Shown here: one piece after another, positions 1-64,000 of the stretch | How the letters are laid out: each line of letters starts with the position of its first letter | How positions within the stretch are numbered: the stretch's first letter is position 1 | Assembly (NCBI GenBank): GCA_010909165.1 | Contig: VJWM01000221.1 | Coordinates: 1 to 64,000, forward strand | DNA from: Anthoceros angustus | Lineage: Eukaryota; Plantae; Anthocerotophyta | DNA length: 64,000 bases | Direction: 5' to 3' | Position numbers and translations under genes: made by a program | Notes under the pieces: generated by a model | The model's database searches: none | Seen by the model: only the letters and a program-made list of their open reading frames with translations | What the model was told of the DNA's origin: nothing

Positions 1-732
1 CACTCCGCACCACCCTCCCGCCTCGGAGCCAGGCCCAAAGTCCGGATAGCGCGTCACAATGTTGCGCCCACAAGGTTCCATGGCTCCCAAACTTCCGCTG
101 GCTTTTGGGTGCCATCGCCTTCTCCTCCCTTGGTTGGAGGCTTGTCGAGACCGCTGCACGCTGCGCCTTCGCCGCTGCACGCCCGACCTCAACGGTGAGC
201 CGCCAAGACGCCTGAGTGTCCCACGAGATACCGCCAGAGCCGGATCGGAGCGCAAGAGATCGCGAGAATTGTCTCGAGGTCACGAATAAATGACCTTCCC
301 TTCGCCGCCTCCGGGAGTAACACCGGGCGGAGGGCGCCTTCCCCGTCCAGAATCGCGAGGTCTCGCATGGCTTATTCTCGACCTTACGCCCGCTTACTCG
401 CCTTACGCCGCAGAGTTACGCCCGCCGCGGGCGTGAATACCGCTATAACGGCCTCGCAAGGTTACGGTCCTGCCAACAGATGCTTCTCCACTCGAGTTGC
501 CCACGTGGCGGCGCCCGGTCCGCCTCCCACGGCTCAACTCCCGAGTTACTTTCCGGGCTTTATCCCGCCTCGGTCTTGGAGTGGGTCCGGACTTATCCTC
601 ACTGGCGCCTACCATAGTAGGTCCTGCACGCCTCACTCCGAGTCCGGAGTATACTGAGTGCCGTCCGAGTGCTACCATGCTTATTTCCCTTTTCCGCCTC
701 ATTTTATCCTTTACTCCTACAAAAACAAAACC

Positions 733-1500
733 CTACCTAATTTCTAACCCCCCATGGAAGTCCGTAGTCCACAGACACCATAGACAAGGAGAAGCAGCAC
801 GTCGGCACCCACCCAAGGCCAGCACCTCACACAAAGATCTCACAGATCCTGCACATGTGCACACAAGAGCATTACTCGTGCTCAAGTCCTTCACGTGATA
901 CACACAAGGAATGATCAAAGGAGCCGACTGCACCCATCGGAGCACCCTCACACGCCAAGACCTAAATTTTGAGCATGCACATGTCCACACAAGACCGTTA
1001 AGCCGGCTCAAGTTCTTCAAGACACCACGCACAATGAGAAGCCGCACGCCGGCACTCCACTCCAAGGCCAAGACCTCACGCCACAAAGATCTCACGACCC
1101 CTGCACCGCATGTGCACACAAGAGCATTCCTCAAGTCAAGTCCTTCACCGCGACATTGCACACAAGGAATGAACGGAGTCGCACCCACCTGACCGAGCAC
1201 CCTCACACGCCCAAAGACCTCACACCCTTGAGCATGCACATGTCCATACAAGATCGTTAAGCCGGCTCAAGTTCTTCTGACACCACAGACATAATGAGAA
1301 GCCGACGCCTAAGACCCGCCTCCAAGGCCAAGACCCCTCACGCACGATCTCACATACGCATGTGCACACAAGAGCGGCAAGCCTGCCGCAAAACACCGAT
1401 TGCCACACACAAGGCACATTACCTTCAAACCGCACAAACAAAATCACGATTCTGCTGCAGCCTCGAGCTTGCATGTGGGGAGCCGCGATCCATGAAGGGA
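733..1500 (-). pseudogene. Degenerate LRR-like repeat coding segment (copy 1)
   Basis: Imperfect repeats of ~125-135 nt (gcacatgtgcacacaagagc...ctcaagtccttca). The minus strand gives ~41-43 aa double units such as ALVCTC..VRSL..VLALGGC..LLIV..VKDLS.LN, resembling LxxLxLxxC LRRs. Frameshifted. Confidence 0.4.
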
Positions 1501-2059
1501 AGGAGGGCTCCTATAAGCACCACATAGCTCACAATGCAGCACAAAGGGTTGATTACAACAACCAGAGCTCGCGATCTTGAGCCCGCAGAGTGCGATCGGC
1601 CGGATGACAAGCAGGAGATTGCATCCAGCCCGTATGGCTAGGATCAACTCAACACGAGCCCGGATGGCAATAGCGAGTGCGCCAGAAAGGCCGAAATTAA
1701 GTGCATGAGGTTGACTTACCACCGGATGAAAACAGAAATCTGAAGTAAAAGTAAAGTAAGTTAAAGTAAAAAATAGCAAACGTAAAAGTATATAAAAGTG
1801 AAACTAAAATATATTGAACTATTATTTTAATGAAAACTTAAAGTCACCCTCTCACATCTCTCTATTCTTTTCAAAGTAACCAAGTGTCCCAAGCCATATG
1901 GTACTAAAGTGTATCACCAAATCATGCTACCACCCAGGTAACAACTCGACCAAAAGCTTCTTCTGGCTTCATCGCCCGCCTGCACTCATGGAGTGGCCGC
2001 AGTGCACCGGTCTTGCTTTCCTCGCCTCATTAGACTTTCTCGTATGAATGTGAGCGGGT

Positions 2060-3122
2060 GGAGTGTTGTTCATACGGGCATGGATCACACCGGGTGACGG
2101 TGGTGCAGTTACCGGGATGAGCTCTGCTTTGTCCTGGGCCAGGAGGACGCTCCAATCGCCCAGTGGCCTGCTTTCCTCCGTGTTTGCTTTACTCGATCGA
2201 TCACTGCTTCCACCTCTTGCAATTTCTTGCCTTGCGTTTCTAAACTTTCCGAGATTTCTTCACAAGATCGCTCCACACTGACTGTGCGTTCTTGCAGGGT
2301 GTGCAACAAGTTGGGTTGCGTTGTCCTTTCTCGTTCCGGAGACGTCTTTTCACATTCGCTGCTGTCCACCTTTCTCCGATGTAGGATCTGGATGCTCCCT
2401 TGTTTCCGGGGCCGGCCGCGACGACGAGGTGCGGGTTCGGTCGCATAGTCCACGACTTCCGACTGTACGTGTCCCTCCCGCACTGCACTCAAAGCAGTGA
2501 CTCCCAACTCGCTATGCGCCACTGCCTAGCCAGCAATTTCTCTCCCGCGCTTCGACGCGCCTCCCGCATGCCCCGCCCCAGGTTTTGCATATCGGAGAGG
2601 CGCCCTCCATCGGATCGTGGGTCGCCCGCCTCCTCCGGACCCGGTCACCAATCCCTTTTAGCGGCCGTTCTTCATCGCTCCCGCCGGACACTACGCGATT
2701 GACTTCCGAGATTGGAACGCAATCGCTCATCGTGGGTTTCTCCTGGGCCTCTTGAATCCACGCGTCCAGCTGCTGGCCACCTACCTGTTCCAAGCAGCTG
2801 TGGATCGTGAGAGGCTCTGATACCAAACGTCAAAGACCACCGTGAGGCTTGAGCCAGACTCGGAGGAAATCGCTTGTCAGCCTTCCGAGGTCTCTTGTAC
2901 CCGGTCCATTCAAGTCAAGAACGGCCGCGTCCGGCCGTTGCTGCGGACGGGTTCAACTAACTATGCTTGCGGACGGGCTCAACTAACTACGCCCGCCTTT
3001 ATATTGAATTATCTCGGCATTTATTCCAGGATAATACTTAAACCGGAATTACCCTAGCTACGTGAACTAACTGGGGAATTGTGCGTTCACACTTGTGTCG
3101 TGGGGTTGTCACGGTTGTGACA
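2060..3122 (-). mobile_element. Truncated LTR retrotransposon: 5' LTR, PBS and gag-like remnant
   Basis: The tRNA-iMet PBS TGGTATCAGAGC lies on the minus strand at 2814-2825, next to a ~295 bp LTR (2828-3122, TGTCA...TGACG). It is followed by gag-like ORFs 2512-2826 and 2109-2522 (RRGRPRK motif, coiled-coil-like). No pol or 3' LTR seen. Confidence 0.7.
2814..2825 (-). promoter_or_regulatory. Primer binding site (tRNA-iMet) of LTR retrotransposon
   Basis: gctctgatacca on the plus strand is TGGTATCAGAGC, 2 nt from the LTR end. Confidence 0.8.
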
Positions 3123-3225
3123 TACCCACACTTGTGCGTGCACGTGGGAGCAAGGGGTCCATGCAAAGATGGGGACAACCACGACGGGGCACCAGGTTAG
3201 GGGTGTGCTCCCGCACTAATCTACC

Positions 3226-3995
3226 CTATAACCCCCAATCGTCCCAAGATGTCGCCGTCCGAGACCTTCCCTACTTACCATTGGTGCCACCAATGTCGCA
3301 TCTCCAGCACTCGTGATCATCCTAAAGATGGCGGTGGCCAATACCCTTTGCCTTTGCAGGGGGATGGAAACCCGTTGCCTGAAATATGCCAATGACATCG
3401 AAAGGGTTTCCCTGAGGCCAACCCCGCCTTATTGTGGTAGGCCTTACACTCCTTGATAAAACGAGAAAAACCTTACCTAAGGCCCCATGGGTTTCAATGG
3501 CAAGGGGGATGAAAATATGACCTTGTTGCATGGGCAGATTTGTAAATTTTCTTAGTTGCACTTCTTCCACCGCCCAACTGGAGGGTTGATGATGATGACG
3601 GTCGCCAATCTCTAGTTGGGTCAGTGACAACCACGTCCGCAACCGAGACATCGTCCCCCCGCGTCAAGAAAAGGTCAGCTTTGATAGAGACGCCATTGAG
3701 CAGAGTATACTGCCGCTCCTTGAAAGGGAAGAAACCGCTCTTCTTGGCCATCGAGAACATGACGTCTTGAACGGCGTCAGATGCAAGAATACGCTTCTCC
3801 ACCCATTGACAACGCTAAGTGGGCCCTGTGGTCGTCGATGGAGGGCCCACGAGCTGCCTAAGAGAGGCTAGTGGTTGGACCTGCACCAAGCGAAACTTCA
3901 TCGCGTAGAAAAGAAGTCGGTGCGATTAACGACTGGATGCAAGGGCAAAGCCAGAGCTGGAACTGCACTTCCCGAGCAAGAGCGAGCTCTAGTAG
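3226..3995 (-). mobile_element. CRE-like non-LTR retrotransposon 3' fragment (Zn-knuckle + restriction-like endonuclease), copy 1
   Basis: Minus-strand frames give ARLLS..FRLG..C.CG.SIDDPGAHL..C, DAVQDVMFSMAK, IKADLFL..DVVVTDP, KKIYK, AIETHGALG and YFRQRVSI.LQR, matching the C-terminus of RLE non-LTR elements. Confidence 0.75.
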
Positions 3996-5639
3996 GGAGG
4001 AATAGACACGAGGGGGTATAACACGAAAGGCTTATACAAGAAGCTACATATATAGTGAATTTTCTATTTAGTCACCTAGTTGGTCCCCTAACATTTTGAG
4101 ATTCTTACAATACATCATCACAATCAATGCAATTAAAAATATTATTTTTCCTCTCACGACTTAAAAAACAAAGATTAATAGGTTTTAGTTACTCATCACC
4201 CAAATCTCCCCTACAAGACTTTTGTTTTCAACAATTTATCATTCAAGGTTACATCACCCCAAGACACTATCGAATAGGGAGCAAGAGCATATCGAAGTAT
4301 ATGTTTTTTCCACTCTGTTAGAAGGGTACCACAAAGTGGAAAAGTGGAGGGACGCAGACGCAAGGTGTGGAGAAGTTGATGGCGCTTGCTATTCTGGCCG
4401 GGCCCATGCCAAATGTCTAAAGATTCAAGCGATGCAAAAGGTCTTTACTACTAGTTCAAGTTTTTAATCACGAGGATAAAAGATAAGGGGTAAGTCAAGA
4501 TGAGGACATATTTAGATCACAGGGGTTCACCAAAAGGGTTGAAAACGCTTAGAAGGAACCTTTAAAATGAAAAATCAAAAATATGTAAAAAGAACAAAAA
4601 TGCCAAAACTCAAGGGCAAGTGCACGACTTGTATCTAAAACTGAAATTTTTGGGTTTGTTTCTTTTTTTTGATTTTTGTTCATTTTTGGGAATGAACCGT
4701 AGGGGAATGTACTAGAAGCATGAACCATATGGATTCATGCCTCTAGGTCTTCTTGACCCTGTGCACACTACAAGTGCGATTCTTAAAGACTACATTTTGC
4801 TGTAATCCCATTGTAATGCACTATAGTGAACTTTTTTATATACATACTCATGTTTGTCGTAAGTCTACCCTAAACCCCCAAGGAGTAAGGAGGTCCAAAT
4901 ATTCGCACTTGTGCGCGCACGTGGGAGCAAGGGGTCCATGCAAAGATGGCACTTGCCCATTGGAGGGGCCCAAGCCACGGGGACTAGCTCTACACCGGAA
5001 GCTCTATCTATCACTCCCAATCTTAGGATTCTTTATCCCGGAGCTATTTTTAAGCTATTTAAGATGTCGGTAGTCTAGAATAAGGAAGGGTATGCTTGCC
5101 ACTAGACCTGAAGATGCAGCGCCTTCCTCATTCAAAGTCCTCTTGATAATCCCTTTGCATGTTGCCGAAGGAAAGCCACCACAGAACACGATTGCCCGAA
5201 GAAAGCCACCACCAAACGAAAGGTGACAAAAAATACAATGTTTCTGTGGATGCTTAATTCTTTATCATATATTAAATTATATATATTATGATTTATGTAT
5301 ACAAACGATTCAAGATCTCCTCCATATGGGGGGTGTGTGTGGAGACGAGGTAAACGGGAATAAACTTAGCGTGTCTATGGACTTGGTGCAGATATTTTAA
5401 CCCCGTTTTTTGAGTGGGATGTGATGCCCAATTATATTTATTTTGGTTCTTGTTCTTCGCTTTAACAATTAATCATAACAAGAAATACAAATAATATATC
5501 CTTGTTGAATTGAGCCAAGAAAGGCCACAGCAAGGAGAGCATGCCGAAGTTCCAACCGATGCAGCTACCAGTACGTAATGCGGCTTTGCCCCGGAAAAAT
5601 CAAATGAAAGTAGGGTTTCGCCAACTCATGATTGAAATG

Positions 5640-6195
5640 TACCTAAGGCCCTATGGGTTTCAATGGCAAGGGGGAAGAAAATGTGACCTTGTTGCATGGG
5701 CCTGTACTTGTAAATTTTCTTAGTTGCACTCCCTTCCACCGCCCAACCTGGAGGGTTGATGATGACATGGTCGCTAACGGAATCTCTAGTTGGGTCAGTG
5801 ACAACCACGTCCGCAACCGAGACATCGTCCCCCCGCGTCAAGAAAAGGTCAGCTTTGATAGAGACGCCATTGAGCAGAGTATACTGCCGCTCCTTGAAAG
5901 GGAAGAAACCGCTCTTCTTGGCCATCGAGAACATGACGTCTTGAACGGCGTCGTATGCAGCAATACGTTCTCCACCCATTGGACAACGCACTAAGTGGGC
6001 CCCAGGGTCGTCGATGGAGGGCCCACAGCAGCCCGCCGGAAGAGAACAGGCTAGTGGTTGGACCAGACCCAAGCGAAACTTCATCGCGGTAGAAAAGAAG
6101 CCGCGATTGAACGATCGGATGCAAGGGCTGGGCTAGGAACTGCACCTTCCACGAGAGAAGGCGAGCTCTAGTAGGACGAGGAATAGACACGAGGT
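5640..6195 (-). mobile_element. CRE-like RLE fragment, copy 2
   Basis: ORF 5626-6084 reads KFRLGLVQPLACSLPAGCCGPSIDDPGAHLVRCPMGGERIAAYDAVQD...KADLF...DVVV...KKIYKY. Confidence 0.8.
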
Positions 6196-7844
6196 AGGTG
6201 GTAACACCAGGAAAGGCTTATACAAGAAGCTACATATATAGTGAATTTTCTATTTAGTCACCTAGTTGGTCCCCTAACATTTTGAGATTCTTACAATACA
6301 TCATCACAATCAATGCAATTAAAAATATTATTTTTCCTCTCACGACTTAAAAAAAACAAAGATTAATAGGTTTTTAGTTACTCATCACCCAAATCTCCCC
6401 CTACAAGACTTTTGTTTTCAACAATTTATCATTCAAGGTTACCGAATACCCCCAGTACACTATCAGTAATAGGGAGCAAGAGCATATCAGCAAGTATATG
6501 TTTTTTCCACTCCTCGCTGGTTAGAAGGGTACGGCACAAAGTGGAAAAGTGGAGGGGACGCAGACGCAAGGTGTGGAGAAGTTGATGGCGGCCGGTCTGT
6601 GCTGGGCCCATGCCAAATGTCTAAAGATTCAAGCGATGCAAAAGGTCTTTACTACTAGTTCAAGTTTTTAATCACGAGATAAAAGATAAGGGGTAAGTCA
6701 AGATGAGGACATATTTAGATCACAGGGGTTCACCAAAAGGGTTGAAAACGCTAGAAGGAACCCTTTAAAATGAAAAAAAATCAAAAAATATGTAAAAAGA
6801 ACAAAAAATGCCAAAACTCAAGGGCAAGTGCACGCACTTGTATCTAAAAACTGAAATTTTTTGGGTTTGTTTCTTTTTTTTTTGATTTTTTGTTCATTTT
6901 TTTGGGAATGAACCGTAGGGGAATGCACTAGGAAGCATGAACCATATGGATTCATGCCTCTAGGGTCTTCTTGACCCCAGGTGCACACACAAGTGCGTAT
7001 TCTTAAAGACTACATTTTGCTGTAATCCCATTGTAATGCACTATAGTGAACTTTTTTATATACATACTCATGTTTGTCGTAAGTCTACCCTAAACCCCCA
7101 AGGAGTAAGGAGGTCCAAATATTCGTGACCAGCGTGCAAGGGGTCCATGCAAAGATGGCACTTGCCCATTGGAGGGGCCCAAGCCACGGGGACTAGCTCT
7201 TGTTACCTGGAAGCTATCTATCACTCCCAATCTTAGGATTCTTTATCCTGGAGCTATTTTTAAGCTATTTAAGATGTCGGTAGTCTAGAATAAGGAAGGG
7301 TATGCTTGCCACTAGACCTGAAGATGCAGCGCCTTCCTCATTCAAAGTCCTCTTGATAATCCCTTTGCATGTCAAGTTGAAAGCCACCACGAACACGATT
7401 GGTTCAAGAAAGCCACCACCAACGAAGGTGACAAAAATACAATGTTTCGTGGATGCTTAATTCTTTATCATATATTAAATTATATATATTATGATTTATG
7501 TATACAAACGATTCAAGATCTCCTCCATATGGGGGGTGTGTGTGGAGACGAGGTAAACGGGAATAAACTTAGCGTGTCTTGCGGACTTGGTGCAGAGATA
7601 TCGACGAACCCCGTTTTTTGAGTGGGATGTGATGCCCAATTATATTTATTTTGGTTCTTGTTCTTCGCTTTAACAATTAATCATAACAAGAAATACAAAT
7701 AATATATCCTTGTTGAATTGAGCCAAGAAAGGCCACAGGAAGGAGAGCATCAAGTTCCAACCGATGCAGCTACCAGTACGTAATGCGGCTTTGCCCCGGA
7801 AAAATCAAATGAAAGTAGGGTTTCGCCAACTCATGATTGAAATG

Positions 7845-8390
7845 TACCTAAGGCCCTATGGGTTTCAATGGCAAGGGGGAAGAAAATGTGACCTTGTTGC
7901 ATGGGCCTGTACTTGTAAATTTTCTTAGTTGCACTCCCTTCCGCCGCTCAACCTAGAGGATTGATGATGACATGGTCGCCAACGGAATCTTTGGTTGGGT
8001 CAGTGACAACCACGTCCGCAACCGAGACATCGCCCCCTGCCAAGAAAAGGTCGCCTGAGAGACGCCATTGAGCGTAGTATATCGCCGCTCCTTGAAAGGG
8101 AAGAAAATGCTCTTCTTGGCCATCGAGAACATGACGCCTTGAGCTCACAGATAAAGAATACGTTCTCCACCCATTGGACAACGCACTAAGTGGGCCCTGT
8201 GGTGCCGATGGAGGGCCCACGGCCCGCCAAGAGAAGGCTAGTGGTTGGACCACCCAGAAACTTCATCGCGGTGAAAGAAGTCGCGATTCGAATGCCTGGA
8301 TACAAGGACGGGCCAGGAGTCAAGACCTGCACCCTTCCCTGAGCAAGAGCGAAGGCGAGCTCTAGTAGGACGAGGAATAGACACGAGGTA
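7845..8390 (-). mobile_element. CRE-like RLE fragment, copy 3
   Basis: Aligns with copy 2; same 5' truncation point (gaatagacacgagg). Confidence 0.75.
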
Positions 8391-8593
8391 GGTGGTAACA
8401 CCAGGAAAGGCTTATATAAGAAGCTACATATACAGTGAATTTTCTATTTAGTCACCTATTATTTTTCCTCTCACGACTTAAAAAAATCAAAGATTAATAG
8501 GTTTTTAGTTACTCAACCAACTAGAGGCTGTCAAATCCTCATCACCCAAATCTCCTCCTACAAGACTTTTGTTTTCAACAATTTATCAATTTT

Positions 8594-8750
8594 TGTTACG
8601 GCCCGACGATCACATGCCAGGATAACTTAGCACTTAGCCTTGCCAACTGGAACGAGGCTACTCGGAAGAAAAGTCGCGACCACCGCCAGCTTAGAAAATC
8701 CCAACTGGGAGTGTCACCTACGCCCCCGAAATAAATAGAAAGGCCGCAAG
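8594..8750 (+). mobile_element. Partial solo LTR (same family as 17951-18294)
   Basis: Starts TGTTACGGCCCG like 17951 but has a different left flank. Confidence 0.55.
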
Positions 8751-8998
8751 TCCGCGAGGCACGGTCACATTCATTCGTAAGTCTACTCTAAAGCCCAAGG
8801 AGTAAGGAGGTCCAAATACCCACACTTGTGCGCGCACGTGGGAGCAAGGGGTCCATGCAAAGATGGCACTTGCCCATTGGAGGGGCCCAAGCCACGGGGA
8901 CTAGCTCTCGTTACCCTGAAGCTATCTATCACTCCCAACCTTAGGATTCTTTACCCTGGAGGTATTTTTAAGCTATTTAAGATGTCGGTAGTCTAGAA

Positions 8999-9106
8999 TA
9001 AGGAAGGGTCTGCTTGCCACTAGACCTGAAGATGTAAGGAAGGGTCTGCTTGCCACTAGACCTGAAGATGTAAGAAAGGGTCTGCTTGCCACTAGACCTG
9101 AAGATG
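8999..9106. repeat. 36-bp unit triplicated (taaggaagggtctgcttgccactagacctgaagatg)
   Basis: Three near-exact units here; single copy in all other spacer paralogs (e.g. 5081, 21900, 32217). Confidence 0.9.
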
Positions 9107-9439
9107 CGGCGCCTTCCTCATTCGAAGTCCTCTTGAAATTTGCGTTTGATAATGCCTTTGCAGGGTTTGCCGGAGGAGAGGCACCACAGAACATGATTGC
9201 CGGAAGAAAACCAAACGAAAGGTGACAAAAAATACAATGTTTCCGTGGGTGCTTACTTCTTTATCATATATTAAATTATATATATTATGATTTATGTATA
9301 CAAACGATTCAAGATCTCCTCCATATGGAGGAGTTTGTGTGGAGACGAAGTAAACGAGAATAAACTTAGCGTGTCTTGCGGACTCGGTGAAGAGAAATCG
9401 ACGAATCCCGTTTTTTGAGTGGAATGTGATGCCCAATTC

Positions 9440-12400
9440 TATTTATCTTGCTTTTTGTTCTTTGCTTTAACAATTCATCATATCAAAAAATACAAATCAT
9501 ATATCCTTGTTGAATTGAGCCAAGAAAGGGCACAGCAAGGAGAGCATGCCGAAGTTGCAGCCCATGCAGCTACCAGTACATAATGCGGCTTTGCCCCGGA
9601 AAAAACCAAATGAAAGTAGGGTTCCGCCAACTTCTGATTGCAATGTACAAGCGCGGTGGCCTATGCTACTTGCTCATGCATCACAATCGGACCGTGAACT
9701 GCTCCAGCCATTCACAATCATAAAACACACCATCCAAATGTGATAAACAATGCAACAAACTAATACACAAATGTGAACCGGGCCAACTTCTTGTCAAGGA
9801 GAAGTGGCAAACCAATTGCAACAGAAATCATCTCATGGGAGGGAAGAAGACATCTGGAAGCTTCTTGGTTTTTCAGACACATCCATCACAAGATGCAGTT
9901 TGCTTCAAAGAATCATCCAAGCGGTAACCAGCCAGCAATCATCGACATCCTGCCATCACTCAAGACACTCAACTGCACATCCTACCACTGCACCACACTC
10001 ACTCACTATGCAACTGCGCCACTAGCATCAAGGCACTCCGCCCAATCCCTTCAAATAGTATTTTGCAATCTCTCTCTGCAGCAGGTGCTTTCCTTCTACA
10101 ACCTCTTTCTCCCAACTAGAGTTTCCCGTGTGAATGGAATAGCTGCCTCCGCACCTGCCCGACTCCCACAAGCATCTTTCAAAGGGATAAGAGCCCTTGC
10201 AACCTAGTCGAACATTGTCCAACTCCGCTCTTGTCGTTCGCCTTGTACTCCTATCCATGCCTCATCGACGGACCATAAAAAGCAAGACACTTCATGATCC
10301 GAAAAAAAAAGGTGGCAAATACAACAGGCATATCGAGGATGCTACCGAATTGTATACATCATCGCATCAAATTCCTTCGGATTGAAAGAACCTTTCGTGC
10401 TGGCTCCGTCCTTCAAGAGGACACCCTCTCCTTCGCGTGATCCGCCTCCTCACAACTCCTCCGATCGCAATACTGAAAAGCACATTTTGTAGGGTGATGT
10501 TGGAACAGATGGCAAATTCCTCCTTCATACGCTGAAGCTTCTCAAGGTCCAATTCTTTCCAAACCTTTGCACCTTTGTACCTTGCGGTGGGAATCCATAT
10601 GGTTCACCAAAAGCATTCGCCGCGGCACACTTTCTTCTTATCAATCGTTGGCCAAGCTCATGGTCCATTTACGCTCCCTTGAACATCGCCATGCAAAACC
10701 GCACCTGCTCCAAGCACCTTTGCCAGGCCAAAAATCCTCCGCGTATTGTCGGGCCGTCCACAATCGCAGTGACTTGTGTGATCATTGGAAAGTGGCAGTT
10801 CACACCTGTAGACTTGCATACTTGCCGTGTGTTCAGTTAGAGTGACCTTCTCGATTGTCTGTGCCAATTCACCTCCGCCACACTTGCTCAACATGGATTG
10901 CACAAGAGTGGACTTGCCCACATTCTCCTCCCCAACCACAAGAATTACTTTATAGAAAATGCGGAGTTTCTCATCTGCCCTGCAAATGTCATATATCACG
11001 GCGGCTCGGTCCACAAACCGTAGCTGAGACTCTTGCTCTAGTTTCCCGTCAACGTCTGTATCTGCGAGGTTTGATGGAATCCGTGTTCCCGGGAGCTTGG
11101 AGGTACTGATTTCCGTTCGTAACCGTTTCAAAACATCCGGAGTGGTCCTGCTTATAATCGTCCTCTCCAGCTCCGAAATACTGGCACTGCTACTCATCTT
11201 CTCATTCCAGAGCACCAACCCAAGCAGCTTGAGAAAGTCTTTACCATACTTTTCCAGTTTTACCTTGTCCTCTAGTGCATTCAAAGGTCGATCTGCCATG
11301 ATAGGGGAAGATTCTAGTCACCGGTATTGCTACATTCCTCCTCCGCATCTGTAATCCCGCTATTATTTCCGTGCTTATTAATTGTTGGCAGCTACGAGAC
11401 TAGTTCCCAAATCAACTCATGCGATCTCGTTTAGGATCGATCAAAAGATGCTTCTAATTGAAGCATTGTTTTCATTCCACCACTCATTCTTTGTGCATAT
11501 TTGGTGTATGTTCGTACCTGAAAGGTCATGTCGCCAGTGATAATTTCTGCCAGGAGAGTCGAGACTTCAGGCCGCAAGTCATCCCTGATGAGGGTTGCCA
11601 GTGATTTGTCGACACCACCGCCAAACTTCGCGTGCAGGAATTTGAAGGGGTATTTGTGTGCGTGAGGAAAGGTAGTGCTGCAGGTGGGAGGGTCTAAACC
11701 GTGTAGCAGCAACCGGCTCCCATGGTTACCTGATGCAGTTGAAGCACGGTTCTCGAGGGCGAATTTGCAAAGGCAGCGAAAATAGGCTTCAGCCACAAGG
11801 CTATCCTCATACTCTTCACCCAGAAGGTGTTGAACTCCTTTGTTATGCAAGCATGTAACGATCTCCAGTTGGATTGTCTTATGCGACAATCTTTTCGAAG
11901 GCCCATGCCTTTATGTCACCGAAGGCATAAATCACATGTACTTTTCATCGATCCTTTCACCTCAAGGCACATTTCGCTGGAACGCCCTTAACCCCTCGAA
12001 ACAAGAGCTCCGGATGTTCTCCGCCACGGACACAATCTTCTTGACCGTGACCGAGTCCGACACCCCAAGCATCTTAGGCGGTCCGAGTTCAACTAGAGGT
12101 GGATCAAGACTGTGATCGTGGCCAACTACGGTTGGTTGCTCTGACCACTTGAGGATTTTCCCAAGTAGACCGCCATTTTGTGAGACTTTATGTGCGCCTC
12201 GTGATTTCGCCTGCAGCTCCTCCCGGCTTCGCCCAGCCGATGCGGGTAGAAATTATCGGACCTTCTCCTCCCATGGGAACATACCATGCTACCGTTGAAG
12301 TCCGCCTCGGCTTCACCAAGCCGCAACTAGTGTGGTGATGTAGCTGCGGCCTTGAACAACATCTCTTGAAATCTCGCCCACCCAATCACAGGAGATAGGC

Positions 12401-13123
12401 GGCACGAGAATGTGTATTTACATTTCCTTCACGTCCTGTAAAAGATCATCAATTTTGGGGCCTCACTTGATCGAAATGGCCTTCACGCCCGCCACCACCT
12501 TCTTGTGGCATTGCAAACCGATCAGGTTGTTGAAGACAACAGGGTCCTCTGGTGTCACAATGTTGAAGAGCCTATCCTCGATGCCACACTCTCGTGAAGA
12601 AGCTTGCGCCCGCCGCCAATGTGGGGAGCCCCAAACCCGATTGCGATGACCAACTCGAAGTTTAGGAGCATAGTGGCCAACTTGTACTTGATAAGAACCG
12701 GAAAGAACGCGCCTCCCAAGCTATGCCCGCACCACTTTTGTGGGGACGCCAGTATGGGTGTTTGGACTTGAAGAGGTCGAGGAGGCGCACGGCGACGTCA
12801 CCAAGAGCCGAAGCCTTGATGGAAGAGGCCATGGTCCTGGCCCATGCACCGAGATCATTGTTGTTCGTCATCCGGCTCGCCCCACCGTGGTGTCGATCAG
12901 ACGTGCGCTCTTGGTGCCCGGCGGATGTAGAGTGTGCCATCCACATCACGGCACACACCATCTTCGCACCACTTCCTCGCCGTGGTGTGACGAACTCGGT
13001 GGTCCGAGCTGACCTTCGCACCTCACCGTTGAGCTTGGTCAAAGTAGACGATGCGGCCGAGAAAGGCAGCTCGCTCACGAACGACGGCCGGAAGCTTCCT
13101 GCATTGCCCTCGACCGTCGCCAT
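9440..13123 (-). CDS. Lipase class 3 - hydrophobic segment - P-loop GTPase-like fusion protein, copy 1 (many frameshifts; 3' end uncertain)
   Basis: ATG MATVEGNAG at 13123; lipase region aligns with cleaner copies. Contains VILVVGEENVGKSTLVQ (~10909-10933), IVDGP in an alternate frame at 10751-10764, and LLVNHMD. No introns evident. Confidence 0.65.
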
Positions 13124-13327
13124 GGGCCAACAATGTCCTTCACTCTGTCAACTCAACTGTTAGGAAAAGAGGTGAGACTTTATAAAGAGATGAGACTTTA
13201 CAGAGAGGAACAGAAACACTCCCATACACTACGAGTAGGGCTTGATGTAGTCCTAGCCTTGAACCCCATCGATCAACACGCAAAACCACTTGCACACACC
13301 GCATCCCACGAATTGGTGGGCTTGGCC

Positions 13328-13462
13328 TTATATAGTCCTAGCCTTGGATCCTACTGGTCACTTGACCTTGAATCCTATTGGTTACTTGACCGGAGTCCTA
13401 TTGGTTACTTGACCTTGAGTTCTAGCATTTACTTGACCTTGAGTCCTATTGGTCACTTGACC
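13328..13462 (-). promoter_or_regulatory. Putative promoter of lipase-GTPase gene: TATA box plus 24-bp tandem array with 5 W-boxes and CCAAT motifs
   Basis: CTATATAA on the minus strand at 13328-13335. TTGACC at 13362, 13386, 13409, 13433 and 13457. ATTGG (CCAAT) at 13377, 13400 and 13448. Confidence 0.6.
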
Positions 13463-13499
13463 TTGAATCCTCCTAGTAACTTCACTTGCCCTTTACTTT

Positions 13500-13880
13500 T
13501 GGACTTTCTAGAAGATACGTTTTTGGACTTTCTAAAAGATTCTCTGTAGAAGATTCGTGACTTTCAAGTTTGTTATTTTTAGGACAATGGGGTTGTTAAT
13601 TTTAGTGACCAGGACCGGGTCCGTCGACTTGTGGACTTTCTAGAAGATACTTTGTTGGACTTTTTAAAACGTACTTTGTAGAAGATGCGTGACTTTCAAG
13701 TTTGTTATTTTTAGTGATTGTGGACGGGGTGCATTGACTTTTGGACTTTCTAGAACATACTTTTTTGGACCTTCTAAAAGATTCTTTGTAGAAGATGCGT
13801 GACTTTCAAGTTTGTTATTTTTAGAGCACTGTGACTTTCAAGTTTGTTATTTTTAGGGCACTCTTCACAACCTATTTTTA
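13500..13880. repeat. Imperfect tandem repeats upstream of the W-box array
   Basis: gtgactttcaagtttgttatttttag recurs at ~13557, 13690, 13800 and 13831; ggactttctagaa motif recurs. Confidence 0.75.
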
Positions 13881-14211
13881 GGGCACTCTTCAAATGCTAC
13901 AATCCAAATCGAAGGAGATCTTATGTGAAATGAAGAAAAACAAATGGCAGTTGCTTTGAGCGCGCTCGCGTATGAACCGTGATTGTGGACGGGGTCCATC
14001 GATGGTGGTATGTACGTCCTTGGTAGGACCCTCTGCCTTCCGGGACCCTCTTCCTATCTTCTGCTTCATGTTGATGACAAGGGCTAATTTCTCTAAAGAA
14101 TGCCTCTGTTTTGGAGGAGATTGAAGACCCTCCTTCCTCCTTGGCTTGGTTGCAGGAGAGTGTCGTGATTGGTGCTCTCGTTTTCCAGGGTTTTGTGTGT
14201 GGATCCCACGC

Positions 14212-15270
14212 TCATGTGCTCGGAAAGCCGTGCCAGTCACTCGGACCCGCTCCTTGTGTACGAAATACATCCACGACTGGCATCTTCAGAGAATCGTTCA
14301 AACGGCACGTGAATTCAGTTGCAACGAGTTTAGATTGGAAGCAAACTCTAAACTGATGAAAGAAATACATAGGGGCTTAACCGTGGGCTGAAATTGTTGA
14401 TTTAAGGATGCTGTGAGGGCCTTGTTATCGAAGCTGAGCAATGGACAATTCTACTCCACTTGAGGCCAAATACATTCAGACCCCAAAGAAAGGCAAAACG
14501 CAGACAACCACAATCATGTTCACACTGTCGTCATATCAGAGCATCCGGGACAAGTGTAAGAAGTGATCCGGAAGAAGTGACCAGTTCCAGACAGAACCTA
14601 TGGGAGTCTGGGAACGTCAGAATGTGACCTGAAATAGCTCGTCTTCCAAATGGCATGGAATGCTGTCAAGAACGTTCTTCTCTGCAGTTTAAAATTCCCT
14701 GCTGCGACGTAGTTGTGGAAATTTGTGGAAACTCACGCCTTCGAGAACCTGGATGTGACAAGTTAGTTGGCGAGCATCCTGGAAAGATTGAAATAGAGAA
14801 GGAAATTACTTATGGACGAAGGGAAGTTCATGTGCAAATGAAGCAGTGAGCGCAAAACGAGACCCACCTGGATGAGTGCGGGAACAGGGGCAGCAGTTTC
14901 GGGCCCCTGCAGGACATTCATTTCACATCCAGTTAATGCACCCTTTCCAGTCCTCTGCTGACATCAACCGCTTGGTCCCTGGAAACCATCTCTGCATGGA
15001 AAGGGAAAATGTGACTGTCAACTCTTCTCGTGTCGTTCTTCGTAAATCAAGTAGCCATGCACCATCATCGCCATACTGGTCCTTCACGTGCCTTGTTGAG
15101 CTTTAGAGAGGGCAAGTGCTACAGGTGTACAGTTGTATCCTCGCGCTCGACATCTAGGATCGATGAATGCCTTGTATCAGATGGAATACGAAGATTTCTT
15201 TCCTTGAATATCGCGTCGTATTTTACGAGGGAGTGAAGGTTGTGTTCTCAACCGCACCTTTGTAACATGC
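14212..15270 (-). other. Duplicated segment X with small exon-like blocks of unknown origin
   Basis: Re-occurs at 39113-39500 and 40503-41473. Short AG..GT bounded open blocks on the minus strand (e.g. GPETAAPVPALIQ, DARQLTCHIQVLEG); no family recognised. Confidence 0.35.
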
Positions 15271-15275
15271 TATGG

Positions 15276-16724
15276 TCTCAACGTTGTCTGTAGCATGCCA
15301 AAGATTACTTAATGCTGGTAGGGCCACATCAAGGGAAAACGATATCCCCAGGTATGCAAAGCATTGACTAAAGAAGCTCTTACCTCAGACGGGAAACTTT
15401 TAGCAAAAGACACAGAAACCATTCCGTGCTGATCAGCGAGGTGTCAAAGCCAATATGATCAAAATGGGCTGCCAGCCTGTGAAAGCCACCAAGACTTCTG
15501 TGAGACACGAACTTGAGGTGCTAACTCTGCGGTCGCGTACAAACATGTGGAGTTAGACGACGCACCGTGGACATTTTTCACAAAAACTTCGTTGAAGACA
15601 CGCTGCTGGACGTGACACCCTGTCAGGTTCTCCGAGTAACAATCACTGAACAGAACACTTTCCAGCAATGCGGCGAGCATCCAGAAGGCCTGTTCCTCGG
15701 TTTTCATCACAAGGAGCAACAGTGCTGCCACATAGTTCATTCCCTGAATAGAGTAAGCAGGCTCGGCGTTATAATCCATCCATACCCCCAAAACCTTAAC
15801 AGGGCCTCGGATTCGCACAAGTTAAAGCTTTTGATACACAGGAAAGGCACTCCTACCTGGCAATAACCAATATCAGAATCTCGAAATGAGTAGGCAACGA
15901 GGATCCGACGCAATGTAGCCCTTCCTTCCTCGCTGTTCACCCAAGGATGAGATGGAAATGTCCTGGATAGATCCTACAGGACGTCACACGCGGTAACATG
16001 TTGCCTTGCCTCAGGAGGCCTTCAAGTTAAGCAAGTTGGCAGATGGGGCCACCACGTCTACAGACATCTCCTGCTTTGGAACGAGCTCAAATGGGAAACT
16101 TGGTCAATCTGGTGTGTCGCAGGGGTTTGCCTATCAACCACAGCTTCAGTGAGGTCCTGGTAGTAACTATCGGGCACTGTGGATCGCTTCTTGGCAGCCC
16201 CAGACAAAGCCTGCCAAACTCGAGGTCTCAGAGACGGAGGGATGCCTTTCCAAATCAGCTTCTTCAGCTGGACAGACCTTGTTAGGTTGGATATGGAGAG
16301 ATGACACAAGGTTGCCCTGCTCAGAATGAGCCGAAATTTCCGGCTGCAGATACCATCCTGCACCCTTGTTTGCCTCCATAGCCCACCACACCCGACCCTG
16401 CTCGGCAACCCTCTCCTTCACGAGATTGAAAACCACAGCATCTTCGGCAGACAGCTCGAGACAGAATCCATACATATCTACAACTTTAACGGTGATGTTC
16501 TTCCGTGTGTGAGTCAATCCTCTGCTCTCCACTCGGGTTTCCCCGGGATAACCTCGAACCAGGGCATCCTGAGAACCTCCCAAACGCTCAAAGCCGAACA
16601 TATTCGTGGCTGTTCCACGGGATGACGCTAGGGTTGCTGTAGGACTTCCCAAATAAATTTAGCCGCTCTTGGCTCTTCCGAATCCTCCCACCAGCGGCTC
16701 GCGTGCACGTTTTGAGACTCGCAT
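15276..16724 (-). pseudogene. TBC-domain Rab GTPase-activating protein (GRTP1-like plant clade), 3'-truncated, copy 1
   Basis: Exons give DMYGF..GRVWWAMEANKGAGWYL, KGIPPSLRPRVW..SGAAKKRSTVPDSYY, DLSRTFPSHPW, AYSFRDSDIGYCQ, GMNYVAALLLLVMKTEEQAFWML and TEWFLCLF. The last exon breaks off after TTLR at 15276. Frameshift near 16300. Confidence 0.85.
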
Positions 16725-17950
16725 GTCGTCTGAAGAACCCCAACTGTCTGTCTGCGCTCAGTAGACCTCGGTTACACTCCTGCTCCGATTCTCATATGTT
16801 AGATAAATATTTCGGTTACACTCCTGGTCTGATTCGCTGCTAGTATGATCCTCATGTGCTGGACATATGTCAGTCACATTGCACGCTTCATCCCGCACTC
16901 ATGCAGCTTTCAAATGACCAAGCCTCGGCAGCAAAACCACCTGACAAACATACCACAAAATCCATCAAAGAGCCGTTCCCATCCACTATCCTCACCACTA
17001 CAGCAATCCTGGAAAGGCAGAACTGGCAAATCACTTCACCAAGCCAGAATGCCAGCGATTCCCCTCCTGAACGGGACGAGAGGTTGCAAATGAGTCGAAC
17101 CGCAAACGTACGGGTTGCCAAATTCCGACCACAGCTCGGAAGGCTGATTTCCGGCACTCTTGCGCATCAACGATCAGCAGACCTAAAGTCAGCAGGCACT
17201 CGAAAACACTCTAACCACGAATCACAGCAAGCGCAATGTCTGCTACGCCGCAGAGCAAGCGCTCCCGTTCGGCATCACAAAACCCCAGCAGAACACATGA
17301 TGCGCCAGTTCAAATTCCGAACGAAGCAAGCCAGAAAGAAAACACGGAAACCGTACAATGCCATTCGAAAACATGCAGCCACTCAAAAACAGGACAGCAA
17401 GCTTGAGTCACAGCTACCGGCAAGCACAGTCCACTTCAACAAAACTCACCAGGCACAGATCGGGCACAGCGCATCCGTCCTCAAGCACACGGTCACCCCC
17501 ACGCTCCTGGAAGTCGCAGCTAGCCCTGACCGAGATCCGCTCCCACGGCTCCAACGGTCTCCGTCTCCACCAAACCGGCAGCAGCGCAGGAAACAGGAAC
17601 AAGCAGCGCAGCGGGGCAACAGAACCCGGCGTCTGAGAGCGGAAGCTGGCGGAAGGGCTGGCATAACCGACAAAGCAAAGCGCCACCGATCCACGGCCCA
17701 GCCAGCCACCTTGCGGGAGCGAGCATCAAGCCCGAGGCTCAAAATCGCAGATTTTCCCGCCCGCTGCACAAGCAAAAGCAGCAGGCGGCATTGCACCAAC
17801 CAGCTGCGGGCGCGTGGGGTTTGCGACAGGGAGGAGGCGGAGAAGCAACAGCAGAAGCAGCAGTCGTAGCAGATGTGAAGACGTAGAGCATGTGGAGGCG
17901 CTGTTGGAGGTAAGCTAACAGAGATGTGGGGCTTGTGCCTTCGCACAAGC

Positions 17951-18294
17951 TGTTACGGCCCGACGACCACGTGCCAGGATAACTTAGCACTTAGCCTTGC
18001 CAACGGGAACGAGGCTACCTGGAAGAAGAAGTCGCACGACCGTCGGCGCCGCGTTAGAGAATCCCACTGGGAGTGTGTGTCACCGGCTGCCTCAGCCCAC
18101 AGCGAAATAGAAAAAGGCCGCAAGTCTCCCGGTCGTGAGGAAATGGCCCAGTGTACACTAGGGAATGTGGAGACTTTATAAACGGAACGAGATGGGAAAT
18201 CCCAATCTACCGGAGGCGAAAAAGGGACAACCACGACGACGGGGCACCAGGTTAGAGGCGTGCCCCGCACTAATATACTCTATAACGCCTAACA
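17951..18294 (+). mobile_element. Solo LTR, 344 bp
   Basis: TGTTA...TAACA termini, internal TTTATAAA, and further copies at 8594, 19717, 28649 and a 3' part at ~3170-3232. No TSD. Confidence 0.6.
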
Positions 18295-18605
18295 CGGCAA
18301 TTCTGTAAGGAGGTTAATATACGAACCCCTTTCGGTGTTGCAGAACCCCTTTGACGAAACCCACTGGTACCTAAATTACGCAGCAATCACGTCTCCTTAC
18401 AATGGACCATTCTTGGCCCCGAATAAGTCATGAACAACACAATTGAGGCATACACATACGAGATGGCCTGGCGCTACCGGATGAAGCCATGACAAAGACA
18501 AGACGGACGTTTTAAATGTGCACATTGCAAAATGGCAACTGGCGGACACATGTCATAATGAAGTTGATGTCGGAATCCTAATACATTGAACCCTACTCAT
18601 GCGGG

Positions 18606-19075
18606 CTATTCTGGTCTCAACGGGCCTTGAACCCGCACATATGCACACAAGACCGCAGCGTGCTCAAGTTCTTCACTACAACACCGCACAAGGAGAAGGC
18701 ACATCGCACCCACTCCAACAAAATCACAATGCCACCACCTCACAACCCTAGCACTGCATGTGAAGAGCATTATTCGGCTCAAGTCCTTCACTGTAACATT
18801 GCACACAAGGAATGATCAAAGGAGCCGCACTCGGCACCCACTAAAGCACCCTCACACGCCCAAAGACCTCACATGAGCTCGCACATGTCCTCACTGCACT
18901 GGCCGGGCACACTCCGGCGACCTCACGCAAAGATCTCACGCCCGCACGCATGTGCACAAGAGCATTCCTCGTCAAGTCCTTCACGACATTGCACACAAGA
19001 ATGAACAAAGGAGCTGCACCTCGGCACCCACGGAGCACCCTCACACGCCCAAAGACCTCATTGAGCATGCACATA
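18606..19075 (-). pseudogene. Degenerate LRR-like repeat segment (copy 2)
   Basis: Same repeat family as 733-1500; minus ORFs read CNVVKDLTRNALVHMRAGVRSL and CNVTVKDLSRI. Confidence 0.4.
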
Positions 19076-20047
19076 TGCCTCGTCGAGCAAGCGCTCCCGT
19101 TCGGCATCACAAACCCCAGAACACATGATGCGCCACTCAAATTCAACGGCAAGCCGAAAGAAAACACGAAACCGTACAATGCCATTCGAAAACATGCACC
19201 ACTCCAAAAGCAGGCAATAGCTTGAGTCACCACGGCAAGCAATCCACTTCAACAAAACTCACGCACAGATCGGGCACAACATCCGTCCTCAAGCACACGG
19301 CCACCCCGCTCCTGGAAGTCGCTAGCCCACGAGATCCGCTCCACGGCTCCAACGGTCTCCGTCTTCACCAAACCGCAGCAGGCAGGAAACAGGAACAAGC
19401 AGCGCAGCGGGGCAACAAAACCCGGCGTCGAGAGCGGAAGCGGAAGGGCCGGGCATAACCGACAGCAAGCGCCACCGATCCACGGCCCCGCCACCTTGCG
19501 GGAGCGAGCATCAAGCCCGAGGCTCAAAATCGCAGATTTTCCCGCCCGCTGACAAGCAAAAGCAAGAAGCGGCATTGCACCAACCACCGCGGGCGCGTGG
19601 GGTTCTGACGAGGAGGAGGCGGAGAAGCGGCAAAAGGCGTCGTGGCGGTGTGAAGACGTAGAGCATGTGGAGGCGCTGTTGGAGTAAGCTAACAGAGATG
19701 TGGGGCGTTGCCTTCAGTAACGGCCCGACCACGTGCCAGGATAACTTAGCACTTAGCCTTGCCAGCGGGAGCGAGGCTACGGAAGAAGAAGTCGCACGAC
19801 CGTCGGCGCCGCGTTAGAGAATCCCACTGGGAGTGTGTCACCGGCTGCCTCAGCCCGCAGCGAAATAGAAAAGGCCGCAAGTCTCCCGGTCGTGAGGGAA
19901 ATGGCCCAGTGTACACTAGGGGAATGTGGAGACTTTATAAACGGAACGAGATGGGAAATCCCATATACCCGGAGGCGAAAAAGGGAACAACCACGACGAC
20001 GGGGCACCAGGTAAGAGGCGTGCCCCTGCTCTAACATACCCTATAAC
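19075..20047. repeat. Degenerate duplicate of 17250-18290 (TBC upstream region + solo LTR)
   Basis: Collinear with 17250-18290 with many 1-4 nt deletions; runs directly into CRE copy 4. Confidence 0.8.
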
Positions 20048-20825
20048 CCTCAATCCTCCCCAAGATGTCATCGTCCGAGATAGGGAAGGGCCTACTTACC
20101 ATTGGTGCCACCGATGCCGCATCTCTAGCACTCGTGACCATCCTAAAGATGGCGCTGGCCAACACCCTTTGCAGGGGGATGGAAACCCGTTGCCTGAAAT
20201 ATTCCACGACACTGGAGAGGGGAGGCCAACGCCGCCCCTATCGTTGTGGTAGGCCCTTGCGCACTCCTTGATAAAACGAGAAAAAACCTTACCTAAGGCC
20301 CTATGGGTTTCAATGGCAAGGAGGATGAAAATATGACCTTGTTGCGTGGGCCTGTACTTGTAAATTTTCTTAGTTGCGCTCCCTTCTGCCGCCCAACCTG
20401 GAGGGTTGATGATGACATGGTCGCTAACGGAATCTCTGGTTGGGTCAGTGACAACCACGTCCGCAACCGAGACATATCCCATCAAGAAAAGGTCATGATA
20501 GAGACGCCATTGAGCGAGTATCCGCTCCTTGAAAGGGAAGAAACCGCCTCCTTGGCCATCGAGAACATGACGTCTTGAACGGTCAGAGTACGTGTGTCGT
20601 TGTCCACCCATTGGACAACGCACTAAGTGGGCTCCAGGGTCGTCGATGGAGGCCCCACAGCAGCAGGCCGGAAGAGAACAGGCTAGTGGTTGGACCAGAC
20701 CCAGGCGAAACTTCATTGCGATAGAAAAGAAGGCGATTGAACGCTGGATGCAAGGCGGGCGAGTCGAACTCGCGAATTCCCTAAGTAGGCGGCGAGCTCT
20801 AGCAGGACGAGGAATAGACATGAGG
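20041..20825 (-). mobile_element. CRE-like RLE fragment, copy 4
   Basis: ORF 20096-20821 includes ACCCGASIDDPGAHLVRC, ADVVVTDP, KKIYKY, AIETHRALGKVFSRFIKECARAY. Confidence 0.8.
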
Positions 20826-22259
20826 TAGGTGGTAACACCAGGAAAGGCTTATATAAGAAGCTACATATACAGTGAATTTTCTATTTAGTCACCTAGTCGG
20901 TCCTGTAACATTTTGTGATTCTTACAATACATCATCACAATCAATGCAATTTAAAATATTATTTTTTCTCTTCCTACAAGACTTTTGTTTTCAACAATTT
21001 ATCATTCAAGGTTACCAAATACCCCGAGTGCACTATCCGTAATAGGGAGCAAGAGCAGATCAGCAAGTATATGTTTTTTCCACTCCTCGCTGGTTAGAAG
21101 GGTGTGGCACAAAGTGGAAAAGTGGAGGGGACGCAGATGCAAGGTGTGGAGAAGTTGATGGCGGCCGGTCTGTGGTGGGCCCATGCCAAATGTCTTAAGA
21201 TTCAAGCGATGCAAAAGGTCTTTACTACTAGTTCAAGTTTTTGATCACGAGATAAAAGATAAGGCGTAAGTCAAGATGAGGACATTTTTAGATTACAGAG
21301 GTTCACAAAAAGGGTTGAAAACGCTAGAAGGAACCCTTTAAAATGAAAAAAAATCAAAAAAAAGTAAAAAGAACAAAAAATGCCAAAACTCAAGGGCAAC
21401 TGCACGCACTTGTATCTAAAAACTGAAATTTTTTGGGTTTGTTTCATATTTGTTTTTGATGTTTTGTTCATTTTTTTGGGAATGGACCGTATGGGAATGC
21501 ACTAGGAAGCATGGACCGTATGGGTTCATGCCTCTGATCTTCTTGACCCGGTGCACACAAGTGCATATTCTTAAAGTCTACATTTCTTTGTAATCCCATT
21601 GTAATGCACTATAGTGAACTTTTTATATACATACTCATGTTTGATCGAGGCTAGGCTAGGCGCGAGGCAGTCACATTCATTCTAAGTCTACCCGAAATCG
21701 AACCCCCAGGGAGTAAGGAGGTCCAAATATTCGCACTTGTGCACGAGATGGCACTCCATGCAAAGATGGCACTTGCCCATTGGAGGGGCCCAAGCCACGG
21801 GGACTAGCTCTCGTTATCTGGAAGCTATCTATCACTCCCAATCTTAGGATTCTTTACCCTGGAGCTATTTTTAAGCTATTTAAGATGTCGGTAGTCTAGA
21901 ATAAGGAAGGGTATGCTTGCCACTAGACCTGAAGATGCAGCGCCTTCCTCATTCGAAGTCCTCTTGATAATCCCTTTGCAGGTTGCCGAAAGAAAGCCAC
22001 CACAAAACACGATTGCCGGAAGAAAGCCACCACAAAACGAAAGGTGACAAAAAATACAATGTTTCTGTGGATTCTTAATTCTTTATCATATATTAAATTA
22101 TATATATTATGATTTATGTATACAAACGATTCAAGATCTCCTCATATGGGGGGGTGTGTGTGTGGAGACGAAGTAAACGGGAATAAACTTAGCGTGTCTT
22201 GCGGACTCGGTGAAGAGAAATTGACGAACCCCGTTTTCTGAGTGGGATGTGATGCCCAA

Positions 22260-25200
22260 TTATATTTTCTTGTTATGATTAACAATTAATCATAACAAAA
22301 AATACAAATAATATCTCCTTGTTGAATTGAGCCAAGAAAGGCCACAGCAAGGAGAGCATGCAGTTCGCCATGCTACTACATAATGCGGCTTTGCCGGAAA
22401 AACCAAATGAAAGTAGGGTTTCGCCAACTCATGATTGAAATGTACAAGCGGTGGCCTATGCTCCTTGCTCATGCATCACAATCACAGGCTGGGACCATTC
22501 TCACAATCATAAAACACCATCCAAATTTGACAAACAATGCAACAATCTACACCCACACAAATACTGTGAACGCGAACTACTTGTCAAGGAGAAGTGGCAA
22601 ACTGAATTGCAACGGAAATCATCTGCGAAGCGGGAGGAAGAAGACATGAAGCTTCTTGGTTTTTCCAGCACACATCCATCACAAGATGCAGGTTTGCTTC
22701 AAAGAATCATCCAAACGGAAGTAACCAGCCAACAATCATCGACATCCTGCCATAAGCTCAATACACTCAATCTGGACATCCTACCTGGTACTGCACCAAA
22801 CTCAAATACTATGCAACTTCGAAGTCAGCTGTCTAGCATTGGAAGACTCCAGTTCCAATCCCCTTCTCGAAATAGTATTTTGCAATCTCTCTCTGCAGCA
22901 GCAGGCTTTCCCTTCTACAATGTCTTTCTCCCAATTAGAGTTTCTACCGTGTTCGCAGCTGGAATAGCGCCTCCATGACCACCTGTCCGCCCGACTCCCA
23001 CAAGCATCTTTCAAAGGGATAAGAGCCCTTGCAACCTAGTCGAACATTGTCCAACTCCGCTCTTGTCGTTTTTCTTGTCCTATCCATGCCTCAGCCGGAA
23101 AGACCATAAAAAGCAAGACACTTGATCCGAAAACAAAAGCAGTGCCAAAGGCGATCCAGTATACCTCGGACGAAGATGCTACCGAATTGTATGCATCATC
23201 GTGTGCTACGATCCTTTCAGGATTGAAAGAACCTTTTGGCTCCGTCCTTCAAGAGGACACCCCTCTCCTTGAGCGTGATGCGCTCCTCATACAACTCCTC
23301 CTCGATCGCATCTGGCGAAAGCACATTTCTAGGGTGATGTTGGAGCAGATGGCAAATTCCTCCTTCATTGTTGAGCTTCTCAAGGTTCAATTCTTGCCAA
23401 ACCTTTGCACCTTTGTACCTTGCGGTGGGAATCCATATGGTTCACCAAAAGCATCTTGCACACTTTCTTCTTATCAATCGTTTGGCCAAGCTCATGGTCC
23501 CTGATTTACGCACGTCTCCTTGAACATGAACACATGTGAAGCAAAATCAGCACCCGTTCAAGCACTTTGCCAGCCAAAAATCCTCGTCAGCGGCAGTGGA
23601 TTATTGGTGCCACAATCTGACGGAGTGTGGACCGGGAAAGTGGCAGTCACACACTTGCATACTTGCGTGTGTTGATTAGGAGTGACCTTCTCGATTATGC
23701 ATGCCAATTCACCTCCGCCACACTTGCTCAACATGGATTGCACAAGAGTGGACTTGCCCATTCTCCTCCCCAACCACAAGAATTACTTTATAGAAAATGC
23801 GGAGTTTCTCATCCGCCAAATGTCATGTATCACGGTATCGGTCCACAAACCGTAGGCGAGACTCTTGCTAACATCCCGTCTTCCTGCGAGGTTTGATGGA
23901 ACCGTGTTCCGGGAGCTTGGAGTGATTTCCGTTCAGAGTTTCAAAACATCCGGAGTGGTCCTGCGCATAATCGTCCTCTCCGACTCCAAATCTGCTGCTA
24001 CTCATCTTCTCATTCCAAGCACCAAGCAGCGAGAAAGTCTTCATCATACTTTCCCGGTTTACCTCGTCCTCTAGTATAATTTGTTTCGGTTCCATCGATT
24101 GCACCATGAGGCGGACGACACTACTTGGTCTTTGGGATTGCTACAATTCCTCACAGCCGCTAATCAGCTAGTATCGCCACTAGTGCATACGCAATTAAGT
24201 TTGGCTACGACACTAGCTCTGAGTACTGCGACTCTTGCGGGTCTCGGTTTACGATCAAACGGATGCTTGAGCATTGTTTTCATCAATCCCTCCATCATTA
24301 TGTTCAAATATGTCTTCTCTATTTCTCAAAGGAGCATGTCGCGGTGATAACCGCGAGAGTCGAGACCTTCAGCCGCAAGTCATCACGATGAGGGTTGCCA
24401 GGTGATTGTCGACACCTCCGCCAAACTTCGTGCGGAATTGAAAGGGTATTTGTGTGCGTGAGGAAAGGTTGTCTTTGCGGTGGGAGGGTCTAAACCGTGT
24501 AACAAGCTCCCATGGTCCTGGTCACGGTTGAAACACGTTTTAGGCGGGCAAAGGCGGTAATCGCTTCAGCCACAAGGCTATCCTCATAATCTTCACTCCA
24601 ATGGTTTGAAGGTGTTCTCTTTGTTGTCACCCGCGAGCATGTATCTCCGATTGGATTGTCTTATACGTGAGACAATCCTTTTCAGCGTCCATGCCTTCTA
24701 TATTTTGAAAGGCATAAATCACATGTACCTTTCTTCGCATCGCGAAACCTTGTCACCTCTGCATTACCATTTCAGAACGTCCTTAACCCTCGCCTCTCGA
24801 AACAAGAGCTCCGGATGTTCTCCGTCACGGACACAATAATCTTCTTGATGCAGTCTGCGACAACCAAGCATCTTAGGCGGTCCGAGTTCAACTAGAGGTG
24901 GATCAACATGACAGGATCGTACAACTACGGTTGGTTGCCACTTGGACCACTTGAGGATTTTCACCAAGTAGACCGCCATTTTGTGAGACTTTATGTGCCT
25001 ACGTGATTTCGCCCGGCTCCTCCCGGCTTCAGCCGATGCTATGGTAGAAATTATCGGACTTCTCCCGCCCATGGGAACATACCCATCGTTACCGTTGTGT
25101 GAAGTCCGCACTCTGCGCTTCACCTCAGTGCAACTAGTTTGGTGATGTAGCTGCGGCCTTGAACAACATCTCTTGAGCGAAATCCCTCGCCCACCCAATC

Positions 25201-25936
25201 ACAGGAGATCGGCCACGTCCAGACAGGTATTTCAAACTTTCCTTCACGTCGTAAAGATCGCCAATTTCGGGGGCCTCACTTGATCGAAAATGGCCTTCTT
25301 CACGCCCTGCCAGGTCTTGTGGGCATTGCAAACCGATCAGGCGGGTTGTTGAAGACTCGGGAGCAGGTCCCCTGGTGTCACAATGTTGAAGAGCCTTTCC
25401 TCGATGCCATTCTTTCTCGGTAGCTTGCGGCTCGCGCCAATGTGGGGAGCCCCAAACCCATGCGATGACCCGAACTTGTCTAGTATTGTCCGGAGAAAAG
25501 TGGCCACTTGTGATAAGAACGGATGCCGCCTCCCAAGCTATGCCGCAGAACACCACTTTTGTGGGGGCCAGTAGCGTGGGTGTTGGACTTGAAGAGGTCG
25601 TGGAGGCGCGGCGGCGGCCAAAGGCGCCTCGATGGAAGAGGCCATCTGGACCGTCCATGCACCCGAGATCATTGTTGTTCGTTACCTCTGCACGGTGTCG
25701 ATCGGGCACGTTGCAGCTCTTGGTGCCCGGAAGCGGATGTGCCATCCACATCACAGCACACCATCTTCGTACCTCGTCCTCGGCCGCCGTGGTGTGGACG
25801 AACTCGGTGGTCCAGTGGGACCTTCGCACCTCACTTTGAGTTGAGCTTGGTCATGGTGAGGCGGCGGTGAGAAAACGCTGGCTCACAGCAGCCAGCAGCG
25901 GTGGAAGCTTCTGCATTGCCCTCGGCCAGTCGCCAT
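22260..25936 (-). CDS. Lipase 3 - hydrophobic segment - GTPase-like fusion, copy 2 (heavily frameshifted)
   Basis: ATG at 25936; collinear with copies 1 and 3; GKSTLVQSMLSKCGG in ORF 23558-23779. Confidence 0.55.
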
Positions 25937-26195
25937 GGGCCAACAATGTCCTTCACTCTGTCACCTCAAGCGGTAGGAAAAGGGTGAGACTTTATAAAGA
26001 GATGAGACTTTCTGAGAGGAGCAGGAACACTCCCATACACTACAGTAGGGCTTGATGTAGTCCTAGCCTTGAACCCCATCGATCGTGGCAGAGGTCCGGG
26101 TCCAACTAGAGGCGGATCATCATCATCAGGATGAGGGTGAACTAGAGTTTGCCGCCCACTGGACCACTTGAGGACTCTCTCCAAGTAGACCGCCA

Positions 26196-27418
26196 TTCTG
26201 TGAGACACGAACTTGAGGTGCTAACTCTAAGGTCGCGTACAAACATGTGGAGTTAGACGACGCACCGTGGACATTTTTCACAAAAACTTCGTTGAAGACA
26301 CGCTGCTGGACGTGACACCCTGTCAGGTTCTCCGGTAACAATCACTGAACAGAACACTTTCCAGCAATGCGGCGAGCATCCAGAAGGCCTGTTCCTCGGT
26401 TTTCATCACAAGGAGCAACAGTGCTGCCACATAGTTCATTCCCTGAATAGAGTAAGCAGGCTCGGCGTTATAATCCATCCATTCCCCAAAACCTTAACAG
26501 GACCTCAGATTCGAGTTAAAGCTTTTGATACACAGGAAAGGCACTCTACCTGGCAATAACCAATATCAGAATCTCGAAATGAGTAGGCAACGAGGACCCG
26601 ACGCAATGTAGCCTTCCTTCCTCGCTGTTCACCCAAGGATGAGATGGAAATGTCCTGGATAGATCCTACAGGACGTCACACCCAGTAAGATGTTGCCTTG
26701 CCTCAGGAGGCCTTCAAGTTAAGCAAGTTGGCAGATGGGGCCACCACGTCTACAGACATCTCCTGCTTTGGAACGAGCTCAAATGGGAAACTTACCCGGT
26801 CAATCTGGTGTGTCGCAGGGGTTTGCCTATCAACCACAGCTTCAGTGAGGTCCTGGTAGTAACTATCGGGCACTGTGGATCGCTTCTTGGCAGCCCCAGA
26901 CAAAGCCTGCCAAACTCGAGGTCTCAGAGACGGAGGGATGCCTTTCCAAATCAGCTTCTTCAGCTGGACAGACCTTATTAGGTTGGATATGGAGAGATGA
27001 CACAAGGTTGCCCTGCTCAGAATGAGCCGAAATTTCCGGCTGCAGATACCATCCTGCACCCTTGTTTGCCTCCATAGCCCACCACACCCGACCCTGCTCG
27101 GCAACCTCTCCTTCACGAGATTGAAAACCACAGCATCTTCAGCTGACAGCTCGAGACAGAATCCATACATATCTACAACTTTAACGGTGATGTTCTTCCG
27201 TGTGTGAGTCAATCCTCTGCTCTCCACTCAGGTTTCCCAGGATAACCTCGAACCAGGGCATCCTGAGAACCTCCCAAACGCTCAAAGCCGAACATATTCG
27301 TGGCTGTTCCACGGGATGACGCTAGGGTTGCTGTAGGACTTCCCCAAATAAATTTAGCCGCTCTTGGCTCTTCCGAATCCTCCACCAGCGGCTCGCGTGC
27401 ACGTTTTGAGACTCGCAT
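26196..27418 (-). pseudogene. TBC RabGAP copy 2, 3'-truncated and joined to lipase gene sequence
   Basis: Near-identical to 15496-16724 (IDR|gtaagt donor retained); ends at the TTCTGTGAGAC junction 26196-26206. Confidence 0.85.
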
Positions 27419-28648
27419 GTCGTCTGAAGAACCCCAACTGTCTGTCTGCGCTCAGTAGACCTCAGTTACACTCCTGCTCCGATTCTCATATGTTAGATAA
27501 ATATTTCGGTTACACTCCTGGTCTGATTCGCTGCTAGTATGATCCTCATGTGCTGGACATATGTCAGTCACATTGCACGCTTCATCCCGCACTCATGCAG
27601 CTTTCAAATGACCAAGCCTCGGCAGCAAAACCACCTGACAAACATACCACAAAATCCATCAAAGAGCCGTTCCCATCCACTATCCTCACCACTACAGCAA
27701 TCCTGGAAAGGCAGAACTGGCAAATCACTTCACCAAGCCAGAATGCCAGCGATTCCCCTCCTGAACAGGACGAGAGGTTGCAAATGAGTCGAACCGCAAA
27801 CGTACAGGTTGCCAAATTCCGACCACAGCTCGGAAGGCTGATTTCCGGCACTCTTGCGCATCAACGATCAGCAGACCTAAAGGCACTCGAAAACACTCTA
27901 ACCACGAATCACAGCAAGCGCAATGTCTGCTACGCCGCAGAGCAAGCGCTCCCGTTCGGCATCACACAACCCCAGCAGAACACATGATGCGCCAGTTCAA
28001 ATTCGAACGAAGCAAGCCAGAAAGAAAACACGGAAACCGTACATGCCATTCGAAAACATGCAGCCACTCAAAACAGGACAGCAAGCTTGAGTCACAGCTA
28101 CCGGCAAGCACAATCCACTTCAACAAAACTCACCAGGCACAGATCGGGCACAGCGCATCCGTCCTCAAGCACACGGTCACCCCGCTCCTGGAAGTCGCAG
28201 CTAGCCCTGACCGAGATCCGCTCCCACGGCTCCAACGGTCTCCGTCTTCACCAAACCGGCAGCAGCGCAGGAAACAGGAACAAGCAGCGCAGCGGGGCAA
28301 CAGAACCCGGCGTCTGAGAGCGGAAGCTGGCGGAAGGGCCGGGCATAACCGACAAACAAAAGCAAAGCGCCACCGATCCACGGCCCAGCCAGCCACCTTG
28401 CGGGAGCGCGCATCAAGCCCGAGGCTCAAAATCGCAGATTTTCCCGCCCGCTGCACAAGCAAAGCAGCAGGCGGCATTGCACCAACCAGCTGCGGGCGCG
28501 TGGGGTTTGCGACAGAGGAGGAGGCGGAGAAGCAACAGCAGAAGCAGCAGTCATGTAGCAGATGTGAAGACGTAGAGCATGGGCGCTAACAGAGATGTGG
28601 AGCATGTGGAGCGCTAACAGAGATGTGGGGCGTTGCCTTCGCACAAGC

Positions 28649-28972
28649 TGTTACGGCCCGACGACCACGTGCCAGGATAACTTGCACTTAGCCTTGCCAA
28701 CTGGAACGAGGCTACCTGGAAGAAGAAGTCGCACGACCGTCGGCGCCGCGTTAGAGAATCCCACTGGGAGTGTGTCACCGGCTGCCACAGCGAAATAGAA
28801 AAGGCCGCAAGTCTCCCGGTCGTGAGGGAAATGGCCCAGTGTACACAAGGGGAATGTGGAGACTTTATAAAAGGAACGAGATGGGAAATCCCATGTACCC
28901 GGAGGCGAAAAAAAGGGACAACCACGACGGGGCACCAGGTTAGAGGCGTGCCCCACTAATATACCCTATAAC
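28649..28972 (+). mobile_element. Solo LTR copy, fused at its right end to CRE copy 5
   Basis: Aligns with 17951-18290; the terminal TAACA is replaced by CRE 3' sequence. Confidence 0.6.
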
Positions 28973-29670
28973 CCCAATCGTCCCAAGATGTTGCCGTTCG
29001 AGATAGGGAAGGGCCTACTTATCATTGGTGCCACATCTCCACTCGTGATCATCCTAAAGATTGCTGGCCAACACCCTTTGTAGGAATGGAAACCCGTTGC
29101 CTGAAATATGCCACACAACTTGGAAGGGGAGCCCCTATCTCGTTGTGTAGGCCCTTGCACTCCTTGATAAAGCAGAAAAACCTTACCTAAGGCCCATGGG
29201 TTTCAATGGCAAGGGGATGAAAATGCGACCTTGTTGCATGTGCCCTTTTCTAGTTCGCTCCCTTAACACGGAGGTTGATGATGACATATTACCTTCGCGG
29301 AATCGCTGGTTGGGTCGGTGGCTTGAACGTCCGCCAGATCATCCCAGCAGAAAAGGTCGGCTTTGATAGAGGCCATTAGGCGGGCTTTGATAGAGGCATA
29401 GGCTTTGATAGAGAGCGCCATTTGAGCTTTGATAGAGCATATTGAGCTTTTGATAGAGGCATTGGCTATCTTCACCCTCCTTGAAAGGAAGAAACCGCTC
29501 TCCTTGGCCGCCGAGGACATGGCGTCTTGACGGTACGTCATTGTGTAGCAATGCCAGGCGAGAAACTTCAGCGGTGAAAGAAGGCTGCGATTGAATGCAG
29601 GCGGGCCGGGACCTAGGAACACCCTTCCTAAGCAAGGCCGAGGCGAGGATCGTGGGACGAGGAATGACAC
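28966..29670 (-). mobile_element. CRE-like RLE fragment, copy 5 (degenerate, internal gctttgatagag repeats)
   Basis: Aligns with other CRE copies; ASIKADLF in ORF 29263-29742; ctttgatagag repeated ~29362-29460. Confidence 0.65.
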
Positions 29671-30538
29671 GAGGTAGGTGGTAACACCAAGGCTTATATA
29701 GCTCCATATACTGAATTTTCTATTTAGTCGCGTAGGTAACACGAGAAGGCTTATATAAGAAGCTACATATACGGTGAATTTTCTATTTAGTCACGTGATG
29801 GGTCCCCTAACATTTTGTGATTCTTACAATACATCATCACAATCAATGCATTAAAAATATTTTTTTTCTCGACTTAAAAATAAGATTAATAGGTTTTAGT
29901 TACTCAACCAACGGAGGATCATGTATATCACCCAAATCTCCTCCTACAAGACTTTTATTTTCAACGTTTATCATTCAGGTTCTCAAGACACCCCGATTAC
30001 TACTCCAGTAATAGGAGCAAGTATATGTTTTCCACTACTATTGGTTAGAAGGGTGTGGCACAAAGTGGAAAAGTGGAGACCTTGAGGCGCAAGGTGTGGA
30101 GAAGTTGATGGCAGGCACAGGGGTGGGCCCATGCCAAATGTCTTAAGATTCAGCGATGCACAAGGTCTTTACTACTAGTTCAAGTTTTTGATCACGAGAT
30201 AAAGGATAAAGGGTAAGTCAAGATGAGGACATATTTAGATTCGAGGTTCACAAAAGGGTTGAAAGCTAGAAGGAACCCTTTAAAATGAAAAAATAAAAAA
30301 TATGTAGAGAACAAAATGCCAAAACTCAAGGGCAAGTGCGCACTTATATCCTAAAAATAAATTTTTTGGGTTTGTTTCATTGTTTTGATTTTTGTTCATT
30401 TTGAGAATGAACCGTTTGAATCGGAAGCATGAACTATGGGTTCATGCCTCTAGTCTTGACCCCAGTGCTCACACAAGTGCGTATTCTTAAAGTCTACATT
30501 TCTAATCCCATTGTTTACTATAGTGAACTTTCTATAAG

Positions 30539-31981
30539 CGATCCCCCCCAAATTGGAACTCTATAAATGGGATTCCTACCAAATGGGACCTCCCATCCTA
30601 CTTTCTTTAATTTCCAATGTAATAAATTGGACTTTTCCTAAATGGTAATTGGGACCTGAAACAACACATTCATGTTGGTTTCATCTCTATGGGACTTCTA
30701 ATTTTTTACTAAAAAAATAAAGAAGAAAAAGAATCGATTATTTAGAACCATAGACTTTTAGGTGATTGAAGACTCTTAAAATAAGCTTTTTCCTTTATGA
30801 TAGGTAGGTTTTGATGTTGCTTAGTGCTAGCTTTCAAACAACCTTCGTACCCAAAGGAGTGGTTCAACGGTAATGAAATAATTATTTTGAAAACTATAAG
30901 GTTAACATACATATTAATATTTTTAAAATTTCAACATTTATAAAAATAATCTTATAAAATTTCAACTTATTAAAATACATAGTATCTATATACAACTAAT
31001 AGATGTGTGTCCATAAACAAGCCCCAATCTTCGACTCCACTCCGTGAGGTTGTAGCCAAGCGGTCGCGATCTGACCTCGGTTGTTGGCGTCACCTCGCGA
31101 CCATTATATAGCGACCTTGCAGGCCCTGGCTTGTGCCATCAGACCAGCACCGCCGGGCATACCATCGCGGTCGCATCTCGCTCATGAGCCTCAGAGGCGC
31201 CTGTGAGCTCGCGGAGCCTCACGAAATTCTTGGGGCTCGCGGGCCTCACGAGGCTGGTCTGGGGCTCGCGAGAGCCTCACCGTTGCCATCTGTGACTCAT
31301 GATTTCGATCTGTGACTCGGAGCCTCCACCCAGTTGCATCTGTGATCAGCGAGGTTCTTGTCTGAGCTCGAGCCTCGCGGCATTCTTGCATCGAGCTCGC
31401 ATGAGCCTCGAAAACTTCTTGCTCTGGGGCTCGCGAATACAGGTGCGCATCTGTGACTCCTTGAGCCTCGCGACGCTTTTGTCTTACTCGCGACCTCCTT
31501 GACTCTGCATCTGTGGGGCTCATGAGCCTCACAAGCTTCTTTGCAGAGCTCATTTATCTCCCGGCCCACTCTGTGACCTCATGCGGCCTCGAAAAATCGC
31601 GAAATGCTGGCAGGTAGCCTCAGGTTCTGTGCACAGTGGGCAAGTAAGCCTCTGACCGGGTTGAGGACCTCATGGGAGGCTCTGCGACTCAGCCTCATAC
31701 TGATCAGGTTGCTCGCCTAGTTCGGCTTTTAGACTCTTAAATATTTAGTTGATTTTAAGCATAATAGCTTTTAGATTTTCACTTTATTAATTAATTAATT
31801 AACCCAGAATCACCGTATGAGAAGTGGTAAAAGTTATTTTTGGTTAAATCTATCAATCAAAAATTTAAAAATTTCTTTTGGTTATTTTTAAGTTTTAATA
31901 TTTTTAAATTTAAAATATTAAAACACCTCATAATGGGACTTCTAAGCCTTAGAACCCAGGTCCCAATTAGAGGGTGGATTG
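30539..31981. mobile_element. Copy-specific ~1.44 kb insertion with imperfect TIRs (non-autonomous Tc1/mariner-like DNA transposon?)
   Basis: Absent from the paralogous site (gtgaactttttatatacatactcatg at ~4825, 7047, 21614). Left end cgatcccccccaaattggaac resembles the reverse complement of the right end, caatccaccctctaattgggac. TA dinucleotides lie next to both ends. Confidence 0.55.
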
Positions 31982-32599
31982 TACTCATGTTTGATCGAGG
32001 CTGGGCAGTGCGCGAAACGGTCACATTCATTCATTAAGTCACCCAGGAGTAAGGAGGTCCAAATATCCGCTTGTGTATGGGTCCATGCAAAGATGGCACT
32101 TGCTCAATGGAGGGAGCCACGAGGACTAGCTCGTTACGGAAGCTATCTCTATCACTCCCAATCTTAGGATTTACTGGAGCTATTTTTAAGCTATTTAAGA
32201 TGTCATAATCTAGAATAAGGGAAGGGTATGCTTGCCACTAGACACGAAGATGCGCGCCTCATTCAAGTCCTCTTGATAATTAATCCCTTTGCAGGTTGCC
32301 GAAGGAAAGCCACCACAGAACACGATTGCCGGAAGAAAGCCACCACCAAACGCAAGGTGACAAAAAATACAATGTTTCTGTGGGTGCTTAATTCTTTATC
32401 ATATATTAAATTATACATATTATGATTTATGTATACAAACGATTCAAGATCTCCTCCATATGGGGGGGTGTGTGTGGAGACGAAGTAAACGGGAATAAAC
32501 TTAGCGTGTCTTTCGGACTCGGTGCAGAGATATCGACGAACCCCGTTTTTTGAGTAGGATGTGATGCCCAATCATATTTATCTTGGTTCTTATTCTTCG

Positions 32600-35500
32600 C
32601 TTTAACAATTAATCATAACAAGAAATACAAATAATATATCCTTGTTGAATTGAGCCAAGAAAGGCCACAAGGAGAGCATGCAGTTCCAGCCATGCTACCG
32701 ATATATAATCGCTTTGCCCGGAAAAACCAAATGAAAGTAGGGTTTCGCCAACTCATGATTGAAATGTACAAGCGCTATGCTCCTTGCTCATGCATCACAA
32801 ATTGGGCTGCCGAGCCATTCACAATCATAAAACACCATCCAAATTTGACAAACAATGCAACAATCTACACCCACACAAATACCGTGAACTGGCCGAACTA
32901 CTTGTCAAGGAGAAGTGGCAAACTGAATTGCAACCAGAAATCATCTGCGAATGGAGGGAAGAAGACATCCGAAGCTTCTTGGTTTTTCCACATCCATCAC
33001 AAGATCACGGGTTTGCTTCAAAGAATCATCCAAGCAGGCGGCCAACAATCATGACATCCACGCCATAAGCTCAATACACTCAATCGCATCCTACGATGCT
33101 GCACTCAAACTCACTATGCAACTTGACGCGGTGCCAGCATTTGGAGACTCGATTTCAATCCCTTCTCGAAATAGTATTTTGCAATCTCTCTACTGCAGCG
33201 GGCCTTCTACAATGTCTTTCTCCCAATTAGAGTTTCTCACCGTGTCGCCGGTGAGAATTGCCTCCGCCCCGGCTATCGCCCGACTCCACAAGCATCTTTC
33301 AAAGGGATAAGAGCCCTTGCAACCTAGTCGAACATTGTCCAACTCCGCTCTTGTCGCTTTTGGTCTTGTACTCCTATCCATGCCTCGTGATGGACCATAA
33401 AAAGCAAGACACTTAAAAACAAAAGCAGGCAAGCGATCCGGTATACCTCGGCGAGGATGCTACCGTGTATGCATCATGGTACTCTGATCCTTTAGGATTG
33501 AAAGAACCTTTTCGCTGGCTCTCCTTCAAGAGGACACCCTCTCCTTGAGCGTGATGCCTCCTCATACATTTCCTCCTCTGATCGCAATACCGTGAAAAGT
33601 ACATTTTGTAGGGTGATGTTGGAACAGCTGGCAAATTCCTCCTTGAGACGCTGAAGCTTCTCAAGGTTCAATTCTTCCCAAACCATTGCAACCCTTGTAC
33701 CTTGCAGGTGGGAATCCATACGGTTCACCAAAAGCATCTGCTTCGCAACCGGGCACACTTTCTTTTTATCAATCGTTTGGGCAAGCTCATGGTCCTGTTC
33801 TCGTCTCCTTGAACATCGCCATCGCCAAGCAAAATCGCACCCGTTCCAAGCACCTTTGCCAGCCAAAAATCCTCGTGTGACAGGTGGTATTGGTGCCCAC
33901 ATCCTGCAGGTGACTTGTGTGACCCTGGAAAGTGGCGAGTCACACCATGACTTGCATACTTGCCGTGTGTTCGATTAGAGTGGCTTGTCGATTATGCATG
34001 CCAATTCACCTCCACACTTGCTCAACATGGATTGCACAAGAGTGGACTTGCCACATTCTCCTCCCAACCCACAGAATTACTTTATAGAAAATGCGGAGTT
34101 TCTCATCGCCTGCAAATGTCATGCATCACGGCGCTCGGTCCACAAACCGTGTAGCTGACTCTTGCGTTAGTGTCCGTCTTCTGCGAGGTTTGATGGAATC
34201 CGTGTTCCGGGAGCTTGGAGGTCGATTTGTTTCATGCTTGTTTCCAAAACATCCGGAGTGCTCCTGCATAATCTCCTCTCCAGCTCCAGTACTGCCAGAA
34301 ATACTGCCACTGGTGCTCATCTCCTCGTCCGAGCACCAACCCGGCGACTTGAGAAAGTCTTCATCATACTTTCCGATTTTACCTCGTCCTCTAGTATAAT
34401 TTGTTTGGTTCCACTTCAAATGCACCATGAAGTGCGACCCTAAGCATTGCTACCATTCCTCCACAGCTAATCACCTGTACTCCACTAATTCTTGATTAAG
34501 TTGAAAGCTCGACACTAGCTGGAAAATTACTGACTCTTCGGTCTCGGTTTACGATCAAACACGGATGCTTGAATCGTAGGTTTTCATCAATCCCTCCTTC
34601 ATTCTTTGAAATATGTCTTCTCTATTTTCCCTTGAGGAGCGTTGCCAGTGATAACCTGCCATCAGAATCGAGACCTCGTCCAAGTCATCCACTGATGAGG
34701 GTTGCAGCGTGATTGGTCGACGATGGCTAAAACTTCGTGCAGGAATTGAAAGGGTATTTGTGTGCGTGAGGAAAGGTTGTCGCTGCGGTGGGAGGGTCTA
34801 ACGTGTAGCAACCAGCTCCATGGTCCCAGACTGTTGAAGCACGTGTCCCGAGGGCGAGCTTGCAAAGGCATCGGAAATACGCCTCAACCACAAGGCTATC
34901 CTCATTCTTCACGCACAATGGTTTGAAGGTGTTCGGATCGCCTTTGTTGTCTTGAAGCATGTGACAATCTCCAGTTGGATTGTCTTATCGTGAGCAGATC
35001 CTTTCAAGGCGTCCATGCCTTTATGTCGGTGAAAGGCATAAATCACATGTACCTTGTCTTAGCATACGCAAACCTTTCCACCTCTGCGTACCATTTCACA
35101 GAACGTCCTTAACCCTAGCCTCTCGAAACAAGAGCTCCAGATGTTCTCCCGTCACGGACACAATAATCTTCTTGATGCGAGTCTGCGAAACATCGCATCT
35201 TAGGCGGTCGGGTCAACCAAGGTGGATCAACATGACCGGGATCGAGGGGCCAACTACGGTTGGTTGCCCATTGGACCACTTGAGGATTTTCTCCAAGTAG
35301 ACCGCCATTTTGTGAGACTTTATGTGCGCCTCTGTGATTTCGCCCTGCAGCTCCTCCCCGGCTTCGTCCAGGCCGATGCGACGGTAGAAATTATCGGACC
35401 TTCTCCACTGTCCCATGGGAACATACCATGCGTTACCGTTGTGTGAAGTCTGCCCTCTGCGCTTCACCTCCAAGCTGGCTGCAACTAGTGTGGTGATGTA

Positions 35501-36401
35501 GCCTGCGGCCTTGAACAACATCTCTTCGGGCGAAATCCCTCGCCCCACCCAATCACACAGGAGATAGGCGGCCACGTACAGGAACAGGTACTTTACATTT
35601 TCCTCCACGTCCTGTAAAAGATCATCGAATTTCTGGGGGGGCCTCACTTGATCGAAATGGCCTTCTTCACCTGCTCCACCACCAGTCCTGTGCCATTGCA
35701 AACTGATTGGGGCAGGTTGTTGAAGAGTCTGGGAACAGGGTCCCCTGGTGTCACAATGTTGAAGAGCCTTTCCTCGATGCCAGTCTCTCTCAGGTAGTTC
35801 CTTGCAGCTCCGTCGCCAATGGGGAGCCCCAAACCCGATTGCAATGGCCCCGAACTTGTCTAGTATCCTCATATGTCTGGAGGAAAGTGGCCAACTTGTA
35901 CTTGATAAGAACCAGATGCGCAACCGCGCCTCCCAAGCTATGCCCGCAGAACACCACTTTTGTGGGGACGCCGTAGCATGGGTGTTTGGACTTGAAGAGG
36001 TCGTAGAGGAGGCGCACCGAGCAGCATCGGTCAGCCAAGAGCCAGAAGCCTTGATGGAAGTGGCCCTGGATGGTCCCGTCCATGCACCCGAGATCATTGT
36101 TGTTCGTCAGCTCCGTCTGCTCCACCAGGGTGTCGATCAGGACGTCTGTGCCGCTCTTGGTGCCCCGGAAGCAGATGTAGAGTGTGCCATCCCTGTCCCT
36201 GGCACACACCATCTTCGTACCCACTTCCTCGGCCGCCGTGGTGTGGACGAACTCGAAAGGTGGTCCGAGCTGGGACCTTCGCACCTCCGCCTGAAGTTGA
36301 GCTTGGTCATCGAAGTAGACGATGCGGCTGAGAAAGGCAGCTCGCTCTACGCAGGCCACTGACGGCTGGAAGCTTCCTGCATTGCCCTCGACCGTCGCCA
36401 T
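32600..36401 (-). CDS. Lipase 3 - hydrophobic segment - GTPase-like fusion, copy 3 (frameshifted)
   Basis: ORF 35790-36401 reads MATVEGNAG..CFRGT..HFHQGF..CGHSLGGAVAHL. Downstream frames give HIKSHKMAVY and KQMLLVNRMDSH. Confidence 0.7.
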
Positions 36402-36509
36402 GGGCCAACAATGTCCTTCACTCTGTCAACTCAAACAGGAAAAGAGGTGAGGCTTTGTAGAGAGGAACAGTAACACTCCCATACACTACGAGTAGGGCTT
36501 GATGTAGTC

Positions 36510-37721
36510 CTAGCCTTGAACCCCATCGATCGTAGGCAGAGGTCCGGGTCCAACTAGAGGCGGATCATCATCATCAGGATGAGGGTGAACTAGAGTTTGC
36601 CGCCCACTGGACCACTTGAGGACTCTCTCCAAGTAGACCGCCATTCTGTGAGACTTCATGTGCTCCTCTGTGACTTCGCCCTGCAGCTCCTCCCCGGCTT
36701 CGTCCAGCCCGATGCGACGGTAGAAATTATCGGACAATCTCCACTGCGCCGCGGGAACATACCATGCGTTAACGTTGTGTGAAGTCTGCCCCCTACGCTT
36801 CACCTCCAAGCCGGCTGCAACTAGTGTGGTGATGCAGCCTGCGGCCTTGGCCAACATCTCTCGGGGCGAGAGCTCTCGCCCCAACCAATCAAACAGGAGA
36901 TGGGCGGCCACGTCCAGGAACAGCCATTTCAAACTTTCCTTCACTTCCTGTAAAACATCATCGAATTTCTGAGGGGGCCTCACTTGATCAAAAATGGCCT
37001 TCTTCACCTGCTCCACCACCAGTCCTGTGCCATTGCAAACTGATTGGGGCAGGTTGTTGAAGAGTCTGGGAACAGGGTCCCCTGGTGTCACAATGTTGAA
37101 GAGCCTTTCCTCGACGCCAGTCTCTCTCAGGTAGTTCCTTGCAGCTCCGTCGCCAATGTGGGGAGCCCCAAACCCGATTGCAATGGCCCCGAACTCGTCA
37201 GGTTCCTCATATGTCTGGAGGAAAGTGGCCACCCTGTACTTGATAAGAACCAGATGCGCAACCGCGCCTCCCAAGCTATGCCCGCAGAACACCACTTTTG
37301 TGGGGACGCCGTAACATGGGTGTTCGGAATTGAAGAGGTCGTAGAGGAGGTGCACCGCGCAGCATCGGTCAGCCAAGAGCCAGAAGCCTTGATGGAAGTG
37401 GCCCTGGATGGTCCCGTCCATGCACCCGAGATCATTGTTGTTCGTCAGCTCCCTCTGCTCCACCAGGGTGTCGATCAGGATGTCTGTGCTGCTGTTGGTG
37501 CCCCGGAAGCAGATGTAGAGTGTGTCATCCCAGTCCCTGGCACACACCATCTTCATACCCACGTCCTCGACCGCCGTGGTGTGGACGAACTTGAAATGTC
37601 GTCTGCGCTGGTAACTTCGCACCTCCGCCTGAAATTGAGCTTGGTCATCGAAGTAGACGCGGCTGAGAATGGCAGCTCGCTCTACGCAGGCCACTGACGG
37701 CTGGAAGCTTCCTGCATTGCA
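36510..37721 (-). CDS. Lipase class 3 domain of copy 4 (clean ORF, lacks first codons)
   Basis: ORF 36510-37754 has FRGT, HQGF, GHSLGG (Ser), GDPVP (Asp) and SHRMAVY (His): an intact class-3 lipase triad. Confidence 0.85.
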   Translation of the reverse strand, partial: CNAGSFQPSVACVERAAILSRVYFDDQAQFQAEVRSYQRRRHFKFVHTTAVEDVGMKMVCARDWDDTLYICFRGTNSSTDILIDTLVEQRELTNNNDLGCMDGTIQGHFHQGFWLLADRCCAVHLLYDLFNSEHPCYGVPTKVVFCGHSLGGAVAHLVLIKYRVATFLQTYEEPDEFGAIAIGFGAPHIGDGAARNYLRETGVEERLFNIVTPGDPVPRLFNNLPQSVCNGTGLVVEQVKKAIFDQVRPPQKFDDVLQEVKESLKWLFLDVAAHLLFDWLGRELSPREMLAKAAGCITTLVAAGLEVKRRGQTSHNVNAWYVPAAQWRLSDNFYRRIGLDEAGEELQGEVTEEHMKSHRMAVYLERVLKWSSGRQTLVHPHPDDDDPPLVGPGPLPTIDGVQG

Positions 37722-39122
37722 CAAGAGTGGTCTTGCCCACATTCTCCTCCCCAACCAGAAGAATTACTTTATAGAAAATGCGGAGTTTCTCATCTGCCCT
37801 GCAAATGTCATGCATCACGGCGGCTCGGTCCACAAACTGTAGCCAAGACTCTTGCGTTAGTGTCCCGTCTTTACCTGCGAGGTTCGCTGGGATCCGTTTC
37901 CCCGGGAGCTTGGAGCTACTGATTTGTTTCCGCAACTGTTCCAAATCATCCGGAGTGCTCCTGCATTTAATCTTACCCTCCAGCTCCGAAGTACTGCCAG
38001 AAATACTGCCACTGGTGCTCATCTCCTCGTCCGAAAGCACCAACCAAAGCAGCTTGAGAAAGGATTCATCATAGCTTTTCACTCTTACCAGCTTATCTAT
38101 TTCCTCCCCTTTCGCTGCCTTCAATGCTACTGCAATGAGGGTGCCTATTACTCCCAAAGCACCTACTACTAGTGGCACTCCTACTGCTGCTGTTACTCCT
38201 ACTACTCCTGCTATTGATGTTTCTTCTACTATTCCGGCTAGTGCTAAAGCAACTGCCGAGCCGACACCGGAGATAGTGAACCCTTTGAGCATCTGTGCAC
38301 GAAGGTGAATATTTTCTGTAAGTTGGCCCATTGCTGCGAATTGACGCAGCATTCTGTGTACAAATGTTGCGTCTACTCGTCCCTTGAGGATCATGTTGCC
38401 AGTGATAACTTCTGCCATCAGAATCGAAACCTGTGGCCGCAAGTCATCCCTGATGATGTTCGCCAGCGGCTTATCGCCACGATGGCTAAAACACTCGTGC
38501 AGGAATTGAAAGGGATATTTGTCTGCGTGAGGAAAGGTATGCTGCAGGTGGGAGGGTCTAGACCGTCTAGCAGCAACCAGCTGCCATGGTTCCCTGAGAC
38601 TGTTGAAGCACGTGTCCCGAGGGCGAGCTTGCAAAGGCATCGGAAATACGCCTCAGCCACAAGGCTGTCCCCATACTCTTCACGCACTGGTTTGAAGGTG
38701 TTCCGGATCGCCTTCGTTGTCTGCCCGAAGCATGTGACAATCTCCAGTTGGATTGTATCGCTCAGCAGATGCTCCCTGCAAGCCTTGTCCATGCCATTTG
38801 TGCCAGCTGAAAGGCGTAGTTCACATGTAGGATTGTCCGCATCTGAGTGCCTTTCCACCTCTGCGTGCCATTTCACAGGAACGTCCTTAACCCTAGCCTC
38901 TCGAAACAAGAGCTCCAGATGTCGTCCCGTCACGGACACAATAATCGAAGTCCCATCTGCATCGAGTCTGCGAGACGCCCCATCGATCGTAGGCAGAGGT
39001 CCGGGTCCAACTAGAGGCGGATCATCATCATCAGGATGAGGGTGAACTAGAGTTTGCCGCCCACTGGACCACTTGAGGACTCTCTCCAAGTAGACCGCCA
39101 TTCTGTGAGACTTCATGTGCTC
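37716..39122 (-). CDS. Middle domain, Gly/Ala/Val-rich hydrophobic segment and Walker A of copy 4
   Basis: ORFs 38418-39116 and 37645-38640 give GVGSAVALALAGIV...GVPLVVGALGVIGTLIAVAL and VILLVGEENVGKTTLVQ, cut at the ATTGCA junction. Confidence 0.8.
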
Positions 39123-39500
39123 GGAAAGCCGTGCCAGTCACTCGGACCCGCTCCTTGTGTACGAAATACATCCACAACTGGCATCTTCAGAGAATCGTTC
39201 AAAAGGCACGTGAATTCAGTTGCAACGAGTTTAGATTGGAAGCAAACTCTAAACTGATGAAAGAAATACATAGGGGCTTAACCGTGGGCTCCGAAATTGT
39301 TGATTTAAGGATGCTGTGAGGGCCTTGTTATCGAAGCTGAGCAATGGACAATACTAAACCACTTGAGGCCAAATACTTTCAGACCCCAAAGAAAGGCAAA
39401 AACGCAGACAACCACAATCATGTTCACACTGTCGTCATATCAGAGCATCCGGGACAAGTGTAAGAAGTGATCCGGAAGAAGTGACCAGTTCCAGACAGAA
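39113..39500. repeat. Segment X duplicate inserted within the lipase gene
   Basis: Matches 14212-14595. Confidence 0.9.
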
Positions 39501-40246
39501 ATGGCCTTCTTCACCTGCTCCACCACCAGTCCTGTGCCATTGCAAACTGATTGGGGCAGGTTGTTGAAGAGTCTGGGAACAGGGTCCCCTGGTGTCACAA
39601 TGTTGAAGAGCCTTTCCTCGACGCCAGTCTCTCTCAGGTAGTTCCTTGCAGCTCCGTCGCCAATGTGGGGAGCCCCAAACCCGATTGCAATGGCCCCGAA
39701 CTCGTCAGGTTCCTCATATGTCTGGAGGAAAGTGGCCACCCTGTACTTGATAAGAACCAGATGCGCAACCGCGCCTCCCAAGCTATGCCCGCAGAACACC
39801 ACTTTTGTGGGGACGCCGTAACATGGGTGTTCGGAATTGAAGAGGTCGTAGAGGAGGTGCACCGCGCAGCATCGGTCAGCCAAGAGCCAGAAGCCTTGAT
39901 GGAAGTGGCCCTGGATGGTCCCGTCCATGCACCCGAGATCATTGTTGTTCGTCAGCTCCCTCTGCTCCACCAGGGTGTCGATCAGGATGTCTGTGCTGCT
40001 GTTGGTGCCCCGGAAGCAGATGTAGAGTGTGTCATCCCAGTCCCTGGCACACACCATCTTCATACCCACGTCCTCGACCGCCGTGGTGTGGACGAACTTG
40101 AAATGTCGTCTGCGCTGGTAACTTCGCACCTCCGCCTGAAATTGAGCTTGGTCATCGAAGTAGACGACGCGGCTGAGAATGGCAGCTCGCTCTACGCAGG
40201 CCACTGACGGCTGGAAGCTTCCTGCATTGCATTCGACCGTCGCCAT
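39498..40246 (-). CDS. Lipase class 3 N-terminal part, copy 5 (with its own upstream TATA at ~40428-40435)
   Basis: ORF 39440-40351 from MATVECNAG; nearly identical to 37000-37715. Confidence 0.85.
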
Positions 40247-40502
40247 GGGCCAACAATGTTCCTCACTCTGTCGGCTGCCAGGAAAAGAGGTGAGGCTTTG
40301 TAGAGAGGAACAGTAACACTCCCATACACTATGAGTATGGGTTATATGCACTAGGTATAGTTAGATACTAGATAAGTACACAAGAACACTTACATTCACT
40401 ACACTCTATATAAAGGTGAACTTGGCTTTATATAGTCCTAGTCTTGAATCCTATTGATAATCCTATTGATTACTTCACCTTGACCCGCTCCCTCGGATTG
40501 AT

Positions 40503-41473
40503 CCCTCGGACCCGCTCCTTGTGTACGAAATACATCCACAACTGGCATCTTCAGAGAATCGTTCAAAAGGCACGTGAATTCAGTTGCAACGAGTTTAGAT
40601 TGGAAGCAAACTCTAAACTGATGAAAGAAATACATAGGGGCTTAACCGTGGGCTCCGAAATTGTTGATTCGAAGACGCTGTGAGGGCCTTGTTATCGAAG
40701 CTGAGCAATGGACAATACTAAACCACTTGAGGCCAAATACTTTCAGACCCCAAAGAAAGGCAAAAACGCAGACAACCACAATCATGTTCACACTGTCGTC
40801 ATATCAGAGCATCCGGGACAAGTGTAAGAAGTGATCCGGAAGAAGTGACCAGTTCCAGACAGAACCTATGGGAGTCTGGGAACGTCAGAATGTGACCTGA
40901 AATAGCTCGTCTTCCAAATGGCATGGAATGCTCTCAAGAACGTTCTTCTCTGCAGTTTAAAATTCCCTGCTGCAACGTAGTTGTGGAATTTTGTTAACTC
41001 ACGCCTTTGAGAACCTGGATGTGACAAGTTAGTTGGCGAGCATCCTGGAAAGATTGAAATAGAGAAGGAAATTACTTATGGACGAAGGGAAGTTCATGTG
41101 CAAATGAAGCAGTGAGAGCAAAACGAGACCCACCTGGATGAGTACGGGAACAGGGGCAGCAGTTTCAGGCCCCTGCAGGACATTCATTTCACATCCATTT
41201 CATGCACCCTTTCCAGTCCTCTGCTGTCATCAACCGCTTGGTCCCTGGAAACGATCTCTGCATGGAAAGGGAAAATGTGACTGTCAACTCTTCTGGTGTC
41301 GTTCTTCGTAAATCAAGTAGCCATGCACCATCATCGCCATACTGGTCCTTCACGTGCCTTGTTGAGCTTTAGGGAGGGCAAGTGCTACAGGTGTACAGTT
41401 GTATCCTCGAGCTCGACATCTAGGATCGATGAATGCCTTGTATCAGATGGAATACGAAGATTTCTTTCCTTTG
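40503..41473. repeat. Segment X duplicate
   Basis: Matches 14240-15196 with scattered substitutions. Confidence 0.9.
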
Positions 41474-42465
41474 CTTTGAAGATAACAGTAATAACTCGCA
41501 ACTTTGTGTAGGTGTTTCTGATTATTGACCGACAGATCCATATTGTGCCCAAGGATTAAATATGCCGGTAACAGACACTTGTCGTTAGCTTGCACAAGAG
41601 ATCTAGGAAGCTGCTGTGATTCTCTTCTTCTAGATCTCTGCCACCACTCTGGTGGGCACACTTCAGCAATCCCAGGGTCTTTAGAATGGTGCACAGCCAT
41701 GAAAATATCACATCTTATATATTTTGCTGCAGGAAAGAGGATAGAATCTTTGGCAAGCACGCTCTCCCGTACACAGGATAGGGAGGTATCTATGATCAAC
41801 TGGCTCCACATCCAGAACAGTTCAGTTCCTGGGCCCGCGAACAGGTTACTTTACTTTATCCTCCGGGCCCGGGGTTGCCTTTCATGTGGGATCACACCAT
41901 AGTGGGATCACTTCACACACTAACGGGAGCAGGCCTAGGTGTAGGTGGTTCTGATTATTGACCGACAGGCCTGCCTTTCAGAACCACAGCAGCATGTCTG
42001 TTGATATCATGCAAGAGTGTCCTCTGCCAAATGGCCTCCATACGTTTCAACAATGTGCTCTTTCTGTGATGCTGTGGCCCTGCTTTCACGTAGTGCCGTT
42101 AATGAACGTGTTTAATTATGTACATGCAGATAGCCTGAATTACCTACCAGGCTTAATTAGTGAGCCGCTCTCTAGCTAGGCAGCACCAGTCCAGATACAC
42201 TAGTGGGCTGTATAGATCCTTAAGCTCTGTCTTTTGGACATCGACCAACTCCCCCTTTTTAGCCAGGTTTCCTATGCAGCACAAGTCCATAGAATAGTGG
42301 ACAAGTATGGATCCTTAGCTCCCTCGTGGGCAATCAATGAAATCGCATCTAGGCGTTGTTCTCGAGGCAGCACTAGATCCACAGACTAGTGGATGAAAGT
42401 ATATAGCACGGCATTGCGTTGCGATTGCATTGCGCTGTTGAAAGTACCTACATAGCACGGCAGCC

Positions 42466-44735
42466 ATGGAGGTGACGTTGGGTGTGAAGATTCTGGTGGC
42501 GGTTGCAGTAGTTGCGGTGGTGGCTGTGGCGTGGCCAGTGTGGAGGTACAGGCAGCGGAGGGGGGCATGGGCGCCCGAGGGGTCGAAGCAGCTGCCGGGG
42601 AGCATGGGCCTCCCGCTGCTGGGAGAGACGATGGAGCTGCTGGGCTGCTTCAAGGCCGGGGATCCGGAGGCGTTCAGGATGAAGCGCTTTGGCAAGTATG
42701 GCAATGTGTTCAAGTCGCACATATTCGGGAGTCCGTATGTGTTTTTCAGGGGCGCCGAGGCGGCCAAGCTGTTGGTCGCCAGCGAGGACAAGCTGGTGCA
42801 GGCGTACCAGTTCCCACCCGTGAGCAAGATTCTGGGCCAGGAGTCGATTCTCAACGTGCACGGCCCCAGGCACAAGCTCTATCGCAAGCTGTTGAACGAA
42901 ACCTTCCTGGCCGAGAGCATCAGGAAGTATCTGCCGCTGGTGGAGCAAACGGCTGTGGAGACGCTCAGTTCCTGGAAACTGGGGGGCGTCCCCGTCTTCA
43001 AACACGAGGCCATCAAGGCTAGTCTTAACCCGTTTGCCTGCAAATTGCAATGCGTGTGCGCTGGTACCAGCTGACTGTGATTCTGAAAGGGAAGAAGATT
43101 CGAGCCCGGGTCGTTTTTGAACTGCGCGCTGTGCCCGACCACTACACCAAACCATCCCCACGCTGACAGTGATTCTTTCTAACTCGTAGCTGCTCCTGAC
43201 GGTGCACAGTTCACTTATAATGTGATCGCGCGAGTGGCGCTGAGCTGGGGCCCTGGTCCAGAGCGTGAGAGGGGCTTGGATCTCACCCAAACAGTGAGTA
43301 ACAACTTGCTCCTGGCGCCCATCGATCTTCCTGGATTCGCGTTTCACAAGGCAATGGAGGTGCGAATTCAAGCCCTCGCCGAATCCAAATTTAAATAGGA
43401 GCAGAGTGTCCATTTCTCCAAGGTTGCAATGGGGGGTGCAGGCAAGAAGGGAGCTGCTCAGAATGTTGGACACCGAAGTCGCGCTGAGAAGGAGCGGAAA
43501 AATTGTCCGCAGCGACGTGCTGAACGAGATGATGAATGCAGTCGACCCCGATTCTTCCAGCGACAAGCCTGCCCTGAGCAACGAGCAGCTGAGGGACAAT
43601 GTTTTCAGCTTCATCATGGCTGGCTATGAGACCACCAGCACCACACTCACCTGGCTTGTCAAGCTGCTTCATGAGAATCCCAGCGTCAAGGAGAAGCTGC
43701 TGGTGAGCTTGTCCAAAGAATTTCACTTGTCTAGAATATCTTGTCTGTCCAGGCGAGCTCCACCTTCAATTAAGTTTTCGGTTTTGAACTTTGGACTTTG
43801 AACTGTAGGCTGAGCATTTGGCAGTGAGAAGAAACAAACAAGCTGGCGAGCCGCTGACATGGGCGGATCTCGGACAACCAATGAGCTACACCCTGAAAGT
43901 GAGTCTCGGATCCCTCCTCAACATACGTTGATCTTCTCCGCCCTAGTGCGCACTACACTACTACACTCAAAGCTGGCGTCCGAAGAGTAGACGATCCATA
44001 TAACTTGTCCCATGTGTACATGCAGGTGATCAACGAGGCACTCCGAGTGTCTTCCGTCGTTTTCTGGTGGCATCGACGGGTCAAGGAGGACTTCACATTC
44101 AACGGTATGTATGCTGCACCTAGCAGTGCTCCAAGCAATGTGCGTCTGACACCCATACACGTGCCACCTGCAGGGTACCACATTCCTAAAGGCTGGAACC
44201 TTATGCTAGACACTCACAACTTGCACCATAGTCCAGAAATCTTCCAAGACCCGGACGCGTTCGATCCCTCTCGCTTCGATGTAAGCAGCCTACCCTGATG
44301 CTTGAATTCAACATATATCAGGAATCGTTATGTACTGTACAGTGGACTACGGTATCTCCGAATCATGCACAACCATCCAACAACATCTTGGGAGCAATCA
44401 AGATTGAGACACTGTGCGTTTGGTGGCTACGAATTTACAGGTGCCACCGAAGCCTTCTACCCTGCTGGCATTTGGAGGTGGACAGAGGTTGTGCCTTGGG
44501 AAGGATCTGGCACTCATGGAGATGAAAGTGATGTTGCATCATCTGATGTTCAAGTTCAGGTGCGACCCCATTAATATTGTACAGATTGTCTATAGGAATA
44601 TTATCTGAGCTGACCGATCTCATCTGGTATTGAAACAGGTGGACAGTAGATAAGCCAGACAGTGGCCGAGACCTGTCGGGTCTGCCATGCCCCAATAACG
44701 GTGTCCCCATCAGGATCCAGGCTACTCACCACTAG
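42466..44735 (+). CDS. Cytochrome P450, CYP85 clan-like, 8 exons, ~484 aa
   Basis: Exons 42466-43017, 43210-43359, 43442-43702, 43809-43898, 44026-44104, 44174-44280, 44441-44559 and 44639-44735 join in frame. Contains an N-terminal anchor, LPGSMGLPLLGET, AGYETTS, EALR, FDPSRF and the heme motif FGGGQRLCLG. Confidence 0.92.
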
Positions 44736-45016
44736 TCTGCTTAGTCCCCACCAATTAAGAGTCTGAACGCTCAGTTGGGCGCTGGTATGGGGATTTGCCA
44801 TATGCATGGCAGTCGCGTTCCCTCGGCCTGCGTTTGGACTCGATCAAGTTGATTCATAGACGAAATTGCTCTGAATCATAATCATTGGGATATTGATCAT
44901 TGGAAATAAGATTTTGTTTTTTGTGGATCTAGTGACCAAGTTGTAACAGGACGCGGAGTTGCCCGCACTATATACCATCCAGCAGTCCTCTTAATGGTTA
45001 GATAAAATAAGCGCCT

Positions 45017-45290
45017 CCTGATCCATTTGCCCATACACAACGAGTGCCTCCATGTCCGAGCTTTTGCTGGGAATGCCCAGAAACAGCGCCGTCCATGTCA
45101 CCACATTCCTTGTGACCATAGCTGTGAAAAACCTGCCTTAAACTTCAAAGACTCCAGAAGCCAAGCCCACCATCTTGTCAAAAGAGGCTTTTACTTGAGC
45201 AAGCCGCCTATCTTCATTATCACCCTTACCATGTAATTCTGCAGCCCTATGGATGCCTCGATGCCTTGAGTGGCTACGTCCTGTGTGAAC
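45017..45290 (-). pseudogene. PPR gene relic
   Basis: Minus strand reads ..QVFTAMVTRNVVTWTAL...EALVVYGQMDQE (S/P motif junction) with stops and frameshifts. Confidence 0.55.
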
Positions 45291-47230
45291 ACGGGCATGA
45301 ATTGAACGGAAGATTGCCCACCTACTCGCTTTCGAGCTCTTGCCAAACGTAGGCAGGAGCCGTGACAGTAGGGGGCGAGAGAGGCTATGGTAGGAAAACC
45401 CTGGTTGCCTAGAGCTAGCCTCAGTGCCCACATTTATCCCACGGTCATCTTGTAAGTAGGTTCGATCCCAAGGAACTAGCTTGGCAAGTTCGTCACACAT
45501 ACTCACGCCGGCCCTAGTCTAGTTGTCCTTAGTATGGGTTGGAATTACACGTTGGTGTGGGTTTTAGTTCACTAGTCCATGGCCCCACGTCAGCCTTCCA
45601 AATGCTCCTAACCTTTACGATTCACTAAGTCTACAAACGTGTGCTTAGGTCAAATGGACACACATGTATAAGAACGCCGTGATTAAGCATCCTGAGCTTG
45701 GATCGGTACTTAGATGGGGTGCTTAAAGGGAGTGGATGCCCTTGGTGCAAGTAGCTTAGGCACACCATGGTACAAGTTGTTAAGTACCAAGTTCCACGAC
45801 GGAAATCCGTCCTTAGTGGACTTAAATAAAATTCTTCTTCTTCTTCTTCTACAACCACAATCCTAAAAAAATCATCACAACCTTCCCGTAGCAATCAACC
45901 AATGCCTAACTCCCTCTACCCCCAACATTCGCCAACTCGTTCTTCTCCCTTACGGCATAACCACATGGGGTGACCAAGGGTTGGGTGTTTCTCTTGGGCT
46001 GGCTACCGTGTATCAGCACCTAGCGTGAGTACCCCTGGGTTAGTCGTTCCCTGAGAGCCACCTTTCGGTGTGCTTCAAGCACTAGTCGCCCTGCGAGATG
46101 CCGCCAAGCACAAGCACAAAGCAAATACACCATGCAGCTTTTCACAATAAGAGGAGCTTGCCAAGGCACCAGCGATGTGCCAACTCTTAACCAAAGAGGC
46201 TCGACCAGCCTCACCTCTTGCCTTCTCACCGCTTGCCATGTGCCAGCTCTTAGCCAAGAGGCTCGACCAGCCTCACCTCTTGCCTTCTCACCGCTTGCCC
46301 TCTCACTGCTTGGCGGACACTGGTTAGCACCAAAGAAACGGGTGCAGAGGAGAGACAAGAAGCTTGGAAGTGATATTGAACTTGTTACAATCAGCTCCTC
46401 TTATAGGTGAGGTTGCCCTCTTGACTTTTGCGCCTCTTAAACTCAAAAGTGGCCCCCAAATTGTACATAGGACCTACTGAACCCAAGGATAATTTATTTT
46501 CTTTCACTGCAATTCTCACCACCAAGATGATGAGGAGGTAAGTAATATCATTTAATCTTGATTATTAGGAACAATTAGTGTGTTAGTTTTACACGCAGTA
46601 CATATGTTGCTACAACATGGATAGCAAGACATAGCTTTGTGGAAAGTGGACATTTTGCTTGTATGGGGTAGCGTACATATACATGGGCATGGGAGAGGCC
46701 AAGAAGGCAGCGTATGCCGGTTTAACTACCTTGTTGTTGGTTTCTATACTAAACGTTAGGTTTTCTGGTTCTTATTTGGGTTAGTTGAGGAGGACATTAT
46801 CGTTTTACAATGGATGAGGGTATTATTCTAATTAGCTGCTATTTATCTATTTACCGGCTATTATTCTAATTATCTACTTGGTCAGCTGATCAGTATCTAA
46901 TATGGAAATAGGTACCTCTAGTCTTAACGGTTTCCGCTGCTCGGGCTATCAAGACTGTGAGCAACATCGGGTCTCACACAGCTAGGCTATAGAGGTCGTG
47001 GGATGGCCGACAGCCCACGACCGTTTCATTCTCTCCCACATGGCACGGTTGGGTCCTCCTGGCCTACGGTAATCTGCGCCTGCAAGTGGGGAAATAGCAT
47101 GGAAAATGCCTCGGGCTCCCATATAGCAGCACTATCTGGTTCACCGCTCCAAAATACCAAGAAATCAATAACGCACCTACTTCGGAGTTCCCAAGTTCAA
47201 TGACAGTAGAACGTGGATACGGTAACAAGC

Positions 47231-47376
47231 CAATTGCCCAAGCTAGTTTCAATTGTTCTAACTAGAGAATGGTATTGTTTTTAATTCAATGACGGTGAAC
47301 GTGGATGTCAATGCAATTGCCCAAGCTAGTTTCAATTGTTCTAACTAGAGAATGGTATTGTTTTTAATTCAATGAC
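47231..47376. repeat. 63-bp exact direct repeat x2 (period 83)
   Basis: caattgcccaagctagtttc...aatgac at 47231-47293 and 47314-47376. Confidence 0.9.
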
Positions 47377-47928
47377 TGTGTTGTACCATGCAGATCAAAA
47401 TCTTATGCTTGTTGTTTAACATCATATCTCCATATCTTGAGTAGCTTGTTGCTAATACATCACTTTGTCTCAGAATTGATTGATACATAGTGTTATTCAT
47501 CAAATTCTGAACAATGCAGAGGACAAACATCTTTGATGTTTTTCATCAGCGCATGTTATTGTTCAAACATTAAAGTCATGGAACAATAACACGAGTATAT
47601 GACAAAATAAATATTGATGCACCATTTTGTTACTCGAGTAATCGTCTTAGAGAGACTAAAAATAGTAATAGACTCATTGTCTATAGACTTGCCCAAATAT
47701 GTTATCCCAAATGACCTTGAGTTGGCACCAGAAAATGTTAACATTATCTTATATTTATAGATCAAAAAATTCCCTAAATTACTTTTATTAAAAATATATT
47801 TAGATTTTAAAAATATGTGGGTAGCGATAATAGTCTACTTAGGTAGCGAGACATGCATAATTTAAGCTCTATATATGAAGGTCTATGGTTCTCATAAGTA
47901 TTGTTTTAGAACAATTGAAGCTATCATC

Positions 47929-49996
47929 ATGACGACTATGCAGTTTGTTAGTGTGCTGATATTGCTAGCTTGTTTTTCAATTATGAGTTATGCATATGAA
48001 TCATCGTTCAAAGTGGGGAATCTTGAGAATGTTGCCTTACCATTTGTTATATCCCATAATGTACTTTTTTTTCTTATTGTGCTTTTTTTTCATTTTTTGA
48101 TTCAAAATGTTTCGCTTAACTATTGTACCATTCTCAATTTACTTTTTCAATGGTGTCCATTTTTTTCTTATTGTTTTATGGTGTATCCATTATAGCTTTC
48201 CGACGGTTCTATAATAGATTGCGTAAGAATTGAAGACCAGTTAACATTGCGACATCCACTACTGGAAAATCATGTTATTCAGGTAGTTGTATGTCTTAAT
48301 TTATTATCCTTAAGTGTTTACTATTACCATGTTAAGATCTTTTTATTCTCTTGTCTACAATGAGATCATTTTTTGTTGTCCTGTGTATTGCATCTTCCAC
48401 TTTTGTGTAGAAACCTCCTATCATTGCGACTCCATCATCACATGTGGAATTCAAAAACAAGACACACGCGCCAAAGCAACTATATCATCATGAAGTCAAT
48501 GCTTGTCCAGATGGTACTATTCCTATTTTGCGTTCTTCTAAGGGAGATGTCCAGAAACAAAGAAGGCGCAAAGGTTATCCCATATCGATATATAAATTCA
48601 GCGATTGATGATCCACGAAGATGGTCAACACCATGTAAGTCATTCTCTATGTAGCTGATAGCTATTGCATGTACATTTGAACAAAGAGAACATAAGTTGA
48701 TTATTAATTTGAAAATATAGATGTATTTGTTAATGTTCTATTAATTAGGAAATATTGAATTACACCATTCGGACTATTGATTGTCATTGTTGTAGCATGT
48801 GGTTGCTTCCAAAATTTGGAGAGGTCAATGGGGTGGAATAAGAATTAGCATGTACGATCCTATGGTTGGTGAAGGAGATATGTCGAGTGCCCAGATGAGG
48901 ATTCTTAGGACGTCATTGGGGCCAGCAACAGCAAACATTGAATCCTTTATCCCTTCCAAAACCATAAATGCTGTAGAAGTGGGTTGGCACGTAAGTTTAT
49001 TTCTTCATAAAATTTTTAATCGCAATTGATGGTTCATCAAAATATATTACGTTCAAGTCTAACAAAACATAATATTTGAAGTTTGTATCCTTTTTTTTTG
49101 TTTGGCAAACAGGTGATACCATCACTTTATGAAGATGAAAAGCCTCATTTGTATATTGCTTGGACGGTACCGCCTATCCTATTTACTCATTTTAATGCCC
49201 AAAAAACTTGTATGCTCTTTTGTGGCTTTTTTCTTTCTATAATTGAAGATTCACTAACATCACATCTTTTTGCGTAAGTGCAGGCCGACAACTATCGTGA
49301 TACGGGATGTTTTAATCTCCATTGTTTTGGATTTATCCAAACTAGTTTAGCCTTTGTGTTAGGTGGTGGTTTTCATGGTGACTACATCGGTGATAGCATG
49401 CTTTACGTCATCACAAAAGTATAAAACCTCATATCTTAGTCCAATATTTTGCGTTTTCTCTCGTCACTTAGGTTCTTGATTTCAATATTTGTTATTTTTC
49501 CTTGTATCCATGGTCTCTCTTTTTTTTAATCTTAAAGTTACAATGTTTTTCATGTTTTTTGTTTGCTTTGTTTTTAATGCAGGCAGCTGCAGCAACTGAT
49601 GACTTGTGGCTATTTATAGAGAGCATACCCATTGGTTATTGGCCAAATATAATTTTTTACCCATCTGTTCTTTATAATGAGTTTCCAGATAACGTAGTAT
49701 GGGGAGGAGATGTCTTTATGGCAAGTAAAGCATCAATCGTGGAAATGGGAAATGGAAAGTTTGGTTCCGAAGGGTTGGCTCCGGTACCATGTGGAGTAAA
49801 TGATGTACCAGCTCATTTAGCTTTATTGCATACATTTTCTGTGATAAACTCAGCACTAGTCCCACGGGATGCGAAAGAAGCAAAAGTATTTGAGACGGAT
49901 CCGCTAATCTACGATCACAACATCTTATTCAACAATCCATCTGGTGATTGTTTAGCTGGAGGTGTTTGGTTATATTACGGTGGCCCTGGAATGTAA
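47929..49996 (+). CDS. Neprosin-family secreted protein (signal peptide, activation peptide, neprosin domain)
   Basis: Signal peptide MQFVSVLILLACF; LSDGSIIDCV..HPLLENHVIQ; CPDGTIPILR; VEVGWHV; LYEDEKPHLYIAWT; DNYRDTGCFNLHC.GFIQ; IGYWP; WGGD; MGNG.F; YYGGPGM*. One missing A at 48594-48596 restores the frame. Confidence 0.88.
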
Positions 49997-50673
49997 TATT
50001 ATTTCCATAAACTTAAAACAATATGATGTACTTCCTTTGAGTTGAATGATATCCAAGTTCCAGTTGTGAACCTTGGCAATACAATTTTTTTTGGTGAAAA
50101 CTTGATGTAAAAAAGAGATTGAGAAAATCCATCTACCCCGAGAGTCAACAAGCACAAATAAGCTGAGAACGCGATTGAGCGAATTTTGAATGAGAGGGCA
50201 TGTTACGGATGTTGATAGAGAAGAATGAGGTCAGGCCGCCCTTGTGGGCGATCATATTCCACTAGGCGGGCTTTGGCGTCAAAGAAGGGAGGTTTAGTAC
50301 ATTAGACGGTTCGCCGGGTAGAAGAGCCCGCGGGAGGAGACTTGGGTCGGGGCCAACGTGTGGCAAGCCGATAGGCAGCCGCGGCGCGTCCGGGGAGTGG
50401 GTTGGGTGGCCCGTTCCTGCTCCGCACGTGGTTGGTGATAAAAAATACGCGGCGACAGTTTCCGCCCGCCAACACCAGGCGATAATATAGCCGCAAGCTC
50501 ATCGACCCTGAGAAGCCGCACAGCTGGACGCCCGCAGATCCTGCCCAGCGAATTCCTGTTCCGGGGAAATCTCGCCCCGGTGCGCGATCGATCGGCGCGG
50601 CGAAGTGCGTCGCGGAATTGGGTGGTGAAGACCTCGATGCTGCCAATGCAGAGGTGGGCGTGCGCGCGGCAGC

Positions 50674-53161
50674 ATGAGGCGCTCCCAGCGGAGATTGCCG
50701 GACGAGTGGGCCGTGAAGTTGCGTGAATTGGAGGTGAGAACCCCGCTCCTGTTCCGTAGCAAGGCCGGCGCCCGGGTGGTGGAATCCTCAGCGGCTGCTG
50801 CCGCGGCTGTCCCAGGCCCGTTTCCGGCCGGAGGCAAGGAGTGCGTCCGCGTCTCGTTCCCTCTCCGGTTCGCGTTCGGGTGCGGCGTGGGCGACGGAGA
50901 TGCGCACGGGCTGGTGCTCCGCCTTGCAAACCTCAAGGTTGGCGCGGATTTGGACAGGAAAGGAGAATGCGCAGCGGGCGGGCTCTTGGGCGGGAAAGCG
51001 GCCAAGGCGGCCGCGGTCGCGGATGCCGCCGGGGTACTCCTCCTGGCTCAGGCCTTCTGCGGGCCCGCGGCGGGAATCGCCATGGCGTGCATGGCGTTGG
51101 TAGGGATGGCCCGGGCTGTTCTCAGGCAGGTCGTGAATGGCAGCAGTGGCAGGGGAGGTGGTGGAGGAGGAGGAGGGTTGTGTGGGAGAGCGGAGGAGTT
51201 CTCTGCTGCAGCCGGGGTGCTGTCCATCGCCATCCCGCTGCTGAAATGGCGGAAGCCGGAGCTCTACCGGAAGGCGAGGTGCGTGGGAGCAGCCATCCCG
51301 CTCGCCGCGGGCTACGCGCGGACGGCCGCGGAGGTGCGGTGCGCCTCCCGGCGGGGAGGCGAAATGGAGGTTGCGCCACCGCTGGGCTGCGAGGCGGGTG
51401 TGCCATCTCCTGGAGGATTTGCAGGAGCCGTCCGCGCTGGGTTGGGTGCGGGAGGTCGCGGAGGCGGGGTCGCGGGTGACCGTCCGTGGGGCGTGGGTTG
51501 CGACCGCCCGCCCCGGCGACCGGTCGTGGCTCACTTTCTCCTTCCCGCTTCCGCTCGCGCGAGCGCTCGGGCGGCGGGAGCGCGGCGGCCTGGTGGAGGA
51601 GAAGCAGATGATCGTGACGGTGGAAGGCAAGGCGGAGAAGGCGTTCTTGGACGGGGAGCCGCCGGCGGAGTTTGAGAGGTATCAGTATCTGGCGCAGCTG
51701 GAGGAGGAGGAGGAGCGGAGTGTGGAGGGATTTGGAGGAAGAGCGGGTGTGAGGTCCGAGAGCTACCTGAGCGAGCTTGGGGTTAGTCCCGGGGGGTGGA
51801 AGGGATGGGAGCAGCGGGTGTCGTTGTTTCTGCGAGCTTGCTGGCTGGCTGTAGTGTTTTTGCCGCTGCTTTTGCTCGCTCCTTTGGTGTATTTGTTGTC
51901 GGAGATCTTCATCGGGGCGTGGAGAGTGCGGATCAGGCGGCTGGTGTGGTGGATGGTGCGGGTTTGCCTTGAGCGGGGAGGTGCGGCGTTTATCAAATGG
52001 GGACAGTGGTCGGCTACCAGGGAGGATCTGTTTCCGGAGGATTTGTGTGTGGAGTTAGGGCGGCTTCATGATCGGGCTCCGGAGCACAGTTATCGGGAGA
52101 CGAGGCATGTGGTGCAGCGGTATCTTGGACGGCCGATAGAGGAGATTTTTGAGGAGTTTCCGTGCAAGCCTTGTGCGTCTGGGAGTATTGCTCAGGTTTA
52201 CAAGGCGAAGTTGAGGAATGAGAAGGACGGGAGTGTGACGGATGTGGCTGTTAAGGTGCGGCATCCCGCCGTGGGGATCAGGATTCATCAGGATTTTCAG
52301 ATCATGTCAGGGATGGCGGATGTTGCGCAGAGGTTGCCTGGACTGCGGTGGCTGAACCTGCGGCAGAGTGTGGAGCAGTTTTCGCATACCCTTACCGCGC
52401 AGGCGGATCTACGAGTGGAGGCTGAGAATTTGGAGCAGTTCAACAAGCATTTTAGTGAGCTGCAGGCGTCTGTGGCGTGGCCGAAGCTGGTGCCGGGGCT
52501 GGTGTCGGAGGGAGTTATTGTGGAGTCGTTCGAGAGAGGGCAGGCTTTGCATGTGTTTCTCGGGCACCGCGGCCGGTCTATGCTTAACACGCAGATTGCG
52601 GCTATTGGAGTGGACACGTATTTGAAGATGATGCTTGTGGACAATTTTGTGCACACAGATCTGCACCCTGGGAACATTCTTGCGCGTATAGCGGACGACG
52701 GAGGGGTTCAAGAGAGGCTCCAGCTTGTGCTGCTTGACTGTGGATTGGCTGAGAAGCTGCCGCCCCGGGTCAGGTATCACTTCATTTCGTTTATTATAAT
52801 GATCGGTGCCGGCGATGGGGAGCGTGCGGCACACCACCTGCTCAGATTCTCGTGGCCTTACGAGCAGAGGTGCAAGAACCCGCAGCTGTTGACAGAAGAT
52901 ATGAAGGAGCTCTTCGCAGCTGACTGTAATCTACGAGAAAGGCCTATTGACCTGAATGACGTTCTGAAGAAAGTATTGCAGCTATGTCAAAAGCACGAGG
53001 TTACCATCGATAGTTCTTACGCAACTCTGGTGGTGGGAGTGTGTGTGCTGGTGGCCTTCGCTCGCAGCCTGGATCCAGACATGTCCATCATGGACGCTGC
53101 CGTTCCTTGCTTGTTTCTCTACAACCTTACAGGCCAGGTCATGGGCAGGATCTATGGGTAG
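50674..53161 (+). CDS. ABC1/UbiB atypical kinase, ADCK2/ABC1K10-like, intronless; 5' part 50674-51370 joins via a 1-nt frameshift
   Basis: ORF 51371-53161 contains FIKWGQWSATREDLFP, ASGSIAQVYKA, VAVKVRHP, DLRVEAENL, FVHTDLHPGNIL and LLDCG. Removing one A at 51362-51364 fuses the upstream ORF, giving ~828 aa. Confidence 0.88.
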
Positions 53162-53479
53162 ATGGGAGTTGTCAAGTGATGCGTTCCGTGGCCGTTTGGT
53201 TTCTCCTGGCAGACTTCAATAGTTCTGACTGACAAAAAAGTGTAAACAAATCCTCACTAGTGTACAATAGTAAGCTTGCGTGTCCAGGCCGGAAGCATTC
53301 GCGGAGTATCATGCTTGTGGGCCTTTGTCCTTTGCGCTGTTGCGTATTGTCGGCATGTTGTCTTCCACACTGCGACACGTTCTAGTTTCTAAGTTCCACA
53401 CAAGGACCTCTGAATTGATTCTCGTTCCAGGGGAGTGTGTTGATCAACACAAACCCGCACATTTTTCACAGTGACAATT

Positions 53480-55180
53480 GGTCTATACATACGTAGTTTG
53501 GGCATCAGCAAAACCAAGCATCCCAGAGACTCACTTGAACCCACCACCCTGGCCATGCAGGGTCCACGAAAGCTGTGCACCAGTCCGTCCATGTCTGTTC
53601 ACCAGCTCTGACCCGGCTGCTTCCATGCCCTGATGCTTCTTCTCCTTGCCTGCATCTCCTTTGCCTGCTCCCAAATATTGGCACCCTTGTATACGTTTGA
53701 CATCAACACATTGTGCAGCATACGTTTGCATTTGGCCAGCACAGCCCAGGAGATCCACCATACATGTGTGGTGCTCAACCGTGGGAGCGATGCCATAATC
53801 CCTGCTCATATCCTCAAAGTCTGTCGCACCTTGTGGACGAGACCCGCATGATTGCATGCTGTTAGCACACAAAGAACTGCGATGCCCACTGGCTGTATGC
53901 CATCTCTGCTCATACTCTGGACCAAATCGAAGACCACTTCAGTGTCCTTAACAAGTGTAGCCAGCAATCAATGCACTCCAGGCTACAACATCTCTTTGGG
54001 GTAACGCTTCAAATACCTGCTGTGCATCAACCATGCTCCCGGCCTTCCCGTTCATGTTCATCAAACTGCCGGCCACAAGCACATCACATTCAAGCCCTCG
54101 TTCTTGAACCTTTACATGGAGCTGCCTTCCCAAATGCAAACCTGCCACGTTTGCACATGCCTGCAGAAGGTACACAAGTGTCACGCCATCAAGCACAGCA
54201 CAGCATTCTTCTTGCATAACCCATAATTGCAAAGGGCTTCCTGGCCCATGCCCTGCTGGGCATAGCCAGCAATCGGAGCATGTCACTACTTCTTTTCGAC
54301 CAAGACCACCAAACAGCTTTTGAGCAGCTTCCAAGCTACCACACTTTTCATTCATGTTCACCAAGCTCTTGGCTACAAACAAGTCAGCCTGAAGCACTCT
54401 TTCTCTGATTGTGCATAAAGCTGTTTCCCCTTCTCAAATGCCGGAGTGACCACAGTTGCACATGCCTATAGGACGCATTTATACGTCACAGAGTCAGGTA
54501 CAGCGATGCCTCCTTCCTGCAATATCCAGTGGAGGGCTGTTCACCAAACTGCTGGCTACGAATACATCATGTAGATGCCCTGGTTCTCTAATTTGGTGAT
54601 TGAAGCTGCTTCCCTGCACACTCTAAGGGGAGCGTGCCCACACCTGCGCATGCCTGCAGAAGGGACACAGATGCAACTGAGTCGGGTACAGCTATGCCTC
54701 CCTCTTTCATCGCACTGTACAGATGGAGGGCTTCGTGCCCCATGCCCTGCTGGGAATATTCCCTGCAGTAACAGCAGCCATGTAACCATGTCTTTTTGAC
54801 CAAGTCTGTCAAACACTCCTTGAGCATCTTCCAAGGTGCCACACTTCGAATAAATGTTCACCAAGCTGTTGGCTACAAATACATCAGCTTGATGTCCTTG
54901 TTTCCTTAACTCCGTCAGAAGCTCCTTCTGTGTCCCCAGAGCAGGGGTGCCCATTGTTGCACAGTCCTGAAAGAGACACAGAAACGTCACAGAGTTGGCT
55001 ACAGCCATCCCTTCTTCTTGCATAGCCTTGCGCACACCAAGAGCTTCCTGTCCCATGCCCTGCTGGGAACCCCCTGCAGTCCGAGCAGTCCACGTCACCG
55101 CATCTTTCTCACCAAGTTCGCTAATGGCGTTCGCTTCCAGCCAGACATTGTCTTGAACAAGCTAGTGGGAACTCATCCCA
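53480..55180 (-). pseudogene. PLS-class PPR pseudogene, inverted paralog of the adjacent PPR gene
   Basis: Fragmented ORFs: VANSVTFLCLFQDCATMGTPAL, LVNIYSKCG, EHHTCMVDLLG, KQPGQSW; multiple frameshifts and deletions. Confidence 0.85.
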
Positions 55181-55694
55181 GAGACTCACTTGAACCCACC
55201 ACCCTGGCCATGCAGGGTCCACGAAAGCTGCCCACACAACGGATCCTGCTGCGCTTCACCCATGGTGATAGTGGACTTCCATTCGCACTTGTGTTGAACA
55301 CTAAAGTTGATCACCTCCATTTTCAGAGCAGCAAGCTGCGCATCCGACGATTGGCTCACTGTTCTTAATTTTTTGCCTGGTATCCTGGGCATCAAAGTGC
55401 GGGTCTGTGAAACTCAAATTGTGGTCGCCTCCAGCTATGCAGAGTGCAGACATCGTATGACACGGGCCGATTTTGCTGCAAATGTGTTGCCTCCAGAGAC
55501 TCGGCTCTGGAGGCAGCATTACTGTTCGTTTGGACAAGCATGCTGTTGGGCCACCACCTCAGCGAATTCCATTCAAGTCCTGCTGCTAGTCCTCTTGCTT
55601 GGCGATGGCACATCCGTATCCTGTTTCAGATTGACCTGCAGGTTGGACCGAGGTCCAGCTCTCGCACAAGCACATCGTATCCCAGGCACAGGAC

Positions 55695-58600
55695 GTGCCC
55701 CTGCAAGCCATGGTTGGAATCGAGTCAGGCATTGGGCAACAGGAGCCTCTGTGGAGGCCGTGCTCGTCGACCCAACAAGGCGGTGTGTCAATCCGTATTG
55801 TGGGAAGAGTTCCCGCTCGCTTGACTTCAAGGAATCAAGCTTTCGCAAGCAAACAATTCCGCAGGTGCAGCACATTGGGAGAAAAGCCAGCTTGTCCAGG
55901 AGGATGTCTGGCTTGGGACACATCTTCTAGGGAGGGTCGTCGCCAGGAGATCCTGGGGCGACATTCTTCTCGGATTCGTACTCTGTGGTGGGTTGGCAGG
56001 GGAAATTGCAATGGCCTCCGTTGGCCTGCCTTCCACTGCCTACAGTCCCAGCAGCTCCTCTTCCTGAACAGCTTTGGCAAACCGGTTTGGGTGGAGGCCC
56101 GGCTTGCTGCTCTGCATATGGAAATGGGCCGTGGTGCATCCGACTGGAGGTTGACGGACGGTCGTGGTCCTAGCGGGCCTGCAGGATACGATCTGAGCGT
56201 GACGGCTGAAACCGTGGGCATGCTATGTCATCAGGGACATGTCAGTGAGGCTGTCGAAGCTGTGGGAGTTCTGGTGCAGGCAGGGTATGGTCCTCCCCCA
56301 TCACTCTTTTATGCTGTCCTGAAGAAATGTGCAGGGAAAAAAGATATTGTCCTGGGTCGTCGCGTTCATGCTTTCACAGTGAAGGAGGGGTACGAATCAG
56401 ATACATTCCTGGGCTTTCACATCCTGCGGATGTATGCTTCTCATGGCAGGTTGCAAGATGCTATGGATGTGTTTGAATTGGTTGCGAATCCAGATGCCTT
56501 TACGTGGTCTGCCATAATTGCTGCGCATGTTAATCACGGAGAAGACAAGCAGGCCATACACCTGTATCAGCGGCTGCGCAGGTCAAGTGTGAAGCCAGAT
56601 GGGCATGTCTTTGTGGCAGCACTTCAGGCTTGTGCAAGGGGGTTGGACTTAAAGGCAGGGCAGCAGGTGCATGCTGATTTGTTGGCCAGTGGGGTTGAGC
56701 CTGATTTGTTTGTCAGTAATTGCTTGGTGAGCATGTACGCAAAGTGTGGCAGCTTAGAAGAAGGTCGGAGAGTGTTTGATGGACTTGGTCGAAAGGATGT
56801 GGTGACATGGAATGCCATCATTGCAGGATATTCCCAGCAGGGAATGGGTCAGGAAGCCCTTCGTCTCTATACCGTTATGCAAGGAACAGGCATGGCTGTA
56901 CCCAATTCCGTGACATTTGTGTGTCTCCTGCAGGCATGTGCAAGCGTGGGCACGCCAGCTTTGGAGAAGGGAAAGCAGCTTCATGCACAAGTACGAAACT
57001 TGGGACTTCAGGCTGACGTGTTTGTAGCCAACAGTTTGGTAAGCATGTATGCAAAGTGTGGCAGCCTACAAGACGCTCAGCGAGTGTTTGGCAGTCTTGC
57101 TGAGAAAGATGTGGTAACGTGGACTGCTCTCATTTCAGGGTATTCCCAGCGTGGCATGGGGCAAGAAGCCCTTCGTCTCTATTCTGTTATGCAAGAAGAA
57201 GGCATTGCTGTCCCCAATTCCGTGACATTTGTATGCCTGCTGCAGGCATGTGCAAGTGTGGGCACCCCAGCTTTGGAGATGGGGAAGCAGCTGCATGCGC
57301 AAATATCTGAAAGGGGACATCAAGCTGATGTGTTTGTAGCCAGCACGTTGGTGAACATGTATGCCAAATGTGGCAGCATGGAAGATGCTCAGCAAGTGTT
57401 TGACGGACTTGGTCAGAAAGAGGTGGTAACTTGGACTGCCCTAATTGCTGGATATGCCCAGCAGGGCATGGGGCAGGAAGCTCTTCGTCTCTACAGTGCA
57501 ATGCAAGGAGAAGGCGTCACTGTACCGAACACCGTGACATTTGTGTCCCTCCTGCACGCATGTGCAAGTGTGGGCAATCCAGCTTTGGAGATGGGGAAGC
57601 AGCTTCATACAAAAATTCGACAGCAAGGACATGAAGCTGATGGGTATGTAGCCAACAGTTTGGTGAACATGTACGCAAAGTGTGGCAGCTTGGGAGACGC
57701 GCAGCAAGTGTTTGACAGACTTTCTGAAAAGGATGTGGTAACTTGGACTTCTCTCATTTCAGGGTATTCCCAGCGTGGCATGGGACAGGAAGCCCTTCAT
57801 CTCTACTCTGTTATGCAAGAAGAAGGCATTGCTGTCCCCAATTCTGTGACGTTTGTATCCCTCTTGCAGGCATGTGCAAGTGTGGGCACCCCAGCTTTGG
57901 AGATGGGAAAGCAGCTTCACACCAAGATCAAAGAACGAGGAGATGAAGCTGATGTATTTGTAGGTAGCAGTTTAGTCAATATGTATGCAAAGTGTGGCAG
58001 CTTGAAAGCCGCTCAGAGTGTGTTTGATGGACTTGATCGAAAAGATGTGGTGTCATGGACTGCGCTTATTGCTGGATATTCCCAGCACAGCATGGGCCAA
58101 GAAGCTCTTCATCTCTTCAATGTTATGCAAGAAGAAGGCATAGCTGTACCTAATTCCGTTACATTTGTGTGCCTCCTGCAGGCATGTGCGACTGTGGGCA
58201 CCCGATCTCTGGCGATGGGGAAGCAGCTTCATATGCAGATCAGAGAACGAGGATATCAAGCTGATGTGGTTGTGGCCAACAGTTTGGTGAACATGTATGC
58301 AAAGTGTGGTAGCTTGGAGGATGCTCATGGAGTGTTTGCTGCACTTGCTGAAAAAGATGTGGTCACGTGGAATGCCATGATAGCAGGATATTCCCAGCAA
58401 GGCATGGGGCATGAAGCTCTTCTTCTCTACAGTGCTATGCATGAAGAAGGCACTGCTGTACCCAATTCCGTGACATTTGTGTGCCTCCTCCAGGCATGTG
58501 CAAGTGTGGGGACCCCGGCTTTGGAGACAGGGAAGGAGCTTCATGCCCAGATAAGAGCACAAGGACATGAACCTGATGCGTTGGTAGGCAACAGTTTGGT

Positions 58601-60203
58601 GAACATGTATGCAAAGTGTAGCAGCGTGGTTGATGCTCAAAATGTTTTCGATGGGCTTGTCCTAAAGGATGTGGCATCATGGAATGCGATGATAGCAGCA
58701 TATTACAAGCAGGGAATGGGGAAGGAGGCCCTTCGTCTCTACAGTCTCATGCAAGAAGAAGGCATCACTGTACCCGATGCAGTGACATTTGTCTGTCTCC
58801 TGCAGGCGTGCGCAACTGTGGGTCCCCCGGCTTTGGAGAAGGGGAAGCAGCTTTATGCAGAAATTAAAAAAGGAGGACATCAAGCTGATAGGTTTGTAGC
58901 GAACAGTTTGGTGAACATGTTTGCAAAGTGTGGCAGCTTAGGAGACGCTCAAAGGGTGTTCGATGGGCTTGCTGAAAAGGATGTTGTCACCTGGAACGCC
59001 ATGATAGCAGGATACTCACAGCAGGGCATGGGGCATGAGGCCCTTCTTGTGTACAGTGCCATGCAAGAAGAAGGTATCGCAGTACCTGATTCCCTGACAT
59101 CTGTGTTCCTCCTACAGGCGTGTGCAAGCATGGGCACTCTGGGCCTGGAGAAGGGGAAGCAGCTTCACATGCAGATTAGAGAACAAGGTCATCAGGCTCA
59201 TGTATTTGTAGCCAGCAGTTTGGTGAACATGTATGCAAAATGTGGCAGCTTGGAAGATGGCCAGAGCGTGTTTGATGGACTTGGCCAAAAAGATGTGGTG
59301 ACTTGGAACGCCATGATAGCAGGATATTCCCGGCAGGGTATGGGGCAGGAAGCTCTTCGTCTTTACAGTGCTATGCAAGAAGAAGGCATTACTGTGCCCA
59401 ATTCTGTGACATTTGTGTCCGTCCTGCAGGCTTGTGCGAATGTGGCAGCTTTGCTGCTGGGAAGGCAGCTACATGCACAGATTGAACAGCAAGGGCTTCA
59501 AGGTGATCTCCTTGTAGGCATCAGCTTGATCAACATGTACGGAAAGTCCGGGAGCATGGTTGATGCACAGGAGGTGTTTGATGCGTTGCCAGAAAGAGAT
59601 GTGGTCGCCTGGAATGCACTGATTGCAGGCTACACCTGCCAAGGAGACAGTGATGTGGTGTTGGGCTTGCTCAGGCGAATGCAAGTTCAGGATGGCATAC
59701 AGCCAGTGGGCATCACATTCCTCAGTGTACTGACAGTATGCAGTCATGCAGGTCTTGTGGATGAGGGACGAGAATACTTCAAGAGCATGAGCAAACACTA
59801 TGGCATCACTCCTGCCGCAGAGCACTACACATGCATGGTGGATCTCTTAGGCCGCGCCGGCTGTGTAAAAGAGGCATTAGCTCTAGCAATGACAATGCCT
59901 GTGCCACCTGGTGCTGCCGTTTGGCACACACTGCTGGGGGCCTGTCGGAAGTGGGGCAACTTGGAGGTGGGCCACCATGCATTCAAACAAGCATTGATGG
60001 TAGACGAAAACGATGCTGCAGCTTATCTCTTGATGTCGAACATATACACAGGAGCCGAGATGTGGGAGCAGGCACGTAAGCTGCAGGCGGGGAGAACTGG
60101 AATCAGGTCACTCAAGCAGCCGGGCCAGAGCTGGTGGACAGACATGTACGGACTGGTGCATAGCTTCTTGGTTGGTGCTGACTGGCATTCCCAGTGTCAG
60201 TAA
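55695..60203 (+). CDS. PLS-class PPR protein, ~35 motifs + E1/E2 + WW-type PG box, no DYW domain (organellar RNA editing factor); true start uncertain
   Basis: Single 1502-aa ORF with ~11 L-S-P triplets of ~104 aa, then P2-L2-S2, AVWHTLLGAC, AAAYLLMSNIY and KQPGQSWWTD, and a stop before any HxE/CxxC motif. Confidence 0.93.
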   Translation: MPLQAMVGIESGIGQQEPLWRPCSSTQQGGVSIRIVGRVPARLTSRNQAFASKQFRRCSTLGEKPACPGGCLAWDTSSREGRRQEILGRHSSRIRTLWWVGRGNCNGLRWPAFHCLQSQQLLFLNSFGKPVWVEARLAALHMEMGRGASDWRLTDGRGPSGPAGYDLSVTAETVGMLCHQGHVSEAVEAVGVLVQAGYGPPPSLFYAVLKKCAGKKDIVLGRRVHAFTVKEGYESDTFLGFHILRMYASHGRLQDAMDVFELVANPDAFTWSAIIAAHVNHGEDKQAIHLYQRLRRSSVKPDGHVFVAALQACARGLDLKAGQQVHADLLASGVEPDLFVSNCLVSMYAKCGSLEEGRRVFDGLGRKDVVTWNAIIAGYSQQGMGQEALRLYTVMQGTGMAVPNSVTFVCLLQACASVGTPALEKGKQLHAQVRNLGLQADVFVANSLVSMYAKCGSLQDAQRVFGSLAEKDVVTWTALISGYSQRGMGQEALRLYSVMQEEGIAVPNSVTFVCLLQACASVGTPALEMGKQLHAQISERGHQADVFVASTLVNMYAKCGSMEDAQQVFDGLGQKEVVTWTALIAGYAQQGMGQEALRLYSAMQGEGVTVPNTVTFVSLLHACASVGNPALEMGKQLHTKIRQQGHEADGYVANSLVNMYAKCGSLGDAQQVFDRLSEKDVVTWTSLISGYSQRGMGQEALHLYSVMQEEGIAVPNSVTFVSLLQACASVGTPALEMGKQLHTKIKERGDEADVFVGSSLVNMYAKCGSLKAAQSVFDGLDRKDVVSWTALIAGYSQHSMGQEALHLFNVMQEEGIAVPNSVTFVCLLQACATVGTRSLAMGKQLHMQIRERGYQADVVVANSLVNMYAKCGSLEDAHGVFAALAEKDVVTWNAMIAGYSQQGMGHEALLLYSAMHEEGTAVPNSVTFVCLLQACASVGTPALETGKELHAQIRAQGHEPDALVGNSLVNMYAKCSSVVDAQNVFDGLVLKDVASWNAMIAAYYKQGMGKEALRLYSLMQEEGITVPDAVTFVCLLQACATVGPPALEKGKQLYAEIKKGGHQADRFVANSLVNMFAKCGSLGDAQRVFDGLAEKDVVTWNAMIAGYSQQGMGHEALLVYSAMQEEGIAVPDSLTSVFLLQACASMGTLGLEKGKQLHMQIREQGHQAHVFVASSLVNMYAKCGSLEDGQSVFDGLGQKDVVTWNAMIAGYSRQGMGQEALRLYSAMQEEGITVPNSVTFVSVLQACANVAALLLGRQLHAQIEQQGLQGDLLVGISLINMYGKSGSMVDAQEVFDALPERDVVAWNALIAGYTCQGDSDVVLGLLRRMQVQDGIQPVGITFLSVLTVCSHAGLVDEGREYFKSMSKHYGITPAAEHYTCMVDLLGRAGCVKEALALAMTMPVPPGAAVWHTLLGACRKWGNLEVGHHAFKQALMVDENDAAAYLLMSNIYTGAEMWEQARKLQAGRTGIRSLKQPGQSWWTDMYGLVHSFLVGADWHSQCQ

Positions 60204-60354
60204 GGCTGAAACAGGTTTAGGGAACAAGGCCGATCGAAGAAGAGAACCACAACCATCTGAGCAGAACACATTATCAGATGATCTTATCTGAACTGTTTAC
60301 AGGAAGGCAGCTGACATGTCCTTCATGAAAGCACAAATTCGTCACTTCTCAAGC

Positions 60355-60830
60355 AATGACTCTTGGCCCTCCTCTTTTCTCTTGTGACTGTTGGCCCCTC
60401 TTTGTTTGTTTTGTGACTCTTGGCCCTTCTCTTTTCCCTTGCGACTCTTGGCCCTTCCCTTTTCCCTTGCGACTCTTGGCCCTGTTCGTTTCTCTTATGA
60501 CTCTTACCCCTTCTCTTTGACCTTGTGACTCTTGGCCCTGCTCGTTTCTCTTGTGACTCTTGCCCTTCTCTTTTCTCTTGTGACTCTTGCCCTTCTCTTT
60601 TCTCTTGTGACTCTTGCCCTTCTCTTTTCTCTTGTGACTCTTGGCCCTTCTTTTTTTTTCTTGTGACTCTTGGCCCTTCTCTTTTCTCTTGCGACTCTTG
60701 GCCCTGATCTCTTGGCCCCTCTTTTTTTATTTGTGACTCTTGGCCCTTTTCTTTTCTCTTGCGACTCTTGGCTCTGATCCTTTCTCTTCTAACTCTTTGC
60801 CCTTCTCTCGTTTCTCTTGTGACTCTTGGC
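60355..60830. repeat. 27-28 bp minisatellite (ttgtgactcttggcccttctcttttctc)n
   Basis: About 15 imperfect units visible. Confidence 0.9.
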
Positions 60831-61049
60831 CCTCAATGCTGATCTTCATCCAACAATCTTAAGCTAGGAGTCAACTTGGACTCTCAACTCTTTCATGAAG
60901 CCTCATCCTCGAATTAACTCTTGCCCTTCTCTCGTTTCTCTTGTGACTCTTGGCCCTCAATGCTGATCTTCATCCAACAATCTTAAGCTAGGAGTCAACT
61001 TGGACTCTCAACTCTTTCATGAAGCCTCATCCTCGAATTAACTCTTTGC
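60791..61049. repeat. ~124-bp tandem duplication
   Basis: Unit starts at 60791, 60916 and 61040. Confidence 0.9.
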
Positions 61050-61422
61050 TAAATTTGTAAGAGCTAGATTTGCAATGTGGCATATTGGCACCTCAAATTG
61101 ACTAACATGGACTACTTAATGCGTATGTATCTTATAAGTTTCTTCCTTTCCATTTTGTGAGGCTTTGGTAATACCTGTAATCAAATAAAAAGGTAATCCT
61201 ACTTCACTTGTTTTTAGTGAGAAACTGATAATCTAATCCGTAACATGAGAAGTGAAGTAGGATTACATACTTCGCTTCTCACATTACCGAATAGTTGATC
61301 CGTTATTTTTGGAGTATACTTCCTGAAATCATAAAATAATTTTGAGAGATGATTTGAACATTATTCTTGTATGAAATATGCTAAATACATTCTTAACCTG
61401 ACCCCGGACCTTAGGGATCACG

Positions 61423-61880
61423 GTGAAAAAGAGCGACTAAAAAGAGCGACTAAGCTTCTTAACTAAAGGTACTTCTTAACTAAAGTTTCCTACAAGAGCG
61501 ACTAAGCTTCTTAACTGAAGGTACTTCTTAACTAAAGTTACCTACAAGAGCGATTAAGCTTCTTAACTAAAGGTCTTTCTTAACTAAAGTTACCTATGCT
61601 CCTAGAACATCATATGCCCCCATTGTGAAAAAAGCGACTAAAAAGAGCGACTAAGCTTCTTAACTAAAGGTACTTCTTAACTAAAGTTTCCTACAAGAGC
61701 GACTAAGCTTCTTAACTGAAGGTACTTCTTAACTAAAGTTACCTACAAGAGCGATTAAGCTTCTTAACTAAAGGTCTTTCTTAACTAAAGTTACCTATGC
61801 TCCTAGAACATCATATGCCCCCATTGTGAAAAAGAGCGACTAAACTTCTTACCTAAAGTTACCTACTGCTGCTAGAACAT
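61423..61880. repeat. Hierarchical tandem repeat (~16 bp within 52 bp within ~201 bp)
   Basis: gtgaaaaa(g)agcgactaa at 61423, 61625 and 61826; aagagcgactaagc at 61442 and 61494; cttcttaactaaag twice per 52-mer. Confidence 0.9.
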
Positions 61881-61954
61881 CATACGCAGGAAGAACAAAT
61901 GGCCTGCAAACTACGGAGGAAGAGGCTACGGAAGAAGAGGACAAAGTGTCACTT

Positions 61955-62125
61955 GCTGTCACCGCCTTGTGAAGATTGCCATCGAGAGGGCCCTTAGAAG
62001 GGCAAGGGAGACCACCGCCTTGTGAAGATTGCCATGTGAAGATTGCCATGGAGAGGGCCCTTAGAATAGAGATCACCGCCTTGTGAAGATTGCATCCATA
62101 GGGCCCTTAGAAGGGCAATGGAGAC
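61955..62125. repeat. Short imperfect repeats ccgccttgtgaagattgc / gggcccttagaa
   Basis: Three to four copies of each motif. Confidence 0.75.
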
Positions 62126-62868
62126 TTGCCATCTGACTGTTTTTGTGGACCATCTATTATGCACCTTGCAGAATTGCACATCGAGGAAGACCCTGAATCT
62201 CGAACCTCCTCACATAGTTTTTAGTAAAATGCAATATATTTTTTTACAAAATAATTAAACCAAAATATGATATGAAATTCCCAATTTGAACTCGATAACT
62301 TTGGAGTGAAAATGAAGTATGTGCTACACTGCCTAGTTGTTGTGAAGCTTATAAAATCTCAAATAGCAAAGGGAATCACAATCGTTTTTAGGTGACCTCG
62401 AAGATTGGAATCGACTACGGGACGTCGCAAGCACTCCACTCGATCCGTGGTAACAACTATAGTTGTCAACCTAGACCTATAGACCCAGGCATCCTGTTGG
62501 AGGAAAAGGAAAATTATCCAGGACGATGAACCAAGCCACGCACGATATTCCGCGCGGTTGCGTGGTTGGAAGGAAGAGCGTGCGCCGCATGGTAGCGTAA
62601 TAGGTACAGGCTCAGGCTGACATGCATCCTTAGGGTGGCGGGGTTTCCCATGGTTTTGGCTACAACCATTCGTGGTTCTTGCTCGACTGGCAGGAAGTAG
62701 GGCATGGAGTCCCTGTGCAGGCTCGGGGCCTGCTGTGTCGAAGGGAGTATTCTGACAGAGCTGGCTTTGTGGTTATGCTGATGTTTACGGATCATCGCTG
62801 CAGGCTATTGTGAAGAGTCATGGCTTGGGAATGAAGCACTCCTGGCTCCTGAAAACCGCGCTTCAAAT

Positions 62869-63623
62869 ATGGCACAGGCAGGGTGTCTCTTGTGTGCACC
62901 GCTGATTGCCAAAACAGTGGATCTGATGCTTCAACAGATGCACCTAGCCAAGTCCAAAGGAGCTCAAGTGGTTGAATTCCGCTTGGACCATATAACAGAC
63001 TTCGATTCGACTCTGGATCTGCGCGCTCTCCTGAATGCAAAAACTCTACCAGCCATTATCACTTACAGGTAGGTGCGGGAACACCGGAAATCGAGGTGCA
63101 GCAAGTTCTCTGGATTTTGAATGTGGTGTTTCAGCGGTCTCTTCAGTGAAGCGAGGCAATGGCGGGTGCAGGCCGAAATGGGAAGGTGGGGAGTATGAAG
63201 GTGAAGAGGCCCCTCGTCAAGCTGCTTTGAGCTTGGCCATCGAGCTTGGAGCTGAATTTGTGGATGTCGAGCTTCAGGTGTTCCTCCCAGACCTTCTGTT
63301 GCTGGCAGAGTGCTTGGTTCTGCCTTCTTGGCTGAAGACCTCCACCCTTCTGTGGTGTTGAGATCCTCTGATCGGAAAAATCTAAAGGGGCACTTGTCAG
63401 TTACACTCAGGTGGCAGCAGAATTTATTGCCAAAACAGAAACGGACCTCCAAGACGAAGATTATCGTGTCAAACCACAACTGGAAGTCCACTCCATCATC
63501 ACAAGAGATTGAGATCTGGTTGCGAAGATACAGGGCACCGGAGCTGATATTGTGAAGTTTGCAACCACGGCAGCCAATATCACGGACGTGGCCAGAGTTT
63601 TGTTAGTTCTTTCCCGTTCTGCT
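62869..63623 (+). CDS. Type I 3-dehydroquinate dehydratase domain, 5' exons of probable bifunctional DHD/shikimate dehydrogenase (continues beyond window or unresolved)
   Basis: Exons 62869-63068, 63172-63277 and 63411-63623 give LCAPL..VEFRLD..TYRPKWEGGEYEG..GAEFVDVELQ..KIIVSNHN..GADIVKFATTA. Two indels in exon 3 (extra A at 63432-63435, missing G ~63511). Confidence 0.9.
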
Positions 63624-64000
63624 GTAAGCTCCTCAACATTTGCTTCTCCTGCATGTGCCTTTTGTTGACAACAACGGATGGTTGCGCCTTACGGCTGCAC
63701 ATTCTTCCGTGAATTTGCTTGAGTCTCCTTGCAACTGCACAAATTGTTTGTAGGAACTGAAGTGCATTGACTAAGAGGAGGATGGATGGTGCACATTCAG
63801 GGTTCCACTTGCTTGAGTTGGTCTACTGTCAGCATCCACTTGATGGTGTAAACTGTGGAGTTTCATGACTGAAAGGATGTTGAATGTTGTCCTGGCTGCT
63901 TGTGGAAACGTCTTTCTTTCTCAACTTAGGATGAGGTAATGCCTTTATCTGGCATTCATCCTTGTTGGTTCGGTCACAAAAGGTTTTGCTCGGCAATTGA

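Follow-up and report, generated by a model that had tools for sequence, protein, structure and literature searches.

The window, by which we mean the whole 64,000-nucleotide stretch of Anthoceros angustus contig VJWM01000221.1 that was analysed, carries on its minus strand five copies of a gene that, across the set, hold the parts of a class-3 lipase, a middle region, a linker and a P-loop GTPase. Three full-length copies of about 4.2 kb, A (9071-13274), B (21902-26084) and C (32222-36531), are colinear with 79-83% identity, and two younger, partial copies, D and E, lie at 36513-40246. No Pfam matches were found among the other ORFs of the repeat units that contain A, B and C. The features are as follows.

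9071-36531: three segmental repeats in tandem, each about 10-13 kb long and starting at 9071, 21902 and 32222, with one pseudogene each (self-comparison)
10368-13123, minus strand: copy A, full-length pseudogene, with lipase (13105-12061), middle region (11895-11557), and linker and G domain (11299-10368); GHSLGG at 12728, GEENVGKS at 10933, IVDGP at 10764 and the G4-like VNHMD at 10607
23220-25892, minus strand: copy B, a full-length pseudogene, more decayed than the others; G4-like VNHMD at 23445, nucleophile and P-loop motifs degenerate
26125-26220, minus strand: stray lipase C-end fragment (SHRMAVY...PPLVGPGPLP), 90% identical to D, upstream of copy B
33478-36401, minus strand: copy C, full-length pseudogene; GHSLGG at 35945, GDPVP at 35745 and the G4-like VNRMD at 33728
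36513-37753, minus strand: copy D, lipase-only fragment with an open frame of 414 codons and a complete Ser-Asp-His motif set; GHSLGG at 37283, GDPVP at 37082
37714-38094, minus strand: copy E, linker and start of the G domain, cut off at GEENVGKT (37752-37729)
38110-38283, minus strand: copy E, hydrophobic segment rich in Gly, Ala and Val, about 58 aa with a central Pro (hydropathy, six-frame scan)
38425-39125, minus strand: copy E, lipase C-end (SHRMAVY) and conserved middle beta-sandwich domain, with a 1-nt frame break near 38540
39113-39500: repeat element of 388 bp inside the lipase of E, where residues 255-362 are missing; further copies at 14212-14596 and 40502-40864
39500-40246, minus strand: copy E, lipase N-part with native start MATVECNAG; GHSLGG at 39790, GDPVP at 39589

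A single uninterrupted start-to-stop frame covering all domains is absent from all five copies as assembled. With an expected full protein of about 1,080 aa as the yardstick, copy A has at least 20 frame changes and one stop relative to guide proteins and ORF pieces of at most 213 aa, copy B has at least 23 frame changes and a longest coding piece of 238 aa, and copy C has at least 17 and 297 aa, respectively. The dN/dS of D is 1.15 against C, 0.97 against B and 1.12 against A, and by this sequence measure (dN/dS of about 1) copies A-C evolve neutrally. The first-pass annotation had described an amplified gene family with five full or partial copies and assumed working genes. The motifs, their order and the minus strand are real and lie where it placed them, but none of the five copies is intact, and the frame changes, the shared indels described below and the dN/dS values show copies that are decayed, rearranged and free of selection. 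The complete Ser-Asp-His set that it assigned to the copies is readable in C, D and E, whereas GDPVP is missing in A and B is degenerate. The locus is very probably a pseudogene array of a real, uncharacterised family of non-flowering plants, in which one intronless gene is left in five copies, each of them dead or a fragment, and the array was presumably built through segmental duplication together with unequal or template-switch rearrangements. We consider that the copies in the window have no function as proteins, the lipase-only ORF D being a possible exception.

The young D/E part might still be in use, either through a lipase-only protein encoded by ORF D or through 2,457-nt truncated lipase-to-P-loop units in a tandem array whose extent in the plant exceeds what was assembled, and we consider this improbable. 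The frame of D is open with its triad intact, and D and E appear to be recent because their lipase parts are 99.5% identical (the lipase DNA of copy C is 92% identical to D). Recent function of the D lineage is possible, since its frame is unbroken although dN/dS is near 1. A DNA contig of sequencing run X1 also leads from the lipase of D through a shared 145 nt directly into the middle region of E, thus going back 2,457 nt, and the assembly of D and E may therefore be incomplete. However, D lacks a native start as well as an upstream region, its 5' end being fused out of frame to the P-loop of E, and its dN/dS against C is 1.15. The join in X1 can be a graph path through the exact 145-nt repeat, and the resulting unit, even if real, would be without the body of the G domain. 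Contigs of an RNA-like run cover only the repeat at 39113-39500, and none was found on D or E outside it; this repeat has raised contig depth in both sequencing runs. The frame of D ends 8 codons past PTIDG.

It is highly improbable that the frame breaks are assembly errors, such as homopolymer miscalls, and that an amplified family of functional genes is present here. The X1 contigs do differ from the window by 1-nt homopolymer lengths only. However, at the five of these differences that lie inside D the window version keeps the 414-codon lipase frame, so that X1 is taken as the noisy side at homopolymers, and the frame break of E near 38540 lies outside any homopolymer. Substitutions between copies A-C amount to 17-21%, and their indels range from 1 to 65 nt without an excess of multiples of three; each pair of copies has 138-149 indel runs, of which about 75% have a length not divisible by three, and at least 10 identical frame-breaking indels in the lipase part are common to A and B. 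The dN/dS of about 1 also speaks against working genes. The assembly is regarded as locally sound because two ORFs in the same window, a PPR protein of 1502 aa and an ABC1 protein of 596 aa, are unbroken.

The idea that the lipase and the GTPase are separate neighbouring genes and only apparently fused deserves almost no credence, because, even though the gene caller split the locus on Logan contig L001 (from a hornwort-like sample) into two products at a frame change, the same order without a spacer occurs in A, B, C, E and L001, single annotated proteins in Marchantia, Riccia, Ceratopteris and Adiantum have both Pfam domains, and the intervening middle domain is conserved throughout. The earlier proposal that lipase and P-loop sit in one intronless gene is borne out by three colinear copies in the window, by the independent contig L001 and by single gene models of five other plant genera, and as judged from these sequences the fusion is a genuine architecture of one intronless gene. 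On L001, which comes from a second sample and carries the protein P0007, the lipase end and middle region are followed on one strand by the hairpin, the linker and a full G domain; the linker and G-domain start of copy E is 49% identical to P0007.

A big search gave only 22 hits among 1.84 billion representative proteins. Single gene models with Lipase_3 and MMR_HSR1, of 865-1556 aa, were found in Marchantia, Riccia, Ceratopteris and Adiantum, and the Ginkgo protein Gb_30153 (821 aa) has the G domain together with a degenerate lipase region that is visible in the alignment only. As far as this search saw, the family is confined to ferns and Ginkgo, liverworts and one hornwort-like plant, and all its parts hold conserved columns across the family alignment. 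Its members tend to lie in tandem clusters, as in Marchantia (Mp3g03570 to Mp3g03600) and Riccia (R1flu_005112 to 005120); in Marchantia, Mp3g03570 and Mp3g03600 are both clean members. All the single-gene-model relatives are named 'hypothetical protein' in the databases and our literature search found neither a family name nor a paper on the architecture, in agreement with the earlier remark that it was not recognised as a named plant family.

The lipase part is well supported by Pfam Lipase_3 (PF01764, cut-off 22 bits), with 60.1 bits (2.9e-16) for D, 61 bits for the N-part of E and 30.6-64.6 bits for the relatives. At the motif level, C, D and E have GHSLGG, GDPVP and SH[RK]MAVY. The alignment shows no variation at D226, at P227 or at the His of the GH[SG]xGG elbow, and the triad His lies within a conserved H-x-M-x-x-Y motif. 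The nucleophile Ser is replaced by Gly in Mp3g03570, R1flu_005120, the Ginkgo protein and one Logan protein, and lipolysis is therefore not shared by the whole family. When a profile of the lipase domains of the family was used, the eight best PDB sequences were all EDS1/PAD4 (2e-12 to 8e-9), and fungal lipases ranked behind them (1.5e-6 and weaker). The family thus resembles EDS1/PAD4/SAG101 in its class-3 lipase-like alpha/beta-hydrolase head, but a sister relation to EDS1/PAD4 is not established, because the matching part is no longer than about 100 residues around the nucleophile elbow and few other plant class-3 lipases are in the PDB. Where EDS1 has an EP domain behind the head, this family has an Ig-like sandwich, a hairpin and a G domain; no copy or relative had a Pfam match to an EDS1-type EP domain, and the post-lipase regions of D, E and L001 matched no Pfam families beyond Lipase_3/Abhydrolase. 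Some members of the present family are without the nucleophile Ser, and in the EDS1 family itself catalysis is likewise not known to be needed for its role.

The middle domain was conserved in all copies and relatives compared. In the fold model of the middle-region ORF from the window, residues 40-130 had a pLDDT of 75-91, and the model is an Ig-like beta-sandwich with Ig-like matches of Z up to 7.0. The hydrophobic hairpin is of narrower occurrence. A six-frame scan of the window found the segment of copy E as the only one in 9440-40246; in A, B and C the corresponding stretch is non-hydrophobic in every frame. The hairpin was modelled at pLDDT below 50, and it is absent from the long liverwort paralogs, which form a whole liverwort subgroup. 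The putative Gly/Ala/Val-rich membrane hairpin that the first-pass annotation had attributed to the copies in common is thus found in one of the five, and the membrane anchoring that it derived from this is not general because A-C and the long liverwort paralogs have no such segment.

The GTPase assignment rests on intact relatives, because the P-loop piece of the window (10658-11299) scored 21.2 bits to MMR_HSR1 (PF01926), just under the cut-off of 21.9. Of the intact relatives that were scanned, all but R1flu_005116 passed, with 26.8-52.3 bits (P0007, 34.9). G1 is GEENVGKS/T in the window; for G3 the window has IVDGP, and the relatives have VDSPG or VDFPG. G4 is N-x-x-D, in which the Lys is replaced by H, R, Q or M and kept as K in two ferns and one Riccia protein. 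K246 is invariant in the alignment, and G240, N243, G245, H273, T274 and D298 are nearly so. The fold was modelled on P0007, as the window's own G domains were too broken to fold; its residues 231-446, mostly with pLDDT above 85, are predicted to form a canonical Ras-like G domain with Z of 15.3 to EngB and 14-15 to Rab, Gtr1 and Rho. The suggestion that the P-loop part is a GTPase fold therefore agrees with the prediction from this relative.

The subfamily of the G domain differs with the method, and Foldseek, Z-scores, Pfam, NCBIfam, PADLOC and the Atlas favour different relatives. Foldseek placed GIMAP2 (5.9e-08) and Toc33 (3e-07) at the top, and the hairpin-bearing members resemble GIMAP/AIG1 and Toc33/34 of the septin-like TRAFAC group in having a hydrophobic membrane segment adjoining the G domain. 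However, this segment precedes the G domain in our family instead of following it, a lipase is fused, EngB, Rab, Gtr1 and Rho are equal or better by Z-score, and the best scores to Pfam AIG1 (PF04548; 24.4, 23.1 and 22.3 bits) are below the cut-off of 27. GIMAP2 sits on lipid droplets. The family also resembles Era, EngA, EngB and the bacterial dynamin-like LeoA in its MMR_HSR1-type G domain, with EngB giving the top Z-score and LeoA a PADLOC match (8e-07); Era and Der were the best, weak, NCBIfam matches, and the nearest folds in the Atlas were bacterial MMR_HSR1/Dynamin_N proteins. In contrast to these, the family lacks KH, stalk, paddle and DLP helical domains, the Lys of G4 is replaced (NHxD, NRxD, NQxD), and the protein is a eukaryotic multi-domain fusion. 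Dynamin_N matches covered the P-loop end only (1-22 to 1-35 of 168) or, in P0007, 101-147; a DLP_helical match for a dynamin stalk or helical bundle was not found, and the G domain is small (about 215 aa). The hydrolase-NLRs of liverworts (alpha/beta-hydrolase-NB-ARC-LRR) have a similar logic, combining a hydrolase head with a nucleotide-driven switch in non-seed plants and expanding in tandem. The switch of our family differs from theirs in being a small TRAFAC G domain and not a STAND NB-ARC ATPase: in the relatives we found no NB-ARC and no LRR, and nSTAND1 reached 20 bits in one relative, under its cut-off of 27.1.

The proteins of the family begin at the N terminus with a class-3 lipase or lipase-like alpha/beta-hydrolase, which is followed by an Ig-like beta-sandwich and then by a helical region. 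One subgroup next has a Gly/Ala-rich hydrophobic hairpin, about 55-60 aa long and with a Pro at its centre. A helical linker then leads to the C-terminal G domain, which is of the TRAFAC type and about 215 aa in length (G1 GxxNxGK[ST], G2 HT, G3 VDxPG, G4 NxxD). In intact relatives the hairpin may hold the protein at a membrane or lipid droplet, on its cytosolic face, which would leave the lipase and the G domain on the same side. The G domain is without a Ras-type catalytic Gln after DxxG, and it is probably a nucleotide-dependent dimerising or assembly switch like those of GIMAP, Toc and dynamin-like GTPases. This switch may gate the activity of the lipase head, or a scaffolding role in the members that have lost the nucleophile Ser. 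That such a protein is a GTP-switched lipolytic effector of defence or cell death, as the first-pass annotation suggested, is an inference. A broader version, to which we give little weight, makes the intact family an ancient module for immunity or cell death in non-flowering land plants. In it, the proline-kinked hairpin would hold an EDS1-related, lipase-like head on a membrane or lipid droplet, and a dimerising G domain would control this head. Seed-plant EDS1/PAD4/SAG101 and the lipase-like domain of the family would have a recent ancestor in common, and the birth-and-death arrays in the window, Marchantia and Riccia would then reflect an arms race.

Both end domains are well known, and it is the combination of a lipase or lipase-like domain, an Ig-like sandwich, an optional hairpin and a small G domain that is new to the literature as far as we found. 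If the tie of the lipase head to EDS1/PAD4 is upheld in a proper tree, it would bear on the origin of the seed-plant EDS1 family and on what non-seed plants use in place of EDS1, and a shared recent ancestor with EDS1/PAD4/SAG101, if true, would provide a concrete candidate for the unexplained origin of that family. The window's own contribution, a record of gene death and rearrangement, is ordinary. Because Marchantia is easy to transform and has two clean members, the family is directly testable there.

Word searches with the window ORFs returned lipase-only proteins and one C-terminal half (P0007), and their length filter hides full-length kin; a word search with the family alignment gave fern relatives only and no hornwort protein. 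When eight ORFs of the window were looked up by exact sequence, the protein collection contained none of them. Hits of the big search in Closterium, Leucocoprinus and Spodoptera were rejected as members, since they have no lipase and are either P-loop repeat proteins or GTPases of an unrelated kind. P0002 (641 aa, a lipase with a tail), considered as a possible distant member, had only a weak motif match to the family (E 0.035). In the language-model search of the Atlas, streptophyte Lipase_3-only clusters of about 1,020 aa reached 0.91 against the complete fern protein and 0.81 against the part of it outside the lipase, and these clusters are a possible lead to flowering-plant kin.

We found that the fusion of a Lipase_3 domain to a P-loop GTPase is genuine, and that the copies in the window are relics of such genes. 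The lipase and P-loop motifs read by the first-pass annotation were all recovered on the minus strand where it had placed them, and outside the window the fused parts are colinear in the Logan contig L001 and pass both domain models in eight relatives. In the searches, the query proteins were pieces of the window copies or intact relatives. A word search with the 331-aa ORF of copy E, one of five broken or partial copies (A to E), found P0007, a 446-aa C-terminal half with 49% identity. It is encoded next to a BURP-domain gene on L001, a 6-kb contig from a different sample. On one strand of this contig the end of the lipase is followed by the middle region, the hydrophobic segment, the linker and a full G domain, with one frame change. 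That change (1034-1055 of L001) falls after the middle region and before the hydrophobic segment, where the spacer is shorter than in copy E; the L001 copy may also be damaged, or the contig may contain an error.

When the linker and G domain of P0007 were run by exhaustive phmmer against 1.84 billion representative proteins, only 22 matches had E-values up to 0.001, among them these relatives:

Marchantia polymorpha: Mp3g03570 (971 aa) and Mp3g03600 (1517 aa)
M. paleacea: a relative among the matches
Riccia fluitans: R1flu_005112, 005116 and 005120
R. sorocarpa: a relative among the matches
Ceratopteris richardii: several proteins
Adiantum nelumboides: 1071 aa
Ginkgo biloba: 821 aa

Eight true relatives pass both Pfam Lipase_3 and MMR_HSR1, and none of the 22 matches came from a moss, lycophyte or flowering plant. 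Matches in Closterium, a mushroom and a moth were rejected as unrelated P-loop proteins. Tandem clustering is common in the family, as neighbouring locus tags of the Marchantia and Riccia relatives show. As had been suspected, the architecture is not a named family: the true relatives are called 'hypothetical protein' or carry a domain name only, and a literature search found no paper on the Marchantia gene ids or on the Lipase_3 and MMR_HSR1 pair. In the ESM Atlas there were streptophyte clusters of ~1,020-aa proteins with Lipase_3 as the sole annotation (0.91 against a fern member, 0.81 against its non-lipase part); these may represent kin in flowering plants with a C-terminal part that Pfam misses.

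Self-comparison of the window revealed three tandem units, each with one gene-like copy, and two much younger partial copies between 36513 and 40246. The features are as follows (forward-strand coordinates):

9071-13274, 21902-26084 and 32222-36531: gene-like copies of ~4.2 kb, 79-83% identical
37753-36513, minus strand: copy D, a lipase-only piece whose frame is open for 414 codons and matches Lipase_3 significantly
14212-14596, 39113-39500 and 40502-40864: three copies of a ~390-bp repeat, 97-99% identical
49502-49996: neprosin-domain ORF fragment
51371-53161: ABC1 kinase-like ORF of 596 aa, within an island of 63% G+C that shows strong GC skew
55695-60203: unbroken PPR protein of 1502 aa with an E motif and internal repeats of ~312 nt

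The proposed amplified family of fusion genes was not borne out as a set of working genes, as none of the five copies is complete as assembled, owing to frame changes, truncation or interruption. Copies A, B and C have every part in identical order and are heavily decayed. Between any two of them there are 138-149 indel runs, and in roughly three of every four the length is not a multiple of three; frame-tolerant alignment to guide proteins needed at least 20 frame changes in A, 23 in B and 17 in C. The A/B unit was duplicated after the gene was already dead, because at least 10 identical frame-breaking indels are common to A and B in the lipase part alone. The dN/dS of the open frame of D was 1.15 against C, 0.97 against B and 1.12 against A.

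That the frame breaks are errors of the assembly is highly improbable. The indels common to A and B, the range of indel sizes and the neutral substitution pattern all speak against it, and the long PPR and ABC1 frames in the same window are unbroken. Logan contigs from a single DNA sequencing run (X1) contain the stretch and differ from it by 1-nt losses and hardly any substitutions; every loss lies in a homopolymer 3-5 bases long. The losses (one base each, two at 37900) are at 36692, 36789, 36973, 36990, 37079, 37900, 37952, 38076, 39398, 39932, 40008 and 40042. Five of them fall inside copy D, where the window version keeps the 414-codon lipase frame, and therefore X1 rather than the window is the noisy side. 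X1 looks like noisy long-read data and is unsuitable for correcting frames in the Anthoceros angustus genome. One X1 contig links 38977 to 36521 and so 'goes back 2457', from the lipase of D through a shared 145-nt stretch into the middle region of E. The junction, which touches 36521-37162 and 37753-38977, may be a graph artefact through the 145-nt exact repeat, or an extra truncated tandem unit of 2,457 nt absent from the assembly; under both readings there is no complete gene.

The two younger copies are also incomplete. The 5' end of D is an out-of-frame junction with the P-loop of E, and little follows the lipase before D ends. Copy E begins with the native MATVECNAG, and a 388-bp repeat (39113-39500) replaces lipase residues 255-362; the lipase end, middle region, hydrophobic segment and linker follow, and the final motif is GEENVGKT. 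Its single 1-nt frame break, near 38540, is outside any homopolymer. The Gly/Ala/Val-rich hairpin ascribed to the copies in general was present in E only (38110-38283), whereas A, B and C have another, non-hydrophobic stretch at that place in every frame. The only RNA-like run (X2) covered just the repeat at 39113-39500, with a contig depth of ~230; the ~390-bp repeat could be a mobile element that is transcribed, or belong to an upstream region.

Family alignments resolved five parts: lipase, middle domain, helical region, a hydrophobic segment in a subgroup, and G domain. The lipase has the motifs FCGHSLGGA, DPVP and H-x-M-x-x-Y. The middle domain has invariant P, G, L, W, T and F residues; in a model built from the window's own ORF it folds as a beta-sandwich of seven strands (pLDDT 75-91), whose structure matches are all generic Ig-like ones (Z up to 7.0). 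The hydrophobic segment is Gly/Ala-rich, ~55-60 aa long, with a conserved central Pro. The G domain has G1 GP[EQ]N[AV]GK[ST] (GEENVGK[ST] in the window and L001), G2 HT, G3 VDxPG and G4 NxxD. The GTPase fold expected from these motifs was confidently modelled in P0007; it superposed on EngB with an rmsd of 2.5 over 152 residues (Z 15.3), and many Rab, Gtr1 and Rho proteins scored Z 14-15. Foldseek ranked GIMAP2 and Toc33 first, and PADLOC and the Atlas pointed toward LeoA-like and other bacterial MMR_HSR1/Dynamin_N GTPases; because these methods favour different relatives, several GTPase subfamilies are compatible with the domain.

The nucleophile Ser is replaced by Gly in Mp3g03570, R1flu_005120, the Ginkgo protein and one Logan protein (P0010, which is Mp3g03570, P0013, P0018 and P0011; motifs GHGIGG, GHGLGG, GHGLAG and GFGWGG), whereas in the long liverwort paralogs the Ser is retained and the hydrophobic hairpin is absent. 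Of the two M. polymorpha proteins, Mp3g03570 has the hairpin, and Mp3g03600 has the Ser but no hairpin. This points to two putative functional subtypes.

With copy D as a single sequence, EDS1 (1.7e-06) and PAD4 were the first matches among solved structures. A profile of twelve lipase domains of the family had EDS1/PAD4 sequences as its top eight matches (2e-12 to 8e-9), compared with 1.5e-06 and weaker for fungal lipases and 5e-03 for plant PLA1. The match covers ~100 residues around the nucleophile elbow, and EDS1 has an EP domain whereas Pfam scans gave no EP-domain match in the copies or relatives. A possible sister relationship of the lipase head to EDS1/PAD4 is a lead at the sequence level.

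In intact relatives, the hairpin would act as a monotopic anchor, so that the domains on either side of it would both be cytosolic. Because a Ras-type Gln is missing after DxxG, the G domain would likely hydrolyse GTP upon dimerisation or assembly. The lipase head would be gated by the nucleotide state of the G domain, and in members without the nucleophile Ser it would serve as a binding module. The tandem birth and death of copies and the EDS1-like head suggest a possible role in defence.

Other repeats were also found in the window. Between the pseudogene copies, 15496-18289 and 26196-28975 are 96% identical and far more recent than the copies on either side (80%), which suggests gene conversion or later insertion; their ORFs had no Pfam match. 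From 16 to 20 kb the sequence is strongly skewed towards A over T. Positions 3474-8588 contain a local tandem duplication (~2.2 kb, 89% identity) that belongs to larger repeat units and is also related to 19975-22445 and 29735-30531. Just upstream of the 1502-aa PPR ORF, an inverted, diverged block of its ~312-nt repeats occupies 53735-55120.
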